A stretch of 64,000 bases of DNA. Source: Candidatus Latescibacterota bacterium (GTDB lineage Bacteria; Krumholzibacteriota; Krumholzibacteriia; WVZY01; JAKEHA01). Both the position numbers and the translations under genes were made by a program. Below are positions 1 through 64,000 of the stretch, piece after piece. How positions within the stretch are numbered: position 1 is the stretch's first letter; every line of letters starts with the position of its first letter. The DNA lies in contig OY970173.1 of NCBI GenBank assembly GCA_963707635.1, positions 384,001 through 448,000 on the forward strand, written 5' to 3'. Under the pieces are notes generated by a model. It saw nothing but the letters and a program-made list of their open reading frames with translations. It did not search any database and was not told the origin of the DNA.

Positions 1-55
1 GAATGTAGCACCCTGAACGGTTACTCGCAAGCATTTGAAGCGCAGAACAGTCTGT

Positions 56-150
56 GGCGACGCATCAGGGGTCGGAGCGCGAATCGCGAGGCGCGCTTTC
101 AACCATTGCGCGCGAAGCGCCTGAGCGCGGAGCGCCCCTGATGCGGCGCC
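56..150 (+). repeat. Structured intergenic repeat, copy A
   Basis: Closing stem CGCATCAGGGG (61-71)/CCCCTGATGCG (135-145) encloses core GCGCGC-TTTCAACCATT-GCGCGC; core homologous to five other copies. Confidence 0.85.
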
Positions 151-169
151 AAGCACATACGGAGAACCC

Positions 170-958
170 ATGCACTGGCTCACCGATCCACAAATCTGGC
201 TGTCGCTGACGACGCTGACCGCGCTCGAGATCGTCCTCGGCATCGACAACATCATCTTCATCGCCATTCTTTCGGCCAAGCTCCCGGCCCACCAGCAGAA
301 CCGAGCGCGGCTCACGGGCCTGGCCATCGCGATGGTGACCCGGGTGCTGCTGCTGCTCTCGCTCACCTGGATGATGAAGCTGACCGCGCCGCTGTTCGGC
401 ATTTTCGGCACCGAAATCTCGGGCCGGGACCTGATCATGATCGCGGGCGGGTTGTTCCTGATCGCCAAGAGCACGCTCGAGATCCATGAAAAGCTGGAAG
501 GCCATCACGAGGAGCGCAGCGTCGCGAAGGCGCGCGCCGTGTTCGGCATGGTCATTATTCAGATCGTGCTGCTCGACATCGTCTTCTCGCTGGACTCGGT
601 CATCACCGCCATCGGCATGTCGAACCACCTCGGGGTGATGGTGGCCGCCGTGATCATCGCGGTCGTCTTCATGATGGGGTTCGCAAGATCGATCAGCCAG
701 TTCGTCGACCGCCACCCGACCATCCGCATGCTCGCGTTGAGCTTCCTGCTCCTGATCGGCGTGTCGCTGGTGGGCGAGGGGCTCGAGTTTCACATCCCGA
801 AGGGATATATCTACTTCGCGATGGCCTTCTCGGTCCTGGTGGAGATGCTGAATCTGCGGCTGCGCAAGGCGACCGAGCCCGTCTCGCTGCACGGACCCAT
901 CGAGGACATGAGGAAATCACAATCGGCGGACCGGATGGAGCCCGCCGGCGACGCCTAG
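170..958 (+). CDS. TerC family integral membrane protein
   Basis: LEIVLGIDNIIFI and DIVFSLDSVITA motifs, multiple TM helices, SD GGAG. Confidence 0.93.
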   Translation: MHWLTDPQIWLSLTTLTALEIVLGIDNIIFIAILSAKLPAHQQNRARLTGLAIAMVTRVLLLLSLTWMMKLTAPLFGIFGTEISGRDLIMIAGGLFLIAKSTLEIHEKLEGHHEERSVAKARAVFGMVIIQIVLLDIVFSLDSVITAIGMSNHLGVMVAAVIIAVVFMMGFARSISQFVDRHPTIRMLALSFLLLIGVSLVGEGLEFHIPKGYIYFAMAFSVLVEMLNLRLRKATEPVSLHGPIEDMRKSQSADRMEPAGDA

Positions 959-967
959 CGCGCGCGA

Positions 968-1201
968 CTAGCGCCGGACCGGCGGGATCGGCTCGTCATC
1001 CGTATTCTTGCGGCGCGGGAATTTTGCGACCAGGACACCGGTCAGGAACCCGATCGCGAGCACGATGACGACCAGCAGGAGCTGCGACACCTGGTACGAC
1101 CAGTTCAAGAACTTGAACGTCGTCGGCTGCGCGTTCTGGATCATGATGATGATCACCAGCACCAGAAACACGACCAAGAGCACCTGTTTGACGGCTTTCA
1201 T
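968..1201 (-). CDS. LapA (lipopolysaccharide assembly protein A)-domain small membrane protein
   Basis: MKAVKQVLL...IQN...F.FLNW pattern with two TM helices; SD GGAGG upstream of ATG 1201. Confidence 0.75.
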   Translation of the reverse strand: MKAVKQVLLVVFLVLVIIIMIQNAQPTTFKFLNWSYQVSQLLLVVIVLAIGFLTGVLVAKFPRRKNTDDEPIPPVRR

Positions 1202-1220
1202 CTCAGCCTCCGTGTGAACG

Positions 1221-1904
1221 CTAAAGAATCGTGTCCGGCCCGATGAGCCCGCCGGAGAGGATGCACTGCATGGCTTCCTCGACCGTCCAGCCCGGATCGC
1301 GCACGTCGGATTCCTTGACAAAGTAGACAAAACCGGACGCCGGGTTGGGCGGAGTCGGCACGTACACCTTGACCAGCACTTCCCCGCTTCCCTTCTCCGT
1401 CACGCTTCCGGTGGCGAACCCGACCTGCCACATCCCCCTCGCCGTGTATGGCACCAGCACCGGGCGCCGGAAAATCTGTTTCTCGGGCAGCGAAAGCGTC
1501 CCCGAGAGCTGCTTGCCGAGCCGGTACGCGGTGCCGATGATCGGAATCCGCTCGGTCAGGCGCGCGAAGCCTGCGAGAAGCTGCCGGCCGAAGACGTTGC
1601 TCGCGATCAGCCCGACCAGATAGAGCGTCACCAGCAGGAGGACGATCCCCAGCCCCGGGAATCGGATATGGAACGTCCGGTCGACGAGGACGATCAGGCG
1701 GCGGTCGATGAAATCATAGAGCAGGTAGATCGCAAAGACAGGAATCGCGATCGGAATCAGCGCGATCGTCCCGCGTATAACGAACCTGCGGATGTGGGCG
1801 ACGAGACCGCGTGCACCGCGCGCGAACGTCGGGGTCAGGCTTTCCTTGCGCTTTTCGTCTTTGGTCGCCTTCGACGTCTTGGTTTTCTTTCGTGTCCCGG
1901 GCAT
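1221..1904 (-). CDS. DUF502 family membrane protein
   Basis: Two TM helices, RIPIIGTAY and VYVPTPPNPASGF motifs. Confidence 0.9.
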   Translation of the reverse strand: MPGTRKKTKTSKATKDEKRKESLTPTFARGARGLVAHIRRFVIRGTIALIPIAIPVFAIYLLYDFIDRRLIVLVDRTFHIRFPGLGIVLLLVTLYLVGLIASNVFGRQLLAGFARLTERIPIIGTAYRLGKQLSGTLSLPEKQIFRRPVLVPYTARGMWQVGFATGSVTEKGSGEVLVKVYVPTPPNPASGFVYFVKESDVRDPGWTVEEAMQCILSGGLIGPDTIL

Positions 1905-1954
1905 CGACCGCGACTCTATCAGAATTGCACCGGAAGTGCTAAGGTCTTATTCCT

Positions 1955-2887
1955 ATGTCGCTTATCTGGCAGTGGGTATTCTTCCACGTCTTCATCGGAC
2001 TCGCGCTGTGGATCGATCTCGGTGTCGTCCACAAGCATCCCGAGCGCGTCACCGCGAAGAAGGCCCTCACATGGAGCGCGGTGTGGGTGTCGCTGGCGCT
2101 GCTCTTCTGCGCCGGGATCTACTACGTCGACGGACAGCACAAGGCAGTTCTGTTTCTGACCGGGTATCTGGTCGAGCAGTCGCTGTCCGTCGACAACCTG
2201 TTCGTCTTCTACGTCATTTTCCAGTACTTCAAGACGCCGAAGAAGTTCGAGCACCGGATTCTGTTCTGGGGAATCATCGCCGCGCTGATCATGCGGCTCG
2301 GGTTCATCCTGGCGGGCGTGGCGCTGCTCGAGCGCTGGCACTGGCTCACCTACCTGCTGGGCGCGTTTCTCGTCTACACCGCGGTGAAACTCGCGGTTTC
2401 CAAAGAGCACGAGGTCCATCCGGAGAAGAACCCACTCTTCCGGTGGCTCAAGCCGTTCATGTCGGGTCACTCGTACGATTCGGGCGCCTTCTTCGTGCGG
2501 CGCGGCAATCGCTGGCTGATCACGCCCGCCATGGTCGTGCTGCTGGTGATCGACTGGACCGACCTCATGTTTGCGCTCGATTCGATCCCGGCCGTCCTCG
2601 GCATCACCACCGACCCGTTCATCGTCTATACCTCGAACGCGATGGCGATCCTGGGGCTGCGCTCGTGGTACTCGGCTCTCGGCAAGCTCATCGTGACCTT
2701 CCACCACTTGAGCCACGGGCTGGCGGTGATCCTCGCCTTCGTCGGCGTCAAGATGATCATCGCGGAGTGGTACACGATCCCGGTCTACTGGGCGTTGGGC
2801 GTCGTCGTGGCGGTGCTCGCCACCACCATCGTTTCGTCGATCTGGTCGAGGAAGAACAGCGAGCGGAAGGCGAGGTCGAGCGGCTAG
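1955..2887 (+). CDS. TerC/Alx family membrane protein
   Basis: GYLVEQSLSVDNLFVF, DLMFALDSIPAV and FIVYTSN motifs. Confidence 0.93.
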   Translation: MSLIWQWVFFHVFIGLALWIDLGVVHKHPERVTAKKALTWSAVWVSLALLFCAGIYYVDGQHKAVLFLTGYLVEQSLSVDNLFVFYVIFQYFKTPKKFEHRILFWGIIAALIMRLGFILAGVALLERWHWLTYLLGAFLVYTAVKLAVSKEHEVHPEKNPLFRWLKPFMSGHSYDSGAFFVRRGNRWLITPAMVVLLVIDWTDLMFALDSIPAVLGITTDPFIVYTSNAMAILGLRSWYSALGKLIVTFHHLSHGLAVILAFVGVKMIIAEWYTIPVYWALGVVVAVLATTIVSSIWSRKNSERKARSSG

Positions 2888-3990
2888 AGCCGCTTGAGTT
2901 TCAGAAACAGATCCGCGAGCGCGCCGTCGATGTTGGCGTTGGCGTGAAAGACCTGGCCACGGATCTCGCTCACCAGCTCGATCGCCGCCGGGAGCTTCGG
3001 GCGCCCGTAGGCGGCGGCAATGCGCTCGATGTCGCTGCCGACGTCCGCGTTCACCCGCAACGATTCTCCCACCATCGCGTCGCGCAGGATCACCGACATC
3101 TCGTTCAACACGCGCGCGACGGCCTCACGATTCGCCCCGCGCGCGCCGACCAGCGCCTGCCCCAGCGCCCACGCCTCCGACTCCTTGCGCAACCCCGCGA
3201 CAATGGCGAGCGCCGCGTCGCGGTCGGCCAGGTCGGTCGAATCCAGCAGCGCGCGGGCGCGCGTGATGGATCCTTGCGCCATCGCCGCGCTTCGCTTCGC
3301 GGTGGGCGCGTCCGCCTCGTAGTAGCCGGTGAGGATGCGCTCCAGCACCGCGCGCTTGAGCGGAAAGAAGCGCACGCGCTGGCAGCGCGAGCGGATCGTG
3401 TAGAGCAGGCTATCTGGATTCGACGTGACGAAGACGATCGCCACGTGCGCGGGCGGCTCTTCCACCAGCTTCAGCAGCGCGTTCTGCGCTTCTTCGCGCA
3501 TCGCGTGCGCGTCGACGAAAATGAACACATGGTAGCGCGCGTCGAATGGCTTGGTGTTGGCGCGCTGGATCACGGCGCGCGCGCGCGCGATGCGAATCGA
3601 TGTCTTCTTGCTGAACGTGGGCGACGAGAAGATGTCCGCGCGCTTTTCTTCGAGGATCTTTGAGATGTCGGCGATGTCGCCCTCTTCGTCCTCGCCGGAG
3701 CCCTGCGTGGGCGTGGGATAGATCAAATGGATGCCGGGGTGTTCCAGCATCGACGCGTGCAGGCACGAGGGGCATTTCGCCCCATCGAGGCTGCAGGTTT
3801 TCTCCCGCTCGCACTGAAGTGCGCGCGCGAACTCGATCGCGGCGAACTCGGTTCCGCTTCCCTCGGGACCGGTGAACAACAACGGCGGGATGCTCCCGCG
3901 CCGGAGCGAACCCAGGTAGGCGCGCGCCTGCGGCTGCTCGAGGTCGAGGGCCGGGAGGGGTCGGGGTGCGTCGGGAGTGCGGGCGGGCAT
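2884..3990 (-). CDS. holB: DNA polymerase III subunit delta'
   Basis: LLFTGPEGSG degenerate Walker A, four-Cys Zn module, AQNALLKLVEEPP, TIRSRC; ATG 3990 preceded by TATACT. Confidence 0.88.
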   Translation of the reverse strand: MPARTPDAPRPLPALDLEQPQARAYLGSLRRGSIPPLLFTGPEGSGTEFAAIEFARALQCEREKTCSLDGAKCPSCLHASMLEHPGIHLIYPTPTQGSGEDEEGDIADISKILEEKRADIFSSPTFSKKTSIRIARARAVIQRANTKPFDARYHVFIFVDAHAMREEAQNALLKLVEEPPAHVAIVFVTSNPDSLLYTIRSRCQRVRFFPLKRAVLERILTGYYEADAPTAKRSAAMAQGSITRARALLDSTDLADRDAALAIVAGLRKESEAWALGQALVGARGANREAVARVLNEMSVILRDAMVGESLRVNADVGSDIERIAAAYGRPKLPAAIELVSEIRGQVFHANANIDGALADLFLKLKRL

Positions 3991-4027
3991 GCAGAGAGTA
4001 TAACGCACGCGGCGGTCGATTGCCGCT

Positions 4028-5201
4028 CTACAGACTCCGCTTCTTCCCCAGCCACCCGGTCGGATCGAGCGCCCGTCGTGCCTTGGCGGACTTCGAAGTG
4101 GCAGACGTAGCCTTCCAGCGATCCCGTGTCGCCGACCTCGGCGATGGCCTGGCCGCGCCCGATTTTCTGTCCCTGCGTCACCATCGTGGAGGCGACGTGC
4201 GCGTAGAGGGTGTAGTACCCGCCGCCGTGATTCAGGATGACGCACTTGCCGAACGCGTCGATCCAGTCGACGAACTCGACCACGCCCGCCGCGACAGCGA
4301 CGATGGGCGCGCCGGCCGTCGCCTGGATATCGAGACCGTTGTTCATGGTGACGGTGCCGTACTTCGGGTGCGTGTGCTTGCCGAAGCCGCGGATCACCTT
4401 GCCGGCTACGGGCCACAAGAGCCGCCCCTTCATCCCGGCGAATTCACCGCTGGGGGGAAGGTCCTTGTCGTTGGCGCCGCCGCGCGCAATGTCGTCGAGA
4501 ATCGCCTGCACGCGCGCCTGGGCTTCCTCCAACTCTTCGATGGCCTGGACGTGCTTGCTCTTTTCGCTTCGAATCTGGGTCAGCGTGGTCTTGCGCCGCT
4601 GCTTCGCATCCTCGAGCCGCTCGTTTTCGGATTCGCGATCGGCGCGAACCTCGGCAATGGTCTGGAGGGCTTCGTTGAGCCGTGACGACTCGGTCTCCAG
4701 CTGCCGCTTGCTCTCGGTCACTTCGCCGATCAGCTTCGCGTCCTGCTCCGCGATGACGCGCATGAACTGGTAGCGCGTGACGGCGTCTTCGACGCTCTTC
4801 GCGCCCAGAACGACCTCCCAGCGATAGCGCGGGTCCTGCTTGTACATGGTGCGGACGCGCCGCGCCAGGGCCTCCTCCTGTTGCGACAGTGTCGCCTCGC
4901 GCCCGCCGATCTGGACCAGGAGCTCGCCGACGCGCCGGTCGACCGCGTTCTCCTGTTCGCCGAGCTTGCGCAGGTACTGCTTCTGCAGTTCGATCTCGCG
5001 GTCGAGGCGCTGGAGGTTCTTGAGCGTTTGCTGTTCCTGCGACGAAAGCTTCTTCGACTCGTCGCGGTGGCTCTGGATCTCGTTACGAATGCGCTCGAGC
5101 TCCCTCTGCTGCTCGGTGATGTCGTCCTGCGCGAGGGCCGCCGTCCCCGCGATGCACGCGAGTGTCAGCGCGAACGAGACGGCGCGGCGAACGGTCGTCA
5201 T
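4028..5201 (-). CDS. envC: Murein hydrolase activator EnvC (coiled coil + degenerate M23 domain); apparent 1-nt frameshift near 3' end
   Basis: Signal peptide, long coiled coil, WPVAG/GLDI/YTLYAH/HFEVR; follows ftsEX; expected tail ALDPTGWL is out of frame and ends at TAG 4028-4030. Confidence 0.85.
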
Positions 5202-6070
5202 GGCTGGGTCTGGAGGATCTTCCGCAGCGCGACGAAGCTGCCCAGCGAGCCGATCAGCACGCAGATCAGCAGGTACAGGAGCGATTTCTCGGTCGAGAAA
5301 AAGGTGATGTCGGGGATGGCGTTGCTGGTGGCCTCCGTGACGACGCGCAGGAGCACGAGCGAGAGGACGGCGGCGACGCCGCCCTGGAAGGCCCCTTCGA
5401 TCACGAACGGCGCCACGATGTACGGGTCGGTGGCGCCGACCAGCTTCAGGATCTCGATGGTCTTGCGGCGGCTGATGACGGTCAGGCGCACCGCATTGGC
5501 GATGATGAACACCGCGGAGAGAATGACGATGAATCCGACCACGCCGTCGATGTAGTAGATGCCGCGCACGATCGACTGGAACTTGTCGATGAACTCCTTG
5601 CCGTAACGAACCTCCTCGACCCCGCTCATGGCCTGGATGCGCGCGGACAGGGCGACCATTGCGTCGCGGTTCTTGAATTCCGGCTTCGGCTCGACGTGGA
5701 ACGAATTGGGCAGCGGATTGGCGCGCAGCGCGTTGAGCATGTCGGCGCCATCGCCGAGCTGGTCGCGAAAATCCTCGAGCGCCTGATCCTTGGAGACGAA
5801 GTTCACGCTCTGCACTTCGTCCTGCTCGAGGATGGTCTGGTAGAGGCCTTCGATCGCGCCCTGGCCGGTGCGATCCTCGAGGTACACGTAGATCTTCATC
5901 TCCTCCTGCGCCTCCCCGACGACCTTCAGGATGTTGTCGGTGGCGAGGAGAAACACGGCCAGCATCAGGAGCGACAGGCTCATGATGATGATCGAAATCG
6001 ACGTCAGCCCCTTGTGGCGCCGCAGCGTGCGCACGGCTTCGTCGACGATATAGTAGATACGCCGCCACAT
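5198..6070 (-). CDS. ftsX: Cell division permease-like protein FtsX
   Basis: NPLPNSF, IEILKLVGAT, PFVIEG motifs; downstream of ftsE. Confidence 0.93.
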   Translation of the reverse strand: MWRRIYYIVDEAVRTLRRHKGLTSISIIIMSLSLLMLAVFLLATDNILKVVGEAQEEMKIYVYLEDRTGQGAIEGLYQTILEQDEVQSVNFVSKDQALEDFRDQLGDGADMLNALRANPLPNSFHVEPKPEFKNRDAMVALSARIQAMSGVEEVRYGKEFIDKFQSIVRGIYYIDGVVGFIVILSAVFIIANAVRLTVISRRKTIEILKLVGATDPYIVAPFVIEGAFQGGVAAVLSLVLLRVVTEATSNAIPDITFFSTEKSLLYLLICVLIGSLGSFVALRKILQTQP

Positions 6071-6073
6071 CGC

Positions 6074-6889
<816 letters not shown>

Positions 6890-6892
6890 GGC

Positions 6893-8029
6893 CTACCGGG
6901 TTCTGCGCGCACGTTTCGGCGCGCCGGATACGACAAGGGCCTCCGCCAGTTTGTACGCCTCGAGGAGCGAGTCCGGTTCTGCGATGCCCCGGCCGGCGAT
7001 ATCGTAGGCGGTGCCGTGATCGACCGACGTGCGCGGGGTCGGAAGTCCGATGGTCACGTTTACGCCGCGTCGCTGCGCCAGCATCTTGAACGGGATCAGC
7101 CCCTGGTCGTGATACATCGTGATGTACGCGTCACTGTACGGCGCGCGCTTTGGCGCGCGACGGGTGGTTCTCGCCAGCCGCGCGCCTCTTTCCACGCGGG
7201 TCCTGCCGGGCAAACGCTCCGGCGCGTTCGCCGCCGCGGGCGCGGACTGGAACATGGCATCGGCCGGGTACGGACCGCTCACGTCGATTCCTTCCGAACG
7301 CAGCCGCTCGATCACGGGGCGGATCACATCGCGGTCTTCGGTGCCGATGACGCCGTCCTCGCCCGCGTGCGGGTTGAGCCCCGCGACCGCGATGCGCGGG
7401 CGTGCGATCCGAAACGTCGAGCGAAGCGCGTCGTGGGTGACCCGAATACAGATTGTCAGCCGGTCCGCGGTCAGGTACCCGGCCACGCGCGCGAGGGGCA
7501 CGTGGCGCGTGAAGGGAATCACCCGCAAGTCGCGTCGCGCCATCATCATCTGGCAGTCGGGCGCATTCAAGTAATGGGCCAACATCTCGGTGTGCCCGGG
7601 GAAGTCGAAGTGCGCCAGATTCAATGACTTCTTGGACGCGGGCGGGGTCACGATCGCGGCCACTGCACGAATTCTGGCCAGCTCGCACGCCCACCGGATC
7701 GAGGTGCCCGCGTGGAGCCCGCCGCCCGCGCTGTCCTGCCCGATCGGGTACTCCGCATCAACGCCCGTATCCATCAGAAGCAGAGCCGGGCGGGCGCTCC
7801 CACGCCTGCGCGAGTGTCGAACCGCCTCGCGCGCCTCGTCAATTGAATTGACCACGGGCGGAGTGAACCGAAAACGGCGCCGCCACCGTAGAAACAGATC
7901 GGGCGCGCCGACCACCAGCGCGATCGAACGTTCCGGCCGGTGGCGCCCGAACAACCTCGCGACGATTTCGGGGCCGATCCCCCCGGGCTCGCCGGAGGTC
8001 ACCGCGATGAAAGGCAGCGAGGTGCGCAA
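6893..8029 (-). CDS. pdxA: 4-hydroxythreonine-4-phosphate dehydrogenase PdxA
   Basis: GEPGGIGPE, FPGHTE, GLNPHAGE, MYHDQG, RTSVDHGTAYDIAG; TTG start at 8029 is an estimate. Confidence 0.92.
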   Translation of the reverse strand: MRTSLPFIAVTSGEPGGIGPEIVARLFGRHRPERSIALVVGAPDLFLRWRRRFRFTPPVVNSIDEAREAVRHSRRRGSARPALLLMDTGVDAEYPIGQDSAGGGLHAGTSIRWACELARIRAVAAIVTPPASKKSLNLAHFDFPGHTEMLAHYLNAPDCQMMMARRDLRVIPFTRHVPLARVAGYLTADRLTICIRVTHDALRSTFRIARPRIAVAGLNPHAGEDGVIGTEDRDVIRPVIERLRSEGIDVSGPYPADAMFQSAPAAANAPERLPGRTRVERGARLARTTRRAPKRAPYSDAYITMYHDQGLIPFKMLAQRRGVNVTIGLPTPRTSVDHGTAYDIAGRGIAEPDSLLEAYKLAEALVVSGAPKRARRTR

Positions 8030-8057
8030 GAGCGACGAGCCCGTGGTTGCGGCGAGC

Positions 8058-8492
8058 CTACGGGGCGGCCTGATACGTGAAGCTGGCCCCGCCGATTTTG
8101 GCGCCCGTGTCGTCCAGGACGTCGACACTCCAGCTCCCGGTCGCGTTCCCGGCCAGCGTCTTGGTCGAGTGGCACCGCCAGCGCGCGGCGCCGACCGAAA
8201 TCGGCACCTCGGCGACGGTCTGGCCGTCGTGGATCCAACGGTGTGTCACCGTTCTGCCTTCCATTCCGGCGATCTCGGTGAAGAAATAGACCTTCTCGGC
8301 CGGGGTGGTAAGGGTCCTGAACTCGTCGATCGGCTCGCGCCCGGCGAACCCGCTGCAGAAGACGGCCCGCCTTACATTGTCGGTCGGCACGCTGACCGCC
8401 GGAGCGGCCGCGGTCGAGTCGGTCGGCGCCTGGGCCGCTGCCGTGGCGGCAATCGCCAGGACCGCGCTCACCAGGATTACGATTCGCTTCAT
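8058..8492 (-). CDS. Secreted DUF2914-domain protein
   Basis: Signal peptide, REP, VYFFTEI, VTHRWIH, RWRCHSTK, GSWSVDV; SD AGGAGG. Confidence 0.8.
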   Translation of the reverse strand: MKRIVILVSAVLAIAATAAAQAPTDSTAAAPAVSVPTDNVRRAVFCSGFAGREPIDEFRTLTTPAEKVYFFTEIAGMEGRTVTHRWIHDGQTVAEVPISVGAARWRCHSTKTLAGNATGSWSVDVLDDTGAKIGGASFTYQAAP

Positions 8493-8608
8493 GACATTCA
8501 ACCTCCTATGATGGCCCTTTCCCGCGTATCGTCGCGCCGCGGCTGGATTTCTTCAATGGCAATTTCACCGTCCGTTCCCGAACCAGGAGACATTTCCAGG
8601 AGATCTCT

Positions 8609-9622
8609 ATGACGAACCTCGTGCTGTCGCTCGCCCTCGCCCTCGCTGCCCAGACCACGGCTGAGCCCGCCGCCCCTACCGCGGTCGAGCGGCTGAAGAA
8701 GGACGCCGCCGCGATGAGCGGCCTGGTGGAGTCGCCGCTGGCGAAGTCATTCCTCGCCGGCGTCGAGTGCCTGCCGTCGATCCCGGCGGCTCGCGTCGTG
8801 TACTACAACAAGGAGACGCGCGACGCGCTCACCGACGCCGCCGCGAGTGCCATGACGGACTCGCAGCTGGCCGGTTACGCGAAGCGCGACATCGACGAGG
8901 AGTTCTACTACTTCACGCGCTACGGCTCGCCGGTCGCGTTCGTGCGGCCGCTGGAGATTCTCGGTCGCGCCGGGGTGAAGAAGGCTGACGGTTTGAAGCT
9001 GGCGGACTTCGGCTTCGGGTCGATCGGGCAGCTGCGCGTGCTGGCCAGTCTGGGGGCCGATGCGGTGGGAATCGACGTCGACGCGCTCCTCAAGGCGGCG
9101 TATTCACAGGAGGGAGACACGGGCAAGATCGCGCACTGCGCGGCGGCGGGAAAGGGCAAGGCCGGCGCCGCCCGAACGGTGTTCGGATTCTTTCCCTCCG
9201 ACGCGGCCATCGTCGCGGACGTGGGCCGCGGTTACGACGTCTTCGTGTCCAAGAACACGCTCAAGCGCGGTTACATCCATCCCGAAAAGGAAGTGGATCC
9301 GCGCATGCTCGTCCATCTCAACGTCGAGGACGAAACCTATGTGCGCGCCGTGTTCGAGCTGCTCAAGCCCGGCGGCTATTTCCTGATCTACAACCTCTGT
9401 CCGGCGCCGTCGAAGGAAGGCGAAGCGTACAAGCCCTGGTCGGACGGCCGCTCGCCTTTCGCGATCGATGTCTACGAGCGCGTCGGCTTCGAGGTGATCG
9501 CCTTCGACCAAGACGACTCCGACGCGGCGCGCGCGATGGGAAAGGCGCTGGGCTGGGCGGAGAGCATGGATCTGGAGAAGGACCTGTTCGGGACCTACAC
9601 GCTGGCGCGAAAAGCTAAGTGA
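8609..9622 (+). CDS. Signal-peptide-bearing protein with class I SAM-methyltransferase-like fold
   Basis: N-terminal signal peptide; LADFGFGSIG motif I-like, VGID, YDVFVS, LLKPGGYFLI. Confidence 0.6.
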   Translation: MTNLVLSLALALAAQTTAEPAAPTAVERLKKDAAAMSGLVESPLAKSFLAGVECLPSIPAARVVYYNKETRDALTDAAASAMTDSQLAGYAKRDIDEEFYYFTRYGSPVAFVRPLEILGRAGVKKADGLKLADFGFGSIGQLRVLASLGADAVGIDVDALLKAAYSQEGDTGKIAHCAAAGKGKAGAARTVFGFFPSDAAIVADVGRGYDVFVSKNTLKRGYIHPEKEVDPRMLVHLNVEDETYVRAVFELLKPGGYFLIYNLCPAPSKEGEAYKPWSDGRSPFAIDVYERVGFEVIAFDQDDSDAARAMGKALGWAESMDLEKDLFGTYTLARKAK

Positions 9623-9860
9623 CGACGCGATAGTGACGCGGCGCGTCGGCCTTGCTCATCTGTTTCCCGGGAATTTCGAGGAGTTCGACGGTGATCGAGC
9701 GCTCCGACGCGCGGATGGCGATGACGTCGCCGGCGCGCACGATCGACGCCGCGCGCGCCTCTGCACCGTTGATCCGCACCTCACCGTGGTCGCAGAGCGC
9801 CTTCGCGGCCGAACGGCTCTTCGCGAGGCAGAGGAACTTGAGGACGAGGTCGAGGCGCAT
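9615..9860 (-). CDS. RNA-binding S4 domain protein (Hsp15/YabO-like)
   Basis: MRLDLVLKFLCLAKSRSAAKALCDHGEVRING...VRAGDVI. Confidence 0.88.
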   Translation of the reverse strand: MRLDLVLKFLCLAKSRSAAKALCDHGEVRINGAEARAASIVRAGDVIAIRASERSITVELLEIPGKQMSKADAPRHYRVVT

Positions 9861-9877
9861 TGGTTCTTCCGGGTGCC

Positions 9878-9967
9878 GGTGGTGTGCACTCCCTCCGCCG
9901 CCGTCCTCCCGCGCACAATGTTGATATGCGCGACTGCGGATTAGCGTCCGAGGGAGTGCACACCACC
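9878..9967 (-). repeat. Structured intergenic repeat, copy F (inverted)
   Basis: Perfect 18-bp closing stem GGTGGTGTGCACTCCCTC/GAGGGAGTGCACACCACC; reverse complement differs from copy E at 5 positions over 77 nt. Confidence 0.9.
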
Positions 9968-9979
9968 CCAACGAACAAA

Positions 9980-10070
9980 GGGCGATATATCGGGCGAAGC
10001 GCGATTTCGCGAGTCGCGCGTGTCAACTTGTGCGCGCGAGCGCATGAGCGCGGAGTCCGATATATCGCCC
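9980..10070 (+). repeat. Structured intergenic repeat, copy B
   Basis: Perfect 14-bp closing stem GGGCGATATATCGG/CCGATATATCGCCC enclosing core CGCGCG-TGTCAACTTG-TGCGCG...ATGAGCGCGGA. Confidence 0.85.
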
Positions 10071-10071
10071 G

Positions 10072-11382
10072 TTACATCCTCATCTCCACCGGGAACCGCT
10101 TGCGCAAGTCCGCGATGTAGTCTTCGTACGTCTTCGCGAACGTCTGCTGGTCGTAGAGGCGCTTGATGTCGTCCTTGATCTCCGAGAACTCGTACGGGCG
10201 CGCGGCGTCCCGCTCGATCAGTTTCACGATGCGAAACCCCGCTGTCTCGCGCATGACCTGGCTCACGTCGCCGGGCTTGAGCCCCGCGAGCACGTCGCGA
10301 AAGAACTCCGGCAGCTCCGCGACGCGCAGCCAGCCCAGGTCGCCGTTCTTGGTCGCCGCCGGGTCCGTGTTGTAGCGCGCCGCGAGCGAGTCGAACGACT
10401 CGCCCTTCTGGATGTCCTGGTAGATCGAGTTTGCGCCCGCGAACACCTTCTGCACATCCGCGTCCGACGGCACTGCCCGCACCAGGATGTGGCGCATGCG
10501 AACCTCACCGCTCTCGGGCCGGCGGTCCGTGATCTGCACCAGGTGGAACCCGTAGACCGTGAAAACCGGCTCGCTCACCTGCCCCAGGTCGAGCGACCCC
10601 GCGGCGGCGGCAAGCGCGGGTTCGCGCAGGTCCTGCGGGCGCAGGAAGCCCAGGTCCCCTCCCAGCGCGGCGCTGGCGTCTTCCGACTCCGCCTTGGCCA
10701 CCTCGCCGAAATCCTCCCCCGCGATGATGCGCGCGCGCAGCGCCACGATCTTCTCGCGCGCGGCGCTGGTCGCGTCGGACGCGGTCTCGAACCCGATGAA
10801 TATCGTCTTGAGATGAACGACTTCGGGCCGCTGCGGGACGCGGTCTTTGTGTTCGTCGTAGAACTTTTTGAGCTCCTCGTCGGGTACGGCGCCGCGCTGG
10901 CGGTTCATGTCCTTCTGGAGCACGCGCTCGACCAGCATCCGGTTGCGGATTTGCACGCGGTACATGCGCTTGAGCTCGTCAGCGGTCAGCCCTTCCGCTT
11001 CGAGTTGGCGCTCGAAGGCTTCCTCGCCCCCGATCATCCGCTTGTTTTCGTCGATCGCCTTGTTGACCTGCGCCTCGACGTCGGAGAAGGGAACGTCGAT
11101 GCCGAGCCGGCCCGCCTGCGCGATCACCAGCCGGTCGTTGATGAGGTTGTCGAGCGCTTCGCGGAAGAGCGTATCCCGCTCTGCCGGCGTGACGCTGGTC
11201 TTACCCTGCTGGAACAAATACTGGCGGACGGCCTGGTCGACGTCGCTCTCGAATACCGCTTCGTCTTCGATCACGGCCACGATGCGGTCGATCGTTTCCC
11301 GCTCCGCGCGCGGGACCCCGGACGCCGCCAGGGCGGAAACCGCCACCGCCAGCGCGACGCGAGTCATCCCCCGCCGGGTCAT
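10072..11382 (-). CDS. surA: SurA-like chaperone / peptidyl-prolyl isomerase
   Basis: Signal peptide, IDRIVAVI SurA N-domain, two parvulin domains (GGDLGF, YGFHLV, GDLGW). Confidence 0.85.
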   Translation of the reverse strand: MTRRGMTRVALAVAVSALAASGVPRAERETIDRIVAVIEDEAVFESDVDQAVRQYLFQQGKTSVTPAERDTLFREALDNLINDRLVIAQAGRLGIDVPFSDVEAQVNKAIDENKRMIGGEEAFERQLEAEGLTADELKRMYRVQIRNRMLVERVLQKDMNRQRGAVPDEELKKFYDEHKDRVPQRPEVVHLKTIFIGFETASDATSAAREKIVALRARIIAGEDFGEVAKAESEDASAALGGDLGFLRPQDLREPALAAAAGSLDLGQVSEPVFTVYGFHLVQITDRRPESGEVRMRHILVRAVPSDADVQKVFAGANSIYQDIQKGESFDSLAARYNTDPAATKNGDLGWLRVAELPEFFRDVLAGLKPGDVSQVMRETAGFRIVKLIERDAARPYEFSEIKDDIKRLYDQQTFAKTYEDYIADLRKRFPVEMRM

Positions 11383-12416
11383 GGCGCCTCCCCGGTCGTG
11401 TCCGCCGCAGCGGTGTCCGGACGGACGGGCTCGGCGGGGGGTTTCACACGCTCCGCCGGCTCCGGCACCGCGCGCTCGAATTCGCGCGGCGCCCGGCTCG
11501 CGGCGGCCTTCTCTTCCGCTTTGAGCGACTCGGCCATTTCCACCGCGTAGCGCATTTCCGGATCGACGATCTCGACCCGGGCCTGCTCGGTGAGCGACGC
11601 GATCAGGCTGTCGTACACCGCCGCGCGTTTGGCGAGCAGGAGCTGGCGCGAAATCTCCGGCGCCACCGTCTCGAACGGCAGCTCGTTGAGCGCGGTGCGC
11701 ACATCGGTGAGCTTCACGATGTGATATCCGAACTCGGACTCGATGATGTCGCTCACCTCTCCCACCCGCATCTTGAAGACCACGGCCTCGAACTCCGGCA
11801 GCATGTTTCCCTTGGAAAGATAGCCGAGGTCGCCGCCGGAGCCCGTGTGCTTGTCCACTGAGAGCTTCCGCGCTACCCACGAAAACGGGCGCGTCTTGAG
11901 CATTTCCTGCGCTTCCTCGGCATCCTCGATGTTGTTCGTGAGGATATGACTCACCCGGACCTCGAGATTGAACTCGTCCTTGTGCGCTGCGTAGTACTTC
12001 ATCACTTCGTCGCGGGTGACGATGGCCCGCTGCCGCAGCACCTCCTGCACCAGCCGGTCCGCCACCAGGTCTTTGCGGTACTGCTCCAGCCTCCACTCGA
12101 TGTCGCGCGACACGTCGAGCCCGGAGCGCAGGGCGGCTTCGTACAGGAGCTGGGTCGTCACCCACCGGTCGAAGTACGTCTTGCTCTCCTCGGAGGTGAT
12201 TCCCGCGTAGGACTCTTCGGGAAGATACGCGTCGAGGTCGCGACGGTACAACGGTTGTCCGTTCACACGGGCCACCACCGGACCCGGGTCCTCGCCGGAC
12301 CGGCCCACCTGGCGCCGCTCGCAGCCCAGGTTCGCCGCCGTCATCATCGCAGCGAGGGCCAATAACACGATAGGGGGTGCGACACCCCCTATCGTGAGTC
12401 TCGGTCGCCCGGACAT
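11379..12416 (-). CDS. PpiC/parvulin-type PPIase lipoprotein
   Basis: Lipobox-like LGC, VVARVNG, VRVSHIL, GGDLGY, EFGYHIVK; start estimated. Confidence 0.85.
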   Translation of the reverse strand: MSGRPRLTIGGVAPPIVLLALAAMMTAANLGCERRQVGRSGEDPGPVVARVNGQPLYRRDLDAYLPEESYAGITSEESKTYFDRWVTTQLLYEAALRSGLDVSRDIEWRLEQYRKDLVADRLVQEVLRQRAIVTRDEVMKYYAAHKDEFNLEVRVSHILTNNIEDAEEAQEMLKTRPFSWVARKLSVDKHTGSGGDLGYLSKGNMLPEFEAVVFKMRVGEVSDIIESEFGYHIVKLTDVRTALNELPFETVAPEISRQLLLAKRAAVYDSLIASLTEQARVEIVDPEMRYAVEMAESLKAEEKAAASRAPREFERAVPEPAERVKPPAEPVRPDTAAADTTGEAP

Positions 12417-12444
12417 CCGCGGAACCGTCGCCGTCGCGCCGGAA

Positions 12445-14178
12445 CTAGCCGCCGACGTCCACAGGTTTCGGCGGTTCGGCCACCGAACGTTCGGTGACGT
12501 GCACTTTCTTGAAATTGTCGTCGTGGATGACAACGCCGAATTCTTCTTTCCACTTTTCGAGCAATTCTTTGAGTTTCTCGTCGTTCGCCTCGTTCTTGAG
12601 GTGCGCTTCAATGTTCGACTTGGCTTCTGCGAAGCTGAAAACCTTGGCCTCCTGGACCTCCATCAGGCGCAGAACCATCCAGCCGCGCGAGGTCTGGAAC
12701 GGCTCCGAGATATCTCCGACCCGCCCGAGACCGAAGCCGACTGCGTCGATCTCGGGGTTTTCTCCGCTGGCCAGGAAATTGCTGAGCCCGCCATTGGCGG
12801 CGGATTCTTCATCGATGGAGTACGTGCTCGCCACCTTCGCGATCAGCTTCCCCGCGCGGAGCTCCTGGCGGGCCTTCTGCGCGGTATCCACGTCGCCGGT
12901 CAGGATGACACCGAACTGGCGCTTCTCCGGCGTGCGAAACATCTCGCGGTTGTCGCTATAGTAGGCCTGTTGCTGCTCCTCTGTGACCACCGTCGTCCGG
13001 TTGATCAAGTCCTCGTAGAGGGCATTGATCATGAACTCTTCCTCCTTGTCCTTCAGCGCCCTGGCAACCTCGGGATCCTTCTCGATGTCCGACTTGTGCA
13101 CGACGTCGGCGGATATCTCGTTCATCATGGGTGCGGTCAGGAAGCTACGAATCCCACCGAGCCGGAAATCGCGCCGTGGACGCTCGTAGAATGAGGCCTG
13201 GTCGTACATGTCGGAGAAATCTTTGATCGCGATCGTCTTACCCAGGTAGCTCACGAGCGGCTTGTCGAGATCGGTCGAATCGAAGTAGAGCAGCGGGTAG
13301 ACTTCCTGATCTCTCGCAGGAGCCTCCTCGAAGGGCCGGTCCGGCGGCAGCGCGTTGAAAGCGATCATGAGATTGTCGTAGTTCCAGACCACGCCGTACT
13401 GGTCGCGCAGCTTGTCCGTGAACTTGTTGAGCTCGACGGCCTCCTTGCTCTGCTTATACTCCAGCGTCACCTGGTCCTTGACGGCCTCGAACGGCTGCGG
13501 GTGCTTGCCTTCCGTGCGCGAGAGCACCTTGACGATCACCCAACCGTAGGCAGTGAGAATCGGCTCGGTGTACTCGCCGACGGGCGTGGCGAACATCTGC
13601 TGCTGCAGGTCGGGCACGAGTGTGCCATACGTGGCGGTAACCACGACTCCGCCGTTGGCCGCGTCCGGGGTTTTCGAGTACTGACGGCATGCCGACTCGA
13701 AGTCGAGACCACCCTGCAAGGCGTCGTAGCAGGCGTTCGCTTCCTCTTCAGTATCCGTGAGGATCTGTTTCAGATTGATCGAAGCGCCCTTGTTGTCATA
13801 GTGGCGGCGCACTTCCTCGTCGGTCACCGTGAGATTGTCGGCCACCTCCCGCTTGAGATACGCGATCGGGAGCGACATTCTCCGGAACGTTTCCAGACCC
13901 TGCGCCACGGAGGGGTCCTTGTCGTACCCGAGCTCGTCGGCCTTGGCGACCAAGACTTCCTTGTTGAGCATCGTGGTCAGAAACTCGCGCAGGCCCTCCT
14001 CGCCGGTGGCTTTCGGTAGGTACGCCACGTCCACCTTGGCGTAGGCCTGCTCGAACTCCTGGACCGTGATCGCGTGACCCTTGAACTCCGCCAGCTTGGC
14101 ATTCTCTCGTTTGGAGCACCCGGTCAGCGCGATCGGCGCGCTCAGTCCCAAAGCCAGCAACAATCGTCCAACCCTCAT
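12445..14178 (-). CDS. PpiC/parvulin-type PPIase lipoprotein with two rotamase domains
   Basis: Lipobox LTGC, YGWVIVK and RGWMVLR parvulin motifs; SD AAGGAG before ATG 14178. Confidence 0.82.
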   Translation of the reverse strand: MRVGRLLLALGLSAPIALTGCSKRENAKLAEFKGHAITVQEFEQAYAKVDVAYLPKATGEEGLREFLTTMLNKEVLVAKADELGYDKDPSVAQGLETFRRMSLPIAYLKREVADNLTVTDEEVRRHYDNKGASINLKQILTDTEEEANACYDALQGGLDFESACRQYSKTPDAANGGVVVTATYGTLVPDLQQQMFATPVGEYTEPILTAYGWVIVKVLSRTEGKHPQPFEAVKDQVTLEYKQSKEAVELNKFTDKLRDQYGVVWNYDNLMIAFNALPPDRPFEEAPARDQEVYPLLYFDSTDLDKPLVSYLGKTIAIKDFSDMYDQASFYERPRRDFRLGGIRSFLTAPMMNEISADVVHKSDIEKDPEVARALKDKEEEFMINALYEDLINRTTVVTEEQQQAYYSDNREMFRTPEKRQFGVILTGDVDTAQKARQELRAGKLIAKVASTYSIDEESAANGGLSNFLASGENPEIDAVGFGLGRVGDISEPFQTSRGWMVLRLMEVQEAKVFSFAEAKSNIEAHLKNEANDEKLKELLEKWKEEFGVVIHDDNFKKVHVTERSVAEPPKPVDVGG

Positions 14179-14224
14179 CGGTCGAGACTCCTTTCCGAAT
14201 CCACCGTCAGCACTTGGAGGGAAC

Positions 14225-17200
14225 CTATCGATTTGGTAAAGCGTTGATATTACTGGTGAATCGAGCAATTTGCAACAGATTCTTCACCTCATCGATAATG
14301 GCCGCGGGGGGCTGGCCGGTGAGCCTGATTGCAAAGGATTTCCCCGATTTGAACAAGATTCGGCGTCCGAAAGTTTCCGAGAGCTTCGCACAGGCACGCG
14401 GGGACAGGGCCCGCCCGGGGGCGAACTCGAGCCCCGCTTCCCCGCGGAATCCTGCCGCCGGGTCCAGGCTCGCGAGCCGAGCCTCCCGCGCGGCTTCCCG
14501 GAGCTGCACCGACACGATGCCGAGCGCCTGGGCCTCGAGCTTCACGTGGGCCAGGTCGAGCAGGCTCTGGGCGCTCGGGGGGATCTCGCCGAAGCGGTCC
14601 CGCAACTCGTCTCCCAGCGCCGCGATTTCCTCCGGGTCGCTCATGCGGGCTATGCGCTTGTAGATCATCATGCGCTCGTCGGCGTCGGGGACGTAGCGGT
14701 CGGGCACGTAGACGCTGTACGGCGCCTCCACCCGGCACGGCGGGGTCTCCTCGCGCTCTTCGCCGCGCAACTGGTCGACGGTTTCCTTGAGCATCTTCGT
14801 GTACAGCTCGAACCCGATCGCGGCCACGTGTCCGTGTTGCTCGACGCCGAGCACGTTTCCAGCTCCTCGAATCTCGAGGTCGCGCATCGCCAGGCGGTAG
14901 CCGCTGCCCAGCTCTTCGAACTCTTCCATCGCCTGCAGCCGCCGCACCGCCGACGGGGTGAGTGAAATCTGCCGCGGCACCAGGAAGTACGCGTAGGCCT
15001 GCCGCTCGCGCCGCCCGACGCGTCCGCGCAGCTGGTAGAGCTGCGCGAGGCCGAGCCGGTCCGCCCGGTTCACGACCAGGGTATTGGCATTGGGAAAGTC
15101 GAGGCCGGACTCGATGATCATGGTGGAGATGAGCACGTCGCTCTTGCGCTGCATGAAGTCGAGGACCGCCGTCTCGAGTTGGTCTTCGACCATCTGGCCG
15201 TGGGCGACGCCAAAACGGACCCCCGGCAGGAGGCGTTCGAGAAACGCCTTCATCGAGAAGATCGACTGCACGCGGTTGTGGACGAAGAACACCTGGCCGT
15301 CGCGGCCGACCTCTTCGGAAATTGCGCGCGCGATGGTGTCCTCGTCGAAGGCGGTGACTTCGGTCTTGACCGGGTGGCGGTTGCGCGGCGGCGTCTCGAT
15401 CAGCGAAATCTGTCGCAGCCCCGAGAGCGAAAAGTAGAGCGTGCGCGGGATCGGTGTGGCGGTGAGCGACAGCACGTGCACCGACTTCGCCATCTGCTTC
15501 AGGCGCTCCTTGTGCTTCACCCCGAAGCGATGCTCCTCATCCACGATCAGGAGGCCGAGGTCCTTGAAGACGACGTCCTTCGAGAGCAGCCGGTGGGTGC
15601 CGATGACGAGGTCGATGGTGCCGTCGCGCAGCCCCTCCAGCGTCTTCTTCTGCTCCGCCGGCGAGACGAAACGGCTCAACATCGCGGTCTTCACGGGAAA
15701 CGCCTTCATGCGTTCCTGAAACGTGCGCTGGTGCTGAAACGCGAGCAGCGTGGTCGGCACCAGCACGGCGACCTGCCGGCCGGCGGTCGCCACCTTGAAC
15801 GCGGCGCGGATCGCCACCTCGGTCTTGCCGAAGCCGACGTCGCCGCACACCAGCCGGTCCATGGGACGATCGCTCTCCAGGTCCTCCTTGATGTCGCGCG
15901 TGACGGTGATCTGGTGCGGCGTCTCTTCGTACGGGAACGACGCTTCCAGCTCGCGCTGCCACGGCGTGTCGGGGCCGAAGGCGTGCGCCTTCGCCAGCTC
16001 GCGCTGCGCATAGACGTGCAGGAGGTCACGGGCAATGTCTTCGATCGCCTTCTTCGCACGCTCCTTGGTGTGCTGCCAGCGGGTGCCACCGAGCTTGTCG
16101 AGCTTCGGCACCACCCCCTCGCGGCCGATGTACTTCTCTACCAGGTGCATCTGGTCGACCGGGACGAAGATCCGGTCCCCGCCCTCGAATCGAATGGCCA
16201 GGCACTCCGCGTTGCTCTCGTCCGCCGCGATCCTTTCGAGCCCGACGAAGCGTCCGATGCCGTAGTCGACGTGGACCACGTAGTCGCCGCCCTGGAGCGT
16301 CTCGGTTCGCAGCGCGGCCGTGCGGCGCTTCGCCCGCTTCTTGCGCGGCCGCGCCAGCATGCGATTGAAAATCTGGTGGTCGGTGAGAATCGCAAGACCA
16401 GCCTGCTCCCACACGAAGCCGCTCGCGATCCACCCCACCGGCAGGTGCACCAGCGCTTCTTCCTCACCCAGGATGTCTGCCATGCGTTCGCGCTGGGTGG
16501 GCGTCTCGGAGTAGATCATCACGTCCACGCTCCGGGCGCGAAGCGATCGAATCTGCGCGAAGAGCGGGTCGAGCTTCCCGACCACGCTCGGGTGCGCGGC
16601 GGTGAGGAACTTGACCGTGGTTTCGTCGTCGCGCGCCGGCGCGAGCCCCGGGTCCGTCCCGTCGCCGGTTTCGGGCGGCGCGGTCTCGGTCACGTCGGAA
16701 AGCGCGCGATGAATGACGACCGCCGCACCGCGCGCGCGCGTGTGTTCGAGCGGATGGAGGTAATCGTCGAGCGCCAGCGCAGGGAATTCGTCCTCGGGGC
16801 GCGAGGCAGCGCGTTCGAAGTCCCGCGCCAGCGCGGCCAGAGAGCGGTTGGTCCCGTCTCCGTCCGCGAACCAGACCAACGGCGGCTCCGGGAAGAAGTC
16901 CAGCAGCGACCCGGTCATGCCCAGCGCCGGCGCATACCGCCGCCATACGTACGACGAGCGCGAGTGCTCGGCCTCTTCGGCGATGCGGTTTATCAGATCT
17001 TTCGGGAACTCCCGCGCTGACAGGTACTCGCGCAGGTGCGCCACCGCATCGGCGTCCAACGGAACGCTCGATGCTGGCAAGATGGTGCAAGTTTGCAATG
17101 CTTCAATAGACCTTTGCGTGTCCAGGTCAAAGGAGCGCATGGAAACGATTTCGTCGTCTTCGAGCTCGATGCGCACCGGGTAGTCCCACGCCGGATCGAA

Positions 17201-17827
17201 CACGTCCACGATGGCGCCGCGCACCCCGAACTGGCCCGCTTCCTCTACCACCGACACCGCGTCGTAGCCCATTCCATCCAGGTGCTCGCGCAGGTCCTCG
17301 AGGTTGACCGCGTCGCCGACCGCCAGCGCGCGCTGGTGCGCCGCCAGCGACGCCTTGGTGATGGTCTTCTCGAGGAAACCGAGGACGCTCGTGACCACGA
17401 TGTCGGCGCCGCCGTTGAGGATCGTGAGCAAACTCTCGTTGCGGTCGCCGCCGGCCGCGATGTTTTCGCGCAGCTCGAAGCGATGCGGCGCGATGGCACG
17501 TTCGGGGAAGTGCACCACGCGTCCGCTGGAGACGGTCCGGCAGTCGGAGACGGCGTCCTGCGCCGACTCGTCGTCGGGGTAGACAAGGAGAACGCTTCGA
17601 TCCAGCGAGTGGCGGACGGCTTCGGCGAGGAATACCTGGGAGGAACCCTTGAGCCCCGCGACGTGGACGCGCCGGCGGGCCTCCAGCTTGTCCGCGTAGA
17701 GCCCGCGCGGGCGGTCGACGACCCGGCCCGCCTCTGCGTCCGCGATCTCGCGCGCGGCGCGCAGCGCCTCGCCGATGGAGGCTCGGAGGGAATGAACGAG
17801 AGGAAGACGGCTGACTCTATCGATCAA
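14225..17827 (-). CDS. mfd: Transcription-repair coupling factor Mfd
   Basis: UvrB-homology module, VVHVDYGIG (RID), CGDVGFGKTEVA, DEEHRFGV, TATPIPRT, QLRGRVGR, DLEIRGAG. Confidence 0.96.
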   Translation of the reverse strand: MIDRVSRLPLVHSLRASIGEALRAAREIADAEAGRVVDRPRGLYADKLEARRRVHVAGLKGSSQVFLAEAVRHSLDRSVLLVYPDDESAQDAVSDCRTVSSGRVVHFPERAIAPHRFELRENIAAGGDRNESLLTILNGGADIVVTSVLGFLEKTITKASLAAHQRALAVGDAVNLEDLREHLDGMGYDAVSVVEEAGQFGVRGAIVDVFDPAWDYPVRIELEDDEIVSMRSFDLDTQRSIEALQTCTILPASSVPLDADAVAHLREYLSAREFPKDLINRIAEEAEHSRSSYVWRRYAPALGMTGSLLDFFPEPPLVWFADGDGTNRSLAALARDFERAASRPEDEFPALALDDYLHPLEHTRARGAAVVIHRALSDVTETAPPETGDGTDPGLAPARDDETTVKFLTAAHPSVVGKLDPLFAQIRSLRARSVDVMIYSETPTQRERMADILGEEEALVHLPVGWIASGFVWEQAGLAILTDHQIFNRMLARPRKKRAKRRTAALRTETLQGGDYVVHVDYGIGRFVGLERIAADESNAECLAIRFEGGDRIFVPVDQMHLVEKYIGREGVVPKLDKLGGTRWQHTKERAKKAIEDIARDLLHVYAQRELAKAHAFGPDTPWQRELEASFPYEETPHQITVTRDIKEDLESDRPMDRLVCGDVGFGKTEVAIRAAFKVATAGRQVAVLVPTTLLAFQHQRTFQERMKAFPVKTAMLSRFVSPAEQKKTLEGLRDGTIDLVIGTHRLLSKDVVFKDLGLLIVDEEHRFGVKHKERLKQMAKSVHVLSLTATPIPRTLYFSLSGLRQISLIETPPRNRHPVKTEVTAFDEDTIARAISEEVGRDGQVFFVHNRVQSIFSMKAFLERLLPGVRFGVAHGQMVEDQLETAVLDFMQRKSDVLISTMIIESGLDFPNANTLVVNRADRLGLAQLYQLRGRVGRRERQAYAYFLVPRQISLTPSAVRRLQAMEEFEELGSGYRLAMRDLEIRGAGNVLGVEQHGHVAAIGFELYTKMLKETVDQLRGEEREETPPCRVEAPYSVYVPDRYVPDADERMMIYKRIARMSDPEEIAALGDELRDRFGEIPPSAQSLLDLAHVKLEAQALGIVSVQLREAAREARLASLDPAAGFRGEAGLEFAPGRALSPRACAKLSETFGRRILFKSGKSFAIRLTGQPPAAIIDEVKNLLQIARFTSNINALPNR

Positions 17828-17861
17828 TCAAATCGGGTGGAATATAGCACAGCCGGCGCGC

Positions 17862-19940
17862 TCACGCCTTTCTTCCCAGGATCGACTCCGCCACCAGCGC
17901 CGCGATCGCCAGCACGAGGAACGCCGCGTAGACCTCCCGGCCCTCGCGGGCCTCGCGCAGATCCGATCGGAACGACTCGCCCGCGCGGACCACGCTCACT
18001 GCGTCCGGCCGTTTCTCCGGCACGCTCGACACGGTCAGGTCCGATTCGCGGGCGTCGACGTTGACCGCCATCTCCGCCACGCGGGTGGTGTCGCGATAGA
18101 GCCGGTAGAAGCCGACCCGCGCCGGGTGTTCCAGGCTCACCTCCAGCTCTCCCGACGCGTGCACGCCGATGGCGGGCTTCAGCGTCGCGCCGGCAGGATC
18201 GCGCACGGTGAGCTGGGTCTCATCGAGAACCTTCTGCGACAGATCGAAATCGATCGGCGTGCCCGCCAGGTGCTCCTCGGCACCCGGGCCCTCGCCCGGA
18301 CTCGCGAGGTAGGTGACCGAGGTGTGCACGAGCGGCAGGAACATGGGCGAAAGGGGAATGTCGCCGGTGACGAGATCCGGTGCGGCCGCAAACACCAGCA
18401 CGCGACCACGACCGCGCACGCACTCCCACACCGCGGGGTCGCCGCCGCCGATGTACGCCAGCACGGAATCGGGCGCCACCCCGCGCGCGGCGGTGTACGC
18501 GCGCACCCGGGCACGTGAGAGGAGCTCGAGCTCGTCACGTGTGAATAGGTTGAACACCGGGTGTTGTTTTTCGAAGGAGGTGAACGCAGTGCGCGTCTCT
18601 CCGCTCTTCTCGGCGCCGCCGCGCAGCCCGGTGAGCGCGCGAAAGCCGGTGTCTTCGATCACGTCGCGCGGGGCGTTCCCGAAAAACACCAGCAACCCAC
18701 CCCCGCGCCTCACGTGGCGCTCGATCAGAACCAGGCGCCGGGGTTCGATATGCTGGGGGTCGACCCACACCACCACCCCGCCGGGCGGGAGCGCGGACGC
18801 GGTAACGTCGCGCTCGTCGATCACTTTCACGGTGAACTCGCCGTCGACGGCCCCGCGCGGATTGAGCGCCTTCTCGACGTAGAACGTCGCGGGCACGCCT
18901 GCGTTAGCGGCGGTCGCCGCGCGCCGGCCGCTCACGAGTGTGACCGGGATGCTGTTCGAAACGTCGAGAAGAAAATAGCGGTCGTCGTCGATGCCGAGCC
19001 GGTCGCGGTTCTTCGACACGCGACCGTGATAGCGCCCCGGCGCGGCCAGCGAGAGCGGGAAAACCACGGTCTGCGACGCGCTCGGCGCGAGCTCCAGCAC
19101 CTGCTCCGCCTTGCGGTCTCCGTCCACGACCACCTCGAGCGGCACACTCGCCGGGGTGCGCCGCGAATGATTGGTCGCGGTGACGGATACCTTGACCACC
19201 TCTCCGGGGCGCAGGAGCTTGCGCGGCACGCCCACGCGGTCGAGGCTCACGTTGTCGGCCTCGTCCTGGTAGACCGGGATGAAATAGATGCGGACGTTCT
19301 CGGGGACCTTCGCTTCGTCCACGAGCGTCGAATCCTCGCTGAAACGGAAGTCCGATACGACGTAGATCTCGCCGCCCTTGACGTCGCTCTGTTCGATTGC
19401 TTCCAGCGCCCGGTCGATCGCCGCGCGCGGCGAGGTGGTTTCGTCGGAGAGCTCCACGCGGTCGATGGTGCTGTTGACGACGCCGTGGTTACGCGTCCCG
19501 CGATCCAGCAGCACCTCCGCCTGGCGCGCGAAACGGATCACGTTCACTTCGTCGCTCGCCCCCGCTTCTTCGACCACGGTCTTCGCAATCCGCTTGGCCG
19601 CGTCGAACGCCGTCCCGGTCTCGAGGTTGAGCCCCATGCTGTAGCTCGCGTCCAGGCATACGATCACGTTCTTCGGCATCGACCCCGAGAACAGGAACGC
19701 CGTGCGCAGGGTGGGCCGCGCGAACGCGATCACGAGCATCAGGACCGCGAGCGTGCGCAGAACCAGGATCAGTATGCGCCGCAGATTGATGCGGCGCATG
19801 CGCTGCCTGTTCACTTCTTCGAGGAATTCGAGCGAGCTGAACTGGACGCGGCGCACGCGCCGGCGGTTGAGCAGGTGGATGATCACCGGCACCGCGGCGG
19901 CGAGGAAGCCCACAAGAAACGCGGCGTTGAGGAACCCCAT
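17862..19940 (-). CDS. BatA/vWA domain protein (MoxR-associated)
   Basis: MGFLN...VPVIIHLL BatA N-terminus, FARP, DASYSM MIDAS motif, C-terminal TM helix. Confidence 0.88.
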   Translation of the reverse strand: MGFLNAAFLVGFLAAAVPVIIHLLNRRRVRRVQFSSLEFLEEVNRQRMRRINLRRILILVLRTLAVLMLVIAFARPTLRTAFLFSGSMPKNVIVCLDASYSMGLNLETGTAFDAAKRIAKTVVEEAGASDEVNVIRFARQAEVLLDRGTRNHGVVNSTIDRVELSDETTSPRAAIDRALEAIEQSDVKGGEIYVVSDFRFSEDSTLVDEAKVPENVRIYFIPVYQDEADNVSLDRVGVPRKLLRPGEVVKVSVTATNHSRRTPASVPLEVVVDGDRKAEQVLELAPSASQTVVFPLSLAAPGRYHGRVSKNRDRLGIDDDRYFLLDVSNSIPVTLVSGRRAATAANAGVPATFYVEKALNPRGAVDGEFTVKVIDERDVTASALPPGGVVVWVDPQHIEPRRLVLIERHVRRGGGLLVFFGNAPRDVIEDTGFRALTGLRGGAEKSGETRTAFTSFEKQHPVFNLFTRDELELLSRARVRAYTAARGVAPDSVLAYIGGGDPAVWECVRGRGRVLVFAAAPDLVTGDIPLSPMFLPLVHTSVTYLASPGEGPGAEEHLAGTPIDFDLSQKVLDETQLTVRDPAGATLKPAIGVHASGELEVSLEHPARVGFYRLYRDTTRVAEMAVNVDARESDLTVSSVPEKRPDAVSVVRAGESFRSDLREAREGREVYAAFLVLAIAALVAESILGRKA

Positions 19941-19943
19941 CGT

Positions 19944-20852
19944 CTACCCCATCCGCGCGCGCTTGCCGAGAAACGCCGTGAGTGCCACGTCGAACGGCGT
20001 GTCGGTGCGAAGCAGGTGGTAGTCGATCTGATGGTTCCGGCACCCGCGCTCGAGCTTGTCGATCCAGGCGCGAACGTCGCGCCGGAACTGTTCGCGCAAA
20101 AACGCCGGCTCCACCCGGAGCTTCTCGCCGGTCTCCAGGTCCTCGAACTCGACCTCCTCCTTGTAGTCGACGTCGAGTTCGCGCGGGTCGAGGACGTGGA
20201 AGACGATGACCTCGTGCTGGCGGTGGCGGAAGTGCTTGAGCCCCATCAGGACTTTCTCGGGGTCGTCCATCAGGTCGGAGATCAGCACCACCAGACCGCG
20301 CCGGCTCATGCGCTCCGCCATTTCGTGGAGCGCGGGGCTGATGGAGGTTTTGGCTCCCGGTGCGATGCCTTCCAGTGTCTGCAGGATCTGGAAGAGCTGC
20401 TTGCGGACCGACCGGTGCGGGATCAGCCGGCGCACGGTGTCGTCGAACACACACAGGCCGACCGCGTCCTGCTGGCGCACCAGCAGGTAGGTGAGGCTGG
20501 CCGCCAGCATGCCGGCGTACTCGAGCTTGGTGGTACCGCCGACGGGAAACCCCATCGAGCCGCTCTTGTCCACCAGGAGATTGGCGATCAGGTTGGTCTC
20601 TTCCTCGAAGACCTTGACGTAGGTGCGGTCGGTCTTGGCGTACACCTTCCAGTCGATGGTCTTGATGCTGTCCCCGGGCATGTAGGGCCGGTATTCGGCG
20701 AATTCGACCGAGAAGCCGTGATAGGGGCTCCGGTGCAACCCCGCGATATAACCCTCGACGATCAGCCGCGCCTTGAGCTCGAGGTTCTGAAGCTTGCCGA
20801 CGGTCGCGGGGTCGAGGTAGCGGGAGACTTGTCGCTTGTTGAGGTATGCCAT
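19944..20852 (-). CDS. DUF58 family protein (MoxR-associated)
   Basis: GLHRSPYHGFSVEFAEYRPY.PGD...IDWK, DKSGSM, VLISDL. Confidence 0.93.
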   Translation of the reverse strand: MAYLNKRQVSRYLDPATVGKLQNLELKARLIVEGYIAGLHRSPYHGFSVEFAEYRPYMPGDSIKTIDWKVYAKTDRTYVKVFEEETNLIANLLVDKSGSMGFPVGGTTKLEYAGMLAASLTYLLVRQQDAVGLCVFDDTVRRLIPHRSVRKQLFQILQTLEGIAPGAKTSISPALHEMAERMSRRGLVVLISDLMDDPEKVLMGLKHFRHRQHEVIVFHVLDPRELDVDYKEEVEFEDLETGEKLRVEPAFLREQFRRDVRAWIDKLERGCRNHQIDYHLLRTDTPFDVALTAFLGKRARMG

Positions 20853-20928
20853 GGATTCCGGCGTTCGTCGCGTCGCGTGTGCGCGACGCTGAATTATACA
20901 CGGACGGCCGGAATCGGCGCCAGCACAC

Positions 20929-21594
20929 CTATGGCATTCGCACGCCCAGGAGGTCGCGATAGGCCTGGATGGTATCGCGCGTGTCCGCGCGCGGGTCGTC
21001 GCGGGTCTCGTGCGGCGGGGGCGAGGCGGCATCGGGGTCGAGGAAGCGGGGAATTCGCAGAATCTTCTCGCCGGGCACCCCGAGCTTCTTCAGATCGGTG
21101 AGCCGATCCCGGCTGATCGCGATGAAGCGATCCGCGCAGCGTCGCATGATCGGGCCGGAAATGAACCGCGGCATGTGCCGGAACATGGCGGTGTCGTGCG
21201 TCAGCACGCGCGCGCACCCGACCTTGCTCGCCTTCACCGCGATGGCGGCCGCCAGCGCGCAGGTGTCGTCATACGAATGGACCACGTCCGGCCGCTCTTC
21301 GCGCAGCAGGTGCGAGAGGTCGTGGGCGGCGTGGGTGAGCGCGTGGTGCGCGTTCTCGATCGGGCGGTACTTGACGCGCGCGTCGAGCTGGTCGCGAAGC
21401 GGCCCGTTGTCGGACGCGAACAGCACGGCGATCCCTTCGCCCGCGAGCGCGTTGGCCAGCGCCACCGCCTTCGCATCGGCACCGCCTGCGGACAGCGAAT
21501 CGTTGCAGATCAGGACCTTCACAGGAGTCCGGGGGCGCGACGCAGACGGTGCGCCCGGGTTGACGGTTCCGGGAGTGGGCGATTCTGTCTTCAC
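20929..21594 (-). CDS. Glycosyltransferase family 4 N-terminal-domain-only protein
   Basis: VKVLI...GGAD...LANAL, RPDVVHS, VLTH, ADRFIAIS; no C-terminal nucleotide-sugar-binding domain visible. Confidence 0.7.
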   Translation of the reverse strand: MKTESPTPGTVNPGAPSASRPRTPVKVLICNDSLSAGGADAKAVALANALAGEGIAVLFASDNGPLRDQLDARVKYRPIENAHHALTHAAHDLSHLLREERPDVVHSYDDTCALAAAIAVKASKVGCARVLTHDTAMFRHMPRFISGPIMRRCADRFIAISRDRLTDLKKLGVPGEKILRIPRFLDPDAASPPPHETRDDPRADTRDTIQAYRDLLGVRMP

Positions 21595-22055
21595 AGTTTT
21601 CGAATCAGCCGGGCGGGATTGCCCGCGTAAACTCCCGGCGTCGTGATGTTTTTCGTCACCACGGCGCCGGCGCCAATCACCACGTTGTCGCAGATCGACA
21701 CCGGCAGAATGGTGGCGTTGGTGCCGATCGACACCTTACTCCCGAGTACGGTCTGCTTCCACAAATCGTTGCGTCCCCAGGCGGGCCCGCCCATCTGGAA
21801 CAAATCGTTGATGAACATGGCCCCGTGGGAAATGAAGCAGTCGTCGCCGATGGTCACCAGCTCGCAGATGAACGCGTGGGACTGGACGCGAACCCGCTTG
21901 CCCACGGTCACCTGCTTCTGGATCTCCACGAAGGGGCCGATGAACGACCCGTCCCCGATGGTGCAACCGTATAGATTGCAAGGCTCAACCACCGTGACCC
22001 CCTCACCGAAGGTCACATTGACGATACCGGCCTTGAGTCGCCTTGGTTCGGCCAT
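21591..22055 (-). CDS. Hexapeptide-repeat sugar N-acetyltransferase (WbpD/FdtC-like)
   Basis: IGPFVEIQK, VQSHAFICE, FIND, IGAGAVVTK, AGNPAR. Confidence 0.88.
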   Translation of the reverse strand: MAEPRRLKAGIVNVTFGEGVTVVEPCNLYGCTIGDGSFIGPFVEIQKQVTVGKRVRVQSHAFICELVTIGDDCFISHGAMFINDLFQMGGPAWGRNDLWKQTVLGSKVSIGTNATILPVSICDNVVIGAGAVVTKNITTPGVYAGNPARLIRKL

Positions 22056-22129
22056 GGCGGGGAGTATACACGCTTTGGACCTCCCGCCTAAGCGGGTTAC
22101 CGGCCAGGCTGAAACGACGAAAAATGTGC

Positions 22130-22170
22130 TTGCACTCCAATAGGAGTGCTATTACACTCCTATTCGAGTC
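22130..22170 (+). promoter_or_regulatory. Sigma70-type promoter overlapped by tandem palindromic operators
   Basis: TTGCAC (22130)-17 bp-TACACT (22153); CACTCC-AATA-GGAGTG (22133-22148) and CACTCC-TATT-CGAGTC (22155-22170). Confidence 0.65.
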
Positions 22171-22188
22171 CATTTGGAGCGAAGCCCA

Positions 22189-23583
22189 ATGCGCCGTCAG
22201 CCGCCCACCATCGTTGTCGCCGGAGTCGGGTTCTCCGGCGTGAGTGTGGCGGCCCATCTTGCGCGACTGCCCTGGACGAGCGGGGTCCGCATCGTTCTGC
22301 TGGAACGGAACGATGCGCCCGCCCGCGGGGTGGCCTACTCCACACCGAGCCGACTCCACCTCTTGAACGTCCCGGCGGGACGCATGGGCGCGTTCGCCGA
22401 CGACGAAGGTCACTTTCTGCGCTGGCTGCGTCTCTCCGAGCCGTCGCTTTCCGGCGACGCGTTCGCTCCCCGGCTCCGTTACGGCGAGTACCTCGCCTCG
22501 ATCCTCGACGGTCTCCAAACCGCCGCCCCGCCGGGTGTCCGCGTCGAGGTTCGCCACGCCGACGTTCGCGACCTCGAGCCCGTCGATCCGCGTCTCCGCG
22601 TGCACCTTGCCTCCGGCCCTCCGATCGACGCCGATCGCGCCGTGCTGGCGACCGGGACCCCGGCGCCGTCCCGTTCGAGCGTCGCCAACGCACTCCGCGA
22701 CGACCCACGCTACGTGCACGACCCGTGGGCCAACGGCGCGCTGGGACGCGTACGATCGCTGCAACCGATCCTGCTGGTGGGAACGGGTCTCACCATGGTG
22801 GACGTCGTGCTCGCCCTGCGCGAGTCCGGACACCGGGCCGGTTTTCTGGCGGTGTCTCGTCGCGGACTCCTGCCGCAACCGCACCGCGACTGGCCGCTCC
22901 CGCCGCCGGTGGTCCCGCCGCCCTCCGGACTCTCTACCTGGGACGGCTCGGCGTCGGCGCTCGTGGCGATGATCCACGACTCGGTGCGACACGCCGCACG
23001 CGGCGGCCTCGACTGGCGCGACGTGATCAACGGGCTGCGCCCGCTCACGCCGTCCCTCTGGCAGCGCATGCCGGCACGCGAGCGCGAGCGTTTCCTGCGG
23101 CACCTGCGGCCGTACTGGGACACCCATCGGCATCGCATGTCGACGCGGGTCGGGGCCGAAATCAACGCGATGATCTTTCGCGGCGAGCTGTCGGTGGTGG
23201 CGGGCCGGGTCGAATCGTGCCGGGCGGGCGCCGAGTCCGTCGAGTTCGGCATCCGCCGTCGTGGCCAGCCCATCACGACGCCCCATCGCGCCGGCGCCGT
23301 GATCAACTGCACCGGGCCCGAATCGGACTATTCGCGCGTCGACGAGCCGCTGTTTCAAGCGCTGCGCGGGCGAGGGCTCGCGACAGCCGACCCGCTGCGG
23401 CTGGGCATCCTGACCGACGAAGAAGGCGCGCTGATCGACACGCGTGGCGCCACCTCGCCGGTTCTCTTCACGCTGGGGAATCCTCGCAAGGCGGGTCTGT
23501 GGGAGTCGACCGCCGTCCCGGAGTTGCGCGCCCAGGCGGCGCGGCTGGCGGTACGGCTGCGCGAGTCGCTGGATTCGTCGTAG
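22189..23583 (+). CDS. FAD/NAD(P)-binding oxidoreductase (NAD_binding_9-like)
   Basis: VAGVGFSG, RGVAYST, LLNVPAGRM, VGTGLTMVD, VINCTGP, WESTAVPEL. Confidence 0.9.
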   Translation: MRRQPPTIVVAGVGFSGVSVAAHLARLPWTSGVRIVLLERNDAPARGVAYSTPSRLHLLNVPAGRMGAFADDEGHFLRWLRLSEPSLSGDAFAPRLRYGEYLASILDGLQTAAPPGVRVEVRHADVRDLEPVDPRLRVHLASGPPIDADRAVLATGTPAPSRSSVANALRDDPRYVHDPWANGALGRVRSLQPILLVGTGLTMVDVVLALRESGHRAGFLAVSRRGLLPQPHRDWPLPPPVVPPPSGLSTWDGSASALVAMIHDSVRHAARGGLDWRDVINGLRPLTPSLWQRMPARERERFLRHLRPYWDTHRHRMSTRVGAEINAMIFRGELSVVAGRVESCRAGAESVEFGIRRRGQPITTPHRAGAVINCTGPESDYSRVDEPLFQALRGRGLATADPLRLGILTDEEGALIDTRGATSPVLFTLGNPRKAGLWESTAVPELRAQAARLAVRLRESLDSS

Positions 23584-23596
23584 GGGAGTCCGGCCG

Positions 23597-25684
23597 TCAG
23601 CCTTCGCGGCGGACCGTCGGCTTCCAGGCGTTCATCGGAATCGTGACGATGAACCAGTACTCCGGCCGGGTCTGGATGCGGAGTTCGATGCGCTCCGCGC
23701 GGCTCGAAATGACGCGCGCGTCCACCGCCGGCACCGGGCCGCGCGCCGGCAGCAGCACCCACGCGAACGTCGCCGTCCCCGGAATCTCGGCGGAATAGAT
23801 CGCCGCCGCCGCCGGAACCTTCTCGTTGTAGTACCCGCTGTACCATCCCTGGATCTCCGGGGTCTCCACGCCCCGCTCGATCGCCGGCGTCCAGCGCACG
23901 CCGCCTACCGGTGCGATGCGGAGGTTCGCCTTGCCCTCGTCGTCGGTCACGATCGTCGACTGGTCGATGCGAACGTGACAATCGGGCGCGAAGTGCCAGA
24001 GCGCTTCGATCGTGCGCGGCCGATCGGTCTCGATGCGGTCCGCCACCACCCAGAACTCGTCGTGCACGTAGACCACCACGCGGGTGTGGACCGCCTGCCC
24101 GCGGACGTGGTCGAAGCCGGCGTCGAACACGCCGCGCGCGAAATCGTAGGCCGCACCGGTCGCGTAGTCGTTCTTCGACAGGGGAGCGGTCGCGCGCGCG
24201 CGATCGCCGTTCTGGCCGCGCCCGTCGATCAGGAGCACGTTGTGCGACGACGAACCGGTGAAGTAGTCCCGCCACTCGTTGCGCTTGTAGTTGAGCCGCC
24301 CCGCGTCGACCAGGAGCGACCGGCCAAACGCGTCGACCGACAGGTGCAGTTTATCGCGATGCTGGTGCGCGGTGCCGTACGGCCCCAGGTCGAAGAACGA
24401 CCAGTGCGCCTGCGCGTCCCAGCCGCTGCGCATGATCGCCTGTCCCGCCCACGGGAACACGACCGACGGGCCCACCGCGGGAGCCGTCCCCTGGGCGCCG
24501 TTGGTGGCGATGTAGGCCCACTCGGGGTGTCCGTGCGCGCGGGCCGCGCCGACGAGTTTCTCGCGCATGTCGCGCCGGTCCGAGTCGTTGTTCTCCGGCG
24601 ACGTGCCGTCGGGGCGGGTCGTGTACGCGAGGTAGCCCCACATCCCGCGCACGCCGGCGATCAGCGAGTCCGGCACCGGAATTCCGAATTCCTGGAACGT
24701 CTGCACGAAACGGTCGAAGTGCTCGGTGGCGATGCGGTGGTAGTGCACGGTCAATTCCGACATCGAACCGTCGGGGTACACCTGGTCCCGCATCTGCCGC
24801 CCCATCTTCTCGAGCGCGTACTTGCGCCAGCCCGGCGCGCCCGTGAACTCCGGCCACGCGGCGCCGATACTGCCCAGGCCGTCCAGCTCCGTCACCGCCC
24901 AGTTTCCCGCTTCGCGCCGATGGAAAAGCTGCAGGTAGCTCGCATGCTCGACCAGGCTCGACAGCATGAGAATGCGCGCGGCCGGCGAGAACGCGTTGCA
25001 GCTCTGCAAGCGGTAGAAGGCGTTCATCCAGCTCTGCGCCCGCGTGGCGACTTCGATGCCACGCCACGGGCCGGTGCGCGTGAGAGCGTGCGGCATGGGA
25101 TTCGACAGGATCCAGTCGCGCACGTCGGCGTCGACCCGCTCGACGTACGCGCGGCGGCCGGTCTTGAAGTAGCCGTGGATCAGCGTGCCGAAGTAGTAGA
25201 GATCGTTGAGCGACCAGCCCCACTCGGGGTCGTTCTGCGGGCCGTTGTAGAGCCAGTCGACGCCACCGTTCGCCCGCCGCGGGAGTTTCGCGGTGGCGTT
25301 GTAGAACGACAGCGTGTCGCCGAGGATGGGCTCCGCGTCCCGGTCGATCGCCCCGGTGTCAGCGACTGGGTCGCGCCGGATCCACGCGGCGGTGCGCGCG
25401 TTGCGGTAGTAGTCGATCAGGGCGGAGCAGGCGGTCGGGTAGTCGTTGCGCTCGACCGCGAGCTTGACGGTCTCCAGGCCGGGGCGGTCCAGACTCAAGC
25501 TGTCGAACAGCAATTGCACGCGCGCCGGCGCGTACTTGCACACCCATTCGACCGAGTGCGGGTCGGGGCCGACACGCTGGCCGCTGGTGGGCGACCCGAA
25601 CAGGAGCAGCGGGAGCCCCAGCAAGCCCACGGCCGCGAACATCGAAGCGATCGCGCGCGGGGTACGAATAGAATGGGAATGCAT
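23597..25684 (-). CDS. Heparinase II/III family polysaccharide lyase, secreted
   Basis: [48 protein letters not shown]-terminal hydrophobic signal; start estimated. Confidence 0.88.
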
Positions 25685-25700
25685 CTGCGTTGCGGAATCG

Positions 25701-25793
25701 GGCGCTGCGCGCGTCGTTCGACGCGATTTCACGAGGCGCGCTTTCAACCATCGCGCGCGAAGTGCATGAGCGGAGAACGATGCGCGCTGCGCC
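25701..25793 (+). repeat. Structured intergenic repeat, copy C
   Basis: 19-position closing stem (one T-T mismatch, one G-T) enclosing core GCGCGC-TTTCAACCATC-GCGCGC...ATGAGCGGA. Confidence 0.88.
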
Positions 25794-25812
25794 AAATCGA
25801 CGATGGTGCCGA

Positions 25813-26805
<993 letters not shown>

Positions 26806-26902
26806 GAAAGAGATCCTTTCGGGTTCGCCGTGAATCTATCAAATCGAGCCGCTGGAGCGCACGCGTTTATACACCGGCGGCCGGCGTGCGCGTCGGGCCG
26901 GC

Positions 26903-26931
26903 TTGACGTGCCCATCCGATCGGCCTAGACT
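26903..26931 (+). promoter_or_regulatory. Sigma70-type promoter
   Basis: TTGACG-17 bp-TAGACT upstream of ATG 26984. Confidence 0.6.
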
Positions 26932-26983
26932 CCTTCCGAGCGAGTTTCGACGTTCCTCGACCTGCCCGGGTAGGGAAAAAGAC

Positions 26984-27715
26984 ATGCGCACAGGAATGCC
27001 CCCGCTCTGTGTGGCCGCGTTGCTATCCGTCGTCGTCGCCCCTTCGGCCGACGGCGCTAGACAACGCGTCGACCTTGGCCCGGCTGCTCCCGGTCAGACC
27101 GTCCGCATTCCGTTCAAGGCCCCGAGACGGGACCACAATACCACCGCAACGCGCGTCACCATCGGCGAGCGCGAGGCCGCCATTGCGCACTCGGAACCGG
27201 GGCGCGTGACCGTCTACGTGCCGAAGTTGTCGCCCGGCGAACTTTCGGTTCGCGTCTACGCGGGTAGACGCCGTGTCGCTGCGGATCAGATCGAGATCGT
27301 GGCGCCTTTCCGGCGCAGTTTCGTCTTCGCCCGGCGGGGCGAAGAGATAGAACTCCTTCGCGTAACCTCAACTTCCAGTGAGCCCACCCGCAACGTGCGC
27401 TCGATGGACGCCCGCCTGTCGTTCGACCTGGTGGACGACTCCGGGCACCTCCTCTACGCGACGTCCGTGCTGGACCCGTCGGAGGTGCCCGCGGAAACCT
27501 TCACTCCCGCGAGGGAGGGAGACACGGTGTCGGTGGGACGCGTCGGTGTGGAGCATCGAAGCGTATTTCCCGTGCAGCTGCCCGCCGTGCCGGGGGCGAC
27601 GGAGCTTCGGGTCTATCGCGCTCCCGCGGGCCTCGACATTTTCAGCCCCGAGGGGCGACGGCAGAGGATTCTGCTGCGTCGATTCCCGCTCGAGACCGGC
27701 GAGGGGGCACCCTGA
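26984..27715 (+). CDS. Secreted hypothetical protein (beta-rich, possibly Ig-like)
   Basis: Signal peptide; stop overlaps the next start (TGATG). Confidence 0.6.
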   Translation: MRTGMPPLCVAALLSVVVAPSADGARQRVDLGPAAPGQTVRIPFKAPRRDHNTTATRVTIGEREAAIAHSEPGRVTVYVPKLSPGELSVRVYAGRRRVAADQIEIVAPFRRSFVFARRGEEIELLRVTSTSSEPTRNVRSMDARLSFDLVDDSGHLLYATSVLDPSEVPAETFTPAREGDTVSVGRVGVEHRSVFPVQLPAVPGATELRVYRAPAGLDIFSPEGRRQRILLRRFPLETGEGAP

Positions 27716-29049
27716 TGTGGGAGCTCGCCCTGAGCTGTGTCCTCGCGCTGACGCCGAGCGTGGGCCTTGTCTCCACATGCAACGTCGACGGCTTCACCAT
27801 TGTGAAACACTACGGGGAGTGTTTTGAGATCCTGCAAAGCGACGGCTCGGCAGCCGCAATCGACGTCGTGATCATGGGCGACGGCTTCACGTCCGATGAA
27901 CAGGATGAGTTCGACGCCGCAGCCGATAACTGCGTCGACGAACTATTCGAGTTTCCCCCTTACAGCGACCGGAAGTGCGCATTCACGATCTGGAAAGTCA
28001 ACCTGGTCTCAAACGACAGCGGCATCGACTACTACGACAGCGCGGACAACCTGACCGATCGGGACACGCCGCTCGGCTGCTCGTTCGGAAAATCGGACGA
28101 GCCCGTAGCAAAAATCACGGGGGACTTCGACCTGTGCCGGCGGGCGGCGGATGCCGCCGAGATCCCGGCCGGCTGCTATATCTGTGTGATCGTGAACGAT
28201 GACATAGGCCACGACGGTGCCATGTCGTACCCGACGGAAGCGGTCACTTTCATGTCGAGCCTTTTTCCGTGGGGGGTCGTTATCGCGCACGAGCTGGGCC
28301 ACCAGCTCGCCGGGCTTGGGGACGAGTATCCGTGCCGGATCTGCGACCCTGCTGTGTTGTTGTACGACCCGACCAACTCGGACCTGAACCGAACCTACTC
28401 GGGCTCGCCACCCATCGTTGCACCGAATCTGTCGACCACATACGAACGCGCCCTGATTCCGTGGAGCGGCGAGATCGCCGCTGAAACCGCGCTGCCGACC
28501 GTCCCGCTGACCCCGGACAACAGCGAGGAGGTGGGAGCGTGGGAGGGAGGAGGCACCTATGCGTACGGTGTCTATCGCCCACAGAGGTATTGCGTGATGG
28601 ACGTCGTGATGTATCAGGACGAGGACCGGGATCACTTCTGCAAGATTTGCTCCGACGCGCTGGAGAGTGAGTTTACGTTTCGTTGCATCCTCCCGTTCTC
28701 GCGGTTGGACGCGGGGATCATCACCAACCTCGATCCAAGAGGGATACGCTTTCCCATTCCTCCCTGTTCGCTCTGTCCTGACTCGCTGCAGAACGATGTC
28801 AAACTCCAAATCTTTGCCGAACGCTTCGGTCCGTCGTTTGGCCCCGGCCTCGCGGTGTATGACGATTGGGGCAAGCGCGTGGCCGTCAGTTCGGATCCGC
28901 GCGACGGCCGCCTGGAAGTGTCGTTCCGGGCGAATCGGGCACGGTCGTATCGCGGGGCGCTGTTCTTCGACTCACCCGAAGCCCGCGACCTGGTGATCAG
29001 ATCGGAAATCTACGTGAACGGGGTGAAGGTGGAGATGCCCGATAGGTGA
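27715..29049 (+). CDS. Peptidase family M64 (IgA-peptidase-like) metalloprotease, secreted
   Basis: DVVIMGDGFT, HELGHQLAGLGDEY, GAWEGG.....GVYRP...CVM, FCKIC. Confidence 0.85.
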   Translation: MWELALSCVLALTPSVGLVSTCNVDGFTIVKHYGECFEILQSDGSAAAIDVVIMGDGFTSDEQDEFDAAADNCVDELFEFPPYSDRKCAFTIWKVNLVSNDSGIDYYDSADNLTDRDTPLGCSFGKSDEPVAKITGDFDLCRRAADAAEIPAGCYICVIVNDDIGHDGAMSYPTEAVTFMSSLFPWGVVIAHELGHQLAGLGDEYPCRICDPAVLLYDPTNSDLNRTYSGSPPIVAPNLSTTYERALIPWSGEIAAETALPTVPLTPDNSEEVGAWEGGGTYAYGVYRPQRYCVMDVVMYQDEDRDHFCKICSDALESEFTFRCILPFSRLDAGIITNLDPRGIRFPIPPCSLCPDSLQNDVKLQIFAERFGPSFGPGLAVYDDWGKRVAVSSDPRDGRLEVSFRANRARSYRGALFFDSPEARDLVIRSEIYVNGVKVEMPDR

Positions 29050-29079
29050 CAGGTCGGGGAACCGGCGTTCCCCGACCTG
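29050..29079. terminator. Strong hairpin between convergent genes (possible bidirectional terminator)
   Basis: Perfect 13-bp stem CAGGTCGGGGAAC/GTTCCCCGACCTG, 4-nt loop; no clear U-tract. Confidence 0.5.
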
Positions 29080-29093
29080 CCGGCCGAATACGA

Positions 29094-29489
29094 CTAGTCG
29101 TCGTCGCCGCCGTCCTCTGGTACTTTGATGGTGCCGCCGCCCTGGCCTTCCTCATCGCCTTCCTCCGTAACCACCTGCGTCGTATAGTCGGCCGATTGCG
29201 CCGCCGACAAGACGCGCCTGTCGATGCAGTCGCCCGGACGGAGGCGGATCGTTTCCTTCCCGCCCAGGATCGACCGGTTGGTCTTGATGACAACGATCAA
29301 GTCGGAATCGTTGCACCAGCGGACCACCACGCCGTGTTTGAGCGTGATGTCCTTGACTGGTTCTCCCTTGGAGTTCAGTACCATTCCATCCGCGCGAATG
29401 GAATACTTCTCCATCACCATCTCGTGGCACGAGCTGGCTACGACCGAGATCGCGACCAGAGCCACTGCGATAACCACCTTATTGCGCAT
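29094..29489 (-). CDS. Lipoprotein, possible cupredoxin-like fold lacking type-1 Cu ligands
   Basis: Lipobox-like ASSC; ITLKHGVVVRWCND, LRPGD and terminal GTIKV strands recall cupredoxins; SD AGGAGG. Confidence 0.6.
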   Translation of the reverse strand: MRNKVVIAVALVAISVVASSCHEMVMEKYSIRADGMVLNSKGEPVKDITLKHGVVVRWCNDSDLIVVIKTNRSILGGKETIRLRPGDCIDRRVLSAAQSADYTTQVVTEEGDEEGQGGGTIKVPEDGGDDD

Positions 29490-29517
29490 CGACGCGCCTC
29501 CTTTCGAGTAATGCCGG

Positions 29518-32115
29518 CTACTTCGGCCGGCTGTCGGACAGGCCTTCTCCCTTAACCATTTCGGTGAACCTCGGATCCCGCGTGAGATCTTTCAGCATCG
29601 GTTCGTTCATGATTTCGTGCAGCGGATACTGCCGGCGCAGCGCTTCTCCCGCGTAATGGAGCGCGCGCGTACGCTCGCCGAAGTTCTCGTATACCTGGGC
29701 CACCCGGAACATCGCCTCGCTTTCATCCGATTCCACCGCGCGATCGACCATGTGGAACGCGTTCGCGCTATCGCCGATCATCGAGTAGAAGTCCGCGAGG
29801 CGGGCGACGGTCAACAGGTCGTCCGGCGTCTGCTCCAGGTGCTTCAGTCCGAGCTCGATGGCGCGGCGAAACATGCGCTTGGATCTCTCCATCTCGCCGT
29901 CCACGCGATAGAGGGAATTGGCCAGATTCGCCCACACCACCAGGGTGGTGGTGTCGCAGTACTCGAATGCGTACTCGAAATACCGCGTCGCTTCCTTGAA
30001 GCGGCCCTCGAAATAGAGAACGCCGCCGACGTTGGAGCACGTCGCGCAGTCGGGTTTCACCAGAAACGCGCGCTCCCAGTACCCGCGAGCGCGGGGCCAA
30101 TCACCCTGATTCGCGTAGTGGAGCCCGGCGTCGTTCAGGGAGCGAAAATCTTCCGGGGCCAGAGACAGTGCAATCTCGTGCTCGCGAATCTCGCGGTCCG
30201 CGCGGCCCATCTGACGGTGGAGCACGCCGAGCTTCCAGTGGACGTAGTAGTAGTCGGGTGCCTGCCTCTCCAGCTCGTGGTAAACGTCCTCGGCCTCACC
30301 GTATCGCTGCAGCGACATCAACGCTTCCCCGAGTTCCTCGTACGAGGCGATCCGGCCCCGATCCAGCCGCACCGCCGTGCGCAGCACCACCACGGAGGAA
30401 TCCGCGCGCTCGGTGCGCTCGAGCAAGGACGACAGCCACAGGTACGACGCGACCAGGGTGGAGTCGAGCGCGATCGTTCCCGTCAGCCACGCTTCGGCGC
30501 GCCGCGCGGACTCCACACTCTTCGTCCGGCGAAACATGCGATAGTGCGCGAGCCCCATCGCCACGCGAGCGTCCGCATAGCCGGGATCCAGCGCCATCAC
30601 CGAATCCATGAGCGCGATCGCCCGCTCGACGTTGTCACCGGCCCTCCATTGCTGCAGGTGCCCCATCGCCTCGAACAAACCGGCGCATGCGCCTGGTGAA
30701 CGACTCGCGTGCCCCGCGATCGTTTCGAGGTCCGCGCGCGCCGTGTCTCCGCCCATCAAAGCGACTACCGCCGGTGCGAGGCGGGCCGGGAACTGGTCGA
30801 GACTATCCAGGCTGAAGTCCACCGAGCCGAACCGAAGCGCTTTCATCGTGGCCGCGTCGGTCAGGGTCAACGAGAGCCGGAATCCCGCGCCGTACGGCGT
30901 TACCTCGCTCACCACGATTCGGTTGACGCCGAAGGCGTCTTTCAGTCGCGTCGGCACCGCCGGACGATCGCTCACCACGTGTTCGTACGGCATCACCCAG
31001 GTCGATTTCGCGGTACGGCCGGCGCGATCCACGGCATCGGCCAGCCACCACGACATTCCCGCGACGAGGCTTCGCGAAGGCGCGTCTCCGATACGGTCGA
31101 TGGGCAGAACGGCAATGCGGGACTGCGTAGAGAAGACATCCGACGAGGACGCGCCGCTACGCCACAGTTTCACGGCCGCGAACACGACGATCACCGACGC
31201 CGCTCCCACCAGCATCCACACGACCGCGCGCGAGCGCCGCCGGGGCTCGTACTCGGCGATGGCGCGCGCCGTGCTCGCCGTGAAGGATTCGCTCCACCCG
31301 AGCGGACCGGCCAGGGACCGGACCGCGTCGCAGAATTCCACCGCCGACTGGTAGCGCCGCGCCGGATCCTTCTCCAGGCACTTCATGACGATCGCCGCGC
31401 ACGCGTCGGGGACTTCCGGCCGCAGCTCCCGAATCGGCCGCGGGGTTTCGTTCAGGATGGAATAGACCATGGCCTGGCCGATGTCCCCGCGGAATGGAAG
31501 CTGACCGGTCAGCATCTCGTAGAGCACGACACCCAGCGCCCACACGTCCGCGCGCGCGTCGACTTCCTCGCTCCGCGCCTGTTCCGGCGACATGTAGGCC
31601 ACGGTCCCGAGCGTGGTGCCGCTCCCGGTCACGCGCGAGCGGCCGATCAGCTTGGCGAGGCCGAAGTCGACGATCTTCACGAACCCGTCGGTCGTGATCA
31701 TCACGTTGGCGGGCTTGATGTCGCGGTGGATGATGTTCGCGGCGTGGGCGCGTCCCAACCCCTGGGCGACCGAGAACGCGATCTCGAACGCCTCGCGGAC
31801 GTCGAGGCGGCGGCGGGCGACGCGATCCTTGAGCGACTCGCCCTCGTAGCAGGCCATCGCGATGAAGAGCTGGCCTTCCGGCGTCTCGTCGACGTCGAAG
31901 ATGCTGCAGATGTTCGGGTGGTCCAGGGCCGAGGCCGCCTGCGCTTCGTGGATGAAGCGCCGTTTGGCGTCCTCGTCGCGGGTGAGCTCGGGCGCAAGAA
32001 ATTTCAGGGCGACCGCGCGGCGGAGCTTCGTGTCTTCCGCTTTGTACACGGTTCCCATGCCGCCGCCTCCGATTTTCTGGAGGATGCGGTAATGTGAAAC
32101 GACGCGTCCTATCAT
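29518..32115 (-). CDS. Hanks-type Ser/Thr protein kinase with TM segment and C-terminal TPR repeats
   Basis: IGGGGMGTVY, VALK, HRDIKPAN, DFG, YMSPE, DVWALG; TM helix; TPR-like helical repeats. Confidence 0.95.
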   Translation of the reverse strand: MIGRVVSHYRILQKIGGGGMGTVYKAEDTKLRRAVALKFLAPELTRDEDAKRRFIHEAQAASALDHPNICSIFDVDETPEGQLFIAMACYEGESLKDRVARRRLDVREAFEIAFSVAQGLGRAHAANIIHRDIKPANVMITTDGFVKIVDFGLAKLIGRSRVTGSGTTLGTVAYMSPEQARSEEVDARADVWALGVVLYEMLTGQLPFRGDIGQAMVYSILNETPRPIRELRPEVPDACAAIVMKCLEKDPARRYQSAVEFCDAVRSLAGPLGWSESFTASTARAIAEYEPRRRSRAVVWMLVGAASVIVVFAAVKLWRSGASSSDVFSTQSRIAVLPIDRIGDAPSRSLVAGMSWWLADAVDRAGRTAKSTWVMPYEHVVSDRPAVPTRLKDAFGVNRIVVSEVTPYGAGFRLSLTLTDAATMKALRFGSVDFSLDSLDQFPARLAPAVVALMGGDTARADLETIAGHASRSPGACAGLFEAMGHLQQWRAGDNVERAIALMDSVMALDPGYADARVAMGLAHYRMFRRTKSVESARRAEAWLTGTIALDSTLVASYLWLSSLLERTERADSSVVVLRTAVRLDRGRIASYEELGEALMSLQRYGEAEDVYHELERQAPDYYYVHWKLGVLHRQMGRADREIREHEIALSLAPEDFRSLNDAGLHYANQGDWPRARGYWERAFLVKPDCATCSNVGGVLYFEGRFKEATRYFEYAFEYCDTTTLVVWANLANSLYRVDGEMERSKRMFRRAIELGLKHLEQTPDDLLTVARLADFYSMIGDSANAFHMVDRAVESDESEAMFRVAQVYENFGERTRALHYAGEALRRQYPLHEIMNEPMLKDLTRDPRFTEMVKGEGLSDSRPK

Positions 32116-32244
32116 CGACCGTGCCTGGGGGGCGCGACCGCGGTGTCCCCGTCACCGTGGAGGCCGGCCATGAGGCTGGAGTATACGGGATCGTTCACGT
32201 CCTGCCAAGCGCGTCGCGTGCGCCACCCGACGTGCGTTGACGCA

Positions 32245-32272
32245 TTGACGAACCGACGAACCGGTCTATACT
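32245..32272 (+). promoter_or_regulatory. Sigma70-type promoter
   Basis: TTGACG-16 bp-TATACT upstream of SD AAGGAGG and ATG 32307. Confidence 0.65.
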
Positions 32273-32306
32273 CGAATCGAAGCGTACGATTCCAAGGAGG
32301 CCCCTC

Positions 32307-32804
32307 ATGGCGGATCAAGTTCGCAAAGTAGATTATTGCCACGCGAAGGTGGCGCGCCGCGCCGGCGAAGGCGCGCGCATGCTCGCGGCGCTGCGCGCCG
32401 GCAAAGTGAACCTTACCGCGTTTTCCGGCTTTCCCGGCGGGAAGGGGAACGCCCAGCTCGACTTCGTCACCGATCAGATGCCGGCGCTGCGGAAGCTGGG
32501 TGCTAAGAACGGCTGGAAGTTGAGCCCGGTCAAGAAAGCGTTCCTCATCACCGGCAGCGACATGGTCGGCGCCGTTCATCGCCACGTGCAGAAGCTGGCG
32601 GACGCCCGCATCAGCATCACGGCCGCCGACGCCGTCTGCGCCGGACGTGGCCGGTATGGAATGATTCTGTGGGTGAAGCCTGGCGACTACACGCGCGCCG
32701 CGCGGGCGCTGCGGGCCAAGGGATCATCGTCTTCCACCGCGAACCGTGGATCGATACGGGGTGGGACGATCAAGGTTCCCGAGGAAGACACCGGCGGCGA
32801 TTAG
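32307..32804 (+). CDS. Tandem ACT-like domain protein with C-terminal extension
   Basis: Two beta-alpha-beta-beta-alpha-like repeats (GEGARMLAAL..GKVNL; VGAVHRHVQKLADARISI); strong SD. Confidence 0.7.
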   Translation: MADQVRKVDYCHAKVARRAGEGARMLAALRAGKVNLTAFSGFPGGKGNAQLDFVTDQMPALRKLGAKNGWKLSPVKKAFLITGSDMVGAVHRHVQKLADARISITAADAVCAGRGRYGMILWVKPGDYTRAARALRAKGSSSSTANRGSIRGGTIKVPEEDTGGD

Positions 32805-32811
32805 TCGCCGA

Positions 32812-34347
32812 TCAAGGTTGAGCCGGGACGTCGCCGCGCCGTTGCAGGGCGCGGCGCGCGAGCCAGACCTGTCGCTTCGCCCGATAGGCGTAGTGTTTCC
32901 AGACCGGCACCCGGTTGAACGGGTCGCGCAGCAGTTCCGGCCAACGACTCGCGATCACATCCCGCGGGAACTGTCCTGACCGCTTGTACTCGTCCGGGAG
33001 CCGCAGCATGGCGGTGAAGGACGCCCGGTGTACGAAGGGATACACCCGCGCCGGAACCGCGTCGGCGCAGGCAACCACCCCGGCCCACGATCCCAACCGC
33101 TGCTCCACGTACACCAGGTCCACGACGTGCATGAAACGGGTTGCGGGAAGCGTGTCCAGCCATTTTCGTGCACGCGCGAGGATGTCCGGAAGGGGAGGAA
33201 GCGCGAGTGCGCGCGCGACCGTGTGCTCCGTGAGCGGGAGCCTGTCCCCACCGAGGTCCCGCCAGTAGGATGCGCGCGCGGCCTCGCCACCCGCGCCGGT
33301 CAGCTCCACGCGCGCCGGATCGAGACCGCGCACCGCGCGTATCGCCTGCCATCCGCGTGCACCTCCCACGCACAGGCCGCTGCGCCACAGCCAGGCGTCG
33401 ACCTCCGCCGCGTCCGGTGACCCGCATACGACCACTTCGTGCCGAAGTCCGTGCCGGCGCGCGATCCGGGTAGCCATCTCGACATCGACCCTCGCGCCCC
33501 GGTCGGGCAGCGCGAGCGTATATAAATGAACGCCATCGACGCGGTCACGCGCGCACGCGAGCAGCGTGCGTGAATCGTTTCCGGCCGTGAGCGGAAGGTA
33601 GGCGGGCCGGCGCGCGATGACCGCGGTAATGTGCCGCTCGATGACGCGTGCAACCTCCTGGACAACAGCGGCCGGGTCCGCGCGATCGTCGAGCGGTGCC
33701 GGCGGCCAGTGTCGCTTCACCGACCAGTCGCGCAGGTCGAGAACGTGGTTCGGCAGCAGCCGTTCCACCCCCCGTCGCGAAGTGAGTCCGAAGGCGAGCG
33801 CGAACGAGAGCCCGCCTCTGGCCGCGGGAAGACCGGTCGCGCGAATGAGATCGATCGCATCCTCGCACCCGCGCGAGCCGGGGATGAGGGACGGCGTCGA
33901 CGCCACCAGCTCGTGCGAAGGCGCAAACACCGCCGACAACGACCCCGCGCAATCCAGGTACACGCGCTCGGCTCGCGGCGTGAGGAGAAGCGCAAGAAAC
34001 TTCCCCCCGAACGCGTAGAGTTGCGCTTCGAACTCTTCCGGCGATGGATCCGCGCCCGGCGCGAGCACCACGTCCGAGTCGACCCATCGTCCCGCCGCAT
34101 CGATCGGAAAACCCAGCACCCATCCGATGCCGGAGCCATCCGCCACGCGCATGGCATGGACGGGAAGCGCGGGATGCGAGGCCAGGACCCACCCGTGCGC
34201 CTCGCGCACGACCCACCCCGCCGGCGCCGTTTCCTGCGATCGTCCGAGCACGAACTGCCCGACCAGCGACGTGTGGTCGAAGCGCGTCGCCAGCTCCGAG
34301 AGCGTGGCCACGTTTCCCGCCGCCGGGGTGGAAGTTTGCGCCGTCAC
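32812..34347 (-). CDS. Asparagine-synthetase-like ATP pyrophosphatase domain protein
   Basis: LPLTAGNDSRTL PP-loop variant, ELTGAGGE, degenerate Ntn-like N-terminus; GTG start 6 nt after a -10 element. Confidence 0.65.
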   Translation of the reverse strand: MTAQTSTPAAGNVATLSELATRFDHTSLVGQFVLGRSQETAPAGWVVREAHGWVLASHPALPVHAMRVADGSGIGWVLGFPIDAAGRWVDSDVVLAPGADPSPEEFEAQLYAFGGKFLALLLTPRAERVYLDCAGSLSAVFAPSHELVASTPSLIPGSRGCEDAIDLIRATGLPAARGGLSFALAFGLTSRRGVERLLPNHVLDLRDWSVKRHWPPAPLDDRADPAAVVQEVARVIERHITAVIARRPAYLPLTAGNDSRTLLACARDRVDGVHLYTLALPDRGARVDVEMATRIARRHGLRHEVVVCGSPDAAEVDAWLWRSGLCVGGARGWQAIRAVRGLDPARVELTGAGGEAARASYWRDLGGDRLPLTEHTVARALALPPLPDILARARKWLDTLPATRFMHVVDLVYVEQRLGSWAGVVACADAVPARVYPFVHRASFTAMLRLPDEYKRSGQFPRDVIASRWPELLRDPFNRVPVWKHYAYRAKRQVWLARRALQRRGDVPAQP

Positions 34348-34353
34348 ACCGCG

Positions 34354-34382
34354 GTTGTACGCAAACGATTCGCGGGTGTCAA
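34354..34382 (-). promoter_or_regulatory. Sigma70-type promoter, likely leaderless transcript
   Basis: TTGACA-17 bp-TACAAC, then 6 nt to GTG 34347. Confidence 0.6.
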
Positions 34383-34466
34383 TCGCTGGTTCGCGCACAA
34401 GTGTGTCGTGATACAATTCCGCGATTCGCCGACTCGCCACGCGCGGGTCTGCTGGAGGAGGACACG

Positions 34467-35369
34467 ATGTCGCGGGAGCATGACGACGATCACTCGGCCC
34501 ATCGGCCCGAGCCAAATCACGAAGAGCGGGAGGTGCTGGTCGCGGCCCTCCGGAAGAGTCCGGCGTACCGCATTGCGTACGAGGATCTCGATTTCCTGAA
34601 AGAGGAGTTTCTGCGCCCGACGCGGCTCCAGCTCGAGCTCCTGAAGCCCGAGATGCTCCTGCGCCGACTCAACATTCGCTCGACGATCGTCGTCTTCGGA
34701 AGCGCCCGCATTCTTCCGCCCGAGCAGGCGCGCGCGCGCCTCGACGAGGCGCAAGCCGCGCTGACGGCGCGGCCCAGGGACCCGCAGCTGGCCGCCACGG
34801 TCGCGTTCGCGAAAAAGCAGGTGTCCGTCTCACGATATTACGACGAGGCCAGGACATTCTCGCGGATGATGTCGACGCTCGTGAAGCGCGCCGACCGGCA
34901 CGACTTCGTCGTCGTCACCGGTGGAGGACCCGGCATCATGGAGGCGGCCAATCGCGGGGCGCACGACGTGGCCGCGCTGAGCGCCGCGCTGAACATCACC
35001 CTGCCCCAGGAGCAGGAACCGAATCCATACATCAGCCCCGAGTTGTGCTTCCAGTTCCACTACTTCGCGATCCGCAAGATGCATTTTCTCCTGCGCGCGG
35101 TGGCACTGGTGGCTTTTCCCGGCGGCTACGGCACGCTCGACGAGCTGTTCGAGGCGCTGACGCTGGTGCAAACCGGGAAGGTCCGGCCGATGCCGATCGT
35201 GCTGGTCGGGCGCGAGTTCTGGCAGACGTTCATGAACATGGACGTCATGGTCGACCACGGGGTGATCTCGCGCGAGGACACGAAACTGTTCACGATCGTC
35301 GAAACCGCGGAGGAAGCGGTCCAGGTGATCTATGACTTCTACGGCCGCGAGGTGCCGGAGGTGGAGTAG
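34467..35369 (+). CDS. LOG family (TIGR00730-type) nucleotide phosphoribohydrolase
   Basis: VFGSAR, TGGGPGIMEAANRGA, FPGGYGTLDELFE; SD GGAGGAGG. Confidence 0.92.
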   Translation: MSREHDDDHSAHRPEPNHEEREVLVAALRKSPAYRIAYEDLDFLKEEFLRPTRLQLELLKPEMLLRRLNIRSTIVVFGSARILPPEQARARLDEAQAALTARPRDPQLAATVAFAKKQVSVSRYYDEARTFSRMMSTLVKRADRHDFVVVTGGGPGIMEAANRGAHDVAALSAALNITLPQEQEPNPYISPELCFQFHYFAIRKMHFLLRAVALVAFPGGYGTLDELFEALTLVQTGKVRPMPIVLVGREFWQTFMNMDVMVDHGVISREDTKLFTIVETAEEAVQVIYDFYGREVPEVE

Positions 35370-35524
35370 CGGCCCTCACTTTCGTGCCGAGTTTGACGCC
35401 TCCTCGCGCGGGAGCTTCCCCGCATCGCGATCACCCTATATAATGAGGCGGTACGGACAACAGGCCACTATGAGAAACTAGAGGGAGGAATCCATATGCT
35501 GCCCGCTAGAGAAAGATCCTCATC

Positions 35525-35908
35525 ATGATCGGCTTTCTGGTTCGCTGCCTCATCACGGCCCTGGGGCTGTGGGTCGCGTCCGCGATCCTGCCGGGCGTGC
35601 ATTCGACCGGCGTGCTCTCGCTCATCGGCGCGGGGCTCATGCTCGGCGTCGTGAACGCGGTGGTTCGGCCCATCATCATCATTCTAACGCTCCCGATCAC
35701 GATCTTCACGCTGGGATTGTTCCTGCTGGTCGTGAACGCGCTGATGGTGCTGCTGGTATCGAAGATGATGCACGGCTTCGGAGTAGACGGCTTCGGTTCG
35801 GCGATGCTGACCGCGATCATCGTGACGGTCGTCGGCTGGGGCGGGAATGCGTTCGTGGGACCGCGCGGGCGTTTCGAGATGTTCACCGGCGGCCGGCGTC
35901 AGGGTTAG
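35525..35908 (+). CDS. YvlD / phage-holin-4-like membrane protein
   Basis: LGVVNAVVRPII..LTLPITIFTLGLFLLVVNA. Confidence 0.9.
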   Translation: MIGFLVRCLITALGLWVASAILPGVHSTGVLSLIGAGLMLGVVNAVVRPIIIILTLPITIFTLGLFLLVVNALMVLLVSKMMHGFGVDGFGSAMLTAIIVTVVGWGGNAFVGPRGRFEMFTGGRRQG

Positions 35909-36675
35909 TGGCAACCCACGAACAGCGTCCGACCCATCGTTTCTCGAGCCGCGCCGACGCCTACGTTCGTTATCGCCCGGGGTATCCGCCCGCGCTGCTC
36001 GACTGGCTCCGCGAGAGAATCGGCCTGGCGTCTTCCTGGGACGTCGCCGATGTCGGCAGCGGGACCGGCTTCTTCGCGTCGGTGCTGCTCGCGAACGGAA
36101 ATCGGGTCTACGGCGTCGAGCCCAATGACGCCATGCGCGCCGTCGCCGAGGAGGCGCTGGCGGGGAATCCTCGCTTCGTGAGCGTGCGCGGCACCGCCGA
36201 GGTCACCGGCCTTCCCGATGGCTGCGTCGACCTGGTCAGCGCCGCGCAGGCCTTCCACTGGTTCGAACTGGCCCCGACCCGGCGCGAGTGGAAGCGAATC
36301 CTCCGCACGGGTGGGCACGTGCTCATCGTCTTCAACTCGCGCCGCATCGACGCGTCGCCATTCATGCGCGCGTACGACGACTTCCTGAAGACAAACGCGA
36401 TCGACTACCGGGACGTCGATCATCGCCGCGTGCTGGGGGAGCGCCTGCGCGGGTTCCTGGACGACCCCATGGAATGGCGGCACCCGTTCACCGTGCGCCA
36501 CGATCTCGCGGCGGTGAAGGGGCTCTCCGCCTCGTCGTCGTACGTGCCTGCGCCGGACCACCCGGCGCACACGGCATTCATGGAAGGACTCGAGCGGCTC
36601 TTCGACGCGCACGCGATCGACGGCCGCGTCGATTTTCTCTACGAAACCGAGGCGTACGTCGGGTGTTTGTGTTGA
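35908..36675 (+). CDS. Class I SAM-dependent methyltransferase
   Basis: RFSSRADAYVRYRPGYP, ADVGSGTG, GVEPN, AAQAFHWF. Confidence 0.9.
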   Translation: MATHEQRPTHRFSSRADAYVRYRPGYPPALLDWLRERIGLASSWDVADVGSGTGFFASVLLANGNRVYGVEPNDAMRAVAEEALAGNPRFVSVRGTAEVTGLPDGCVDLVSAAQAFHWFELAPTRREWKRILRTGGHVLIVFNSRRIDASPFMRAYDDFLKTNAIDYRDVDHRRVLGERLRGFLDDPMEWRHPFTVRHDLAAVKGLSASSSYVPAPDHPAHTAFMEGLERLFDAHAIDGRVDFLYETEAYVGCLC

Positions 36676-36705
36676 GGTCTCGCGCGTGAGCCTCAGCCGC
36701 CACGT

Positions 36706-37806
36706 TCACCGGAGCGGCTGCGCGAAGATCGCGTCCCACGCCGCCAGCGCTGCCTTCGGGTTCAAGTCCACGTCGACCAGCCCCAGGCGGGCGAAGAGCC
36801 ACACATTAGACGACGGCGGCACGTCGAGATCCGTGAAGGTGAGTTGAAACACCGCGATGGCATTCGTCTCGTCGAGCAGCGCGCGTTGCCGCGAAATGTA
36901 GCGCGCCTGCTCGTCTTCCGATGATGTAATCGCCCCGAGCGTCTCGGACGACCAACCGCCTTCGGTCACCATTACGGGAAGCGAGTGCCCTTCGGTCAGG
37001 CGCGAATAGTAGTCCGGTGGAACGTCTTCGGGCGCGTCGAAACCGGCCAGGTACGGGTACGACGACAGTCCCAGCTCGTCGATGAAGGGAAAATCGACGA
37101 AGTCCGTCGCGATCCCTTCGTACACGCCGCCCCCACCCAGACGCCCCCATGCCCAGTCGACCTGGACGCTGACGCTCAACGCCACGGCGTCGTCGATCGC
37201 GCGCACGTCGGTCGCCGCGTCGTTGGCCACCTGACGAATCGCGGAGTACAGAGGCGCCGGGGCGACGCCGCGAATGAGGTTGGTTTCGAGCGTGAGCCCC
37301 AGGTGTTCGGGGCGCACGATGCTGTCGATCACGACGGCGTAGCGACGAAACATCTGCTGGATTGCCGACTCCGTGATGCTGCGCCCGTGGGCCACCAGCG
37401 CGTCGGACTCTCCGCCGCGGTTGAGCCCGTTTGCCGGGTCGAGATAGATCCAGAGCACGTGTCCCTTCGAGCGGTAGTAGTTGGCGAGCGGGAGCTGGTC
37501 GCGAAGGACCAGCGCCTCGGCCGAAACACCGGCGAGCAGCGAATCCCAGGGCAGCTCGAAGCTCATCATGGCGGCGTCGGCGCGCTGCGACCACATGTCG
37601 ATGGCAGCAATGGCCTGCACGATATCGGCGCGCGGAGGAATGCCCGAGAACCCCATGCGAAACGACCGCCCGGGGGCGTCGCCGGGCGGAGGCGACGCCG
37701 GGTCATCCCCGCACGCCACGCTCATGGCGAGCGCGAGACAGAAAAACAGGCCGGCAGGCCAGATCGGGCGCCGTTGCATCGTCGTGAATAGGGGTCGCAC
37801 GGTCAT
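36706..37806 (-). CDS. Lipoprotein with putative clan GH-A glycoside hydrolase TIM barrel
   Basis: Lipobox SVAC; candidate acid/base LETN, GLSSYPY, candidate nucleophile VTEGGW; alternative start 37779. Confidence 0.6.
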   Translation of the reverse strand: MTVRPLFTTMQRRPIWPAGLFFCLALAMSVACGDDPASPPPGDAPGRSFRMGFSGIPPRADIVQAIAAIDMWSQRADAAMMSFELPWDSLLAGVSAEALVLRDQLPLANYYRSKGHVLWIYLDPANGLNRGGESDALVAHGRSITESAIQQMFRRYAVVIDSIVRPEHLGLTLETNLIRGVAPAPLYSAIRQVANDAATDVRAIDDAVALSVSVQVDWAWGRLGGGGVYEGIATDFVDFPFIDELGLSSYPYLAGFDAPEDVPPDYYSRLTEGHSLPVMVTEGGWSSETLGAITSSEDEQARYISRQRALLDETNAIAVFQLTFTDLDVPPSSNVWLFARLGLVDVDLNPKAALAAWDAIFAQPLR

Positions 37807-37898
37807 GCGGAACGCTCGGTGCAAAGGATGGGCCACCCCGGCTTCCGTGTTCAACGCTTGTTCCGCGGATACTCCCGTTGTATGCTGTCTGTGGCAAC

Positions 37899-39242
37899 AT
37901 GTCCTTTCGAACACTGAACCTTTCGGATCCGATCCAGCGCGCGCTCGACGACGCCGGCTACGAGACTCCCACGGAAATACAGGCGCGGGCCATACCACCC
38001 GCGCTCGAAGGCCGCGATATACTGGGCCGTGCCAAGACCGGCACCGGCAAGACCGCCGCGTTCGCGATTCCGATCCTGATCCGGATGCAGGCCAATACGC
38101 TCTCCTCCTCTGAAATGGAGCAGATCCGCGTGCAGGCCGCTGACGAGGCGGCCGACGAGGCGAGCCACCCCGAGCCACGCCGGGAGCGGCGGCCGCGAAA
38201 CGCCCCCCACCACCCGCAACGCAAGGGGCAGGAGAAGCCGCATCGGGTGGTGCGCGCGCTGGTGCTGACGCCTACCCGAGAGCTGTGTGTGCAGAACGAG
38301 GAATCGTTCAAGGCCTACGGCAAGTACCTCGACATCCGCGCGCTCGCCGTCTACGGCGGCGTGCCCATCGAACGACAACTGAAGAAGCTCCGCTCCGGGG
38401 TCGACGTCGTCATCGCCACGCCGGGGCGTCTGCTGGACCACATCGGCCGCCACACCATCGACCTCCGCCATGTCGACTTCTTCGTGCTCGACGAAGTGGA
38501 CCGCATGTTCGACATGGGCTTCATCCAGGACGTGCGCAAGATCATCGCGAAGATTCCGGAAGAGCGCCAGACCCTGCTGTTCTCCGCGACGGTGTCGTCG
38601 GAAGTTCGCCGCCTGGCCGAGCGCGTGCAGAAAGACGCCGTGCTGATCGAGGTGGGCGAACAGCAGAAGCCGACCGACACCGTGACCCAGTACGTGTTCC
38701 CGGTGCCGCGCGATCGCAAGCTCGACCTGCTGCGCACGATCCTGGAAAACGAGCAGTGGGACATGGTGCTGGTGTTTTGTGGCACCAAGGACAACGCGGA
38801 ATTCGTGAAGCGTCGGCTCGCGCACGCCGGTATCGAGGCGGCGGAGCTGCATTCGAACCGTTCGCAAAAGGAGCGCAAGGAAGCGCTCGACGGCTTCAAG
38901 AACGGCGAACACCGCGTGCTGATCGCGACCGACATCGCCGCCCGCGGGCTGGATATCGATGGTATATCCCATGTAGTGAACTTTGACGTGCCGCGCAACG
39001 CAGAGGACTACATCCACCGCATCGGGCGCACCGGCCGCGCGGAGGCCCTCGGCGACGCGGTCACGTTCGTCGCCTTCGACGAGGAGGAGTACCTCGACCG
39101 CATCGAGCAGCACATCGGCACCAAGCTCGAGCGCCGGCGCTACAAGGACTTCGACCACGGCCTGGGCCGCTACGTTCCGTCGAAAAGCGACGTGGGCCGC
39201 ATCCGGACGGGTCGCCGCGGGGCGAAACGCCGCTACGTGTAG
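37899..39242 (+). CDS. DEAD-box RNA helicase (RhlE-like)
   Basis: Q motif PTEIQ, AKTGTGKT, PTREL, TPGR, DEVD, SAT, ARGLD, HRIGRTGR. Confidence 0.95.
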   Translation: MSFRTLNLSDPIQRALDDAGYETPTEIQARAIPPALEGRDILGRAKTGTGKTAAFAIPILIRMQANTLSSSEMEQIRVQAADEAADEASHPEPRRERRPRNAPHHPQRKGQEKPHRVVRALVLTPTRELCVQNEESFKAYGKYLDIRALAVYGGVPIERQLKKLRSGVDVVIATPGRLLDHIGRHTIDLRHVDFFVLDEVDRMFDMGFIQDVRKIIAKIPEERQTLLFSATVSSEVRRLAERVQKDAVLIEVGEQQKPTDTVTQYVFPVPRDRKLDLLRTILENEQWDMVLVFCGTKDNAEFVKRRLAHAGIEAAELHSNRSQKERKEALDGFKNGEHRVLIATDIAARGLDIDGISHVVNFDVPRNAEDYIHRIGRTGRAEALGDAVTFVAFDEEEYLDRIEQHIGTKLERRRYKDFDHGLGRYVPSKSDVGRIRTGRRGAKRRYV

Positions 39243-39627
39243 GGCGAGCGGCGCGATTCGCGCGCGGTCACGGCCGGCAAGACGTGCCGCGCCGATCTTG
39301 CAATCGGCGCCGATCGATTCCCAACCCCGCAGCGGGGAATCGAGCACCCGCAACGCGGCATTCCGCACCGCACGCCTCCGCCAGACTACCTTCCCCGACA
39401 CCGTCGATTTGGGCCGGTCCGTTTCTTGCCGTCAGGGGTCCGAAGTTCTCAACCGAATAGCGCGGCGGTCGTGCACCCCGGCGAATGCCAAGAAGCATCG
39501 TAGGGAGTTTGGTGCGCTTTTTGTCAGGTGCGCGAACTTGCGGGGTGCGCGCCGCGCGAGAACCATGGTCGACCCGGCGCCGCCCGCGAGCGGATGGCGC
39601 GTTGGTCGGAAAGGAGCCCCCGTCTCC

Positions 39628-39972
39628 ATGAGCATTGGATTCAAGATGAATGGCCGTATCGGCCGCAAGGAATACCTGATTTCATCACTGATGGTCACCC
39701 TGCTGGCGGTCGCCGCCTCGATCGCCGCGCTGAGCTTCGCCCTCGGCAATTCCCAGAGCGATACCCCGAACGTGATCGCGATCGCGGCCACGCTGGTGAG
39801 CTACGTCATGCAGAGCGCGCTGATGGTGCGCCGATTCCACGACCTGGGGAAGCCGGGCTGGCACTACTGGCTGACACTGGTCCCATTCTACAATCTCTAT
39901 GTCGGAGTCATTCTGCTGTTCACGCAGGGCGCGAAGGGCTCCAATCAGTACGGTCCCGAGCCGGCGGCGTAG
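39628..39972 (+). CDS. DUF805 family membrane protein
   Basis: GRIGRKEY, VRRFHDLGKPGW, NQYGPEP. Confidence 0.9.
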   Translation: MSIGFKMNGRIGRKEYLISSLMVTLLAVAASIAALSFALGNSQSDTPNVIAIAATLVSYVMQSALMVRRFHDLGKPGWHYWLTLVPFYNLYVGVILLFTQGAKGSNQYGPEPAA

Positions 39973-40011
39973 CCACACATCAACAATACGAGCGGACCGG
40001 CTCGGCACGCG

Positions 40012-40047
40012 AAGCCGCCTGGGAGAGTTCCCGGGCGGCTTTCGCTT
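40012..40047 (+). terminator. Putative intrinsic terminator
   Basis: Stem AAGCCGCCTGGGA/TCCCGGGCGGCTT followed by weak T-rich tail, 40 nt after stop 39972. Confidence 0.5.
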
Positions 40048-40098
40048 GCCGGGAGTCATCGCCGGTTGTGCTAGAGTGGGGCCGCGCTGGAGCGCCCC

Positions 40099-40719
40099 AT
40101 GAACGTCGAAACCTGGCTCCTTTTCTGCGCCACCGAGACGGTCTTGTGTTTCACGCCCGGGCCCGCCGTGTTGTGCGTCATATCGACGGCGCTCGCGCGC
40201 GGCGCCGGAGGCGGCGTGGTGGCCAGCCTCGGCATTCTTGCCGCCAACGCGATGTATTTCGCGCTGTCGGCGACCGGCCTCGGCGCGCTGCTGCTCGCGT
40301 CGCGGACACTCTTCGTCGCCATCAAGTGGGTGGGAGCGGGCTACCTCGTCTACCTGGGGTTGCGGATGCTGCTCCGGCGCGCACCGTCGCCACAGGAAGC
40401 ACCCGCGGCACCGGCGCGCCGCGCGAGTCCGTTCGTGAACGCGTTCGTCACCCAGACCGCCAACCCAAAGGCGCTCATCTTTTTCACCGCGCTCCTCCCG
40501 CAATTCATCGACCCCGACCAATCGGCCGCGCGGCAGATTGCCATCCTGGGCGTCAGCTCGGTGGTGATCGAGTTCCTGGTGTTGTGTATCTACGTGGGCG
40601 CCTGCCACGGCGCCCGTCGCTGGGCGCGCGGTCGCCGCTTCGGCGATGCGTTGCACCGCGCGGGCGGCGTCCTGCTGATTGCGGCCGGGGCGAAACTCGC
40701 CGCCATCCGGAGCCAGTGA
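40099..40719 (+). CDS. LysE/RhtB family translocator
   Basis: TPGP, IKWVGAGYLVYLG, NPKALIFF....PQF. Confidence 0.92.
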   Translation: MNVETWLLFCATETVLCFTPGPAVLCVISTALARGAGGGVVASLGILAANAMYFALSATGLGALLLASRTLFVAIKWVGAGYLVYLGLRMLLRRAPSPQEAPAAPARRASPFVNAFVTQTANPKALIFFTALLPQFIDPDQSAARQIAILGVSSVVIEFLVLCIYVGACHGARRWARGRRFGDALHRAGGVLLIAAGAKLAAIRSQ

Positions 40720-41945
40720 TGTCGCGCGTGCACGACGTGGTGGTGGTCGGCGCGGGTCCGGCGGGAAGCGCCACCGCGCTCTACGCGGCGCGCGCCGGGC
40801 TCGACGTGGCCCTCGTCGACAAGCGGGTGTTCCCGCGCGACAAGATCTGCGGCGACGCCATCGCGCGCAAGAGTCTCGCGCATCTGCGGGAGCTGGGGCT
40901 GTTGGACCGCCTGAAGCTCACCGCCCACGAGTCCATCGGCCGCGCGGTGCTCTCCTCGCCGGATGGGCACGAGATCGCCGTCGACCTGTCGTCGGGCGGC
41001 GACCCGGCGCCCCACGCCGTGTGCCGCCGGGAGCTGTTCGACCACGTGCTTTTCGATGCGGCGCGCGGAGAAACCACCGCGCTCGAAGACGCCACCGTCA
41101 CCGATATCCTGCGTACCAACGGCCGCGTGACCGGTGTGGCCTGTCGAGTCGGCGGCCGCGAGAGAGACATTCACGCCCGCGTCGTCGTCGGGGCGGACGG
41201 CTTCGACTCCGTGGTGGCGCGGCGCCTCGGCTTCTATCGCCACGACTCGTCGCGCTGGTTCGTGGCGACCCGCGGTTACTACCGCGGCCTCGACGTCGCC
41301 CCCCGCACCGTCGAGGTGCATTTCGTCCGCGAGACGCTGCCGGGCTTCCTGTGGGTTTTTCCCACCGGCGACGGTGTCGCGAACGTCGGTCTCGGGCTCG
41401 TGCATCGGGACTTGAAACGCCGGCGCGTGCGCCTGCGCGACGTCCACGAAGCCGTGCTCCAGTCGCCCCGGTTTCGCGGCCGTTTTGCGCGCGCGGAGCG
41501 CGTCGGCAACGTTCATGGTTGGAATCTTCCGACGCCCGACCTGCGCCGCACGATCGCCGGCAACGGGTTTCTGCTGGTCGGCGACGCGGCCGGGCTCGTG
41601 GATCCATTCTCCGGCGAAGGCATCGGCAACGCGCTCGCCTCCGCGCGCGTCGCAGCCGATGCGATCGCGCAGGCGATTCGCGAAGACGAACCGGAGCGCG
41701 CCTTCGCGCAGTACCCGTCGCGCCTGTGGTCCGCGGTCGACGCGCGGGAGATCGCGCTTCACTATCGGCTGCGCTCGGTCGCGCGACGCGGACGCGTGAT
41801 CGACTTTGTGGTCGGCCGCGCGGGCGCCCACGCCGACGTACTGCAGTGGGTGCGCACCATGACCTCGGAGCACGGCGCCCTGGCCCACAAGCAGGACCTG
41901 CTCTCGCCGCTCACCTACGCACGATTGCTGCTTCGCCGCCGCTAG
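40719..41945 (+). CDS. Geranylgeranyl-reductase-family FAD oxidoreductase
   Basis: VVGAGPAG, FPRDKICGD, GADG, WVFP, LVGDAAG.VDPFSGEGI. Confidence 0.9.
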   Translation: MSRVHDVVVVGAGPAGSATALYAARAGLDVALVDKRVFPRDKICGDAIARKSLAHLRELGLLDRLKLTAHESIGRAVLSSPDGHEIAVDLSSGGDPAPHAVCRRELFDHVLFDAARGETTALEDATVTDILRTNGRVTGVACRVGGRERDIHARVVVGADGFDSVVARRLGFYRHDSSRWFVATRGYYRGLDVAPRTVEVHFVRETLPGFLWVFPTGDGVANVGLGLVHRDLKRRRVRLRDVHEAVLQSPRFRGRFARAERVGNVHGWNLPTPDLRRTIAGNGFLLVGDAAGLVDPFSGEGIGNALASARVAADAIAQAIREDEPERAFAQYPSRLWSAVDAREIALHYRLRSVARRGRVIDFVVGRAGAHADVLQWVRTMTSEHGALAHKQDLLSPLTYARLLLRRR

Positions 41946-42042
41946 CGCGTCGTGTGCTTGCGATGCCGAGCGCGAATTTCAAGAAGGCGGGCGGGACTAA
42001 CGTGGCTCCGAAGATGGCTATCTCCGGAGTCGGGCGCGCCGA

Positions 42043-42411
42043 CTACTTCGGCGACTCAAGGACGTCGCGCAGCGCGTTTTCGATTTCCGCCACGGTGAAG
42101 GGTTTTTCGACGACGCGGGTGGCGCCGAGGAGCTGGGCGCTCTGGAGAAACACGCGGTTGCTCGGCGCGCTCATCGCCACACAGCGGGTCATGGGACTCT
42201 CCCGCTGGAGATACATGATGACCTCGAGGCCATCCTTCTCCGGCATGAGAATGTCCGCAATCACGACGTCGAAGGACTCCTTGCGCAGCATTTCGATGGC
42301 CTGCTTGCCGTCGCTGGCTTCGCTCACGTCGTAACCTGTGCGCGTGAGCCACGTACGCAGCATGCTCCGTATCTGCGGCTCGTCGTCCACGACCAGAATT
42401 CGGCGTTGCAT
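42043..42411 (-). CDS. Single-domain response regulator
   Basis: ILVVDDE, DILMPEKDG, KPF. Confidence 0.92.
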   Translation of the reverse strand: MQRRILVVDDEPQIRSMLRTWLTRTGYDVSEASDGKQAIEMLRKESFDVVIADILMPEKDGLEVIMYLQRESPMTRCVAMSAPSNRVFLQSAQLLGATRVVEKPFTVAEIENALRDVLESPK

Positions 42412-42723
42412 GGTTGGCTCCCGACTAAATGCCCGAACGGCCGGCACCCGAGCTTGACCCGCCGATTGCCCCACCTGGAATCCAGGGAAGCTCTAGTCCT
42501 CGCCCCGCCCCAAAGCATACCCGGAAATTACCCGTGTTTTAAAGGGCTTTTCTCGGTCGGGTGGCAAGGGCGGCCGGCACTCTATCCGGGCAATTCCTGG
42601 CTTGCAAACTGAAACCTGACTGGTGATATTTCCGTTAGTTTCTGCAAGAGGTTCGGAACACCGCACAGTTACCGATTCCTCCTCCTCCGCCAACTGGCGG
42701 AATCTTTGCAAGACACCCGGCGA

Positions 42724-43485
42724 ATGCACTCACCGCTCCATATCACTTACGTCGGCCACGCCACGTGCCTGATCGAGATGAACGACGTCCGGATCCTCAC
42801 GGATCCGTTGTTGCGTGATCGCGTGGGGTACATTCGGCGCCAGTCCGCCGCAGTCGACCCGGCCCGCGTCGGCGGCATCGACGCGGTGCTCATCTCTCAC
42901 GCGCACCTCGATCACCTGGACCTGCCTTCGCTGCGCCGGCTCGGGCGCGACAAGCGGATGATCGTGCCCGAGGGGACCGGAAACATGCTCTTGCGCGACG
43001 GCTTCCAGGACGTCGAGGAAGTCCGGCCGGGTGACTGGACACGGGTGGGAGAGGTGGATATCCAGGCCACGGATGCCTCCCACGACGGCGCGCGTTACCC
43101 GTTCGGGCCCGAGTCCGAGACCGTCGGGTTCGTTCTCCACGGCGAGCGGGCGGTCTACTTCGCCGGCGACACCGATCTGTTTCCCGAGATGTCCGACATC
43201 CACGGCGCGCTGGACGTCGCACTGCTGCCGGTCTGGGGCTGGGGCCCGACGCTCGGTTCCGGGCACCTCACACCTCGCCGGGCCGCCGAATCGCTGACCA
43301 TGCTGCGACCGCGCACCGCCATCCCGATCCACTGGGGGACCTTCGCACCGCTGGGTTTCGGCTGGCTCCGGCCGCGCTTCCTGACGCTGCCGCCGTACGA
43401 CTTCGCGGACCACGCGAGCGATCTCGCGCCCGAGGTCGAGGTGCACGTCGTCCACCCCGGCAATTTGTTTCGCCTCCGCCATTGA
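42724..43485 (+). CDS. Metallo-beta-lactamase fold hydrolase
   Basis: GHA, LTDP, SHAHLDHLD, YFAGDT, IPIHWGT. Confidence 0.92.
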   Translation: MHSPLHITYVGHATCLIEMNDVRILTDPLLRDRVGYIRRQSAAVDPARVGGIDAVLISHAHLDHLDLPSLRRLGRDKRMIVPEGTGNMLLRDGFQDVEEVRPGDWTRVGEVDIQATDASHDGARYPFGPESETVGFVLHGERAVYFAGDTDLFPEMSDIHGALDVALLPVWGWGPTLGSGHLTPRRAAESLTMLRPRTAIPIHWGTFAPLGFGWLRPRFLTLPPYDFADHASDLAPEVEVHVVHPGNLFRLRH

Positions 43486-43506
43486 TGTCCCCTCATAATT
43501 GACCCG

Positions 43507-45573
43507 ATGGGTCATCGAGCCTCCCCCTACTCGCTAGCGCGAAGAGTAGCGGCGTTGTGGACCATCGAGGTGGCAGCCCTGTGGCTCCTCGCCCGCGTGC
43601 TGCCCGGCTTGAGCCTCGAAGGGTGGGGCGCCGCCGTGCTCGGCGTGGCGGTCATCGGGTTCGCCAACGCGCTCGTCCGCCCGATTCTGCTCTTCCTCAC
43701 GCTTCCGTTCACGGTTCTGTCGTTCGGATTCCTCACCCTCGGGCTGAATGCGCTCATCCTGTGGCTGGCGGCGCTCGCCGTTCCCGGCCTGCACGTGAGC
43801 AGTTTCTGGGGAGGCTTCGCCGCCGCCCTCGGCCTGTCCGCGGTCAACACCGCTGCCACGTCGCTGTTGGCATTCGACGAAGAAGACTCGGTCTACCGGA
43901 ACATCGTCAAGCGCATGGCGCGCCGGAGTCATCCGCTGGCGGAGAACCCGACTCCGGGGCTCGTGTTCGTGGAGTTCGACGGTCTTTCGGCGGGCGTGCT
44001 CGAGCGCGCGATCCGTGCCGGATACCTTCCCACGCTCGCGCGCTGGGTCGAGCGCGGAACCCATCGGATCGTGAGCTGGGACTGCGGGGTGCCGTCGCAG
44101 ACCTCGTCGGTCCAGGCGGGAATTCTGTTTGGCAACAATTTCGACATCCCGGGGTTCCGCTGGTACGAGAAGTCGACCGGCGAAATGGTGGTCTCAAACG
44201 ACCCCGCCGACGCCCGGCGCATCGAGCAACGCGTCTCCCGGGGCGCCGGACTCCTGCGCGAGAACGGGATCAGTGTGTTCAACATGTTCACGGGGGACGC
44301 CCGCCGGAGCGTAGCGACCATCAGCACGCTCGCGACCTCGGTGCACGAGGTTCGTGAAGCCAGCTCGACCTATTTCACGTTTTTCGTCAATCCGTACAAC
44401 TTCACGCGCGCACTGGTGTTCATGGCGTGGGAACTGGCGGTCGAGCGGTGGGAGGCGATTCGGCAGTCGCTCCGTGGCGTGCGCCCGAGGGTGTCGCGCG
44501 GAGGCGGATTCCCGTTTCTGCGCGCGATGTCGACGATCTTCCAACGCGACTTCGGGACGCACGCGTTGATGAGCGAAATGTTCGCGGGGGTTCCCATCGC
44601 GTACCTGACGTTCGTGGGCTACGACGTCGTCGCGCATCACGCCGGCCCCGAGCGCCGCGACGCGCTTCGCGTGCTCCGGCACCTCGACCGGCGCGTCGCG
44701 ATGCTCGAACGCACGGGACAGGACGCCCCGCGACCGTACCGGTTCGTTGTGCTCTCCGACCACGGCCAGACGCCGAGCGTGCCGTTCCGCCAGCGGCATG
44801 GCCACTCACTCGACCAGGTGGTGCGTCGCCTGGTGAGCGAGTCGCGCACCGTCCACGCGGCGCCCGAGCACGTCGAGAGCTGGGGGCACCTGAACGCGTT
44901 GCTCTCCGAAGCGATTCGTCACGAGCGCCTGGCTGGACGGGCGGCACGCGGCCTCCTGCGGCGGCGGACCCGCGAGGGAGTTGTGGAGCTGGGAACGAGC
45001 CGCCAGCCCGCGCAGGGCGACGTGATCGTGTGCGCGTCCGGGAACCTCGGGCTGATCTATCTCACGCACGTGAGCGATCGCGTCACGCTCGAGGATATCG
45101 CCACCCAGTTTCCCGGGTTGATCGAAGGCCTCGTCGCCCACGATGGTATCGGCTTCGTGATGGTCCGCTCGGCCGCACACGGCCCGGTGGCCATGGGGCG
45201 CGATGGCGTCCATTACCTGCGGGAGCACATCATCGAAGGGACCGACCCGCTCGCGGAGTACGGCCCGCACGCGGCCGCCCAGCTCGAGCGGCTCGACGGC
45301 TTCCCCCACAGCGGCGACGTGGTGGTCAATGGCCGCTACCATCCCGCCGACGGCTTCGTCGAGAGCTTCGAGGAAATGGTGGGTGCCCACGGCGGTCTCG
45401 GCGGCGCCCAGACCGAGGCGTTTCTGATGGCGCCGCGCAATTGGCCGCTTCCATCCACCACCATGCACAGCCCCGAAGAGATCCATCAGGTGTTCGTGCG
45501 CTGGCGCGACACCATCGCCGCCGGCCGCGAGCCGTCCGGCCGCGTGGACGGGGCCGGCAGCGATGCCCTATAG
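43507..45573 (+). CDS. YvlD/holin-like membrane domain fused to alkaline-phosphatase-superfamily domain
   Basis: N-terminal NALVRPIL..LTLP; EFDGL, PSQT, YDVVAHH, LSDHG, GAHGG. Confidence 0.85.
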   Translation: MGHRASPYSLARRVAALWTIEVAALWLLARVLPGLSLEGWGAAVLGVAVIGFANALVRPILLFLTLPFTVLSFGFLTLGLNALILWLAALAVPGLHVSSFWGGFAAALGLSAVNTAATSLLAFDEEDSVYRNIVKRMARRSHPLAENPTPGLVFVEFDGLSAGVLERAIRAGYLPTLARWVERGTHRIVSWDCGVPSQTSSVQAGILFGNNFDIPGFRWYEKSTGEMVVSNDPADARRIEQRVSRGAGLLRENGISVFNMFTGDARRSVATISTLATSVHEVREASSTYFTFFVNPYNFTRALVFMAWELAVERWEAIRQSLRGVRPRVSRGGGFPFLRAMSTIFQRDFGTHALMSEMFAGVPIAYLTFVGYDVVAHHAGPERRDALRVLRHLDRRVAMLERTGQDAPRPYRFVVLSDHGQTPSVPFRQRHGHSLDQVVRRLVSESRTVHAAPEHVESWGHLNALLSEAIRHERLAGRAARGLLRRRTREGVVELGTSRQPAQGDVIVCASGNLGLIYLTHVSDRVTLEDIATQFPGLIEGLVAHDGIGFVMVRSAAHGPVAMGRDGVHYLREHIIEGTDPLAEYGPHAAAQLERLDGFPHSGDVVVNGRYHPADGFVESFEEMVGAHGGLGGAQTEAFLMAPRNWPLPSTTMHSPEEIHQVFVRWRDTIAAGREPSGRVDGAGSDAL

Positions 45574-45581
45574 TCGAACCC

Positions 45582-47219
45582 GTGAGTGAACGCCCGTCGC
45601 AATCCCCGGGGGACCGCCGCCGGATCCAGGAACTCAGCCTCGAGATCGAACAGCTGCGCGCGGAGCTCTACGAGTATCGCCGCGCGCAGGAGTCCGTCCG
45701 CGATACGGCGCAGCGGCTGCGCGCCGTGGTGGAGCACGCCCCGATCGTCGTGTTTGCGGTCGATCGCGACGGCGTGTTCACCCTGTCGGAGGGCCGGGGA
45801 CTGGAGTCGCTCGGGCTCAAGCCCGGCCAGGTGGTCGGAATCTCGGCGCTCGACCTGTACAAGGACGTTCCCCAGATTCAGGAGAACCTGCGCAGGTGCC
45901 TGGCCGGGGAAGCGGTCAATGACGTGGTTCGCGTGGGCGACCTCGTGTTCGAGTCGATCTACACCCCGAGGCGCAACGCCGCCGGGGTCGTCATCGGAGT
46001 CTCGGGCGTCGCCTGGGAGGTCACACAGCGTGTGCGGGCGGAAGAGGCGGCGAAAGCACTCGAGGCCCAGCTCTTCCAGGCCCAGAAGATGGAGACCATC
46101 GGCACCCTGGCCGGTGGTATCGCGCATGATTTCAATAACATCCTCTCACCCATCCTCGGCTACACCGACCTCGCATTGAGCCTGCTGGACGCGAATCACC
46201 CGGTGCGAGAGGACCTCGAGCAGGTGATCCGCGCCGCGCACCGCGCCAAGGAACTCGTCGAGCAGATTCTTATTTTTTCCCGGCGCGGGGACGAAATGAG
46301 GCGTCCGTTGCAGCTTCATCTGATCGTCCTCGAAGCGCTCAAGTTGATCCGGTCGTCGTTGCCCTCGACGATCGAGGTCGAGCAGCACGTGGAGACCCGG
46401 GACGACACCGTGTTCGCCGACCCCGCCCAGATGCACCAGGTATTCATCAATCTGTGCACCAACGCCGCGCACGCGATGCGGGAAACCAACGGCGTTCTGC
46501 GGATCGAAATGGCGCGCGAGACGGTGGACGCCCACACCGCCGCCCGTATCCAGGGACTCAAGCCCGGCGACTACGTCGTGCTTACCGTCCGGGATCAGGG
46601 GGAAGGCATGGAACCCACCACCCAGGCGCGCATCTTCGAGCCGTTCTTTACCACCAAGAAGCCCGGCGAGGGCACGGGCCTCGGGCTCTCCGTGGTGCAC
46701 GGCATCGTGATGAGCCACGGGGGTGCGATCGATGTGACCAGTCAGCGCGGTCAGGGAACTACGTTTCGAGTGTATCTGCCGAGCGCGCCACCCGCGGCAG
46801 CGGACACGGAGAGTGCGCGCGTGCCGGACACGGCGGCGCGAGGCGAGCACATTCTCGTCGTCGACGACGAACCGGACGTCACGCGGGTGCTGACCAGGAT
46901 CCTCGAATCACAGGGATACCGGGTAACGGCGCTGACCTCGAGCGAAGCGGCGCTGGCGGCGTTTCGGCGTGCCCCGGCCGATTTCGCGGCCGTTATCACG
47001 GACCAGACCATGCCGCGCATGACCGGCGTTGAGCTCGCCCGCGAGATTCATGCGGTGAGCGAGCGGACACCGGTGATTCTCACCACCGGCTATCGGGGAA
47101 AGCTCACCGCCGATGCGGTCGCACGCGACATCGCCGCGGTGGCGGCCAAGCCGTTCGACGTGATGACCCTCACCGCCACGCTCCGCGCCGCGCTCGATGG
47201 CACCGGGGAGCAGGGCTAG
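45582..47219 (+). CDS. Hybrid PAS sensor histidine kinase / receiver
   Basis: PAS domain, AGGIAHDFNN H-box, NLCTNA, GTGLGL, C-terminal receiver (VVDDE, DQTMP, KPF); GTG start estimated. Confidence 0.92.
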   Translation: MSERPSQSPGDRRRIQELSLEIEQLRAELYEYRRAQESVRDTAQRLRAVVEHAPIVVFAVDRDGVFTLSEGRGLESLGLKPGQVVGISALDLYKDVPQIQENLRRCLAGEAVNDVVRVGDLVFESIYTPRRNAAGVVIGVSGVAWEVTQRVRAEEAAKALEAQLFQAQKMETIGTLAGGIAHDFNNILSPILGYTDLALSLLDANHPVREDLEQVIRAAHRAKELVEQILIFSRRGDEMRRPLQLHLIVLEALKLIRSSLPSTIEVEQHVETRDDTVFADPAQMHQVFINLCTNAAHAMRETNGVLRIEMARETVDAHTAARIQGLKPGDYVVLTVRDQGEGMEPTTQARIFEPFFTTKKPGEGTGLGLSVVHGIVMSHGGAIDVTSQRGQGTTFRVYLPSAPPAAADTESARVPDTAARGEHILVVDDEPDVTRVLTRILESQGYRVTALTSSEAALAAFRRAPADFAAVITDQTMPRMTGVELAREIHAVSERTPVILTTGYRGKLTADAVARDIAAVAAKPFDVMTLTATLRAALDGTGEQG

Positions 47220-47437
47220 CGCTTCAGCGCGGCAACGATCTCGTCGTTAGACGGAAATCGTCCCGTCTCCTTCTTCGAAAACACCAGCGTGCCCTCGCGA
47301 CGAATCTCAAACGCGCCACCCTTCGACTTGATCAGTTCGATCTCGATGGCGGGAAATGCCTTTTCGAGCGCGGCCCTCAAACTGAGGGCCTTGGGAGTGT
47401 AGTCTCAGGGAATGCAGTACTCGATCGACACACGCAT
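47216..47437 (-). CDS. Rdx (SelW/SelT/SelH) family selenoprotein, CxxU; absent from ORF track
   Basis: MRVSIEYCIP-TGA-DYTPKA...KGGAFEI...LVFSKKETGRFP; SD GGAGG; hairpin 14 nt after TGA. Confidence 0.9.
47372..47390 (-). promoter_or_regulatory. Putative bacterial SECIS element
   Basis: GGCCCUCA-GUU-UGAGGGCC stem-loop beginning 14 nt after in-frame UGA (47405-47407). Confidence 0.75.
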
Positions 47438-47633
47438 AACAGACCTCCCGGGGCGCGGCACCTTGAACGAGCTTTAACCGAGAGTAGGAGAGCCACTCTA
47501 CTGCGTCAACCCGCGCCACGTTTTCAATTGATTCCTCTGCAATCAGATAGTGGAAGGCTTTAACCGATCTTCACGACGCCGTCGAAGCACTTGCATGTCA
47601 TCAAACCAGTTAGACATTTGCCCGAGCTCCGCT

Positions 47634-47752
47634 TGTGGAAAAACACCCCCACGCACCTGCGCGAGAGGCTGTAACTCCATTGTTGGCAAAGTGAACGCCG
47701 TGGCGTCCAGAATCAATAAGTTATGCACAACGAAGTGCCGGTTTGTGGAAAA
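47634..47752. promoter_or_regulatory. Cluster of three DnaA-box matches and an IHF consensus site
   Basis: TTTTCCACA (- strand; 47634-47642, 47744-47752), TTATGCACA (47721-47729), AATCAATAAGTTA = WATCAAN4TTR (47711-47723). Confidence 0.55.
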
Positions 47753-47776
47753 CATCCGGACGGCCGGGTGACGTCC

Positions 47777-47817
47777 AAAAGCAAGCACGCCCCCGGGCTC
47801 GAGGCCCGGAGGCGTGC
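47777..47817 (-). terminator. Intrinsic terminator after bactofilin gene
   Basis: GC-rich stem of about 14 bp followed by TTGCTTTT on - strand. Confidence 0.7.
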
Positions 47818-47846
47818 AGTCCGACATTCCAGCGGGAACGCGGAGG

Positions 47847-48308
47847 CTATCGTACGGTGATGGGCTCGGGACGCTTCTCTTCCTTGCGAACCCACGCAGC
47901 GTCGGGTTCCTTGTGCGCGCCCGTGCTCGTGCTCGCGGTCGCACCCGCGCCCGCCTGCGAGCCCATCTTGCAGTTGCCCTCGAAGAACACGCCCTCGTCG
48001 ATGACGAGGCGGGCGGTCTGGATATCGCCCTCGACGTGCGAACCGCTCTGGAGCTCGATCTTGTTCGCCGCCGCGATATTCCCAATCAGCTTGCCGCCGA
48101 TGACTGCGTTCTTCACCTTGATTTCGGCCTTTACTACGCCCGACTTGCCGATGATCAGCGTGTCCGGGCATGAGATCGACCCCTCGAACTGGCCGTCGAT
48201 ACGAATCGTACCCTGCAGCTCGATGTCGCCCTTGATCTTGCATCCCTGGCCGAGCATCGAGTTCAGCGTCCCCTGGGTCGTGGTGACTTCTCCGTCCTTA
48301 CCAAACAT
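47847..48308 (-). CDS. Bactofilin (polymer-forming cytoskeletal protein)
   Basis: LGQGCKIKGDI...IRIDG...LIIGKSG.V...L.IDEGVFFEGNC; typical position after M23 gene. Confidence 0.92.
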   Translation of the reverse strand: MFGKDGEVTTTQGTLNSMLGQGCKIKGDIELQGTIRIDGQFEGSISCPDTLIIGKSGVVKAEIKVKNAVIGGKLIGNIAAANKIELQSGSHVEGDIQTARLVIDEGVFFEGNCKMGSQAGAGATASTSTGAHKEPDAAWVRKEEKRPEPITVR

Positions 48309-48392
48309 TGCTTTCGCCTCCTCGTTCGACTGAGTCGTCTTGAAGCCAGATTTCAACATGATGTTCCGGACCCCCTCCAGCTGGACCGCTGT

Positions 48393-49193
48393 CTAGTTCA
48401 GCAGGTACTTCCGTGGATCGACGGGCACGCCGTTCTCTCGAACCTCGAAGTGAAGATGTGGGGCCGTACTCTTGCCGGTGCTCCCGACGAAGGCGATAGT
48501 CTTACCACGGGTTACCCGGTCCCCGACGTTTACCAGATTCCGGGAGTTATGTCCATACACGGAGCGAAGTCCGTACCCGTGGTCGATCTCGACCATCCAT
48601 CCGTAGGTCTCGTCGAAACCGCTCATTTCGACGACACCGTCCGCCACCGCGAACACCGGCGTCTCTCGCGGGGCAGCAATGTCCATGCCCGGGTGATAGT
48701 CCGGGTCCTTTTCGCCGCCGGTTACATGAAATTCCTTTGTAACAAAGCCCTTTAGAGGCCACATCGAGGGCATCGAGTCGAGCATGAGCCGTTGCTCACC
48801 CGCACCGACCGCACCGGCTTCTTCCTCAAAAGAGATGGAAGGACTTTGGTCGGTCGGTGAGAGGCTTGCCACCAGCGTGCTGTCGTCGGGCGAGAGTGCG
48901 ATCCCGAGCATCGACTTGAGCTGAAGCCCCAGCGCATGCAGGCGCAGCATCTCGACCTTGAGGGAGTCGACTTCCGCCAGGCGGGTCCGCAAGGCGTCGT
49001 TCTCATGGGTCAGGGTCATCGATCGGTGCGCGGCCGTGGCGACCCGGCCGTAGGTGACGACGAATGCGAAGCCGGCGATCATCCCGACCGTGGCCAGGAT
49101 GACGAACGCGATCGCCCACCGGTACGAAACGCGGAAGTTCCACGTCGTCCGGTTATCATGGGGAACGACGATGACGGAGAACTGCTTGGACAT
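48393..49193 (-). CDS. M23 family peptidase with N-terminal TM helix and coiled coil
   Basis: PSMWP, HPGMD, YGHN, STGKSTAPHLHFEV. Confidence 0.92.
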   Translation of the reverse strand: MSKQFSVIVVPHDNRTTWNFRVSYRWAIAFVILATVGMIAGFAFVVTYGRVATAAHRSMTLTHENDALRTRLAEVDSLKVEMLRLHALGLQLKSMLGIALSPDDSTLVASLSPTDQSPSISFEEEAGAVGAGEQRLMLDSMPSMWPLKGFVTKEFHVTGGEKDPDYHPGMDIAAPRETPVFAVADGVVEMSGFDETYGWMVEIDHGYGLRSVYGHNSRNLVNVGDRVTRGKTIAFVGSTGKSTAPHLHFEVRENGVPVDPRKYLLN

Positions 49194-49204
49194 CTCCGGT
49201 CCCG

Positions 49205-50074
49205 TCAGCGCGGAAGCGGCACTCGCATCAGGGAGGCGAGTCGTTCGAAGTCGTCGTAGGTGTAGAATTCGATCGCGATCCGGCCCTTGCCACCTCGCTT
49301 TTCGTCGATCGAAACACGGGTTCCCAGATGCTGTGAGAACGCGCGCTCCAGATCCGTCAGGTGGGCCGGTTTCTCCTTCGGCGGCCGGCCCATGGACTCC
49401 TTGCGCCGGCGAACCAGCCCGACTTCGGCCTCCACCTGGCGAACGCTCAAGTTGTGCTGGACGATCCGGTGCGCGAGGGCGGTCTGTTCCTTCTGGGTAG
49501 GGAGCGTCAGGAGGGCTCTCGCGTGCCCGCCCGTTATCGCCTCCGCCTCCACCATTTTCTGGACTTCCTCCGGCAGGTTCAACAGGCGCAACGTATTGGC
49601 CACGGAACTGCGATCCTTGCCCACCATCGTGGCCACATCGCCCTGCGAAATACCGAACTCCGAAATCAGCCGCCGATAGGCCTGGGCCTCCTCGATCGCG
49701 TTGAGGTTCTCCCGCTGGATGTTTTCCACGATCGCGAGCCGCAGCGCGTCGGCGTCCTTCACGTCGCGCACCACCACCGGAATCGACGGCATTCCCGCCA
49801 GGCGCGCCGCCTGCAGACGCCGCTCGCCCATGATCAGTTCGAAGTGCGCGCCCTTGCGGCGCACGACCACCGGTTGCAGAACGCCGTCGTTGCGGATGCT
49901 GTCGGCGAGCTCCTTGAGCCGCGTATCGTCGAAATTGCGGCGCGGCTGGAACGGATTCGCCTCGATCACGTCGATGGAAACCTCGGTCACTTTTTCACCC
50001 GGCTGGGGTTCCGCCACGGCCGGACCTGGAATCAATGCTTCGAGCCCGCGACCCAACACTTTCCTAGTGGACAT
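49205..50074 (-). CDS. parB: Chromosome partitioning protein ParB/Spo0J
   Basis: [38 protein letters not shown]. Confidence 0.96.
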
Positions 50075-50828
50075 CTCCGATCACCTCGCGCGCCAGGTCG
50101 AGGTAACTCCTCGCACCCAGGCATTGGACGTCATAGAGCAGAATGGGTTTCCCGAAACTCGGCGACTCGCTCAACTTGACGTTGCGTGGAATCACCGTCT
50201 TGTAGACTTTCTCACCGAAAAAATTGACCGCCTCCTGCGCGACCTGGCTCGCGAGGTTGAGGCGCTTGTCGAACATGGTCAGCAACACACCCTCGATCGC
50301 AAGTCCGGGATTGAGCGACGCCTGCACCATCTTCACGGTGGCAAGCAGCTGGCTCAAGCCTTCCAGCGCATAATACTCGCACTGCAGCGGAATCAGGAGC
50401 GAGTCGGCCGCCGTCAATGTATTCAGCGTGAGCAGGCCGAGGCTGGGCGGACAATCGACGACGAGGTAATCGTAGTCGTCGCGAACGCGCGCCAGGGCCC
50501 GCTTCAGCCGGAACTCGCGCTGGGGTTCGGCGACCAGCTCGATCTCGGCGCCCGCGAGCGCCGGGCTCGACGGCAGGGCGTCCAGAAACGGCATCATGGT
50601 CGGAATGATGGCCTGCCGGACCAGGTTGTCGTCGAACAGCACGTCGTAGATGGTGGTGAGCAACGCTTTCCGATCGAGACCGATGCCCGAGCCCGCGTTC
50701 GCCTGCGGATCCATATCCACGAGCAGCGTCTTGCGTTCCGCCGCGGCCAGGCTGGCGCAGAGATTGACCGCCGTCGTGGTCTTCCCCACTCCACCCTTCT
50801 GATTGGCAATCGCGATGATGCGTCCCAT
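50064..50828 (-). CDS. parA: Chromosome partitioning ATPase ParA/Soj
   Basis: [46 protein letters not shown]. Confidence 0.96.
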
Positions 50829-50842
50829 GGGTGTTGCGCCGC

Positions 50843-52165
50843 TTACGGCGTCGGAGGAGTGCAGGTGGGAGGCGTCGTGAACGGGCTGGCGTTGAGCCAG
50901 GGGCTCACGACGATGCGGGTTGCGACTGCGCCGGAATCCAGTGAATCGTGAATGGTCCCGTCGATGGTCGACTGCTGTGCCACCGGCGCACCCCAGTAGT
51001 TGCAGCTCGCATCCAATTGAGGCACCGAGACATTCTCCGGGAAGCCATTCTCGAGATAGATGTTCATGACCCCCGTTCCGACTCCGTTGCCGCTGAATTG
51101 ATTGAAGTGAATCTGCGGGAACTCGGCGTGCGAGAGGGTAATCCCGCGCGAGAAGTTGAATTCGATCTTGTTGTACTCGATGACGATCGACGCCGATCCA
51201 CTCGGATCCATGATCGCCATCCGAATTCCGCTGCTGCCGTTGATGCGGAGGTCGCAGCCCCGCACGATCACCGAATCGGGAATCGATGCGAAGGCGGCGA
51301 TGGCGATTCCATCGGCGCGACCGTTGCTGATTTCGGTGTCGATCGCGGTGAGTGATCCAGATCCCTCGACCAGTATGCCGGCGTCGCCGCTGCATCGAAT
51401 CATACAATTCGTCACGACAGCGCTCGCGTTATCACGAAGCCGAACTGCCTTCTGGCCGTATCGAATCTCCGTGTAGTCGAGCTCGATGAGCCCATTGACT
51501 CCGCCAATTGACGTTGCACCACGGATTCCCTCCCACCATCCCCGCTCGTCACCGCACTTGAACGTGCGATCGTTGGCCTGGATGACCACCGGCTCGGTAC
51601 TCGTTCCATTTGCGATCAGCGTTGACCCCGCCACGTCGATGACGGTCCCTGGGACGTCGATGAGCAACTCGGTGCCCGCTTCGATTGTTGTCGTCGTACC
51701 TTCGGAGACCGAGAAGATGGGATTTCCGGCCGGAGGCGACACAATATAGGGCGACCTCGCTTTCACGTAGGACGCGAGTGCGGTCTGGCCACTTGCCGCG
51801 TAACCTACTTTTATTAAAGCAGTTACGCTGCTGCTCACCTGGCCGTCGGAAACCCTGACGGTGAGCGTATCGGTGCCAATGGCGACAGGAGTCGCCCATC
51901 GCACGATGGTCTTCTCCGGATTCTGCGGGGTCAGGGCGGTCTTGTTGGGATCGCGGGTGATCGACCACGTGACGGTCAGGGGATCGTCGTCCAGGTCATC
52001 TACCGCCACCGATAAATTGACCGGTACCCCTCTTACCACTCCGATCTTCGTGAACAGGAGGTCGATGGTCGGTGGCCGGTTGACGGGCGTCACGGTGTCG
52101 CCCCCGCTCGTGCAGCCAAGAGCGACCAGGACCAGAAGGAGAGGCGGCAAGCCGCAAAAACGCAT
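50843..52165 (-). CDS. Lipoprotein with Ig-like domain and right-handed parallel beta-helix
   Basis: Lipobox [18 protein letters not shown] Ig-like start, SPYIV...TIEAGT, NYWG. Confidence 0.75.
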
Positions 52166-52293
52166 TTAAATCCTTTTTAAACAACAAGTTATAGCGTGTG
52201 GGGCAGGCGTCTCTTTCCGAAGAATACGCGGCGGTCCGTCTGGGAATCAAGCGTGAATTGCGCACAAGCGCGCTTCAGCTCGTTTGTGGCACT

Positions 52294-52309
52294 GATTTCA
52301 CGTGAAATC
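52294..52309. promoter_or_regulatory. parS-like site 1
   Basis: Perfect 16-bp palindrome GATTTCACGTGAAATC; central 12 bp equal the parS consensus core. Confidence 0.8.
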
Positions 52310-52351
52310 TGCCCGGTGGGCCATGATGTGGTCCACTGCTCCCTCGCCTGT

Positions 52352-52367
52352 GGTTTCACGTGAAATC
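52352..52367. promoter_or_regulatory. parS-like site 2
   Basis: GGTTTCACGTGAAATC, 58 bp from site 1. Confidence 0.78.
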
Positions 52368-52383
52368 TCGAAGTCCGTCACGC

Positions 52384-53016
52384 TCACCCTTTTTCGTGCA
52401 TGGTCGGCTTCGGGGTGCCGTACAGCCGAGGGTCGCCATCGAACTTCGCAGCCGTTTCGCTCGAGGCGAAGTAGAACAAACGGCCACCAAATGACCGGAC
52501 TGGGGAGGCATCCGCGGGCTGGAACCGAACCAGGCTTACCGGGTCGGTCACCTTGCCGCAGTAGCGATACGGCGCCGAAACGAAGGTTCTCAACGCCTCG
52601 TCATCTGATACGAAATAGACCTCATGATTCAAGAACGCGCGGTGGGACGCGTCGATAGTCGCGTCGCGGGCGGGATCCACGGCACACTTGAGGTGGGCCC
52701 CCATGTCCAGCAAATACGGTTCCGGACCTTGCACGAAGGTCGCTGCGCAGGGGCTTCAGCAGAACCCAACCGGCTGCCCGTTCACGTAGACCGCCGGCAT
52801 CTTCGGGTTCAGGCGTGTTTTCCTGACCGCACAGCGATCGTTGATGGTCACCAGATTCGTCTCGAAGTAACGCAACCGCGGAAATGAGTCCTCGGGGCTG
52901 ATCACTTCTGCCAGCTCCATGTAGTGGTGCTTGTCCTTGCCCTTCTTGGAACAGGCCGACAGCACCAGCGCCACCAGGGCGGTAATGAGAATCGCTCGCC
53001 AGCGCATCTGAATCAT
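52384..53016 (-). CDS. Putative selenoprotein: lipoprotein with three YHS/TRASH-like repeats, CUxxC motif
   Basis: Track ORFs 52756..53028 and 52384..52734 are one frame split only by TGA 52756-52758 in GFC-TGA-SPC; lipobox LSAC; SD GGAGG. Confidence 0.8.
52725..52741 (-). promoter_or_regulatory. Putative bacterial SECIS element
   Basis: GACCUU-CGUGC-AAGGUC stem-loop beginning 14 nt after in-frame UGA. Confidence 0.6.
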
Positions 53017-53047
53017 GCGGACCTCCAAGAATCCCCTCTAACGCGAG

Positions 53048-53680
53048 TCATGATACCCCGAAACGGTACAACGCGTATCTCCCGTATTCGCCTGAAGTCG
53101 AAGACATCAATGTGAAGGATCCTCGCGCGCCTTCGGGAGTGCTGTCACGAGGAATTGTCGACATGAATCGAGCCCCCGGCAGGAGGAGCCCCTCGATCTC
53201 ACCCGCCATCTCCAGCGGCGCACCGACCGCCATGGTAACCGCCACGGAGTACCGTCTCCGATGTTTTTCCGAACGGGCGGCGGCATACGCTTCGCCGCCG
53301 AATACCTCGACATTCGCCAGGGGAATAGATCGGACGAGGCGCTCGAGGAAGGCTACCTTGCGCTCGCGGCGTTCGATCAGGAGCACCGGCACACTCGGCT
53401 GCAGGATGGCCCACACGGCTCCGGGGAAGCCGGCCCCCGACCCGATATCCACGATCGCATCGCCTGCCGCTATGGCGACGAGACTCTCGATCTCCAGACT
53501 CTCGAGGAGGAGGCGCTCGCAGGTGGCGACCGGGTCCCGACGCGAGACGAGTGCAATCTCGCGCGTCCAGGTCAGAACCTCGGTCAGATACCGGGTGAGC
53601 CCGTCGACGACGGCTGGCTCATACGATGTAACATATTTATTTACAATTAGTTGCGCTGATTCACCGGGGAGTGGTTCCAT
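53048..53680 (-). CDS. rsmG: 16S rRNA m7G527 methyltransferase RsmG/GidB
   Basis: VDIGSGAGFPG, LIE...RKVAFL; follows mnmG. Confidence 0.88.
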   Translation of the reverse strand: MEPLPGESAQLIVNKYVTSYEPAVVDGLTRYLTEVLTWTREIALVSRRDPVATCERLLLESLEIESLVAIAAGDAIVDIGSGAGFPGAVWAILQPSVPVLLIERRERKVAFLERLVRSIPLANVEVFGGEAYAAARSEKHRRRYSVAVTMAVGAPLEMAGEIEGLLLPGARFMSTIPRDSTPEGARGSFTLMSSTSGEYGRYALYRFGVS

Positions 53681-55543
53681 CTAGGACCGCGGGTGCCGGT
53701 ACCGCTCGACATGAACCGCCAGGATGGACAGATCGGCCGCCCGGACTCCGGCGATTCGCGAGGCTTGACCGATCGTCTCTGGGCGCTTGCGGGTGAGTTT
53801 CTCCCGGGCTTCGGTGCTTAATCCGACCACGCCGTCGAACGCGAAGTCGTGCGGAATCGATCTGGACTCCAGATCGCGGAGCGACTGAACGTCGCGGGCC
53901 TGCCTCGCCACATAGCCTTCGTATTTCACCGAACACTCCACGGCGTCATCGAAGCGTGAATCCTCGCCGATCGCACCCATCTCGCGCAGATGGCGGCAGC
54001 GCACCAGCGGCCGGCGCAACACATCGCGCAGCGACGTGGGATGCCTGACCGGTTCGAGCCCGTGTAGATCGAAGACCTCGTTGCCGATTCCCGCCGGGAA
54101 GCTCGTCGTCCCGAGCCGCGAGACGATATCGTCCACGGCGGTCCGTCGCGCGAGCGCGGCGTCGAGTGCCGCGCTCGGGACGAGCCCGAGCCGATGTCCG
54201 ACATCCATCAGACGCTCGTCGGCGTTGTCCTGCCGGAGCAGCAACCGGAACTCCGCCCGGCTGGTGAACATTCGATAGGGTTCGTCGATCTCTTTCGTGG
54301 TGAGATCGTCCATCATCACGCCGATGTAGGCGAGATCGCGGGCCAGCACGAGCGGGGCTTCGTCGCGCAGAGCCAGCACCGCGTTGACTCCGGCCATGAA
54401 GCCCTGCGCGGCGGCTTCCTCGTAGCCGGAGGTTCCATTGACCTGTCCCGCGAAGTAGAGACGCGGGATGAACTTCGACTCCATCGTGCGATGAAGCTGT
54501 TCGGGCGGGAAGAAATCGTATTCGACCGCGTAGCCGGGGCGCGCCATGCGCGCACGCTCGAAGCCCGGGATGGATTCCAGAATGGCGAGCTGCACGTCGA
54601 CCGGCAGACTCGTGGAGATGCCGTTGAGGTAGAGCTCTGGATGGTCGATCCCTTCCGGCTCGACGAACACCTGGTGCCGGGTCTTGTCGGCGAAACGAAC
54701 CACCTTGTCCTCGATCGACGGGCAGTACCGCGGCCCAATGCCCTCGATGACACCCCCGTAGAGGGGGGAACGAGAAAGATTCTGCCGAATGACGTCGTGC
54801 GTTCGTTCGGTGGTGTATGTGAGGTGGCAAAGAACCTGCGGCTGCTCAATGCGGCGGGTTCGATAGGAGAACGGCACCGGTGGATCGTCGCCCGGCTGGG
54901 GCTCGAAGCGGGACAGATCCACGCTGTCGCGAAACACGCGCGGCGGCGTTCCGGTCTTCAAACGACCCATTCGAAGCCCCAGCGACTGGAGACTCCGGGA
55001 AAGGGACGAGGCAGCGGGCTCTCCCTCACGCCCACCATCGGTGCGACGCTCCCCGGTGTGCATGAGCCCGCGCAGAAAGGTCCCGGTCGTCAGCACACAC
55101 GCCCGCGCGTTTACAATCTCCGAGCCCGCGAGCTTGACTCCAGCGAACCCATTGTCCGACACGAGGATTTCTTCGACCTCGGTCTCAAGGACATCCAGGT
55201 TGGACTGCGCGGCGGTGGTTTCCTGCATGAGCCGGCTGTAGAGCCGTTTGTCAACCTGGGCGCGCGGGGACCACACGGCCGGGCCCTTGGCCCGGTTCAG
55301 CATCCGAAACTGGATGCCCGCGCGGTCCGTCGCCCGGCCGATTTCGCCGCCAAGCGCGTCGAGTTCTTTGACGAGGTGGCCCTTGGCCAGCCCGCCGACG
55401 GCCGGGTTGCACGGCATGTGTCCGATCCGATCGCGCCGGAGCGTCAGCAGCAACGTCTGCAGTCCCATCCGGGCCGAGGCAAGGGCCGCCTCGCAGCCGG
55501 CGTGTCCGCCGCCAATCACGATTATTTCAAATGTCTTAGGCAT
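53681..55543 (-). CDS. mnmG: tRNA uridine 5-carboxymethylaminomethyl modification enzyme MnmG/GidA
   Basis: GGGHAGCEAA, MPCNPAVGG, KTGTPPR, GPRYCPSIEDK, GTSGYEEAAAQG. Confidence 0.97.
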   Translation of the reverse strand: MPKTFEIIVIGGGHAGCEAALASARMGLQTLLLTLRRDRIGHMPCNPAVGGLAKGHLVKELDALGGEIGRATDRAGIQFRMLNRAKGPAVWSPRAQVDKRLYSRLMQETTAAQSNLDVLETEVEEILVSDNGFAGVKLAGSEIVNARACVLTTGTFLRGLMHTGERRTDGGREGEPAASSLSRSLQSLGLRMGRLKTGTPPRVFRDSVDLSRFEPQPGDDPPVPFSYRTRRIEQPQVLCHLTYTTERTHDVIRQNLSRSPLYGGVIEGIGPRYCPSIEDKVVRFADKTRHQVFVEPEGIDHPELYLNGISTSLPVDVQLAILESIPGFERARMARPGYAVEYDFFPPEQLHRTMESKFIPRLYFAGQVNGTSGYEEAAAQGFMAGVNAVLALRDEAPLVLARDLAYIGVMMDDLTTKEIDEPYRMFTSRAEFRLLLRQDNADERLMDVGHRLGLVPSAALDAALARRTAVDDIVSRLGTTSFPAGIGNEVFDLHGLEPVRHPTSLRDVLRRPLVRCRHLREMGAIGEDSRFDDAVECSVKYEGYVARQARDVQSLRDLESRSIPHDFAFDGVVGLSTEAREKLTRKRPETIGQASRIAGVRAADLSILAVHVERYRHPRS

Positions 55544-55581
55544 CAAAAATTGACAATCATGGTTCTCGCTGGTTGACAGTT

Positions 55582-56982
55582 TCACTTCCCAATACAGAAC
55601 CGCGAGAAGATCGCGTCCAGGAGTCCGTCGTGATACTGCCGTCCCACGGCTTCCTCATAGTCGGCGAGCACGGATCGGGCGCGAACCGCGATCAGCTCCA
55701 GCGGCTCGCGATCCCGGATCATCCCACCGAGTTCCTCGAGCTGCGACCGCGCGTCCTCCAACAACGCGACCAGGCGGGCATTGAGAATCGCTCGCGCGCG
55801 CGCCATTCGAGTCAGCGCTTCGGCCCCGGTCAGCCGGACCATGGCGGCGCGAAGATCATCCAGGCCGCGGCCGGTGAGCGCCGACACGTGAATTGTCTCG
55901 ATCCCCGGCGCCGTCATCCGCACTCCGCGCTGCGATGCGGACCCGTGCAGCAGGTCGGCCTTATTCATTACCACGAGACTCCGGGCCGCGTCGAGATCAC
56001 GGAGCGACAGCAGTGACTCCCCGTCCAGTTCGCCGGCGGACGCGTCGACCACGAAGAGCACCGCGTCGGCCGCCTGCGTGGCGTCCACCGCTCGATCCAT
56101 GCCGATGGCTTCCACGCGATCCACCTCGCCCGCCCGAAGGCCCGCGGTGTCGTGCAGCACGAATGGCACGCCGTCGATCACCAGCGTCTCGCGGAGCACG
56201 TCCCGCGTGGTCCCCGGGATCTCGGTCACGATGGCGCGGGCCTCTCCCACCAGCCGGTTGAAAAGACTGCTCTTGCCGGCGTTGACCGGCCCGGCGATGA
56301 CCACCCGGTATCCGTCGCGAAGTGGCCGGGCCAGCGCGGCGCTGCCGAGGAGGTCATCGATCTCGTCGCGCTGCCGCGAGATGATTTCCAGCGCCTCCGG
56401 CACATTCAGGGCGTCGATGCCCTCCTCGATGAAATCGATGTTGGCTTCCACCACGCCGAGCAGACCCAACATGTCGTCCGCGAGCGCGCCGACGCGCCGG
56501 GAGAGCCCGCCGGCCAGCTGGCGCTCAGCGACCGAGCGTTGCAGCTCCGAGCGCGCGTGGATCAAGTCCGCCACGGCTTCCGCCTGGATCAGGTCGATCT
56601 TGCCGCTCAAGAATGCCCGTTTGGTGAACTCGCCGGGTTCGGCCGGCCGCGCCTCGCACGCAAACAGCACCTCCAGGACCCGCGCGACCACCGCACTTCC
56701 CCCATGGCAGCTGATCTCGACCACGTCTTCACCGGTGTACGACTCGGGCCCCCGCATCACCGCGGCCATCACGTCGTCGACCCGGGCCCCGTGCGCGTCG
56801 AAGAACCCGCCGTGATAGAGACGGCGATGCTCCCAGGACGGCTCGAACGCGCCGCCGGCGGGTGTACGGAGAACGGTGGCGAGCACGTCCAGCGCCCGCG
56901 AGCCGGACATCCGCACGACCGCAATGCCCGATTCGCCCGGCGGCGTAGCCAACGCCGCGATCGTATCCGTGTGAAGTGCCAT
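55582..56982 (-). CDS. mnmE: tRNA modification GTPase MnmE/TrmE
   Basis: DTIAALATPPG, SYTGEDVVE, GPVNAGKSS, GTTRD, DTAG, NKAD, FCIGK. Confidence 0.97.
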   Translation of the reverse strand: MALHTDTIAALATPPGESGIAVVRMSGSRALDVLATVLRTPAGGAFEPSWEHRRLYHGGFFDAHGARVDDVMAAVMRGPESYTGEDVVEISCHGGSAVVARVLEVLFACEARPAEPGEFTKRAFLSGKIDLIQAEAVADLIHARSELQRSVAERQLAGGLSRRVGALADDMLGLLGVVEANIDFIEEGIDALNVPEALEIISRQRDEIDDLLGSAALARPLRDGYRVVIAGPVNAGKSSLFNRLVGEARAIVTEIPGTTRDVLRETLVIDGVPFVLHDTAGLRAGEVDRVEAIGMDRAVDATQAADAVLFVVDASAGELDGESLLSLRDLDAARSLVVMNKADLLHGSASQRGVRMTAPGIETIHVSALTGRGLDDLRAAMVRLTGAEALTRMARARAILNARLVALLEDARSQLEELGGMIRDREPLELIAVRARSVLADYEEAVGRQYHDGLLDAIFSRFCIGK

Positions 56983-57028
56983 GGAACCTGGAATTCTAGC
57001 ATGCGGAGCGCACTGCCTGAGGGTGGGA

Positions 57029-57105
57029 TGCACTCCCTCGGACGCCAATCCGCAGTCGCGCATTTCAACCATTGTGCGCGGGAGGACGGCGGTAGAGGGA
57101 GTGCA
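57029..57105 (+). repeat. Structured intergenic repeat, copy E
   Basis: Closing stem TGCACTCCCTC/GAGGGAGTGCA enclosing core CGCGCA-TTTCAACCATTG-TGCGCG. Confidence 0.9.
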
Positions 57106-57124
57106 GCCAGCCCCCGTGGCCGCC

Positions 57125-58072
57125 CTAGGGGGTCGGAGGATTCACGTAGAAACCCACCGAGTCGACCGACGTCGAGCCGAATAGCCCGATGCCGCCCTCC
57201 ACATGGAAGATCGGGCGGTTGAACGAGTCCCCGGCCTCGCCGCCGAAACCGATCCCCGCTCCACCCAGCACCGGATCCGTGCGCGCGAGGTCGAACCAGT
57301 TCCGGTCCATGGCGAAGACGCGCATCTTGTAGCTGCCCGCGAAGTAGATCGCGAGCCACGGTATCCGGATGGCGGTCGTCGTCGCCACCGCGAATGGCGG
57401 TGAGCTGTTGGTGCGTGTGAAGTTGTCGAGGTCTTCTTCGTCGAGGAAATCGGCGTCGATGAGAAGCGGCGAGGCGAGGTCGAGGCTGGCGAGCCCAACC
57501 TGATACCCCTGCGCGGGCGTCACGTCCAGCCGGATCTCGACCAGCCCCTCCGTATAGACCAGCTGATTCTCGGGCTGGTAGTACACGGAGTCACCCGTGT
57601 CGGCGAACGTCGACATGCGCTGCAGGACCGTCGCACCGGTATCGTCGAGCAGCACCCACTCGCGCACCTGAATCGGCGCCGGGGTCGTCGTCGTCGCGCG
57701 GAGCGTCCCCCCGTCGGGCAGATCCACGGTGAGATCGTACCGGGTGGAGGGAAGTATTACGGCTCCCGTGATCGGAGCCACGTAGTGGCCGCTGCTTCCA
57801 CCCTGATAGTCGAGGGAGCCACCATTCCAGGAGATCGTCACGGTTGCCGAGGCAATGCCCGCCCTGGCCAGCGAGAAGGGCTCGTCCGGCGCCAGCGTGC
57901 GGGTGAGGTAGAGGTCGGGAAAGGTCTCGCCGACCACGAGCATCGCGTCGACGACCGGCACGCCGACGCCCCCCGGCGCGAACAACTCGTCCGGATCGCG
58001 ATCGGTCGAGCACGCGGCCATCGACATCAGCGCGGCGACACCGATCCACTGCGCGAGCCTTGCACGGCGCAT
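57125..58072 (-). CDS. Lipoprotein, DUF4249-like (TonB-receptor associated)
   Basis: Lipobox MAAC, PVVDAML, C-terminal VEGGIGLFGS; TGATG coupling to upstream receptor. Confidence 0.75.
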   Translation of the reverse strand: MRRARLAQWIGVAALMSMAACSTDRDPDELFAPGGVGVPVVDAMLVVGETFPDLYLTRTLAPDEPFSLARAGIASATVTISWNGGSLDYQGGSSGHYVAPITGAVILPSTRYDLTVDLPDGGTLRATTTTPAPIQVREWVLLDDTGATVLQRMSTFADTGDSVYYQPENQLVYTEGLVEIRLDVTPAQGYQVGLASLDLASPLLIDADFLDEEDLDNFTRTNSSPPFAVATTTAIRIPWLAIYFAGSYKMRVFAMDRNWFDLARTDPVLGGAGIGFGGEAGDSFNRPIFHVEGGIGLFGSTSVDSVGFYVNPPTP

Positions 58073-60327
58073 CAGAACCATACGTTCACTCCCAGGCTGG
58101 GGATGATCGGAAGCATCCTCGCCACGTCCACGTCCACGGTGGAGGTGTCGCGCTGGTACTGCACGAACCACTCGTTGCGGCGGCTGTACACGTTGAACAC
58201 TTCCACCAGCCACTCCGCCCGGGCGCCGAAGAGGGAGAAGTCGCGGGCGACGCCCACATCGAGGCGGTTGTACGGAAGCAGACGGGCGCTGTTCTTGTCG
58301 GCGTAGAGGAGCTCGATGTCCTCGGGGATCACGCCCGTGGTCGGGTCGCGGAGCGAATAGCGGCCGTCCACGGGTGTGAACGCCTGTCCGGTGGCGTAGA
58401 CGAACGCGCCCGAGAACCTCCAGGGCCCGCGCGCGTACGCCGCCACCGCGCTCAGGTCGTGGCGCCGGTCGTACTTGGGTGGAAACTCCGCGCCCTGGTT
58501 GACCTCGGGGAACGTTCGCCGCGTCCAGCCAAGCGTGTACCCCAGCCAGCCGGTGAGCGGTCCCGCGTCACGGCGCAGGAAGAACTCGACTCCGGTGGCG
58601 TAGCCGCTGCCTCCCAGGTAGAACAAGTCGTCCGTCGTGGCCACCTCGGCGTCGACCGGTGTCGAATTGTCGAGCAGGACCAGGTTGTCGAGATCCGTGT
58701 AGTAGCCTTCGACCGACACCAGCCACGACGGCGTCCATCGCCAGTCGACGCCACCGGTCGCCTGCACGGACCGCCCAATATCGGTCGACGCGTCGATCGG
58801 CACGTAGAAGTCGGCCGCCGAAATCGCTTCGGTCGCCACCAGCTGCAGATACTGGTGATAGATACCCCCACCCAGTTTGAGGCGGACCGTCTCGCCGAGA
58901 TTGTCCGCGAGCGCCAGCCGCGGCTCGAACAGCCAGCGCCCGCCGTCGTCGATGTAGCGCACGCGCAGGCCCGCGTTCACGGCCGCCTCCGCCCACGGGG
59001 TCCAGCGATCCTCCGCAAACAGGGCGAGTTCGAACGGCTCGCGCCGGTAGTCGAACACGGTCTCGGAGTTGAAATTCCGCGAGAAGGCCGCCTGGTAGCT
59101 CGAGCCTTCGAGGCCCATCGTCACCGTGTGCCGGAGATTCACGGCCCAGGTGAGTTCCCCCGCCGCCGTGTAGTCTCGAATGCCGTTCTCGAACGAAGCC
59201 GGCGTCGTGAATGCGGTCGCGGTGGTGTAGCTCGCATAATCGCTGTACGAGAGGCGCGCGGTTGCGATCAGCCGCGCGCTGAGCGCGCGCACGAACGCGG
59301 CGCTCACCACCGTGTTGCCCCATTTGAGGTTGAGATACGTGTCCTCGTCGAGCGTGAAGTCGAGCTGGTCGTGTCCGGTATAGACCGACAGCTCAACACG
59401 TCCCCCGCCGGCGGGTACGGCGAACTTCCCATTCGCGTCGTAGAAATAGTAGTCCGGGACCTCGGTGTCCTCGTCTCGAATCAATTCGAGCATTGGCTCC
59501 AGGTGCGTCCGCCGGGCGCTCGCGGACCACGACCCTCGCCCCGCGGGTCCGTCCAGCGCGAGCCGGGACGCGATCGTGCTGATGCCGGCTTTTCCGCCGA
59601 GGTGGCGCGCGGCGGCATCGCGCGTGCGCACGTCGAGCACGGCTCCCAGCCGGCCGCCCCGATCCGCCGGGTAGGCCCCCTTGTACAGGCTCACGTCCCC
59701 GATCGCATCCGCGTTGAAGGTCGAGAAAAAACCGAACGCGTGGGTGGGGTTGTAGACGGTCGCCTGATCGAGGAGTACCAGGGTCTGGTCCGGCCCGCCG
59801 CCGCGGACATACAGGGCGCTGGAAAAATCGGATGCGGCCTGGACCCCGGGGATCAGCTGCAACGTCCGGATCGGGTCCGCCTCCGCGACCCCGGGCAGCG
59901 ACGCGAGCCGGTCGGCGGGGATGGAAACGAAGCCCGTCTGCTCGTCGCGGGCCTGCGTGAGGCGGTCCGCATCGACCCCGACTCCTTCGACCGGAATCGG
60001 CGAGACCGTCAGCGCGGCGTCGAGCGTGTACTCGCGGTCTTCGGCCACGAGCACGCTGTCCTCGCGCATCGTATAGCCGACGCGCGCGAAACGCACGAGG
60101 TAACGGCCGAGCGGGACCGCCGCAAAGAAATACTGCCCGTTGGAAAGACTCAGCTGGCCGCGGGCGACCTCATCGCCCGCGAGTGACCGGCCGAGCAACT
60201 GAACAGTGACGAAGCCCAGCGGCTCGCCAGCTTCCGCGTCGCGCGTCACGCCGCGCACGGTCGACGCCAACGCCTCGACCGGCGACACCAGCGCAACGAC
60301 GAGAGCAATGGATGCAAGTAGGCGCAT
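58072..60327 (-). CDS. TonB-dependent receptor with N-terminal carboxypeptidase-regulatory-like domain
   Basis: Signal peptide, LQLIPGV, VRGGGPDQ plug, GFFSTFN, beta-barrel ending in WF. Confidence 0.92.
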   Translation of the reverse strand: MRLLASIALVVALVSPVEALASTVRGVTRDAEAGEPLGFVTVQLLGRSLAGDEVARGQLSLSNGQYFFAAVPLGRYLVRFARVGYTMREDSVLVAEDREYTLDAALTVSPIPVEGVGVDADRLTQARDEQTGFVSIPADRLASLPGVAEADPIRTLQLIPGVQAASDFSSALYVRGGGPDQTLVLLDQATVYNPTHAFGFFSTFNADAIGDVSLYKGAYPADRGGRLGAVLDVRTRDAAARHLGGKAGISTIASRLALDGPAGRGSWSASARRTHLEPMLELIRDEDTEVPDYYFYDANGKFAVPAGGGRVELSVYTGHDQLDFTLDEDTYLNLKWGNTVVSAAFVRALSARLIATARLSYSDYASYTTATAFTTPASFENGIRDYTAAGELTWAVNLRHTVTMGLEGSSYQAAFSRNFNSETVFDYRREPFELALFAEDRWTPWAEAAVNAGLRVRYIDDGGRWLFEPRLALADNLGETVRLKLGGGIYHQYLQLVATEAISAADFYVPIDASTDIGRSVQATGGVDWRWTPSWLVSVEGYYTDLDNLVLLDNSTPVDAEVATTDDLFYLGGSGYATGVEFFLRRDAGPLTGWLGYTLGWTRRTFPEVNQGAEFPPKYDRRHDLSAVAAYARGPWRFSGAFVYATGQAFTPVDGRYSLRDPTTGVIPEDIELLYADKNSARLLPYNRLDVGVARDFSLFGARAEWLVEVFNVYSRRNEWFVQYQRDTSTVDVDVARMLPIIPSLGVNVWF

Positions 60328-60344
60328 GGTTGTTTGCCTATCAG

Positions 60345-60444
60345 GCGGGGCGAGCGTGACATTGCTCGGACGCGAATCCGCAGCGCGCTTTCAACCATCG
60401 CGCGCGAGGACCTGAGCGGAAGAGCGATGTCGCGCTCGCTCCGC
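60345..60444 (+). repeat. Structured intergenic repeat, copy D
   Basis: 23-bp closing stem with three G-T wobbles on + strand, enclosing core CGCGC-TTTCAACCATC-GCGCG...CCTGAGCGGA. Confidence 0.9.
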
Positions 60445-60527
60445 TGGATCCCGCAAGCACGGCGGGGGCAATCGGCGACAGGACCCGCGGGGTCAGCAGA
60501 ACGTCGCCATGACGTCCCCCGGCAGAT

Positions 60528-61205
60528 TCAATCCCGGGGCAGATCGTCGGTGGCGGACGTGCGCGGCGAAATAACCACCTTGCGCAGCAACCCGTCGCCG
60601 ATCGTGTAGGTCGTGACGTCGTCGAACTCCGAGACCGCGAGATGGATGATCCGCCGCTCCGAGGCCTTGAGGGGTTCGAAGTCGTATTCCTTCTGCGTCC
60701 TGCGAACCCGTTCCGCGATCTTCTGTGCTTTTTCGACCAGGAGCCGGTGCTTGCGCCGCACGTAGCCGCCGACGTCCACCGTGATCTTGCTGTGCCGCCC
60801 GGTCCGGCTGGTGAAAACGCGATTGACCACGTGCTGGATCGACGTGAGCGTCTCGCCGCGGCGTCCGATCAGCAGTCCGTCGAGTCCGGTGGAGCTGATG
60901 TTGACGAACGTGGTGTCGTCGGACTCCTCGATCTCGATCGTGTGCTCGATCCCCATGAAGCCGAGCACTTCGCCGATGATCGCCCGCACCACTTCCGGGG
61001 TCTCGCCGGCGTCCCCGGCCGCCGCGCTCTCGCGGCGGGTGACGCGGATCCGCACCATCTTGCCGCCGAAGATGCCCCGCAGACCGCTCGGCGATTCCGA
61101 GAGCAGCTTGATGTCGACGTCGTCCTTGCTGGCGCCGAGCTCGCGGAGGGCCTTGTCGAGGGCCTGCTCGATGGTCTTCCCGGTGGTTTCGACCGATGCC
61201 GTCAT
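60528..61205 (-). CDS. jag: Jag/EloR (KhpB) RNA-binding protein
   Basis: Jag_N, KH (LLIGRRGETL), R3H (ERRIIH); follows yidC. Confidence 0.93.
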   Translation of the reverse strand: MTASVETTGKTIEQALDKALRELGASKDDVDIKLLSESPSGLRGIFGGKMVRIRVTRRESAAAGDAGETPEVVRAIIGEVLGFMGIEHTIEIEESDDTTFVNISSTGLDGLLIGRRGETLTSIQHVVNRVFTSRTGRHSKITVDVGGYVRRKHRLLVEKAQKIAERVRRTQKEYDFEPLKASERRIIHLAVSEFDDVTTYTIGDGLLRKVVISPRTSATDDLPRD

Positions 61206-61239
61206 GCCGTCCGTCCCTTCGTACCCCTCCGTCGCTCCG

Positions 61240-63063
61240 CTACGCCTTCTTCGCGTTGCGCGCGCGACCGCGCTTCTTGGGCGTCTCTTCGACGACCGTC
61301 AACTTCCCCCCTCGAGTGTCCCTGACGATGTAGTACTGCTGAACCACCGACAATGCGGTGTTGATGATCCAGTAGATCACCAGGCCGGATGGCATCTTGT
61401 AGAAGAGCACCGTGAACACGATCGGGAGCAGCGTCGTGTAGCCGGGCGGCATCGGCGACGTCGACCCGGTCGGCGATCCTCCCAGTTTCGACTGGGCGAA
61501 CATCGCCCCTCCCATCAGTAGCGGGAGCAGGCTGAAATCGCCGCCAATCAGCGGAAGCGTAATCGGCAGCTTGAACAACACGTCCTGCTGCGAGAGGTCG
61601 TTGATCCAGCCGACGAAGGGGGCCCCGCGCAGCGCGATGTTGAAGCTGAGCACGTTGTAGAGCGCGATGAACACGGGCATCTGCAGGAGCATCGGGAGAC
61701 ACCCGCCCAGCGGGTTCACGCCCGCTTCCTTGTACAGCTTCATCGTCTCCTCGCTGAGGCGGCGCTTGTCGCTCCCGTACTTCTCTTTCAACGCCTGCAG
61801 GCGAGGCTGCAGATCCTGCATCTCCTTCATCGATTTGAAGCTCTTGTGGGTGAGCCGGTAGAAGAGGACCTTCGCGAGCACCGAAATGAGGATGATCACC
61901 AGGCCGTAGTTCGGAATCGCCTTGTAGGTGGTCGTCATCGCCCACAGCACGGCGGTGCAGACGGGCCGAATCCACTGCCACCCGAAGGTGACGTTCTTTT
62001 CGAGCCCGATGCCGAGGCCCTTGAGCAGGTCGTAATCCAGCGGCCCCAGGTACACACGCACCGACTGGGTCACGTCGCCGCCGGCGGTCGTCAGAGGCAG
62101 GGTGATGTCCTCGGAAATGTGGTGGCCGCTCTTGATGCCGCTGATTTCGACCTCGGCGCGCGTCGGCGTGTGGGGAAACAGGGCGGCGAGAAAGTATTTG
62201 GTCTGCACGCTTCCCCAGTTGAGCGTGCCGCTGACGGTCTCGACGTGTTCGCGTCCGAACGCCGCGGGGCGCTTCTGGTGGAGCTCCTCCCCGAGCAGCA
62301 CGGAGGCGCGAAACGCCGCCTGGTCGGTCTTCAGATTCTTTTCGGTGGACGCCAGCCCGGGACCCAGGCTCCACGTGACGCCGGTCGCACCCGGGAGCAC
62401 CGCTTCCGGCGCGCGCAGGGTGGTTTCGAAATCGTAGCGGTCGCCGAAGAAACGATACGTGCGCTCGATGGTTCCGTTCGGTCCCGTCGCGCGAAACACC
62501 ACCTCGGTGGGCTGCTCGCCGGAAACGACCACCCGCGCCCCGTCGGGCAGCGCGCCCACCGCCGTGCTCGCCTCGAAGACCAGGTTGCGCAGCGACAGCG
62601 CGTCGTGCTCGCTCCGCAGCCCGGCGGCCAGCAGGCGGTCGCCCGACCAGCTGTCGCCGGCGGGCAGAAGACTGACCGGCCGGTCGTCGGTGAGGTAGCG
62701 CAGCAGCGTCGCCGACTCGATCTCCGCTCCCCGGGTGCTGAGCGTGATTTCGTAGAGCGGAGACGCAACGACGATGGTTGCCGCCGTCGCCGAATCGGCG
62801 CCTGTGAAGCGCGAGGCCGCTGCCGCCCCGAGCGTATCGTGGCGGGCGGGTGTCGTGAGCGCGGGCGGTGTGCGCGGGGCGCCGATCGTGTCGACTCGCG
62901 CGTGCGCCGTATCCTGCCGCGCCTGCGCAAGCTCGGCGGCCTCACGACGCGCGCGCTGCGCCTTCATCTTGGGACCCAGGTAGAGCGCGTCGTAACCCAG
63001 GAACAGCACCATGGATGCGACGAACGCGATCAGCGCGCGCCGTTCCATCGACATTCCCTTCAT
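61240..63063 (-). CDS. yidC: Membrane protein insertase YidC
   Basis: [39 protein letters not shown]. Confidence 0.96.
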
Positions 63064-63347
63064 GCCGACTCCTTCGCAGCCGGGCGCGCGGGCGCCCGCA
63101 CGGCGCGGTCGGACGGCGGAACCGGGTCGAGGCCCCCCTCACACCACGGGTGGCAGCGTGCGAGCCGCCGAGCCGCCAGCACCAGCCCGCGGAACGGGCC
63201 GTGCGCCGCTATGGCCTCGGCCGCATACGCGGAGCACGAGGGATGAAATCGGCACGCGGGAGGGAGAACTGGAGAGACCCACCGGCGGTAGCCGGCGAGC
63301 AACAAAGAGAGCGGCGCAACGAGCGCCGCGGACAGCTTACGCGGCAT
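63060..63347 (-). CDS. yidD: Membrane protein insertion efficiency factor YidD
   Basis: [29 protein letters not shown]; alternative start 63374. Confidence 0.93.
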
Positions 63348-63370
63348 GTGACGACCACTTCCTGTGACGA

Positions 63371-63757
63371 TCATTCGATGTCTTCCGCACCGAGGAGGCC
63401 GTGAGACACGAGTGCCCGCTCGATGTCGTCCCGAACGTCGCGCGAATTGCGATCCACGATCGACGCCTTCGCGACCAGGACGATCCATACATGGCGGTCC
63501 ATCAATCGATGGACGAACTGCCTCGCCGCCTCGCGCAGCAGCCGCTTGGCGCGGTTTCGCTGCACGGCGCCGCCCACCTTGCGACTGGCGACTACGCCCA
63601 CCCGCACGCCGTCAGGGTCGGCGGGGGACCGAACGAACACGACGGAATGCCGGGTGACGAGCTTGCGTCCGCCGTCGTAGCAATAGCGGAACTGCGCCGG
63701 GCGGGCTAGAGTTCGCAAGCGACGTCGCGGCGAGCGCGCCGACTCACGCGAGGCCAT
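63371..63757 (-). CDS. rnpA: Ribonuclease P protein component
   Basis: [25 protein letters not shown]. Confidence 0.95.
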
Positions 63758-63785
63758 GGCGGCGCCTTCCGGTCGAATCCTCGAC

Positions 63786-63920
63786 CTACGCCGAAAGCCG
63801 CTTGCGGCCCTTTGCCCGACGTCGCTTGAGCACGAGTCTACCGCCGAGGGTGCTCATGCGCTTGCGGAAGCCGTGTTCCCGTTTGCGCTTGATGTTGCGA
63901 GGCTGGAAAGTGCGCTTCAT
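63786..63920 (-). CDS. rpmH: 50S ribosomal protein L34 (below ORF-track cutoff)
   Basis: [44 protein letters not shown]. Confidence 0.97.
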
Positions 63921-64000
63921 GTTCGATGATCCTGTGTAATCGTGATGATACGAAACCGCCAGAGTTCGTTACTGGAGCAACGCCGACGTCGGCAAGCTGT

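Follow-up and report, generated by a model that had tools for sequence, protein, structure and literature searches.

The six hairpins in the window, a stretch of 64,000 nucleotides from a Candidatus Latescibacterota bacterium, are true members of a dispersed hairpin repeat family of Krumholzibacteria-type bacteria, which has 73-74 copies of about 95 nt in the genome of that organism (G000; other G codes denote relatives). We give a probability of about 0.5 to the reading that the family is a non-autonomous mobile element, similar to REPINs and the Rickettsia palindromic elements (RPE), that acts as folded single-stranded DNA (ssDNA), with stems likely kept paired by template switching and a mobiliser provided in trans. 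A structured, strand-specific and uncatalogued element with a conserved core and a variable but paired stem had been proposed from the sequence alone, and this description was upheld by Rfam, pairing and G-T tests.

All six hairpins were present at the positions given by the sequence-only reading (Table 1), and DNA folding of each was better than that of its shuffles (6/6, z from -3.3 to -8.3). Our own gene calls placed the six between genes, as claimed; for mnmE, the longest-ORF call starts within 57029-57105, and the coding-model start lies about 40 nt outside the copy. The limits 57029-57105 were too narrow for this copy, which is present and extends imperfectly to about 57021-57113, and a 322-nt contig of the sequencing run X3 spanned this longer interval with 0 differences. 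Four of the six copies are antisense to co-directional genes, again as described. The stem said to be shared by copies E and F, letters that were out of coordinate order, is the TGCACTCCCTC stem of 9878-9967 and 57029-57105. The core type of the type III copy was also found in G005, G007 and G013 and inside the tilS gene of G002, and at the junction of the type IV copy G002 carries a copy that differs in core type and whose arms are unrelated.

Table 1. Copies of the element and one neighbouring repeat in the window.
Position	Strand	Feature	Context
56..150	+	Copy, own closing stem, CGC/GCG middle stem	Divergent genes on either side; lies upstream of terC (170-958); 67 bits
9878..9967	-	Type I copy, shared TGCACTCCCTC stem	Half of head-to-head doublet with 9980..10070
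9980..10070	+	Type II copy, shared GATATATCGG stem	Other doublet half; 3' end abuts stop codon (10072) of converging surA-like gene
25701..25793	+	Type III copy, CAC/GTG middle stem, own closing stem	19 nt from stop codon of opposite-strand MoxR-type AAA gene
57021..57113	+	Type I copy	Flanked by DUF4249 gene and mnmE, each on -
60345..60444	+	Type IV copy, TCC/GGA middle stem, 23-bp own stem	Between jag/eloR and TonB-plug gene
60477..60489	+	Right end (GACAGGACCCGCG) of second, separate repeat family	Beside copy 60345-60444

Among the matches listed, the element was present in 28 of the 41 genomes searched, G000 included, and relatives held from 0 to 36 matches each, some near-complete ones having none. 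A search of the genome collection with the core pattern returned at least 48 stretches, known G002 copies not being among them, and 46 loci were checked against the model, with two duplicates left out; two stretches from unrelated taxa gave no match to the model, and viral contigs gave 0 matches to the pattern. The family was uncatalogued, as had been supposed: Rfam found nothing in the window at gathering score, and an E-value search with eight loci gave only miRNA hairpin models, far below their cut-offs. No covariance model of TwoAYGGAY or another Rfam family matched at gathering score, and no description of the family was found in the literature within reach of our search.

Read from its base, the fold opens with a closing stem of about 20 bp and free sequence. 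A tandem G-A, CGC/GCG and another tandem G-A follow, then a short segment with a bulge, the 3-bp stem that covaries and a GCA/GA loop; the tip is formed by a GCGCG stem and its loop, which differs by lineage and spans about 3 to 45 nt. The conserved part is a rod that carries two tandem G-A loops, of which the inner was detected in 159 and the outer in 97 of 179 parsed copies. The middle stem had appeared to covary in the window, and this was borne out with TCC/GGA in 135 copies, CAC/GTG in 21, CGC/GCG in 18, TGC/GCA in two, and CCC/GGG, GTC/GAC and TTC/GGA in one each, in a parse that demanded pairing of that stem and left 39 of 218 copies unparsed. This stem was counted by a separate parse because the models R1 and R2 put it out of register (61-62% paired). 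Covariation of pairs was also supported, with 92.8% paired as compared with 62.1% when shuffled and 27-51% when slid, in an alignment that had been fitted to the model. RNAalifold on the first MAFFT alignment recovered the inner stem only, because the arms were misaligned there. Inspection led us to abandon a kink-turn reading, as 2 bp separate the bulge from the G-A tandem. The apical loop TTTCAACCATY, reported as part of the shared core, was exact in four of the six window copies (four matches vs 0.56 expected), but it is not conserved family-wide. Replacement of loops is suggested by a sole hint, the mixed long and short loops in G001 and G015. The heptamer GCGNAGC is an extra-stable DNA mini-hairpin. 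It ended six of eight short-loop copies in one distant genus (g59), with N being A, T or G; it was confined to that genus, where the copies are related, and was absent from the G000 loops. For a related tetraloop, the RNA form is described as much less stable in the available part of one report (PMC13037366).

The closing stem keeps its pairing and length, 18-24 bp in 60 of 73 copies, and not its sequence. The claim that outer stems differ between copies held for type III, whose arms were 0.46 identical vs 0.44 when shuffled though the cores were 0.88 identical, but types I (23 copies) and II (21 copies) share stems across 44 loci, with arm identities of 0.76 (shuffled 0.43) and 0.80 (shuffled 0.42), respectively. 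Most copies in G002 have near-identical cores, and arm conservation decays outward there and in g59. At orthologous sites, arms scored a median of 9.0 vs a background of 5.5 and were homologous at eight of 15 multi-genome junctions; at the four junctions with a G000 type I or II copy, the arms were unrelated in relatives (4/4). By these sequence comparisons, the stem appears to be inherited with the locus and to have travelled with the core where testable. Template switching is described as homogenising hairpin arms and inverting spacers in the accessible sections of two reports (PMC8604942; PMC5941160). Since switching from arm to arm can yield pairing, the pairing of the closing stem alone is not a proof of selection, and only the G-T bias and the fixed stem length point to selection on one folded strand.

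Copies were mostly just downstream of stop codons, and occupied 19 of 285 convergent, five of 285 divergent and 39 of 2077 co-directional junctions. An arm overlapped a stop codon by more than 2 nt in only one of 72 copies, probably a gene mis-call. Ten doublets were found, each a head-to-head heterodimer whose halves are about 0-18 nt apart, too close for a promoter between them, and the -10-like TANNNT was not enriched near singles (11/54 upstream vs 13/54 on the other side). Flank repeats indicated no target-site duplication (length of 3.58 vs 3.66 when shuffled), and no base was conserved beyond either end in 72 copies. Among 54 syntenic junctions filled in a relative, the element was missing from G000 at 43 and held at 11, with background rates unmatched for spacer class. 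Junctions between ribosomal-protein genes were filled in some species and were spacers of 20-50 nt in others; many empty sites were spacers of 1-30 nt with no hairpin, and some empty junctions held small hairpins. Orientation was opposite at eight of 15 multi-genome junctions, three of these with homologous arms. Copies were thus gained, lost, flipped and replaced at orthologous sites, and contigs of five DNA runs, with fragmentary coverage, revealed no within-species excision or empty site. The rpsN-rpsH copy was kept in nine genomes at about 78% nucleotide identity, and such very old copies suggest host selection besides selfish spread. The idea of a genome-wide homogenisation of cores was cut back, because the rpsN-rpsH core type tracks the locus in these nine genomes and the core of the G002 tilS copy is unlike other G002 copies.

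The tilS gene has received two independent in-frame insertions, in G002 and G012. The G012 copy belongs to a stem family found at two further loci of that genome (L213 and L214). Four TilS clusters have kept an encoded copy, at 64-100% identity, and the peptide from the element is more conserved than its flanks. Within the protein the element took the place of a conserved strand-forming motif, a clear example of new protein sequence arising from a repeat. Over about 11 nt, the G002 copy has an inner 5' arm that resembles G009 sequence; the G009 tilS segment is not a clean empty site because a motif of the second repeat family sits in it. A metagenome search for close tilS relatives gave best segments of 25-54% identity and no clean empty site.

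The search for a mobiliser in G000 gave 0 matches for Y1_Tnp (also 0 of 16 congeners, the relatives being incomplete assemblies), the RAYT model, IS110, the integron integrase IntI and, in this genome only and with a search that could miss divergent forms, reverse transcriptase. Two Y1 loci tested in other genera had no copy of the element, and IS110 occurred in four of 16 congeners, none of them G001, G002, G012 or G015. Of 133 neighbour proteins, 87 were scanned and none proved to be a mobilising enzyme. Four HNH genes and one split DUF559 gene were all at least 18 kb from any copy, and the sole small GIY-YIG gene, whose product is in our own reading probably UPF0213-like, belongs to a tight operon and is 20 kb away from the closest copy; a cd10448 GIY-YIG gene flanked by the element was not found. 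G000 also carries XerC/XerD-like genes and one integrase fragment.

It had been noted that wobbles in copies C and D fall as G-U on one strand, although four copies are antisense to the surrounding mRNA, and this bias was real and independent of mRNA direction. The G-T:A-C ratio was 50:13 overall, 17:6 for leading and 33:7 for lagging copies, and 58:20 in relatives; control post-stop hairpins showed the bias on the mRNA strand (102:35, 171 hairpins). The G-A strand was favoured under both energy sets, in 64 and 67 of 72 copies, and copies had no leading or lagging preference in placement (31:42). One strand is favoured irrespective of the direction of transcription or replication. Tandem G-A loops and G-U wobbles are common features of RNA, and the fixed stem length would suit a double-strand-RNA ruler. 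It is possible, though unlikely, that the element works at the RNA level, its G-A strand being transcribed by read-through or antisense, released by an RNase III-like enzyme cutting at the foot of the ~20-bp stem, and either bound by protein or retro-copied, as suggested for TwoAYGGAY. For 41 of 73 copies (SA 22, SS 19), the G-A strand is the one read from the upstream gene, and TwoAYGGAY offers parallels, with long stems at its base, copy numbers that vary widely and 68.4% divergent doublets, according to the part of the preprint available (bioRxiv 10.64898/2026.09.22.753630). However, the G-T bias peaks in copies for which the other strand is read into mRNA (24:4), promoters have no room in doublets and no -10 enrichment at singles, no reverse transcriptase was found in G000, the g59 apex is the GCGNAGC heptamer, and orientation flips at fixed loci are tolerated.

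Under the preferred reading of a folded ssDNA element, the G-A-rich strand would likely be copied whole to new sites by a trans factor that recognises the conserved core and requires a paired stem of roughly two helical turns, whatever its sequence. New copies land mostly right after stop codons with no target duplication, and young subfamilies share arms. After insertion, the arms may pass down with the locus and drift; template switching between them would transfer any change in one arm to the other and also invert the core, and younger subfamilies may overwrite or re-colonise occupied sites. Copies would persist because a long post-stop stem is tolerated either way round, and this stem is possibly useful for mRNA processing or stability. 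The ssDNA model draws on the copy number, the mobility at orthologous sites and in tilS, the arms that travel with the core, the strand bias, the DNA-type apex of g59 and the tight doublets. Several observations count against it: tandem G-A and G-T wobbles fit RNA too, the G-A strand is favoured under both energy sets, the GCGNAGC apex is confined to one distant genus, copies have no leading or lagging preference, some copies are very old, the fragmentary within-species contigs gave no empty site, and no mobilising enzyme was found in the searches above. Among the options of the sequence-only reading, the mobile hairpin is favoured by presence and absence, flips and in-frame insertions; a discrete ncRNA is conceivable, with nothing observed in its favour.

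Movement of the core only, with a closing stem made anew at every site, either by inverted copying of the adjacent DNA or by capture of a hairpin already there, would explain type III arms no closer than shuffled, the outward decay of arm conservation in G002 and g59, the resemblance of the G002 tilS arm to G009 and the small hairpins at some empty junctions. We consider it improbable, as the G012 tilS arm is a member of a genome-wide stem family, the 44 loci of types I and II have arms in common, arms scarcely overlap stop codons, G009 offers no clean empty site, and many empty sites are short and hairpin-free. A domesticated host signal, immobile now, is also doubtful. Such a signal, whether a site for a chromosome protein or a hairpin that serves the processing or stability of mRNA, would have spread through ordinary recombination with template switching, and it would fit the enrichment at convergent junctions, the long retention in ribosomal-protein operons, the conserved TilS peptide and the lack of a mobiliser. 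Against it, young homogeneous subfamilies differ between genomes, copies have inserted into an essential gene, no match was found in some near-complete relatives, and in many copies the strand that is conserved is not that of the mRNA. The attC-like recombination site for an integron integrase or other tyrosine recombinase, also among the earlier options, is unsupported and largely refuted, for although a stem conserved only in structure, a preference for one strand, single-base bulges seen now and then 5-7 bp from the core and one G098 copy about 450 nt upstream of an intI gene recall attC, aligned copies have no RYYYAAC/GTTRRRY ends, IntI occurs in one of 16 congeners and not in G000, yet in 55 of 84 genomes of a family almost without the element, a copy is near only one of 30 intI loci and on the side away from the AT-rich cassette-like ORFs, and the neighbours of copies are housekeeping genes.

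More tentatively, the family may be the first tractable example of a class of inside-out ssDNA hairpins that replicate without a transposase, in which the G-A-rich core would recruit a housekeeping DNA-processing protein, any stem of ~20 bp would serve as a length gauge, older copies would be overwritten, and peptide loops would be donated to essential proteins such as TilS.

When compared with known systems, the element does not resemble a MITE, since target duplication was not seen and arms are unconserved in types III and IV. Nor does it resemble a retroelement such as a retron, retrozyme or UG27 array, as far as the reverse transcriptase search of G000 goes. IS200/IS605 elements reportedly have a leading/lagging preference, and this family has none. 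Integron attC sites conserve stem structure over sequence and prefer one strand; the element differs in having neither R-box ends nor a cassette array, and its distribution is opposite to that of IntI. NTS/SRM repeats with SsnA GIY-YIG nucleases, in the portion of the source available (PMC11893778), are repeated hairpins acting as ssDNA and read by a small trans protein, a model for the missing factor; these SRMs are of 20-50 nt and flank the ssnA gene, whereas the element is of ~95 nt and not beside a GIY-YIG gene. TwoAYGGAY (RF01731), from what could be consulted of PMC2864571 and the preprint cited above, resembles the element in a conserved apical module on a long basal stem and an unexplained spread, but it places two AYGGAY hairpins on a junction, unlike our single unbranched G-A rod from a different phylum. 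Like the element, the RPEs have inserted in frame into housekeeping genes, among them the gene of a tRNA-modification enzyme (RPE-1 lies in truB, in the sections available of PMC3733652), and have no known dedicated transposase, although most copies of the element are intergenic. REPIN/REP/BIME repeats with RAYT, as far as the accessible text of PMC3116915 and PMC3733652 goes, are likewise dispersed extragenic hairpins at gene 3' ends with head-to-head heterodimers, compensatory changes in a part constrained in length and pairing, clustering with other repeats and rare intragenic copies; REPINs conserve both ends and vary the middle, whereas the element conserves the middle and frees its ends, has no terminal GTAG or CGTC tag, and no RAYT was found. 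CGTC REPs, compared with the element by tag only, have stems of 8-9 bp and a terminal tag, unlike it. For the study of how orphan bacterial palindromic repeats such as CGTC REPs, RPEs and TwoAYGGAY spread with no known transposase, this family is a sharply defined substrate: its conserved core is short, its stem is bound only by pairing and length, a single strand is active, and its orthologous sites are dated.

The ~95-nt hairpin repeat (first family) was examined genome-wide in the genome that contains the window, G000 (window at G000:C1:384001-448000; 3.2 Mb, 66% GC, single contig, 96% complete; 2648 genes by its own hexamer model). The six hairpins of the sequence-only reading were found as described, folding much better than shuffles, and a profile built on them retrieved 73 copies at E <= 0.01, a number unchanged through three rounds; with covariance model R1 there were 75 matches, at 74 loci because one was hit on both strands. 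The closing stem is 18-24 bp long in 60 of the 73 copies, which fall into types I (23), II (21), III (18) and IV (11). Its two halves, the arms, are common within type I and within type II; type III has a core identity of 0.88 and an arm identity of 0.46 (shuffled, 0.44), and arm identity in type IV is slightly higher than shuffled (0.51 vs 0.41). Neither target-site duplications nor conserved bases beyond either end were detected in the 72 copies parsed. The copies occupy 63 junctions (convergent 19/285, co-directional 39/2077, divergent 5/285), and in 49/72 the 3' end points at a stop codon that lies a median 9 nt away. Ten doublets were observed, every one a head-to-head heterodimer and nine of them type I with type II. 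Contexts in relatives resemble those of G000 (AA 24, SA 22, SS 14, AS 4; 64 classifiable of 77 matches).

R1 matched 28 of 41 genomes (15/16 congeners, 9/13 of the sister family). A second model, R2, run on 151 genomes with 27 candidates scored in each, matched 11/11 congeners, 8/9 genomes of family f2, 6/33 of f5 and 2/61 of f3, but gave no match in the five remaining families; the f5 matches are true divergent members. No match was obtained in viral contigs. Individual features are listed in the table.

Coordinates of individual features in G000, the window and other genomes
Location	Feature	Remarks
G000:C1:309588-309686 (-)	Lone copy of core type typical of f5	Adjoins rpoZ-like gene; one such copy each also in G010, G012, G033; probably an old relic
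G000:C1:1850050	Copy with same arms in G012 and L027 (G013)	In L027 one gene further, after tfoX-like gene, suggesting a local hop
L140:1501-2078 (G105)	Three copies in 600 bp	No ORFs between; inner arms common, outer arms and loops differ
L149:1463-1584 (G087)	Degenerate copy	Arms ~33 bp, perfect; terminator-like hairpin inside core
L157:9862-12477 (G098)	Complete integron integrase	AT-rich ORFs and attC-like start on 3' side
G000:C1:3198817-3199127	DUF559 gene	Split over two frames
G000:C1:806248-806385	Integron-integrase-like fragment	C-terminal
L105:1133-2254 (G026)	Topoisomerase VI subunit A gene	Adjoins copy; homologue in G000
Window 170-958, 1955-2887	Two nearby terC-family genes	After first copy
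Window 60477-60489	Second repeat family	

The part conserved between G000 and its relatives folds as a rod with no branches: the closing stem is followed by G-A/G-A, CGC/GCG, a second G-A/G-A, a short segment with a bulge, a stem of 3 bp, GCA/GA, a GCGCG stem and finally the loop. In alignments fitted to the model, and with relatives that are not independent, 92.8% of cells were paired in 109 distinct copies, against 62.1% when shuffled and 27-51% with slid partners, and 93.4% in a second set of 79; two-sided changes affected all 17 closing-stem pairs of the 109. The covariation proposed for the middle stem was borne out, this stem occurring as TCC/GGA, CAC/GTG, CGC/GCG, TGC/GCA, CCC/GGG or GTC/GAC in the 179 copies, out of 218, that could be parsed when pairing was required. 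The inner G-A tandem was present in 159 of these 179 and the outer in 97. The TTTCAAC loop, proposed as part of the shared core, is not family-wide: G001, G002, G026 and f5 have loops of their own.

The wobble bias noticed in the window also extends to the genome, since a strand-neutral arm alignment of G000 gave G-T:A-C of 50:13 on the strand with the tandem G-A core (G-A strand), or 57:13 under looser trimming; relatives gave 58:20. Split by context, the 27 copies lying antisense to both flanking genes gave 24:4 and those in sense orientation 9:4; copies in convergent spacers gave 11:4 and those in divergent ones 6:1. The excess was present on both replication strands, and ordinary post-stop hairpins, used as control, gave 102:35 on the mRNA strand. 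From the antisense excess, its presence on both replication strands and the mRNA-strand bias of the controls, we infer that the G-A strand, not the mRNA, is constrained; transcription- or replication-linked mutation bias would not predict this pattern. Weighed against these counts, an element acting as RNA is conceivable, albeit unlikely. In genus g59 of f5, 6/8 short-loop copies have a GCGNAGC apex, a hint from related copies of a single genus; part of PMC13037366 describes this motif as an extra-stable DNA mini-hairpin, related RNA hairpins being much less stable.

Gain and loss were analyzed at 54 syntenic junctions occupied in a relative, where G000 is occupied at 11 (three being ribosomal-protein junctions, also chosen on purpose) and not at 43. 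Of 15 junctions sampled in at least two genomes, 8 have homologous arms and 8 show the copy flipped, three of the latter with homologous arms. Relatives have unrelated arms at young type I or II junctions of G000 (4/4). The arms at rpsN-rpsH are related in nine genomes and have undergone compensatory changes; in G001 and G015 the copy there is inverted, and a remnant arm lies upstream of it. In young families the core takes its arms along when it moves, and in old ones the arms remain at the locus; set beside this, rebuilding of the arms from the target seems improbable. A weak observation, from one low-depth contig of DNA sequencing run X2, is that a doublet adjoins 39 nt left over from an additional type I arm. 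The tilS gene was invaded in frame twice: in G002 the copy took the place of ~20 codons, and in G012 it added ~29 residues to a linker, its arm belonging to the stem family of other G012 loci. At the protein level only, the G002-type insertion was found in four TilS clusters (64-100% identity), across which both arm-encoded segments show matching changes. Given such movement, we hold out little prospect for a domesticated, non-mobile signal.

Further inserts of repeat origin seem to be present in this loop of TilS, which looks like an insertion hot spot: P0005 and P0006 (G009, L129) have traces of a second repeat family, and P0007 an unexplained insert. This second family (~72 copies in G000, GCGGGTGGC...GACAGGACCCGC) has conserved ends and a variable middle, the classical REPIN/MITE layout, with a C-GNA-G apex that is confined to one strand (17:0). 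Six matches lie inside called genes, and no mobiliser for it was seen. It is often found at junctions where relatives hold the first family, occupying 8 of the 43 first-family-free junctions, and 72/2647 genome-wide.

No Y1/RAYT, RT, IS110 or IntI was found in G000, where small GIY-YIG, HNH and DUF559 genes lie at least 18 kb from any first-family copy; neighbour proteins scanned in relatives (87/133) were ordinary, with no mobiliser among them. One G098 copy adjoins intI, but an attC-like site is highly improbable, because IntI (99/201 genomes of the class, nearly absent from the window's genus) is distributed across the class opposite to the first family, and no copy lies near any of the 29 other intI loci.

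Our best reading, with a probability of about 0.5, is a non-autonomous mobile element working as folded ssDNA. This would be copied by a trans factor reading the core and requiring ~20 bp of stem; template switching, as treated in parts of PMC5941160 and PMC8604942, could produce arm pairing and core inversion, and young copies may overwrite old ones. By itself, template switching would give perfect pairs and would leave the G-T bias and fixed stem length unexplained; the folded G-A strand would therefore have to be under selection as well.

The first family is undescribed in the literature searched, whose supplements could hold uncatalogued motifs. TwoAYGGAY, as far as parts of bioRxiv 10.64898/2026.09.22.753630 and PMC2864571 describe it, has a similar layout and doublets, and its model gave no match to the first family. 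Our family behaves like a REPIN/RPE-type repeat, but differs from REPINs, as portrayed in portions of PMC3116915 and PMC3733652, in having no conserved ends and no terminal tag, and no RAYT was found. For the trans factor missing here, the Ssn/SRM system, from what part of PMC11893778 reports, provides a model.

Follow-up and report, generated by a model that had tools for sequence, protein, structure and literature searches.

The window analysed, i.e. the whole stretch of 64,000 nucleotides, carries on its minus strand one reading frame of 210 codons (52384-53016), in which a single in-frame TGA occupies codon 87. The frame starts with ATG (53016-53014) and closes with a terminal TGA stop (52386-52384). 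A plain list of open reading frames splits this gene in two (52756-53028 and 52384-52734). The preliminary description had regarded both as one frame broken by TGA, and the sequence agrees: the read-through product has 210 residues and contains the lipobox LSAC, C62, C86-U87-x-x-C90 and the repeat ends quoted there. The gene is single-copy in the genome. It lies downstream of rsmG and upstream of a gene encoding an Ig/beta-helix lipoprotein and of parA. The features discussed below are as follows.

52384-53016, minus strand: predicted selenoprotein gene, 210 aa by TGA read-through (reading frame, codon-position pattern)
52951-53016, minus strand: predicted signal peptide of a lipoprotein, with lipobox LSA-C22 and its Cys codon at 52951-52953 (pattern only)
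52708-52842, minus strand: YHS/TRASH repeat 1, residues 59-103, with C62, C86, U87 and C90 (HMM match)
52756-52758, minus strand: in-frame TGA codon 87, putative selenocysteine (TGA/Cys alternation in homologues)
52725-52741, minus strand: predicted SECIS hairpin GACCUU-CGUGC-AAGGUC, 6-bp stem and 5-nt loop (covariation)
52558-52695, minus strand: YHS-like repeat 2, residues 108-153, without Cys cluster (profile match to repeat 3, E 3.7e-6)
52414-52554, minus strand: YHS repeat 3, residues 155-201, D-P-V start, no Cys (Pfam YHS PF04945)
50843-52165, minus strand: gene located between parA and the selenoprotein gene; its product is a predicted lipoprotein that has Ig-like and right-handed beta-helix domains

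We compared the gene with 11 same-genus orthologues on both sides of the TGA. The differences by codon position were 88/33/184 upstream (363 codons) and 315/309/605 downstream (1,056 codons), and this third-position bias on both sides is the pattern of coding sequence. No sigma-70-like promoter was found for the gene.

The selenocysteine (Sec) machinery, on which the preliminary description depended, is present in the genome: selA, selB and selD were all found above curated cut-offs, together with a tRNA-Sec with anticodon TCA. The selD gene (L003, G000:C1:1039947) is itself a selenoprotein gene with an in-frame TGA. RF2 is also present, and TGA terminates both the gene studied here and rsmG; TGA is therefore not reassigned. 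At a broader scale, selA was detected in 56 of 61 related genomes and in 183/201 genomes of the Eisenbacteria set (the 183/201 tally includes the unpublished genome G221). Among relatives bearing the gene, 17/19 have selA, the two misses being 80-85% complete, as do 4/5 further genomes. It was also found in 15 of the 17 genomes carrying a Cys form of the gene, so that losing the Sec trait does not account for the Cys forms. Co-occurrence with selA was rejected as discriminating evidence, selA being near-universal in both groups.

Homologous loci were then read at codon 87. The gene occurs in 19/61 related genomes, and the codon is TGA in all 24 loci read (these 19 plus 5 further genome loci). 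Within its own phylum, 29 of 201 genomes carry the gene, each with TGA at this codon (29/29). Metagenome loci, taken as the best 80 of 253 relatives, gave 76 TGA, 3 TGC (one sequence) and 1 TGT. The Eisenbacteria phylum is more mixed: 127/201 genomes match (G221 again included), and the best 30 loci comprise 12 TGA and 20 TGC genes, one locus being unparsed. Over all 42 parsed genes, 22 have TGA at codon 87 and the remaining 20 have TGC. One locus (L180) has a TGA inside the match although its codon 87 is TGC, and the tally of internal TGA codons was therefore not used as a count. Three loci (L162, L166 and L167) hold tandem pairs of divergent Cys-form paralogues, both copies with TGC. At another locus (L110), a TGT (Cys) form is nested among TGA forms and retains 4/6 stem pairs of the downstream hairpin as well as its CGUGC loop; here Sec has probably given way to Cys recently, leaving a SECIS in decay.

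The preliminary description had expected Cys or TGA at this site. Homologous DNA agrees and never has a Trp codon, but five of the 31 database proteins that span the site depart from it (26 Cys, 3 Ser, 1 Arg and 1 Gly; protein sequences only). The protein with Gly (P0003) matches no fetched locus, and our guess would be a code-25 artefact. Of the database proteins retrieved, 151/204 are fragments from the C-terminal side, and 3 break off at FC. The homologous genes terminate with TAG or TAA, at a position close to that of the terminal stop here; at codon 87, TGA is the only stop codon seen. The case in which the TGA is an error had also been raised. Reads of four runs were placed on 52350-53050, none of which spans the TGA codon, a result that weighs neither way; the TGA is conserved too widely for an error.

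A hairpin with G in the loop had been claimed 14 nt downstream of the TGA, and it is found at 52741-52725, with its loop beginning 20 nt past the TGA and G at loop position 2. Passages of PMC13188914 give the SECIS consensus as an upper stem of 4-16 bp, a loop of 3-9 nt with G within its first two nucleotides and a UGA-to-loop distance of 16-37 nt; the present hairpin fits it with 6 bp, the 5-nt loop CGUGC and a spacing of 20 nt. In 23 distinct sequences, which as kin are not independent, 138/138 stem cells are paired, with 15 double changes. None of 500 shuffles reached that stem pairing, and slid controls were 24-73% paired. Over all full-length loci, a full stem with a G[G/U] loop accompanies 103 of 104 distinct TGA contexts vs. 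1 of 22 Cys contexts. The stem also leaves its mark on the protein. In 88/95 TGA sequences, codon 93 is the exact reverse complement of codon 97, the pairs being of five kinds (GTC/GAC, GCC/GGC, ACC/GGT, ATC/GAT and GCT/AGC); residues 93 and 97 vary as the pairs V/D, A/G, T/G, I/D and A/S because their codons must base-pair. Phe94 is TTC in 95/95 TGA sequences and Gln96 is CAA in 77/79, vs. 44/339 elsewhere in the same genes. Covariation between amino acids is clearly driven here, in a natural gene, by RNA structure. The covariation of codons 93 and 97 can mislead contact prediction, and it can be used to find SECIS elements.

The hairpin is not exceptional by itself. Hairpins of such a type stand behind 54 of the 69,478 genomic TGA triplets (0.08%), including that of the known selenoprotein gene selD, and their rate after TGA is about equal to the rate after five other triplets in this genome. 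Its energy is -6.4 kcal/mol alone and -16.3 kcal/mol with a lower stem (z 0.13 over 59 nt), for a model threshold of -7.5 kcal/mol; by single-sequence folding its stability is not unusual (z 0.60 over 81 nt), and a 40-nt window folds differently. The support for the hairpin is its covariation and not its folding energy. The selD hairpin of this genome has a 13-nt spacer, a 6-bp stem and the loop CGGGA, i.e. the same design shifted by one base. Taken on these sequence comparisons, there is very little doubt that Sec would be inserted at codon 87.

The predicted protein begins with a basic N-region, a hydrophobic core and a lipobox Cys, all recognised by pattern. The lipobox had been part of the preliminary description, and LSA-C22 is indeed present; it is nevertheless a lineage-specific feature, as a lipobox-like Cys recurs in same-genus homologues whereas Eisenbacteria homologues have a signal peptide without lipobox. 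The three YHS/TRASH-like repeats proposed after it are supported by profile matches and by the alignment. Pfam YHS (PF04945) matches the query at residues 175-199 with E 5.4e-6, below the gathering score, and matches 34/34 aligned members at E 0.01 or better. An HMM of the CC-type YHS repeat (C-x22-25-CC-x2-C) matches residues 59-102 with E 2.6e-10, the best of 200 shuffles reaching 9e-4; this HMM was built from hits of the query-family profile and is not fully independent. The family profile also retrieves multi-repeat YHS/TRASH proteins via repeat 1. The direct profile alignment of repeat 1 with repeat 3 is weak (E 0.042).

C62 and C86 are invariant in the 34 aligned members. Repeat 1 departs from the four canonical TRASH ligands (C/D-x-x-C ... 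C-x3-C) in that ligand 2 is absent and a C/U is added at 87; C62, C86 and C90 would correspond to TRASH ligand positions 1, 3 and 4. The TGA does fall within the domain at the place that had been proposed, U87 standing where FCS has its serine or where the CC type has its second Cys. In repeat 2, C111 and C153 are variable in the alignment. A disulfide between these two residues was considered and is unlikely, since they do not co-occur consistently.

AlphaFold2, run on the 34-sequence alignment, predicted three hairpin-helix units with a mean pLDDT of 92 and a pTM of 0.82. Foldseek returned no match at E 0.001 or better and weak ones at E 0.1 or worse. The weak structure matches are di-iron monooxygenases known to carry a YHS domain (best VIA-align Z 2.5), with neither NosL nor MerB among the structure matches listed, an absence that carries no weight against either. 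A sequence search of solved structures gave weak YHS-like matches to adenylate kinase 9/CFAP alone. In the ESM Atlas, a Cys-form homologue used as query matched unnamed clusters at 0.85 or less, with YHS/TRASH in a minority of their members. A search for longer fused forms found none, which is weak evidence.

We then looked at the genes surrounding the different loci. An insertion between rsmG and parA had been proposed and the gene is present there, but a second gene (50843-52165) lies in the same interval and only close relatives keep the position. In these relatives the gene sits at the mnmG-rsmG / beta-helix-parA position or at a variant thereof; in other lineages the neighbours are unrelated. 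The cluster to which the Ig/beta-helix lipoprotein belongs accounts for 25 of the 61 loci examined, all from close relatives. One homologue (L144:4329-10259) is in a heavy-metal island, between a MerR-family regulator gene with a gene for a chaperone of CopZ N-terminal type and CusA/CzcA efflux genes. Among Eisenbacteria, a thioredoxin-NHL gene neighbours 12 loci, and at five related loci a short form described below is followed directly by a gene for a multiheme cytochrome c lipoprotein. The neighbourhoods give no consistent operon-level clue to function. We rejected a functional connection with the NosD-like neighbour, as the hit is a generic beta-helix and the two genes are adjacent in close relatives only. 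MerR control was likewise rejected for the L144 homologue, the MerR-type promoter facing away from the gene.

The exported YHS selenoprotein of the preliminary description is supported by the sequence, but an exported YHS-domain selenoprotein with another Sec site has already been described. This YHS (seleno)protein, NF041384, was first predicted in Olavius algarvensis symbionts (passages of PMC1976440) and is the only YHS selenoprotein catalogued in the parts consulted of PMC1976440, PMC9312934 and the 119-family table of PMC13188914. Both proteins have a YHS domain, a signal-peptide-like N-terminus, one Sec/Cys site and a predicted SECIS. NF041384 has one YHS domain and a distinct C-terminal part, and its Sec lies in G-x-U after the YHS helix, as in the representative MDJ0831626.1 (excerpt of the PMC12013277 supplement); the query, in contrast, has three repeats and its predicted Sec in the FC-U-xx-C knuckle of repeat 1. 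The query scores 13.1 bits against the NF041384 cut-off of 70, and the genome (G000) has no match to this model. Nine related proteins score 17.5-34.4, vs. 135.9 for a true member, and pairwise BLAST of the query with a true member gives E 0.46. No model of NCBIfam 20.0 reaches its cut-off for these nine proteins. In one same-genus genome (G003), which carries at L030 a genuine, Cys-containing member of NF041384 (GGFC), the search found no triple-YHS gene.

The closest resemblance is with CC-type YHS/TRASH repeats (C-x22-25-CC-x2-C; PF04945, PF24273), which repeat 1 matches, and with an exported triple-YHS sister family that has Cys only (P0101, P0157, P0169, P0178, P0187, P0197 and P0205; proteins only). 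The sister family shares the signal peptide and the three-repeat layout. Both groups have Cys where the query has U87, and the sister family, unlike the query, mostly has CC-x-x-C clusters in repeats 1 and 2. A full-text literature search found no functional study of either group. The full-text literature and the catalogues checked, with BSepDB covered by passages without its family table, gave no description of a triple-YHS selenoprotein family; the BSepDB supplement text has 0 matches to YHS, and the families of Haft and Tolstoy 2025 were covered via a review table and NCBIfam alone. The gene is very well supported on sequence grounds, and the family is missing from the catalogues checked. 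It would add a widespread family to the approximately 119 catalogued (table consulted in PMC13188914). The host lineages are uncultured and nearly all have selA (56/61 and 183/201), and public gene calls cut the gene in two.

A FastTree tree was built with codon 87 masked (140 rows, including 7 outgroup rows, from 167 before removal of near-duplicates). It requires 11 changes between Sec and non-Sec forms, with weak deep support. Eisenbacteria also have a short form (L190-L239), which consists of a signal peptide or an Ala/Pro-rich leader, F-[T/S/L]-TGA and then repeats 2-3 only, in open frames of about 120 codons without repeat 1 and C62/C86/C90. Its profile has 62 matches in 61/201 genomes (G221 included). 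The in-frame F-[T/S/L]-TGA was present in 19 of the 20 loci fetched, one copy being disrupted; by genome, TGA is at the site in 34 of the 36 fetched, with one disrupted and one unparsed. The short form has its own hairpin, GGUCCC-GUY-GGGACC, with 98% of cells paired and 5 double changes in 16 sequences, an alignment from which 3 sequences that carry another hairpin were left out. U-S-G-x-G-C occurs in three members, together with a different hairpin. In the structural model, the TGA residue lies in a low-confidence arm (residues 23-45, pLDDT under 50), and a Cys is found near the end of the first repeat in 17/19. The short- and long-form profiles align from residue 94 onward (E 1.6e-30). The Sec of the short form would be homologous to U87, given F-C-U vs. 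F-T-U at 24 vs. 26 residues before repeat 2. If the sites are homologous, Sec outlasted the cysteines, which argues that Sec is the reactive atom. The short form is probably a second subfamily to add.

As to function, we tentatively propose an exported lipoprotein in which C62, C86, U87 and C90 would, outside the cytoplasm, capture a soft metal ion, for instance Cu(I), and hand it on; this is our likeliest reading, though it falls somewhat short of an even chance. SelB-GTP-Sec-tRNA would bind the hairpin and decode UGA87, RF2 releasing an 86-residue stub when selenium is short. The product would be exported and lipidated at C22, and repeat 1 would present three thiolates and a selenolate to the soft metal. 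The selenolate of U87 could be a fast, exchangeable outer ligand or a stand-in for the lost second ligand; repeats 2-3 would be a Cys-free scaffold or a partner-docking surface. The assignment of repeat 1 to the CC-type YHS/TRASH repeats and the heavy-metal island of the L144 homologue both point to metal capture. They are weakened by neighbourhoods that are not conserved across lineages and by an island limited to one locus, with its MerR-type promoter pointing away. Moreover, an oxidising periplasm could convert such thiols to disulfides. Metal sites in TRASH/YHS domains are known: passages of PMC4626032 describe the TRASH domain of ribosomal L24e, which binds Cd via four Cys, and the YHS domain of the Mycobacterium phlei adenylyl cyclase, a probable Cu sensor. 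Ligand positions 1, 3 and 4 of these sites align with C62, C86 and C90, but the sites are cytoplasmic, and the query has Arg/Lys for ligand 2 and Sec at the serine position of FCS; the same passages also report YHS domains without bound metal, e.g. in toluene monooxygenase. The CU dipeptide is rare, and its occurrences concentrate in heavy-metal systems, according to parts of Haft and Gwadz (bioRxiv 2022.07.06.499078). SaoB, SaoC, SaoL and HgcA, which are partly exported lipoproteins proposed to bind heavy metals, likewise have a vicinal Cys-Sec replacing CC (same parts of bioRxiv 2022.07.06.499078), although their folds are unrelated and their operons conserved, unlike the neighbourhood of the query. 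Finally, repeat 1 has no second TRASH ligand, 5/31 database proteins have Ser, Arg or Gly at 87, and a fixed four-ligand site does not explain a short form that keeps TGA without C62/C86/C90; the Cys forms common in selA-bearing genomes (15/17) imply that Sec is not essential to the family.

Several of these observations would suit an envelope redox catalyst, which we consider rather doubtful. U87 would cycle with C86 or C90 through a selenenylsulfide, reducing peroxides or shuffling disulfides, with a partner bound by repeats 2-3. Both U-x-x-C and vicinal C-U are motifs of redox type, and the selenoproteins catalogued in the table seen of PMC13188914 are mostly redox proteins. In the short form, the TGA residue is on an arm predicted to be disordered and a Cys mostly stands close to where the first repeat ends; this is consistent with such cycling, as are the multiheme cytochrome c and thioredoxin-NHL neighbours. 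But these neighbours are lineage-specific and their loci close kin; the fold is YHS/TRASH and not thioredoxin, and the motif is inherited from the CC-x-x-C repeats of non-enzymatic-looking repeat proteins. It is unlikely, more so than redox catalysis, that repeat 1 is simply held by a structural Zn site or two bridges, with Sec near-neutral for Cys and the actual job, ligand or partner binding, in repeats 2-3. This would account for the intermixing of Sec and non-Sec forms on the tree (11 changes/140 rows), for the Cys forms in selA-positive genomes and for the invariant residues of repeats 2-3 that both forms keep. The upkeep of the SECIS, however, constrains residues 93-97 at the amino-acid level, a cost implying selection for Sec, and the short form retained TGA with a different hairpin after the loss of repeat 1. 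Least probable by far is that the TGA is a real stop, whether between two small genes, in a pseudogene, through an assembly error or under a reassigned code (TGA read as Trp or Gly). Databases do list the halves separately, a GTG at codon 95 is a possible start for the second half and one database protein has Gly at the site. Against this, the TGA falls within a domain, is replaced by Cys codons in homologues and has a covarying hairpin tied to it; RF2 is present, genes including this one end in TGA, and a true stop would drift among the three stop codons.

A wider form of the metal-capture proposal appears rather improbable to us. The family would form a selenium-based metal-capture system in the envelope of soil and sediment bacteria, with Sec as the working atom of a TRASH site. 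Equally improbable as part of it, Sec would be so important that one lineage dropped the entire Cys domain but retained the selenol on a flexible arm (F-T-U), for which a new SECIS evolved. If so, a single-selenol carrier would hand Cu, Hg or electrons to envelope partners. The predicted Sec is in any case in a metal-finger-type site of a predicted exported protein and not in a thioredoxin fold. Since natural Sec, Cys and Ser variants exist, it can be tested directly what selenium gains over sulfur in such a site, on a protein that is small and confidently folded in silico.

Finally, two perfect palindromes TTTCACGTGAAA are found just downstream of the selenoprotein gene, at 52296-52307 and 52354-52365, about 1.5 kb from parA/parB. 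These are just the two exact copies in the genome, and 1 of 100 shuffles reaches two. We take them to resemble the parS consensus.
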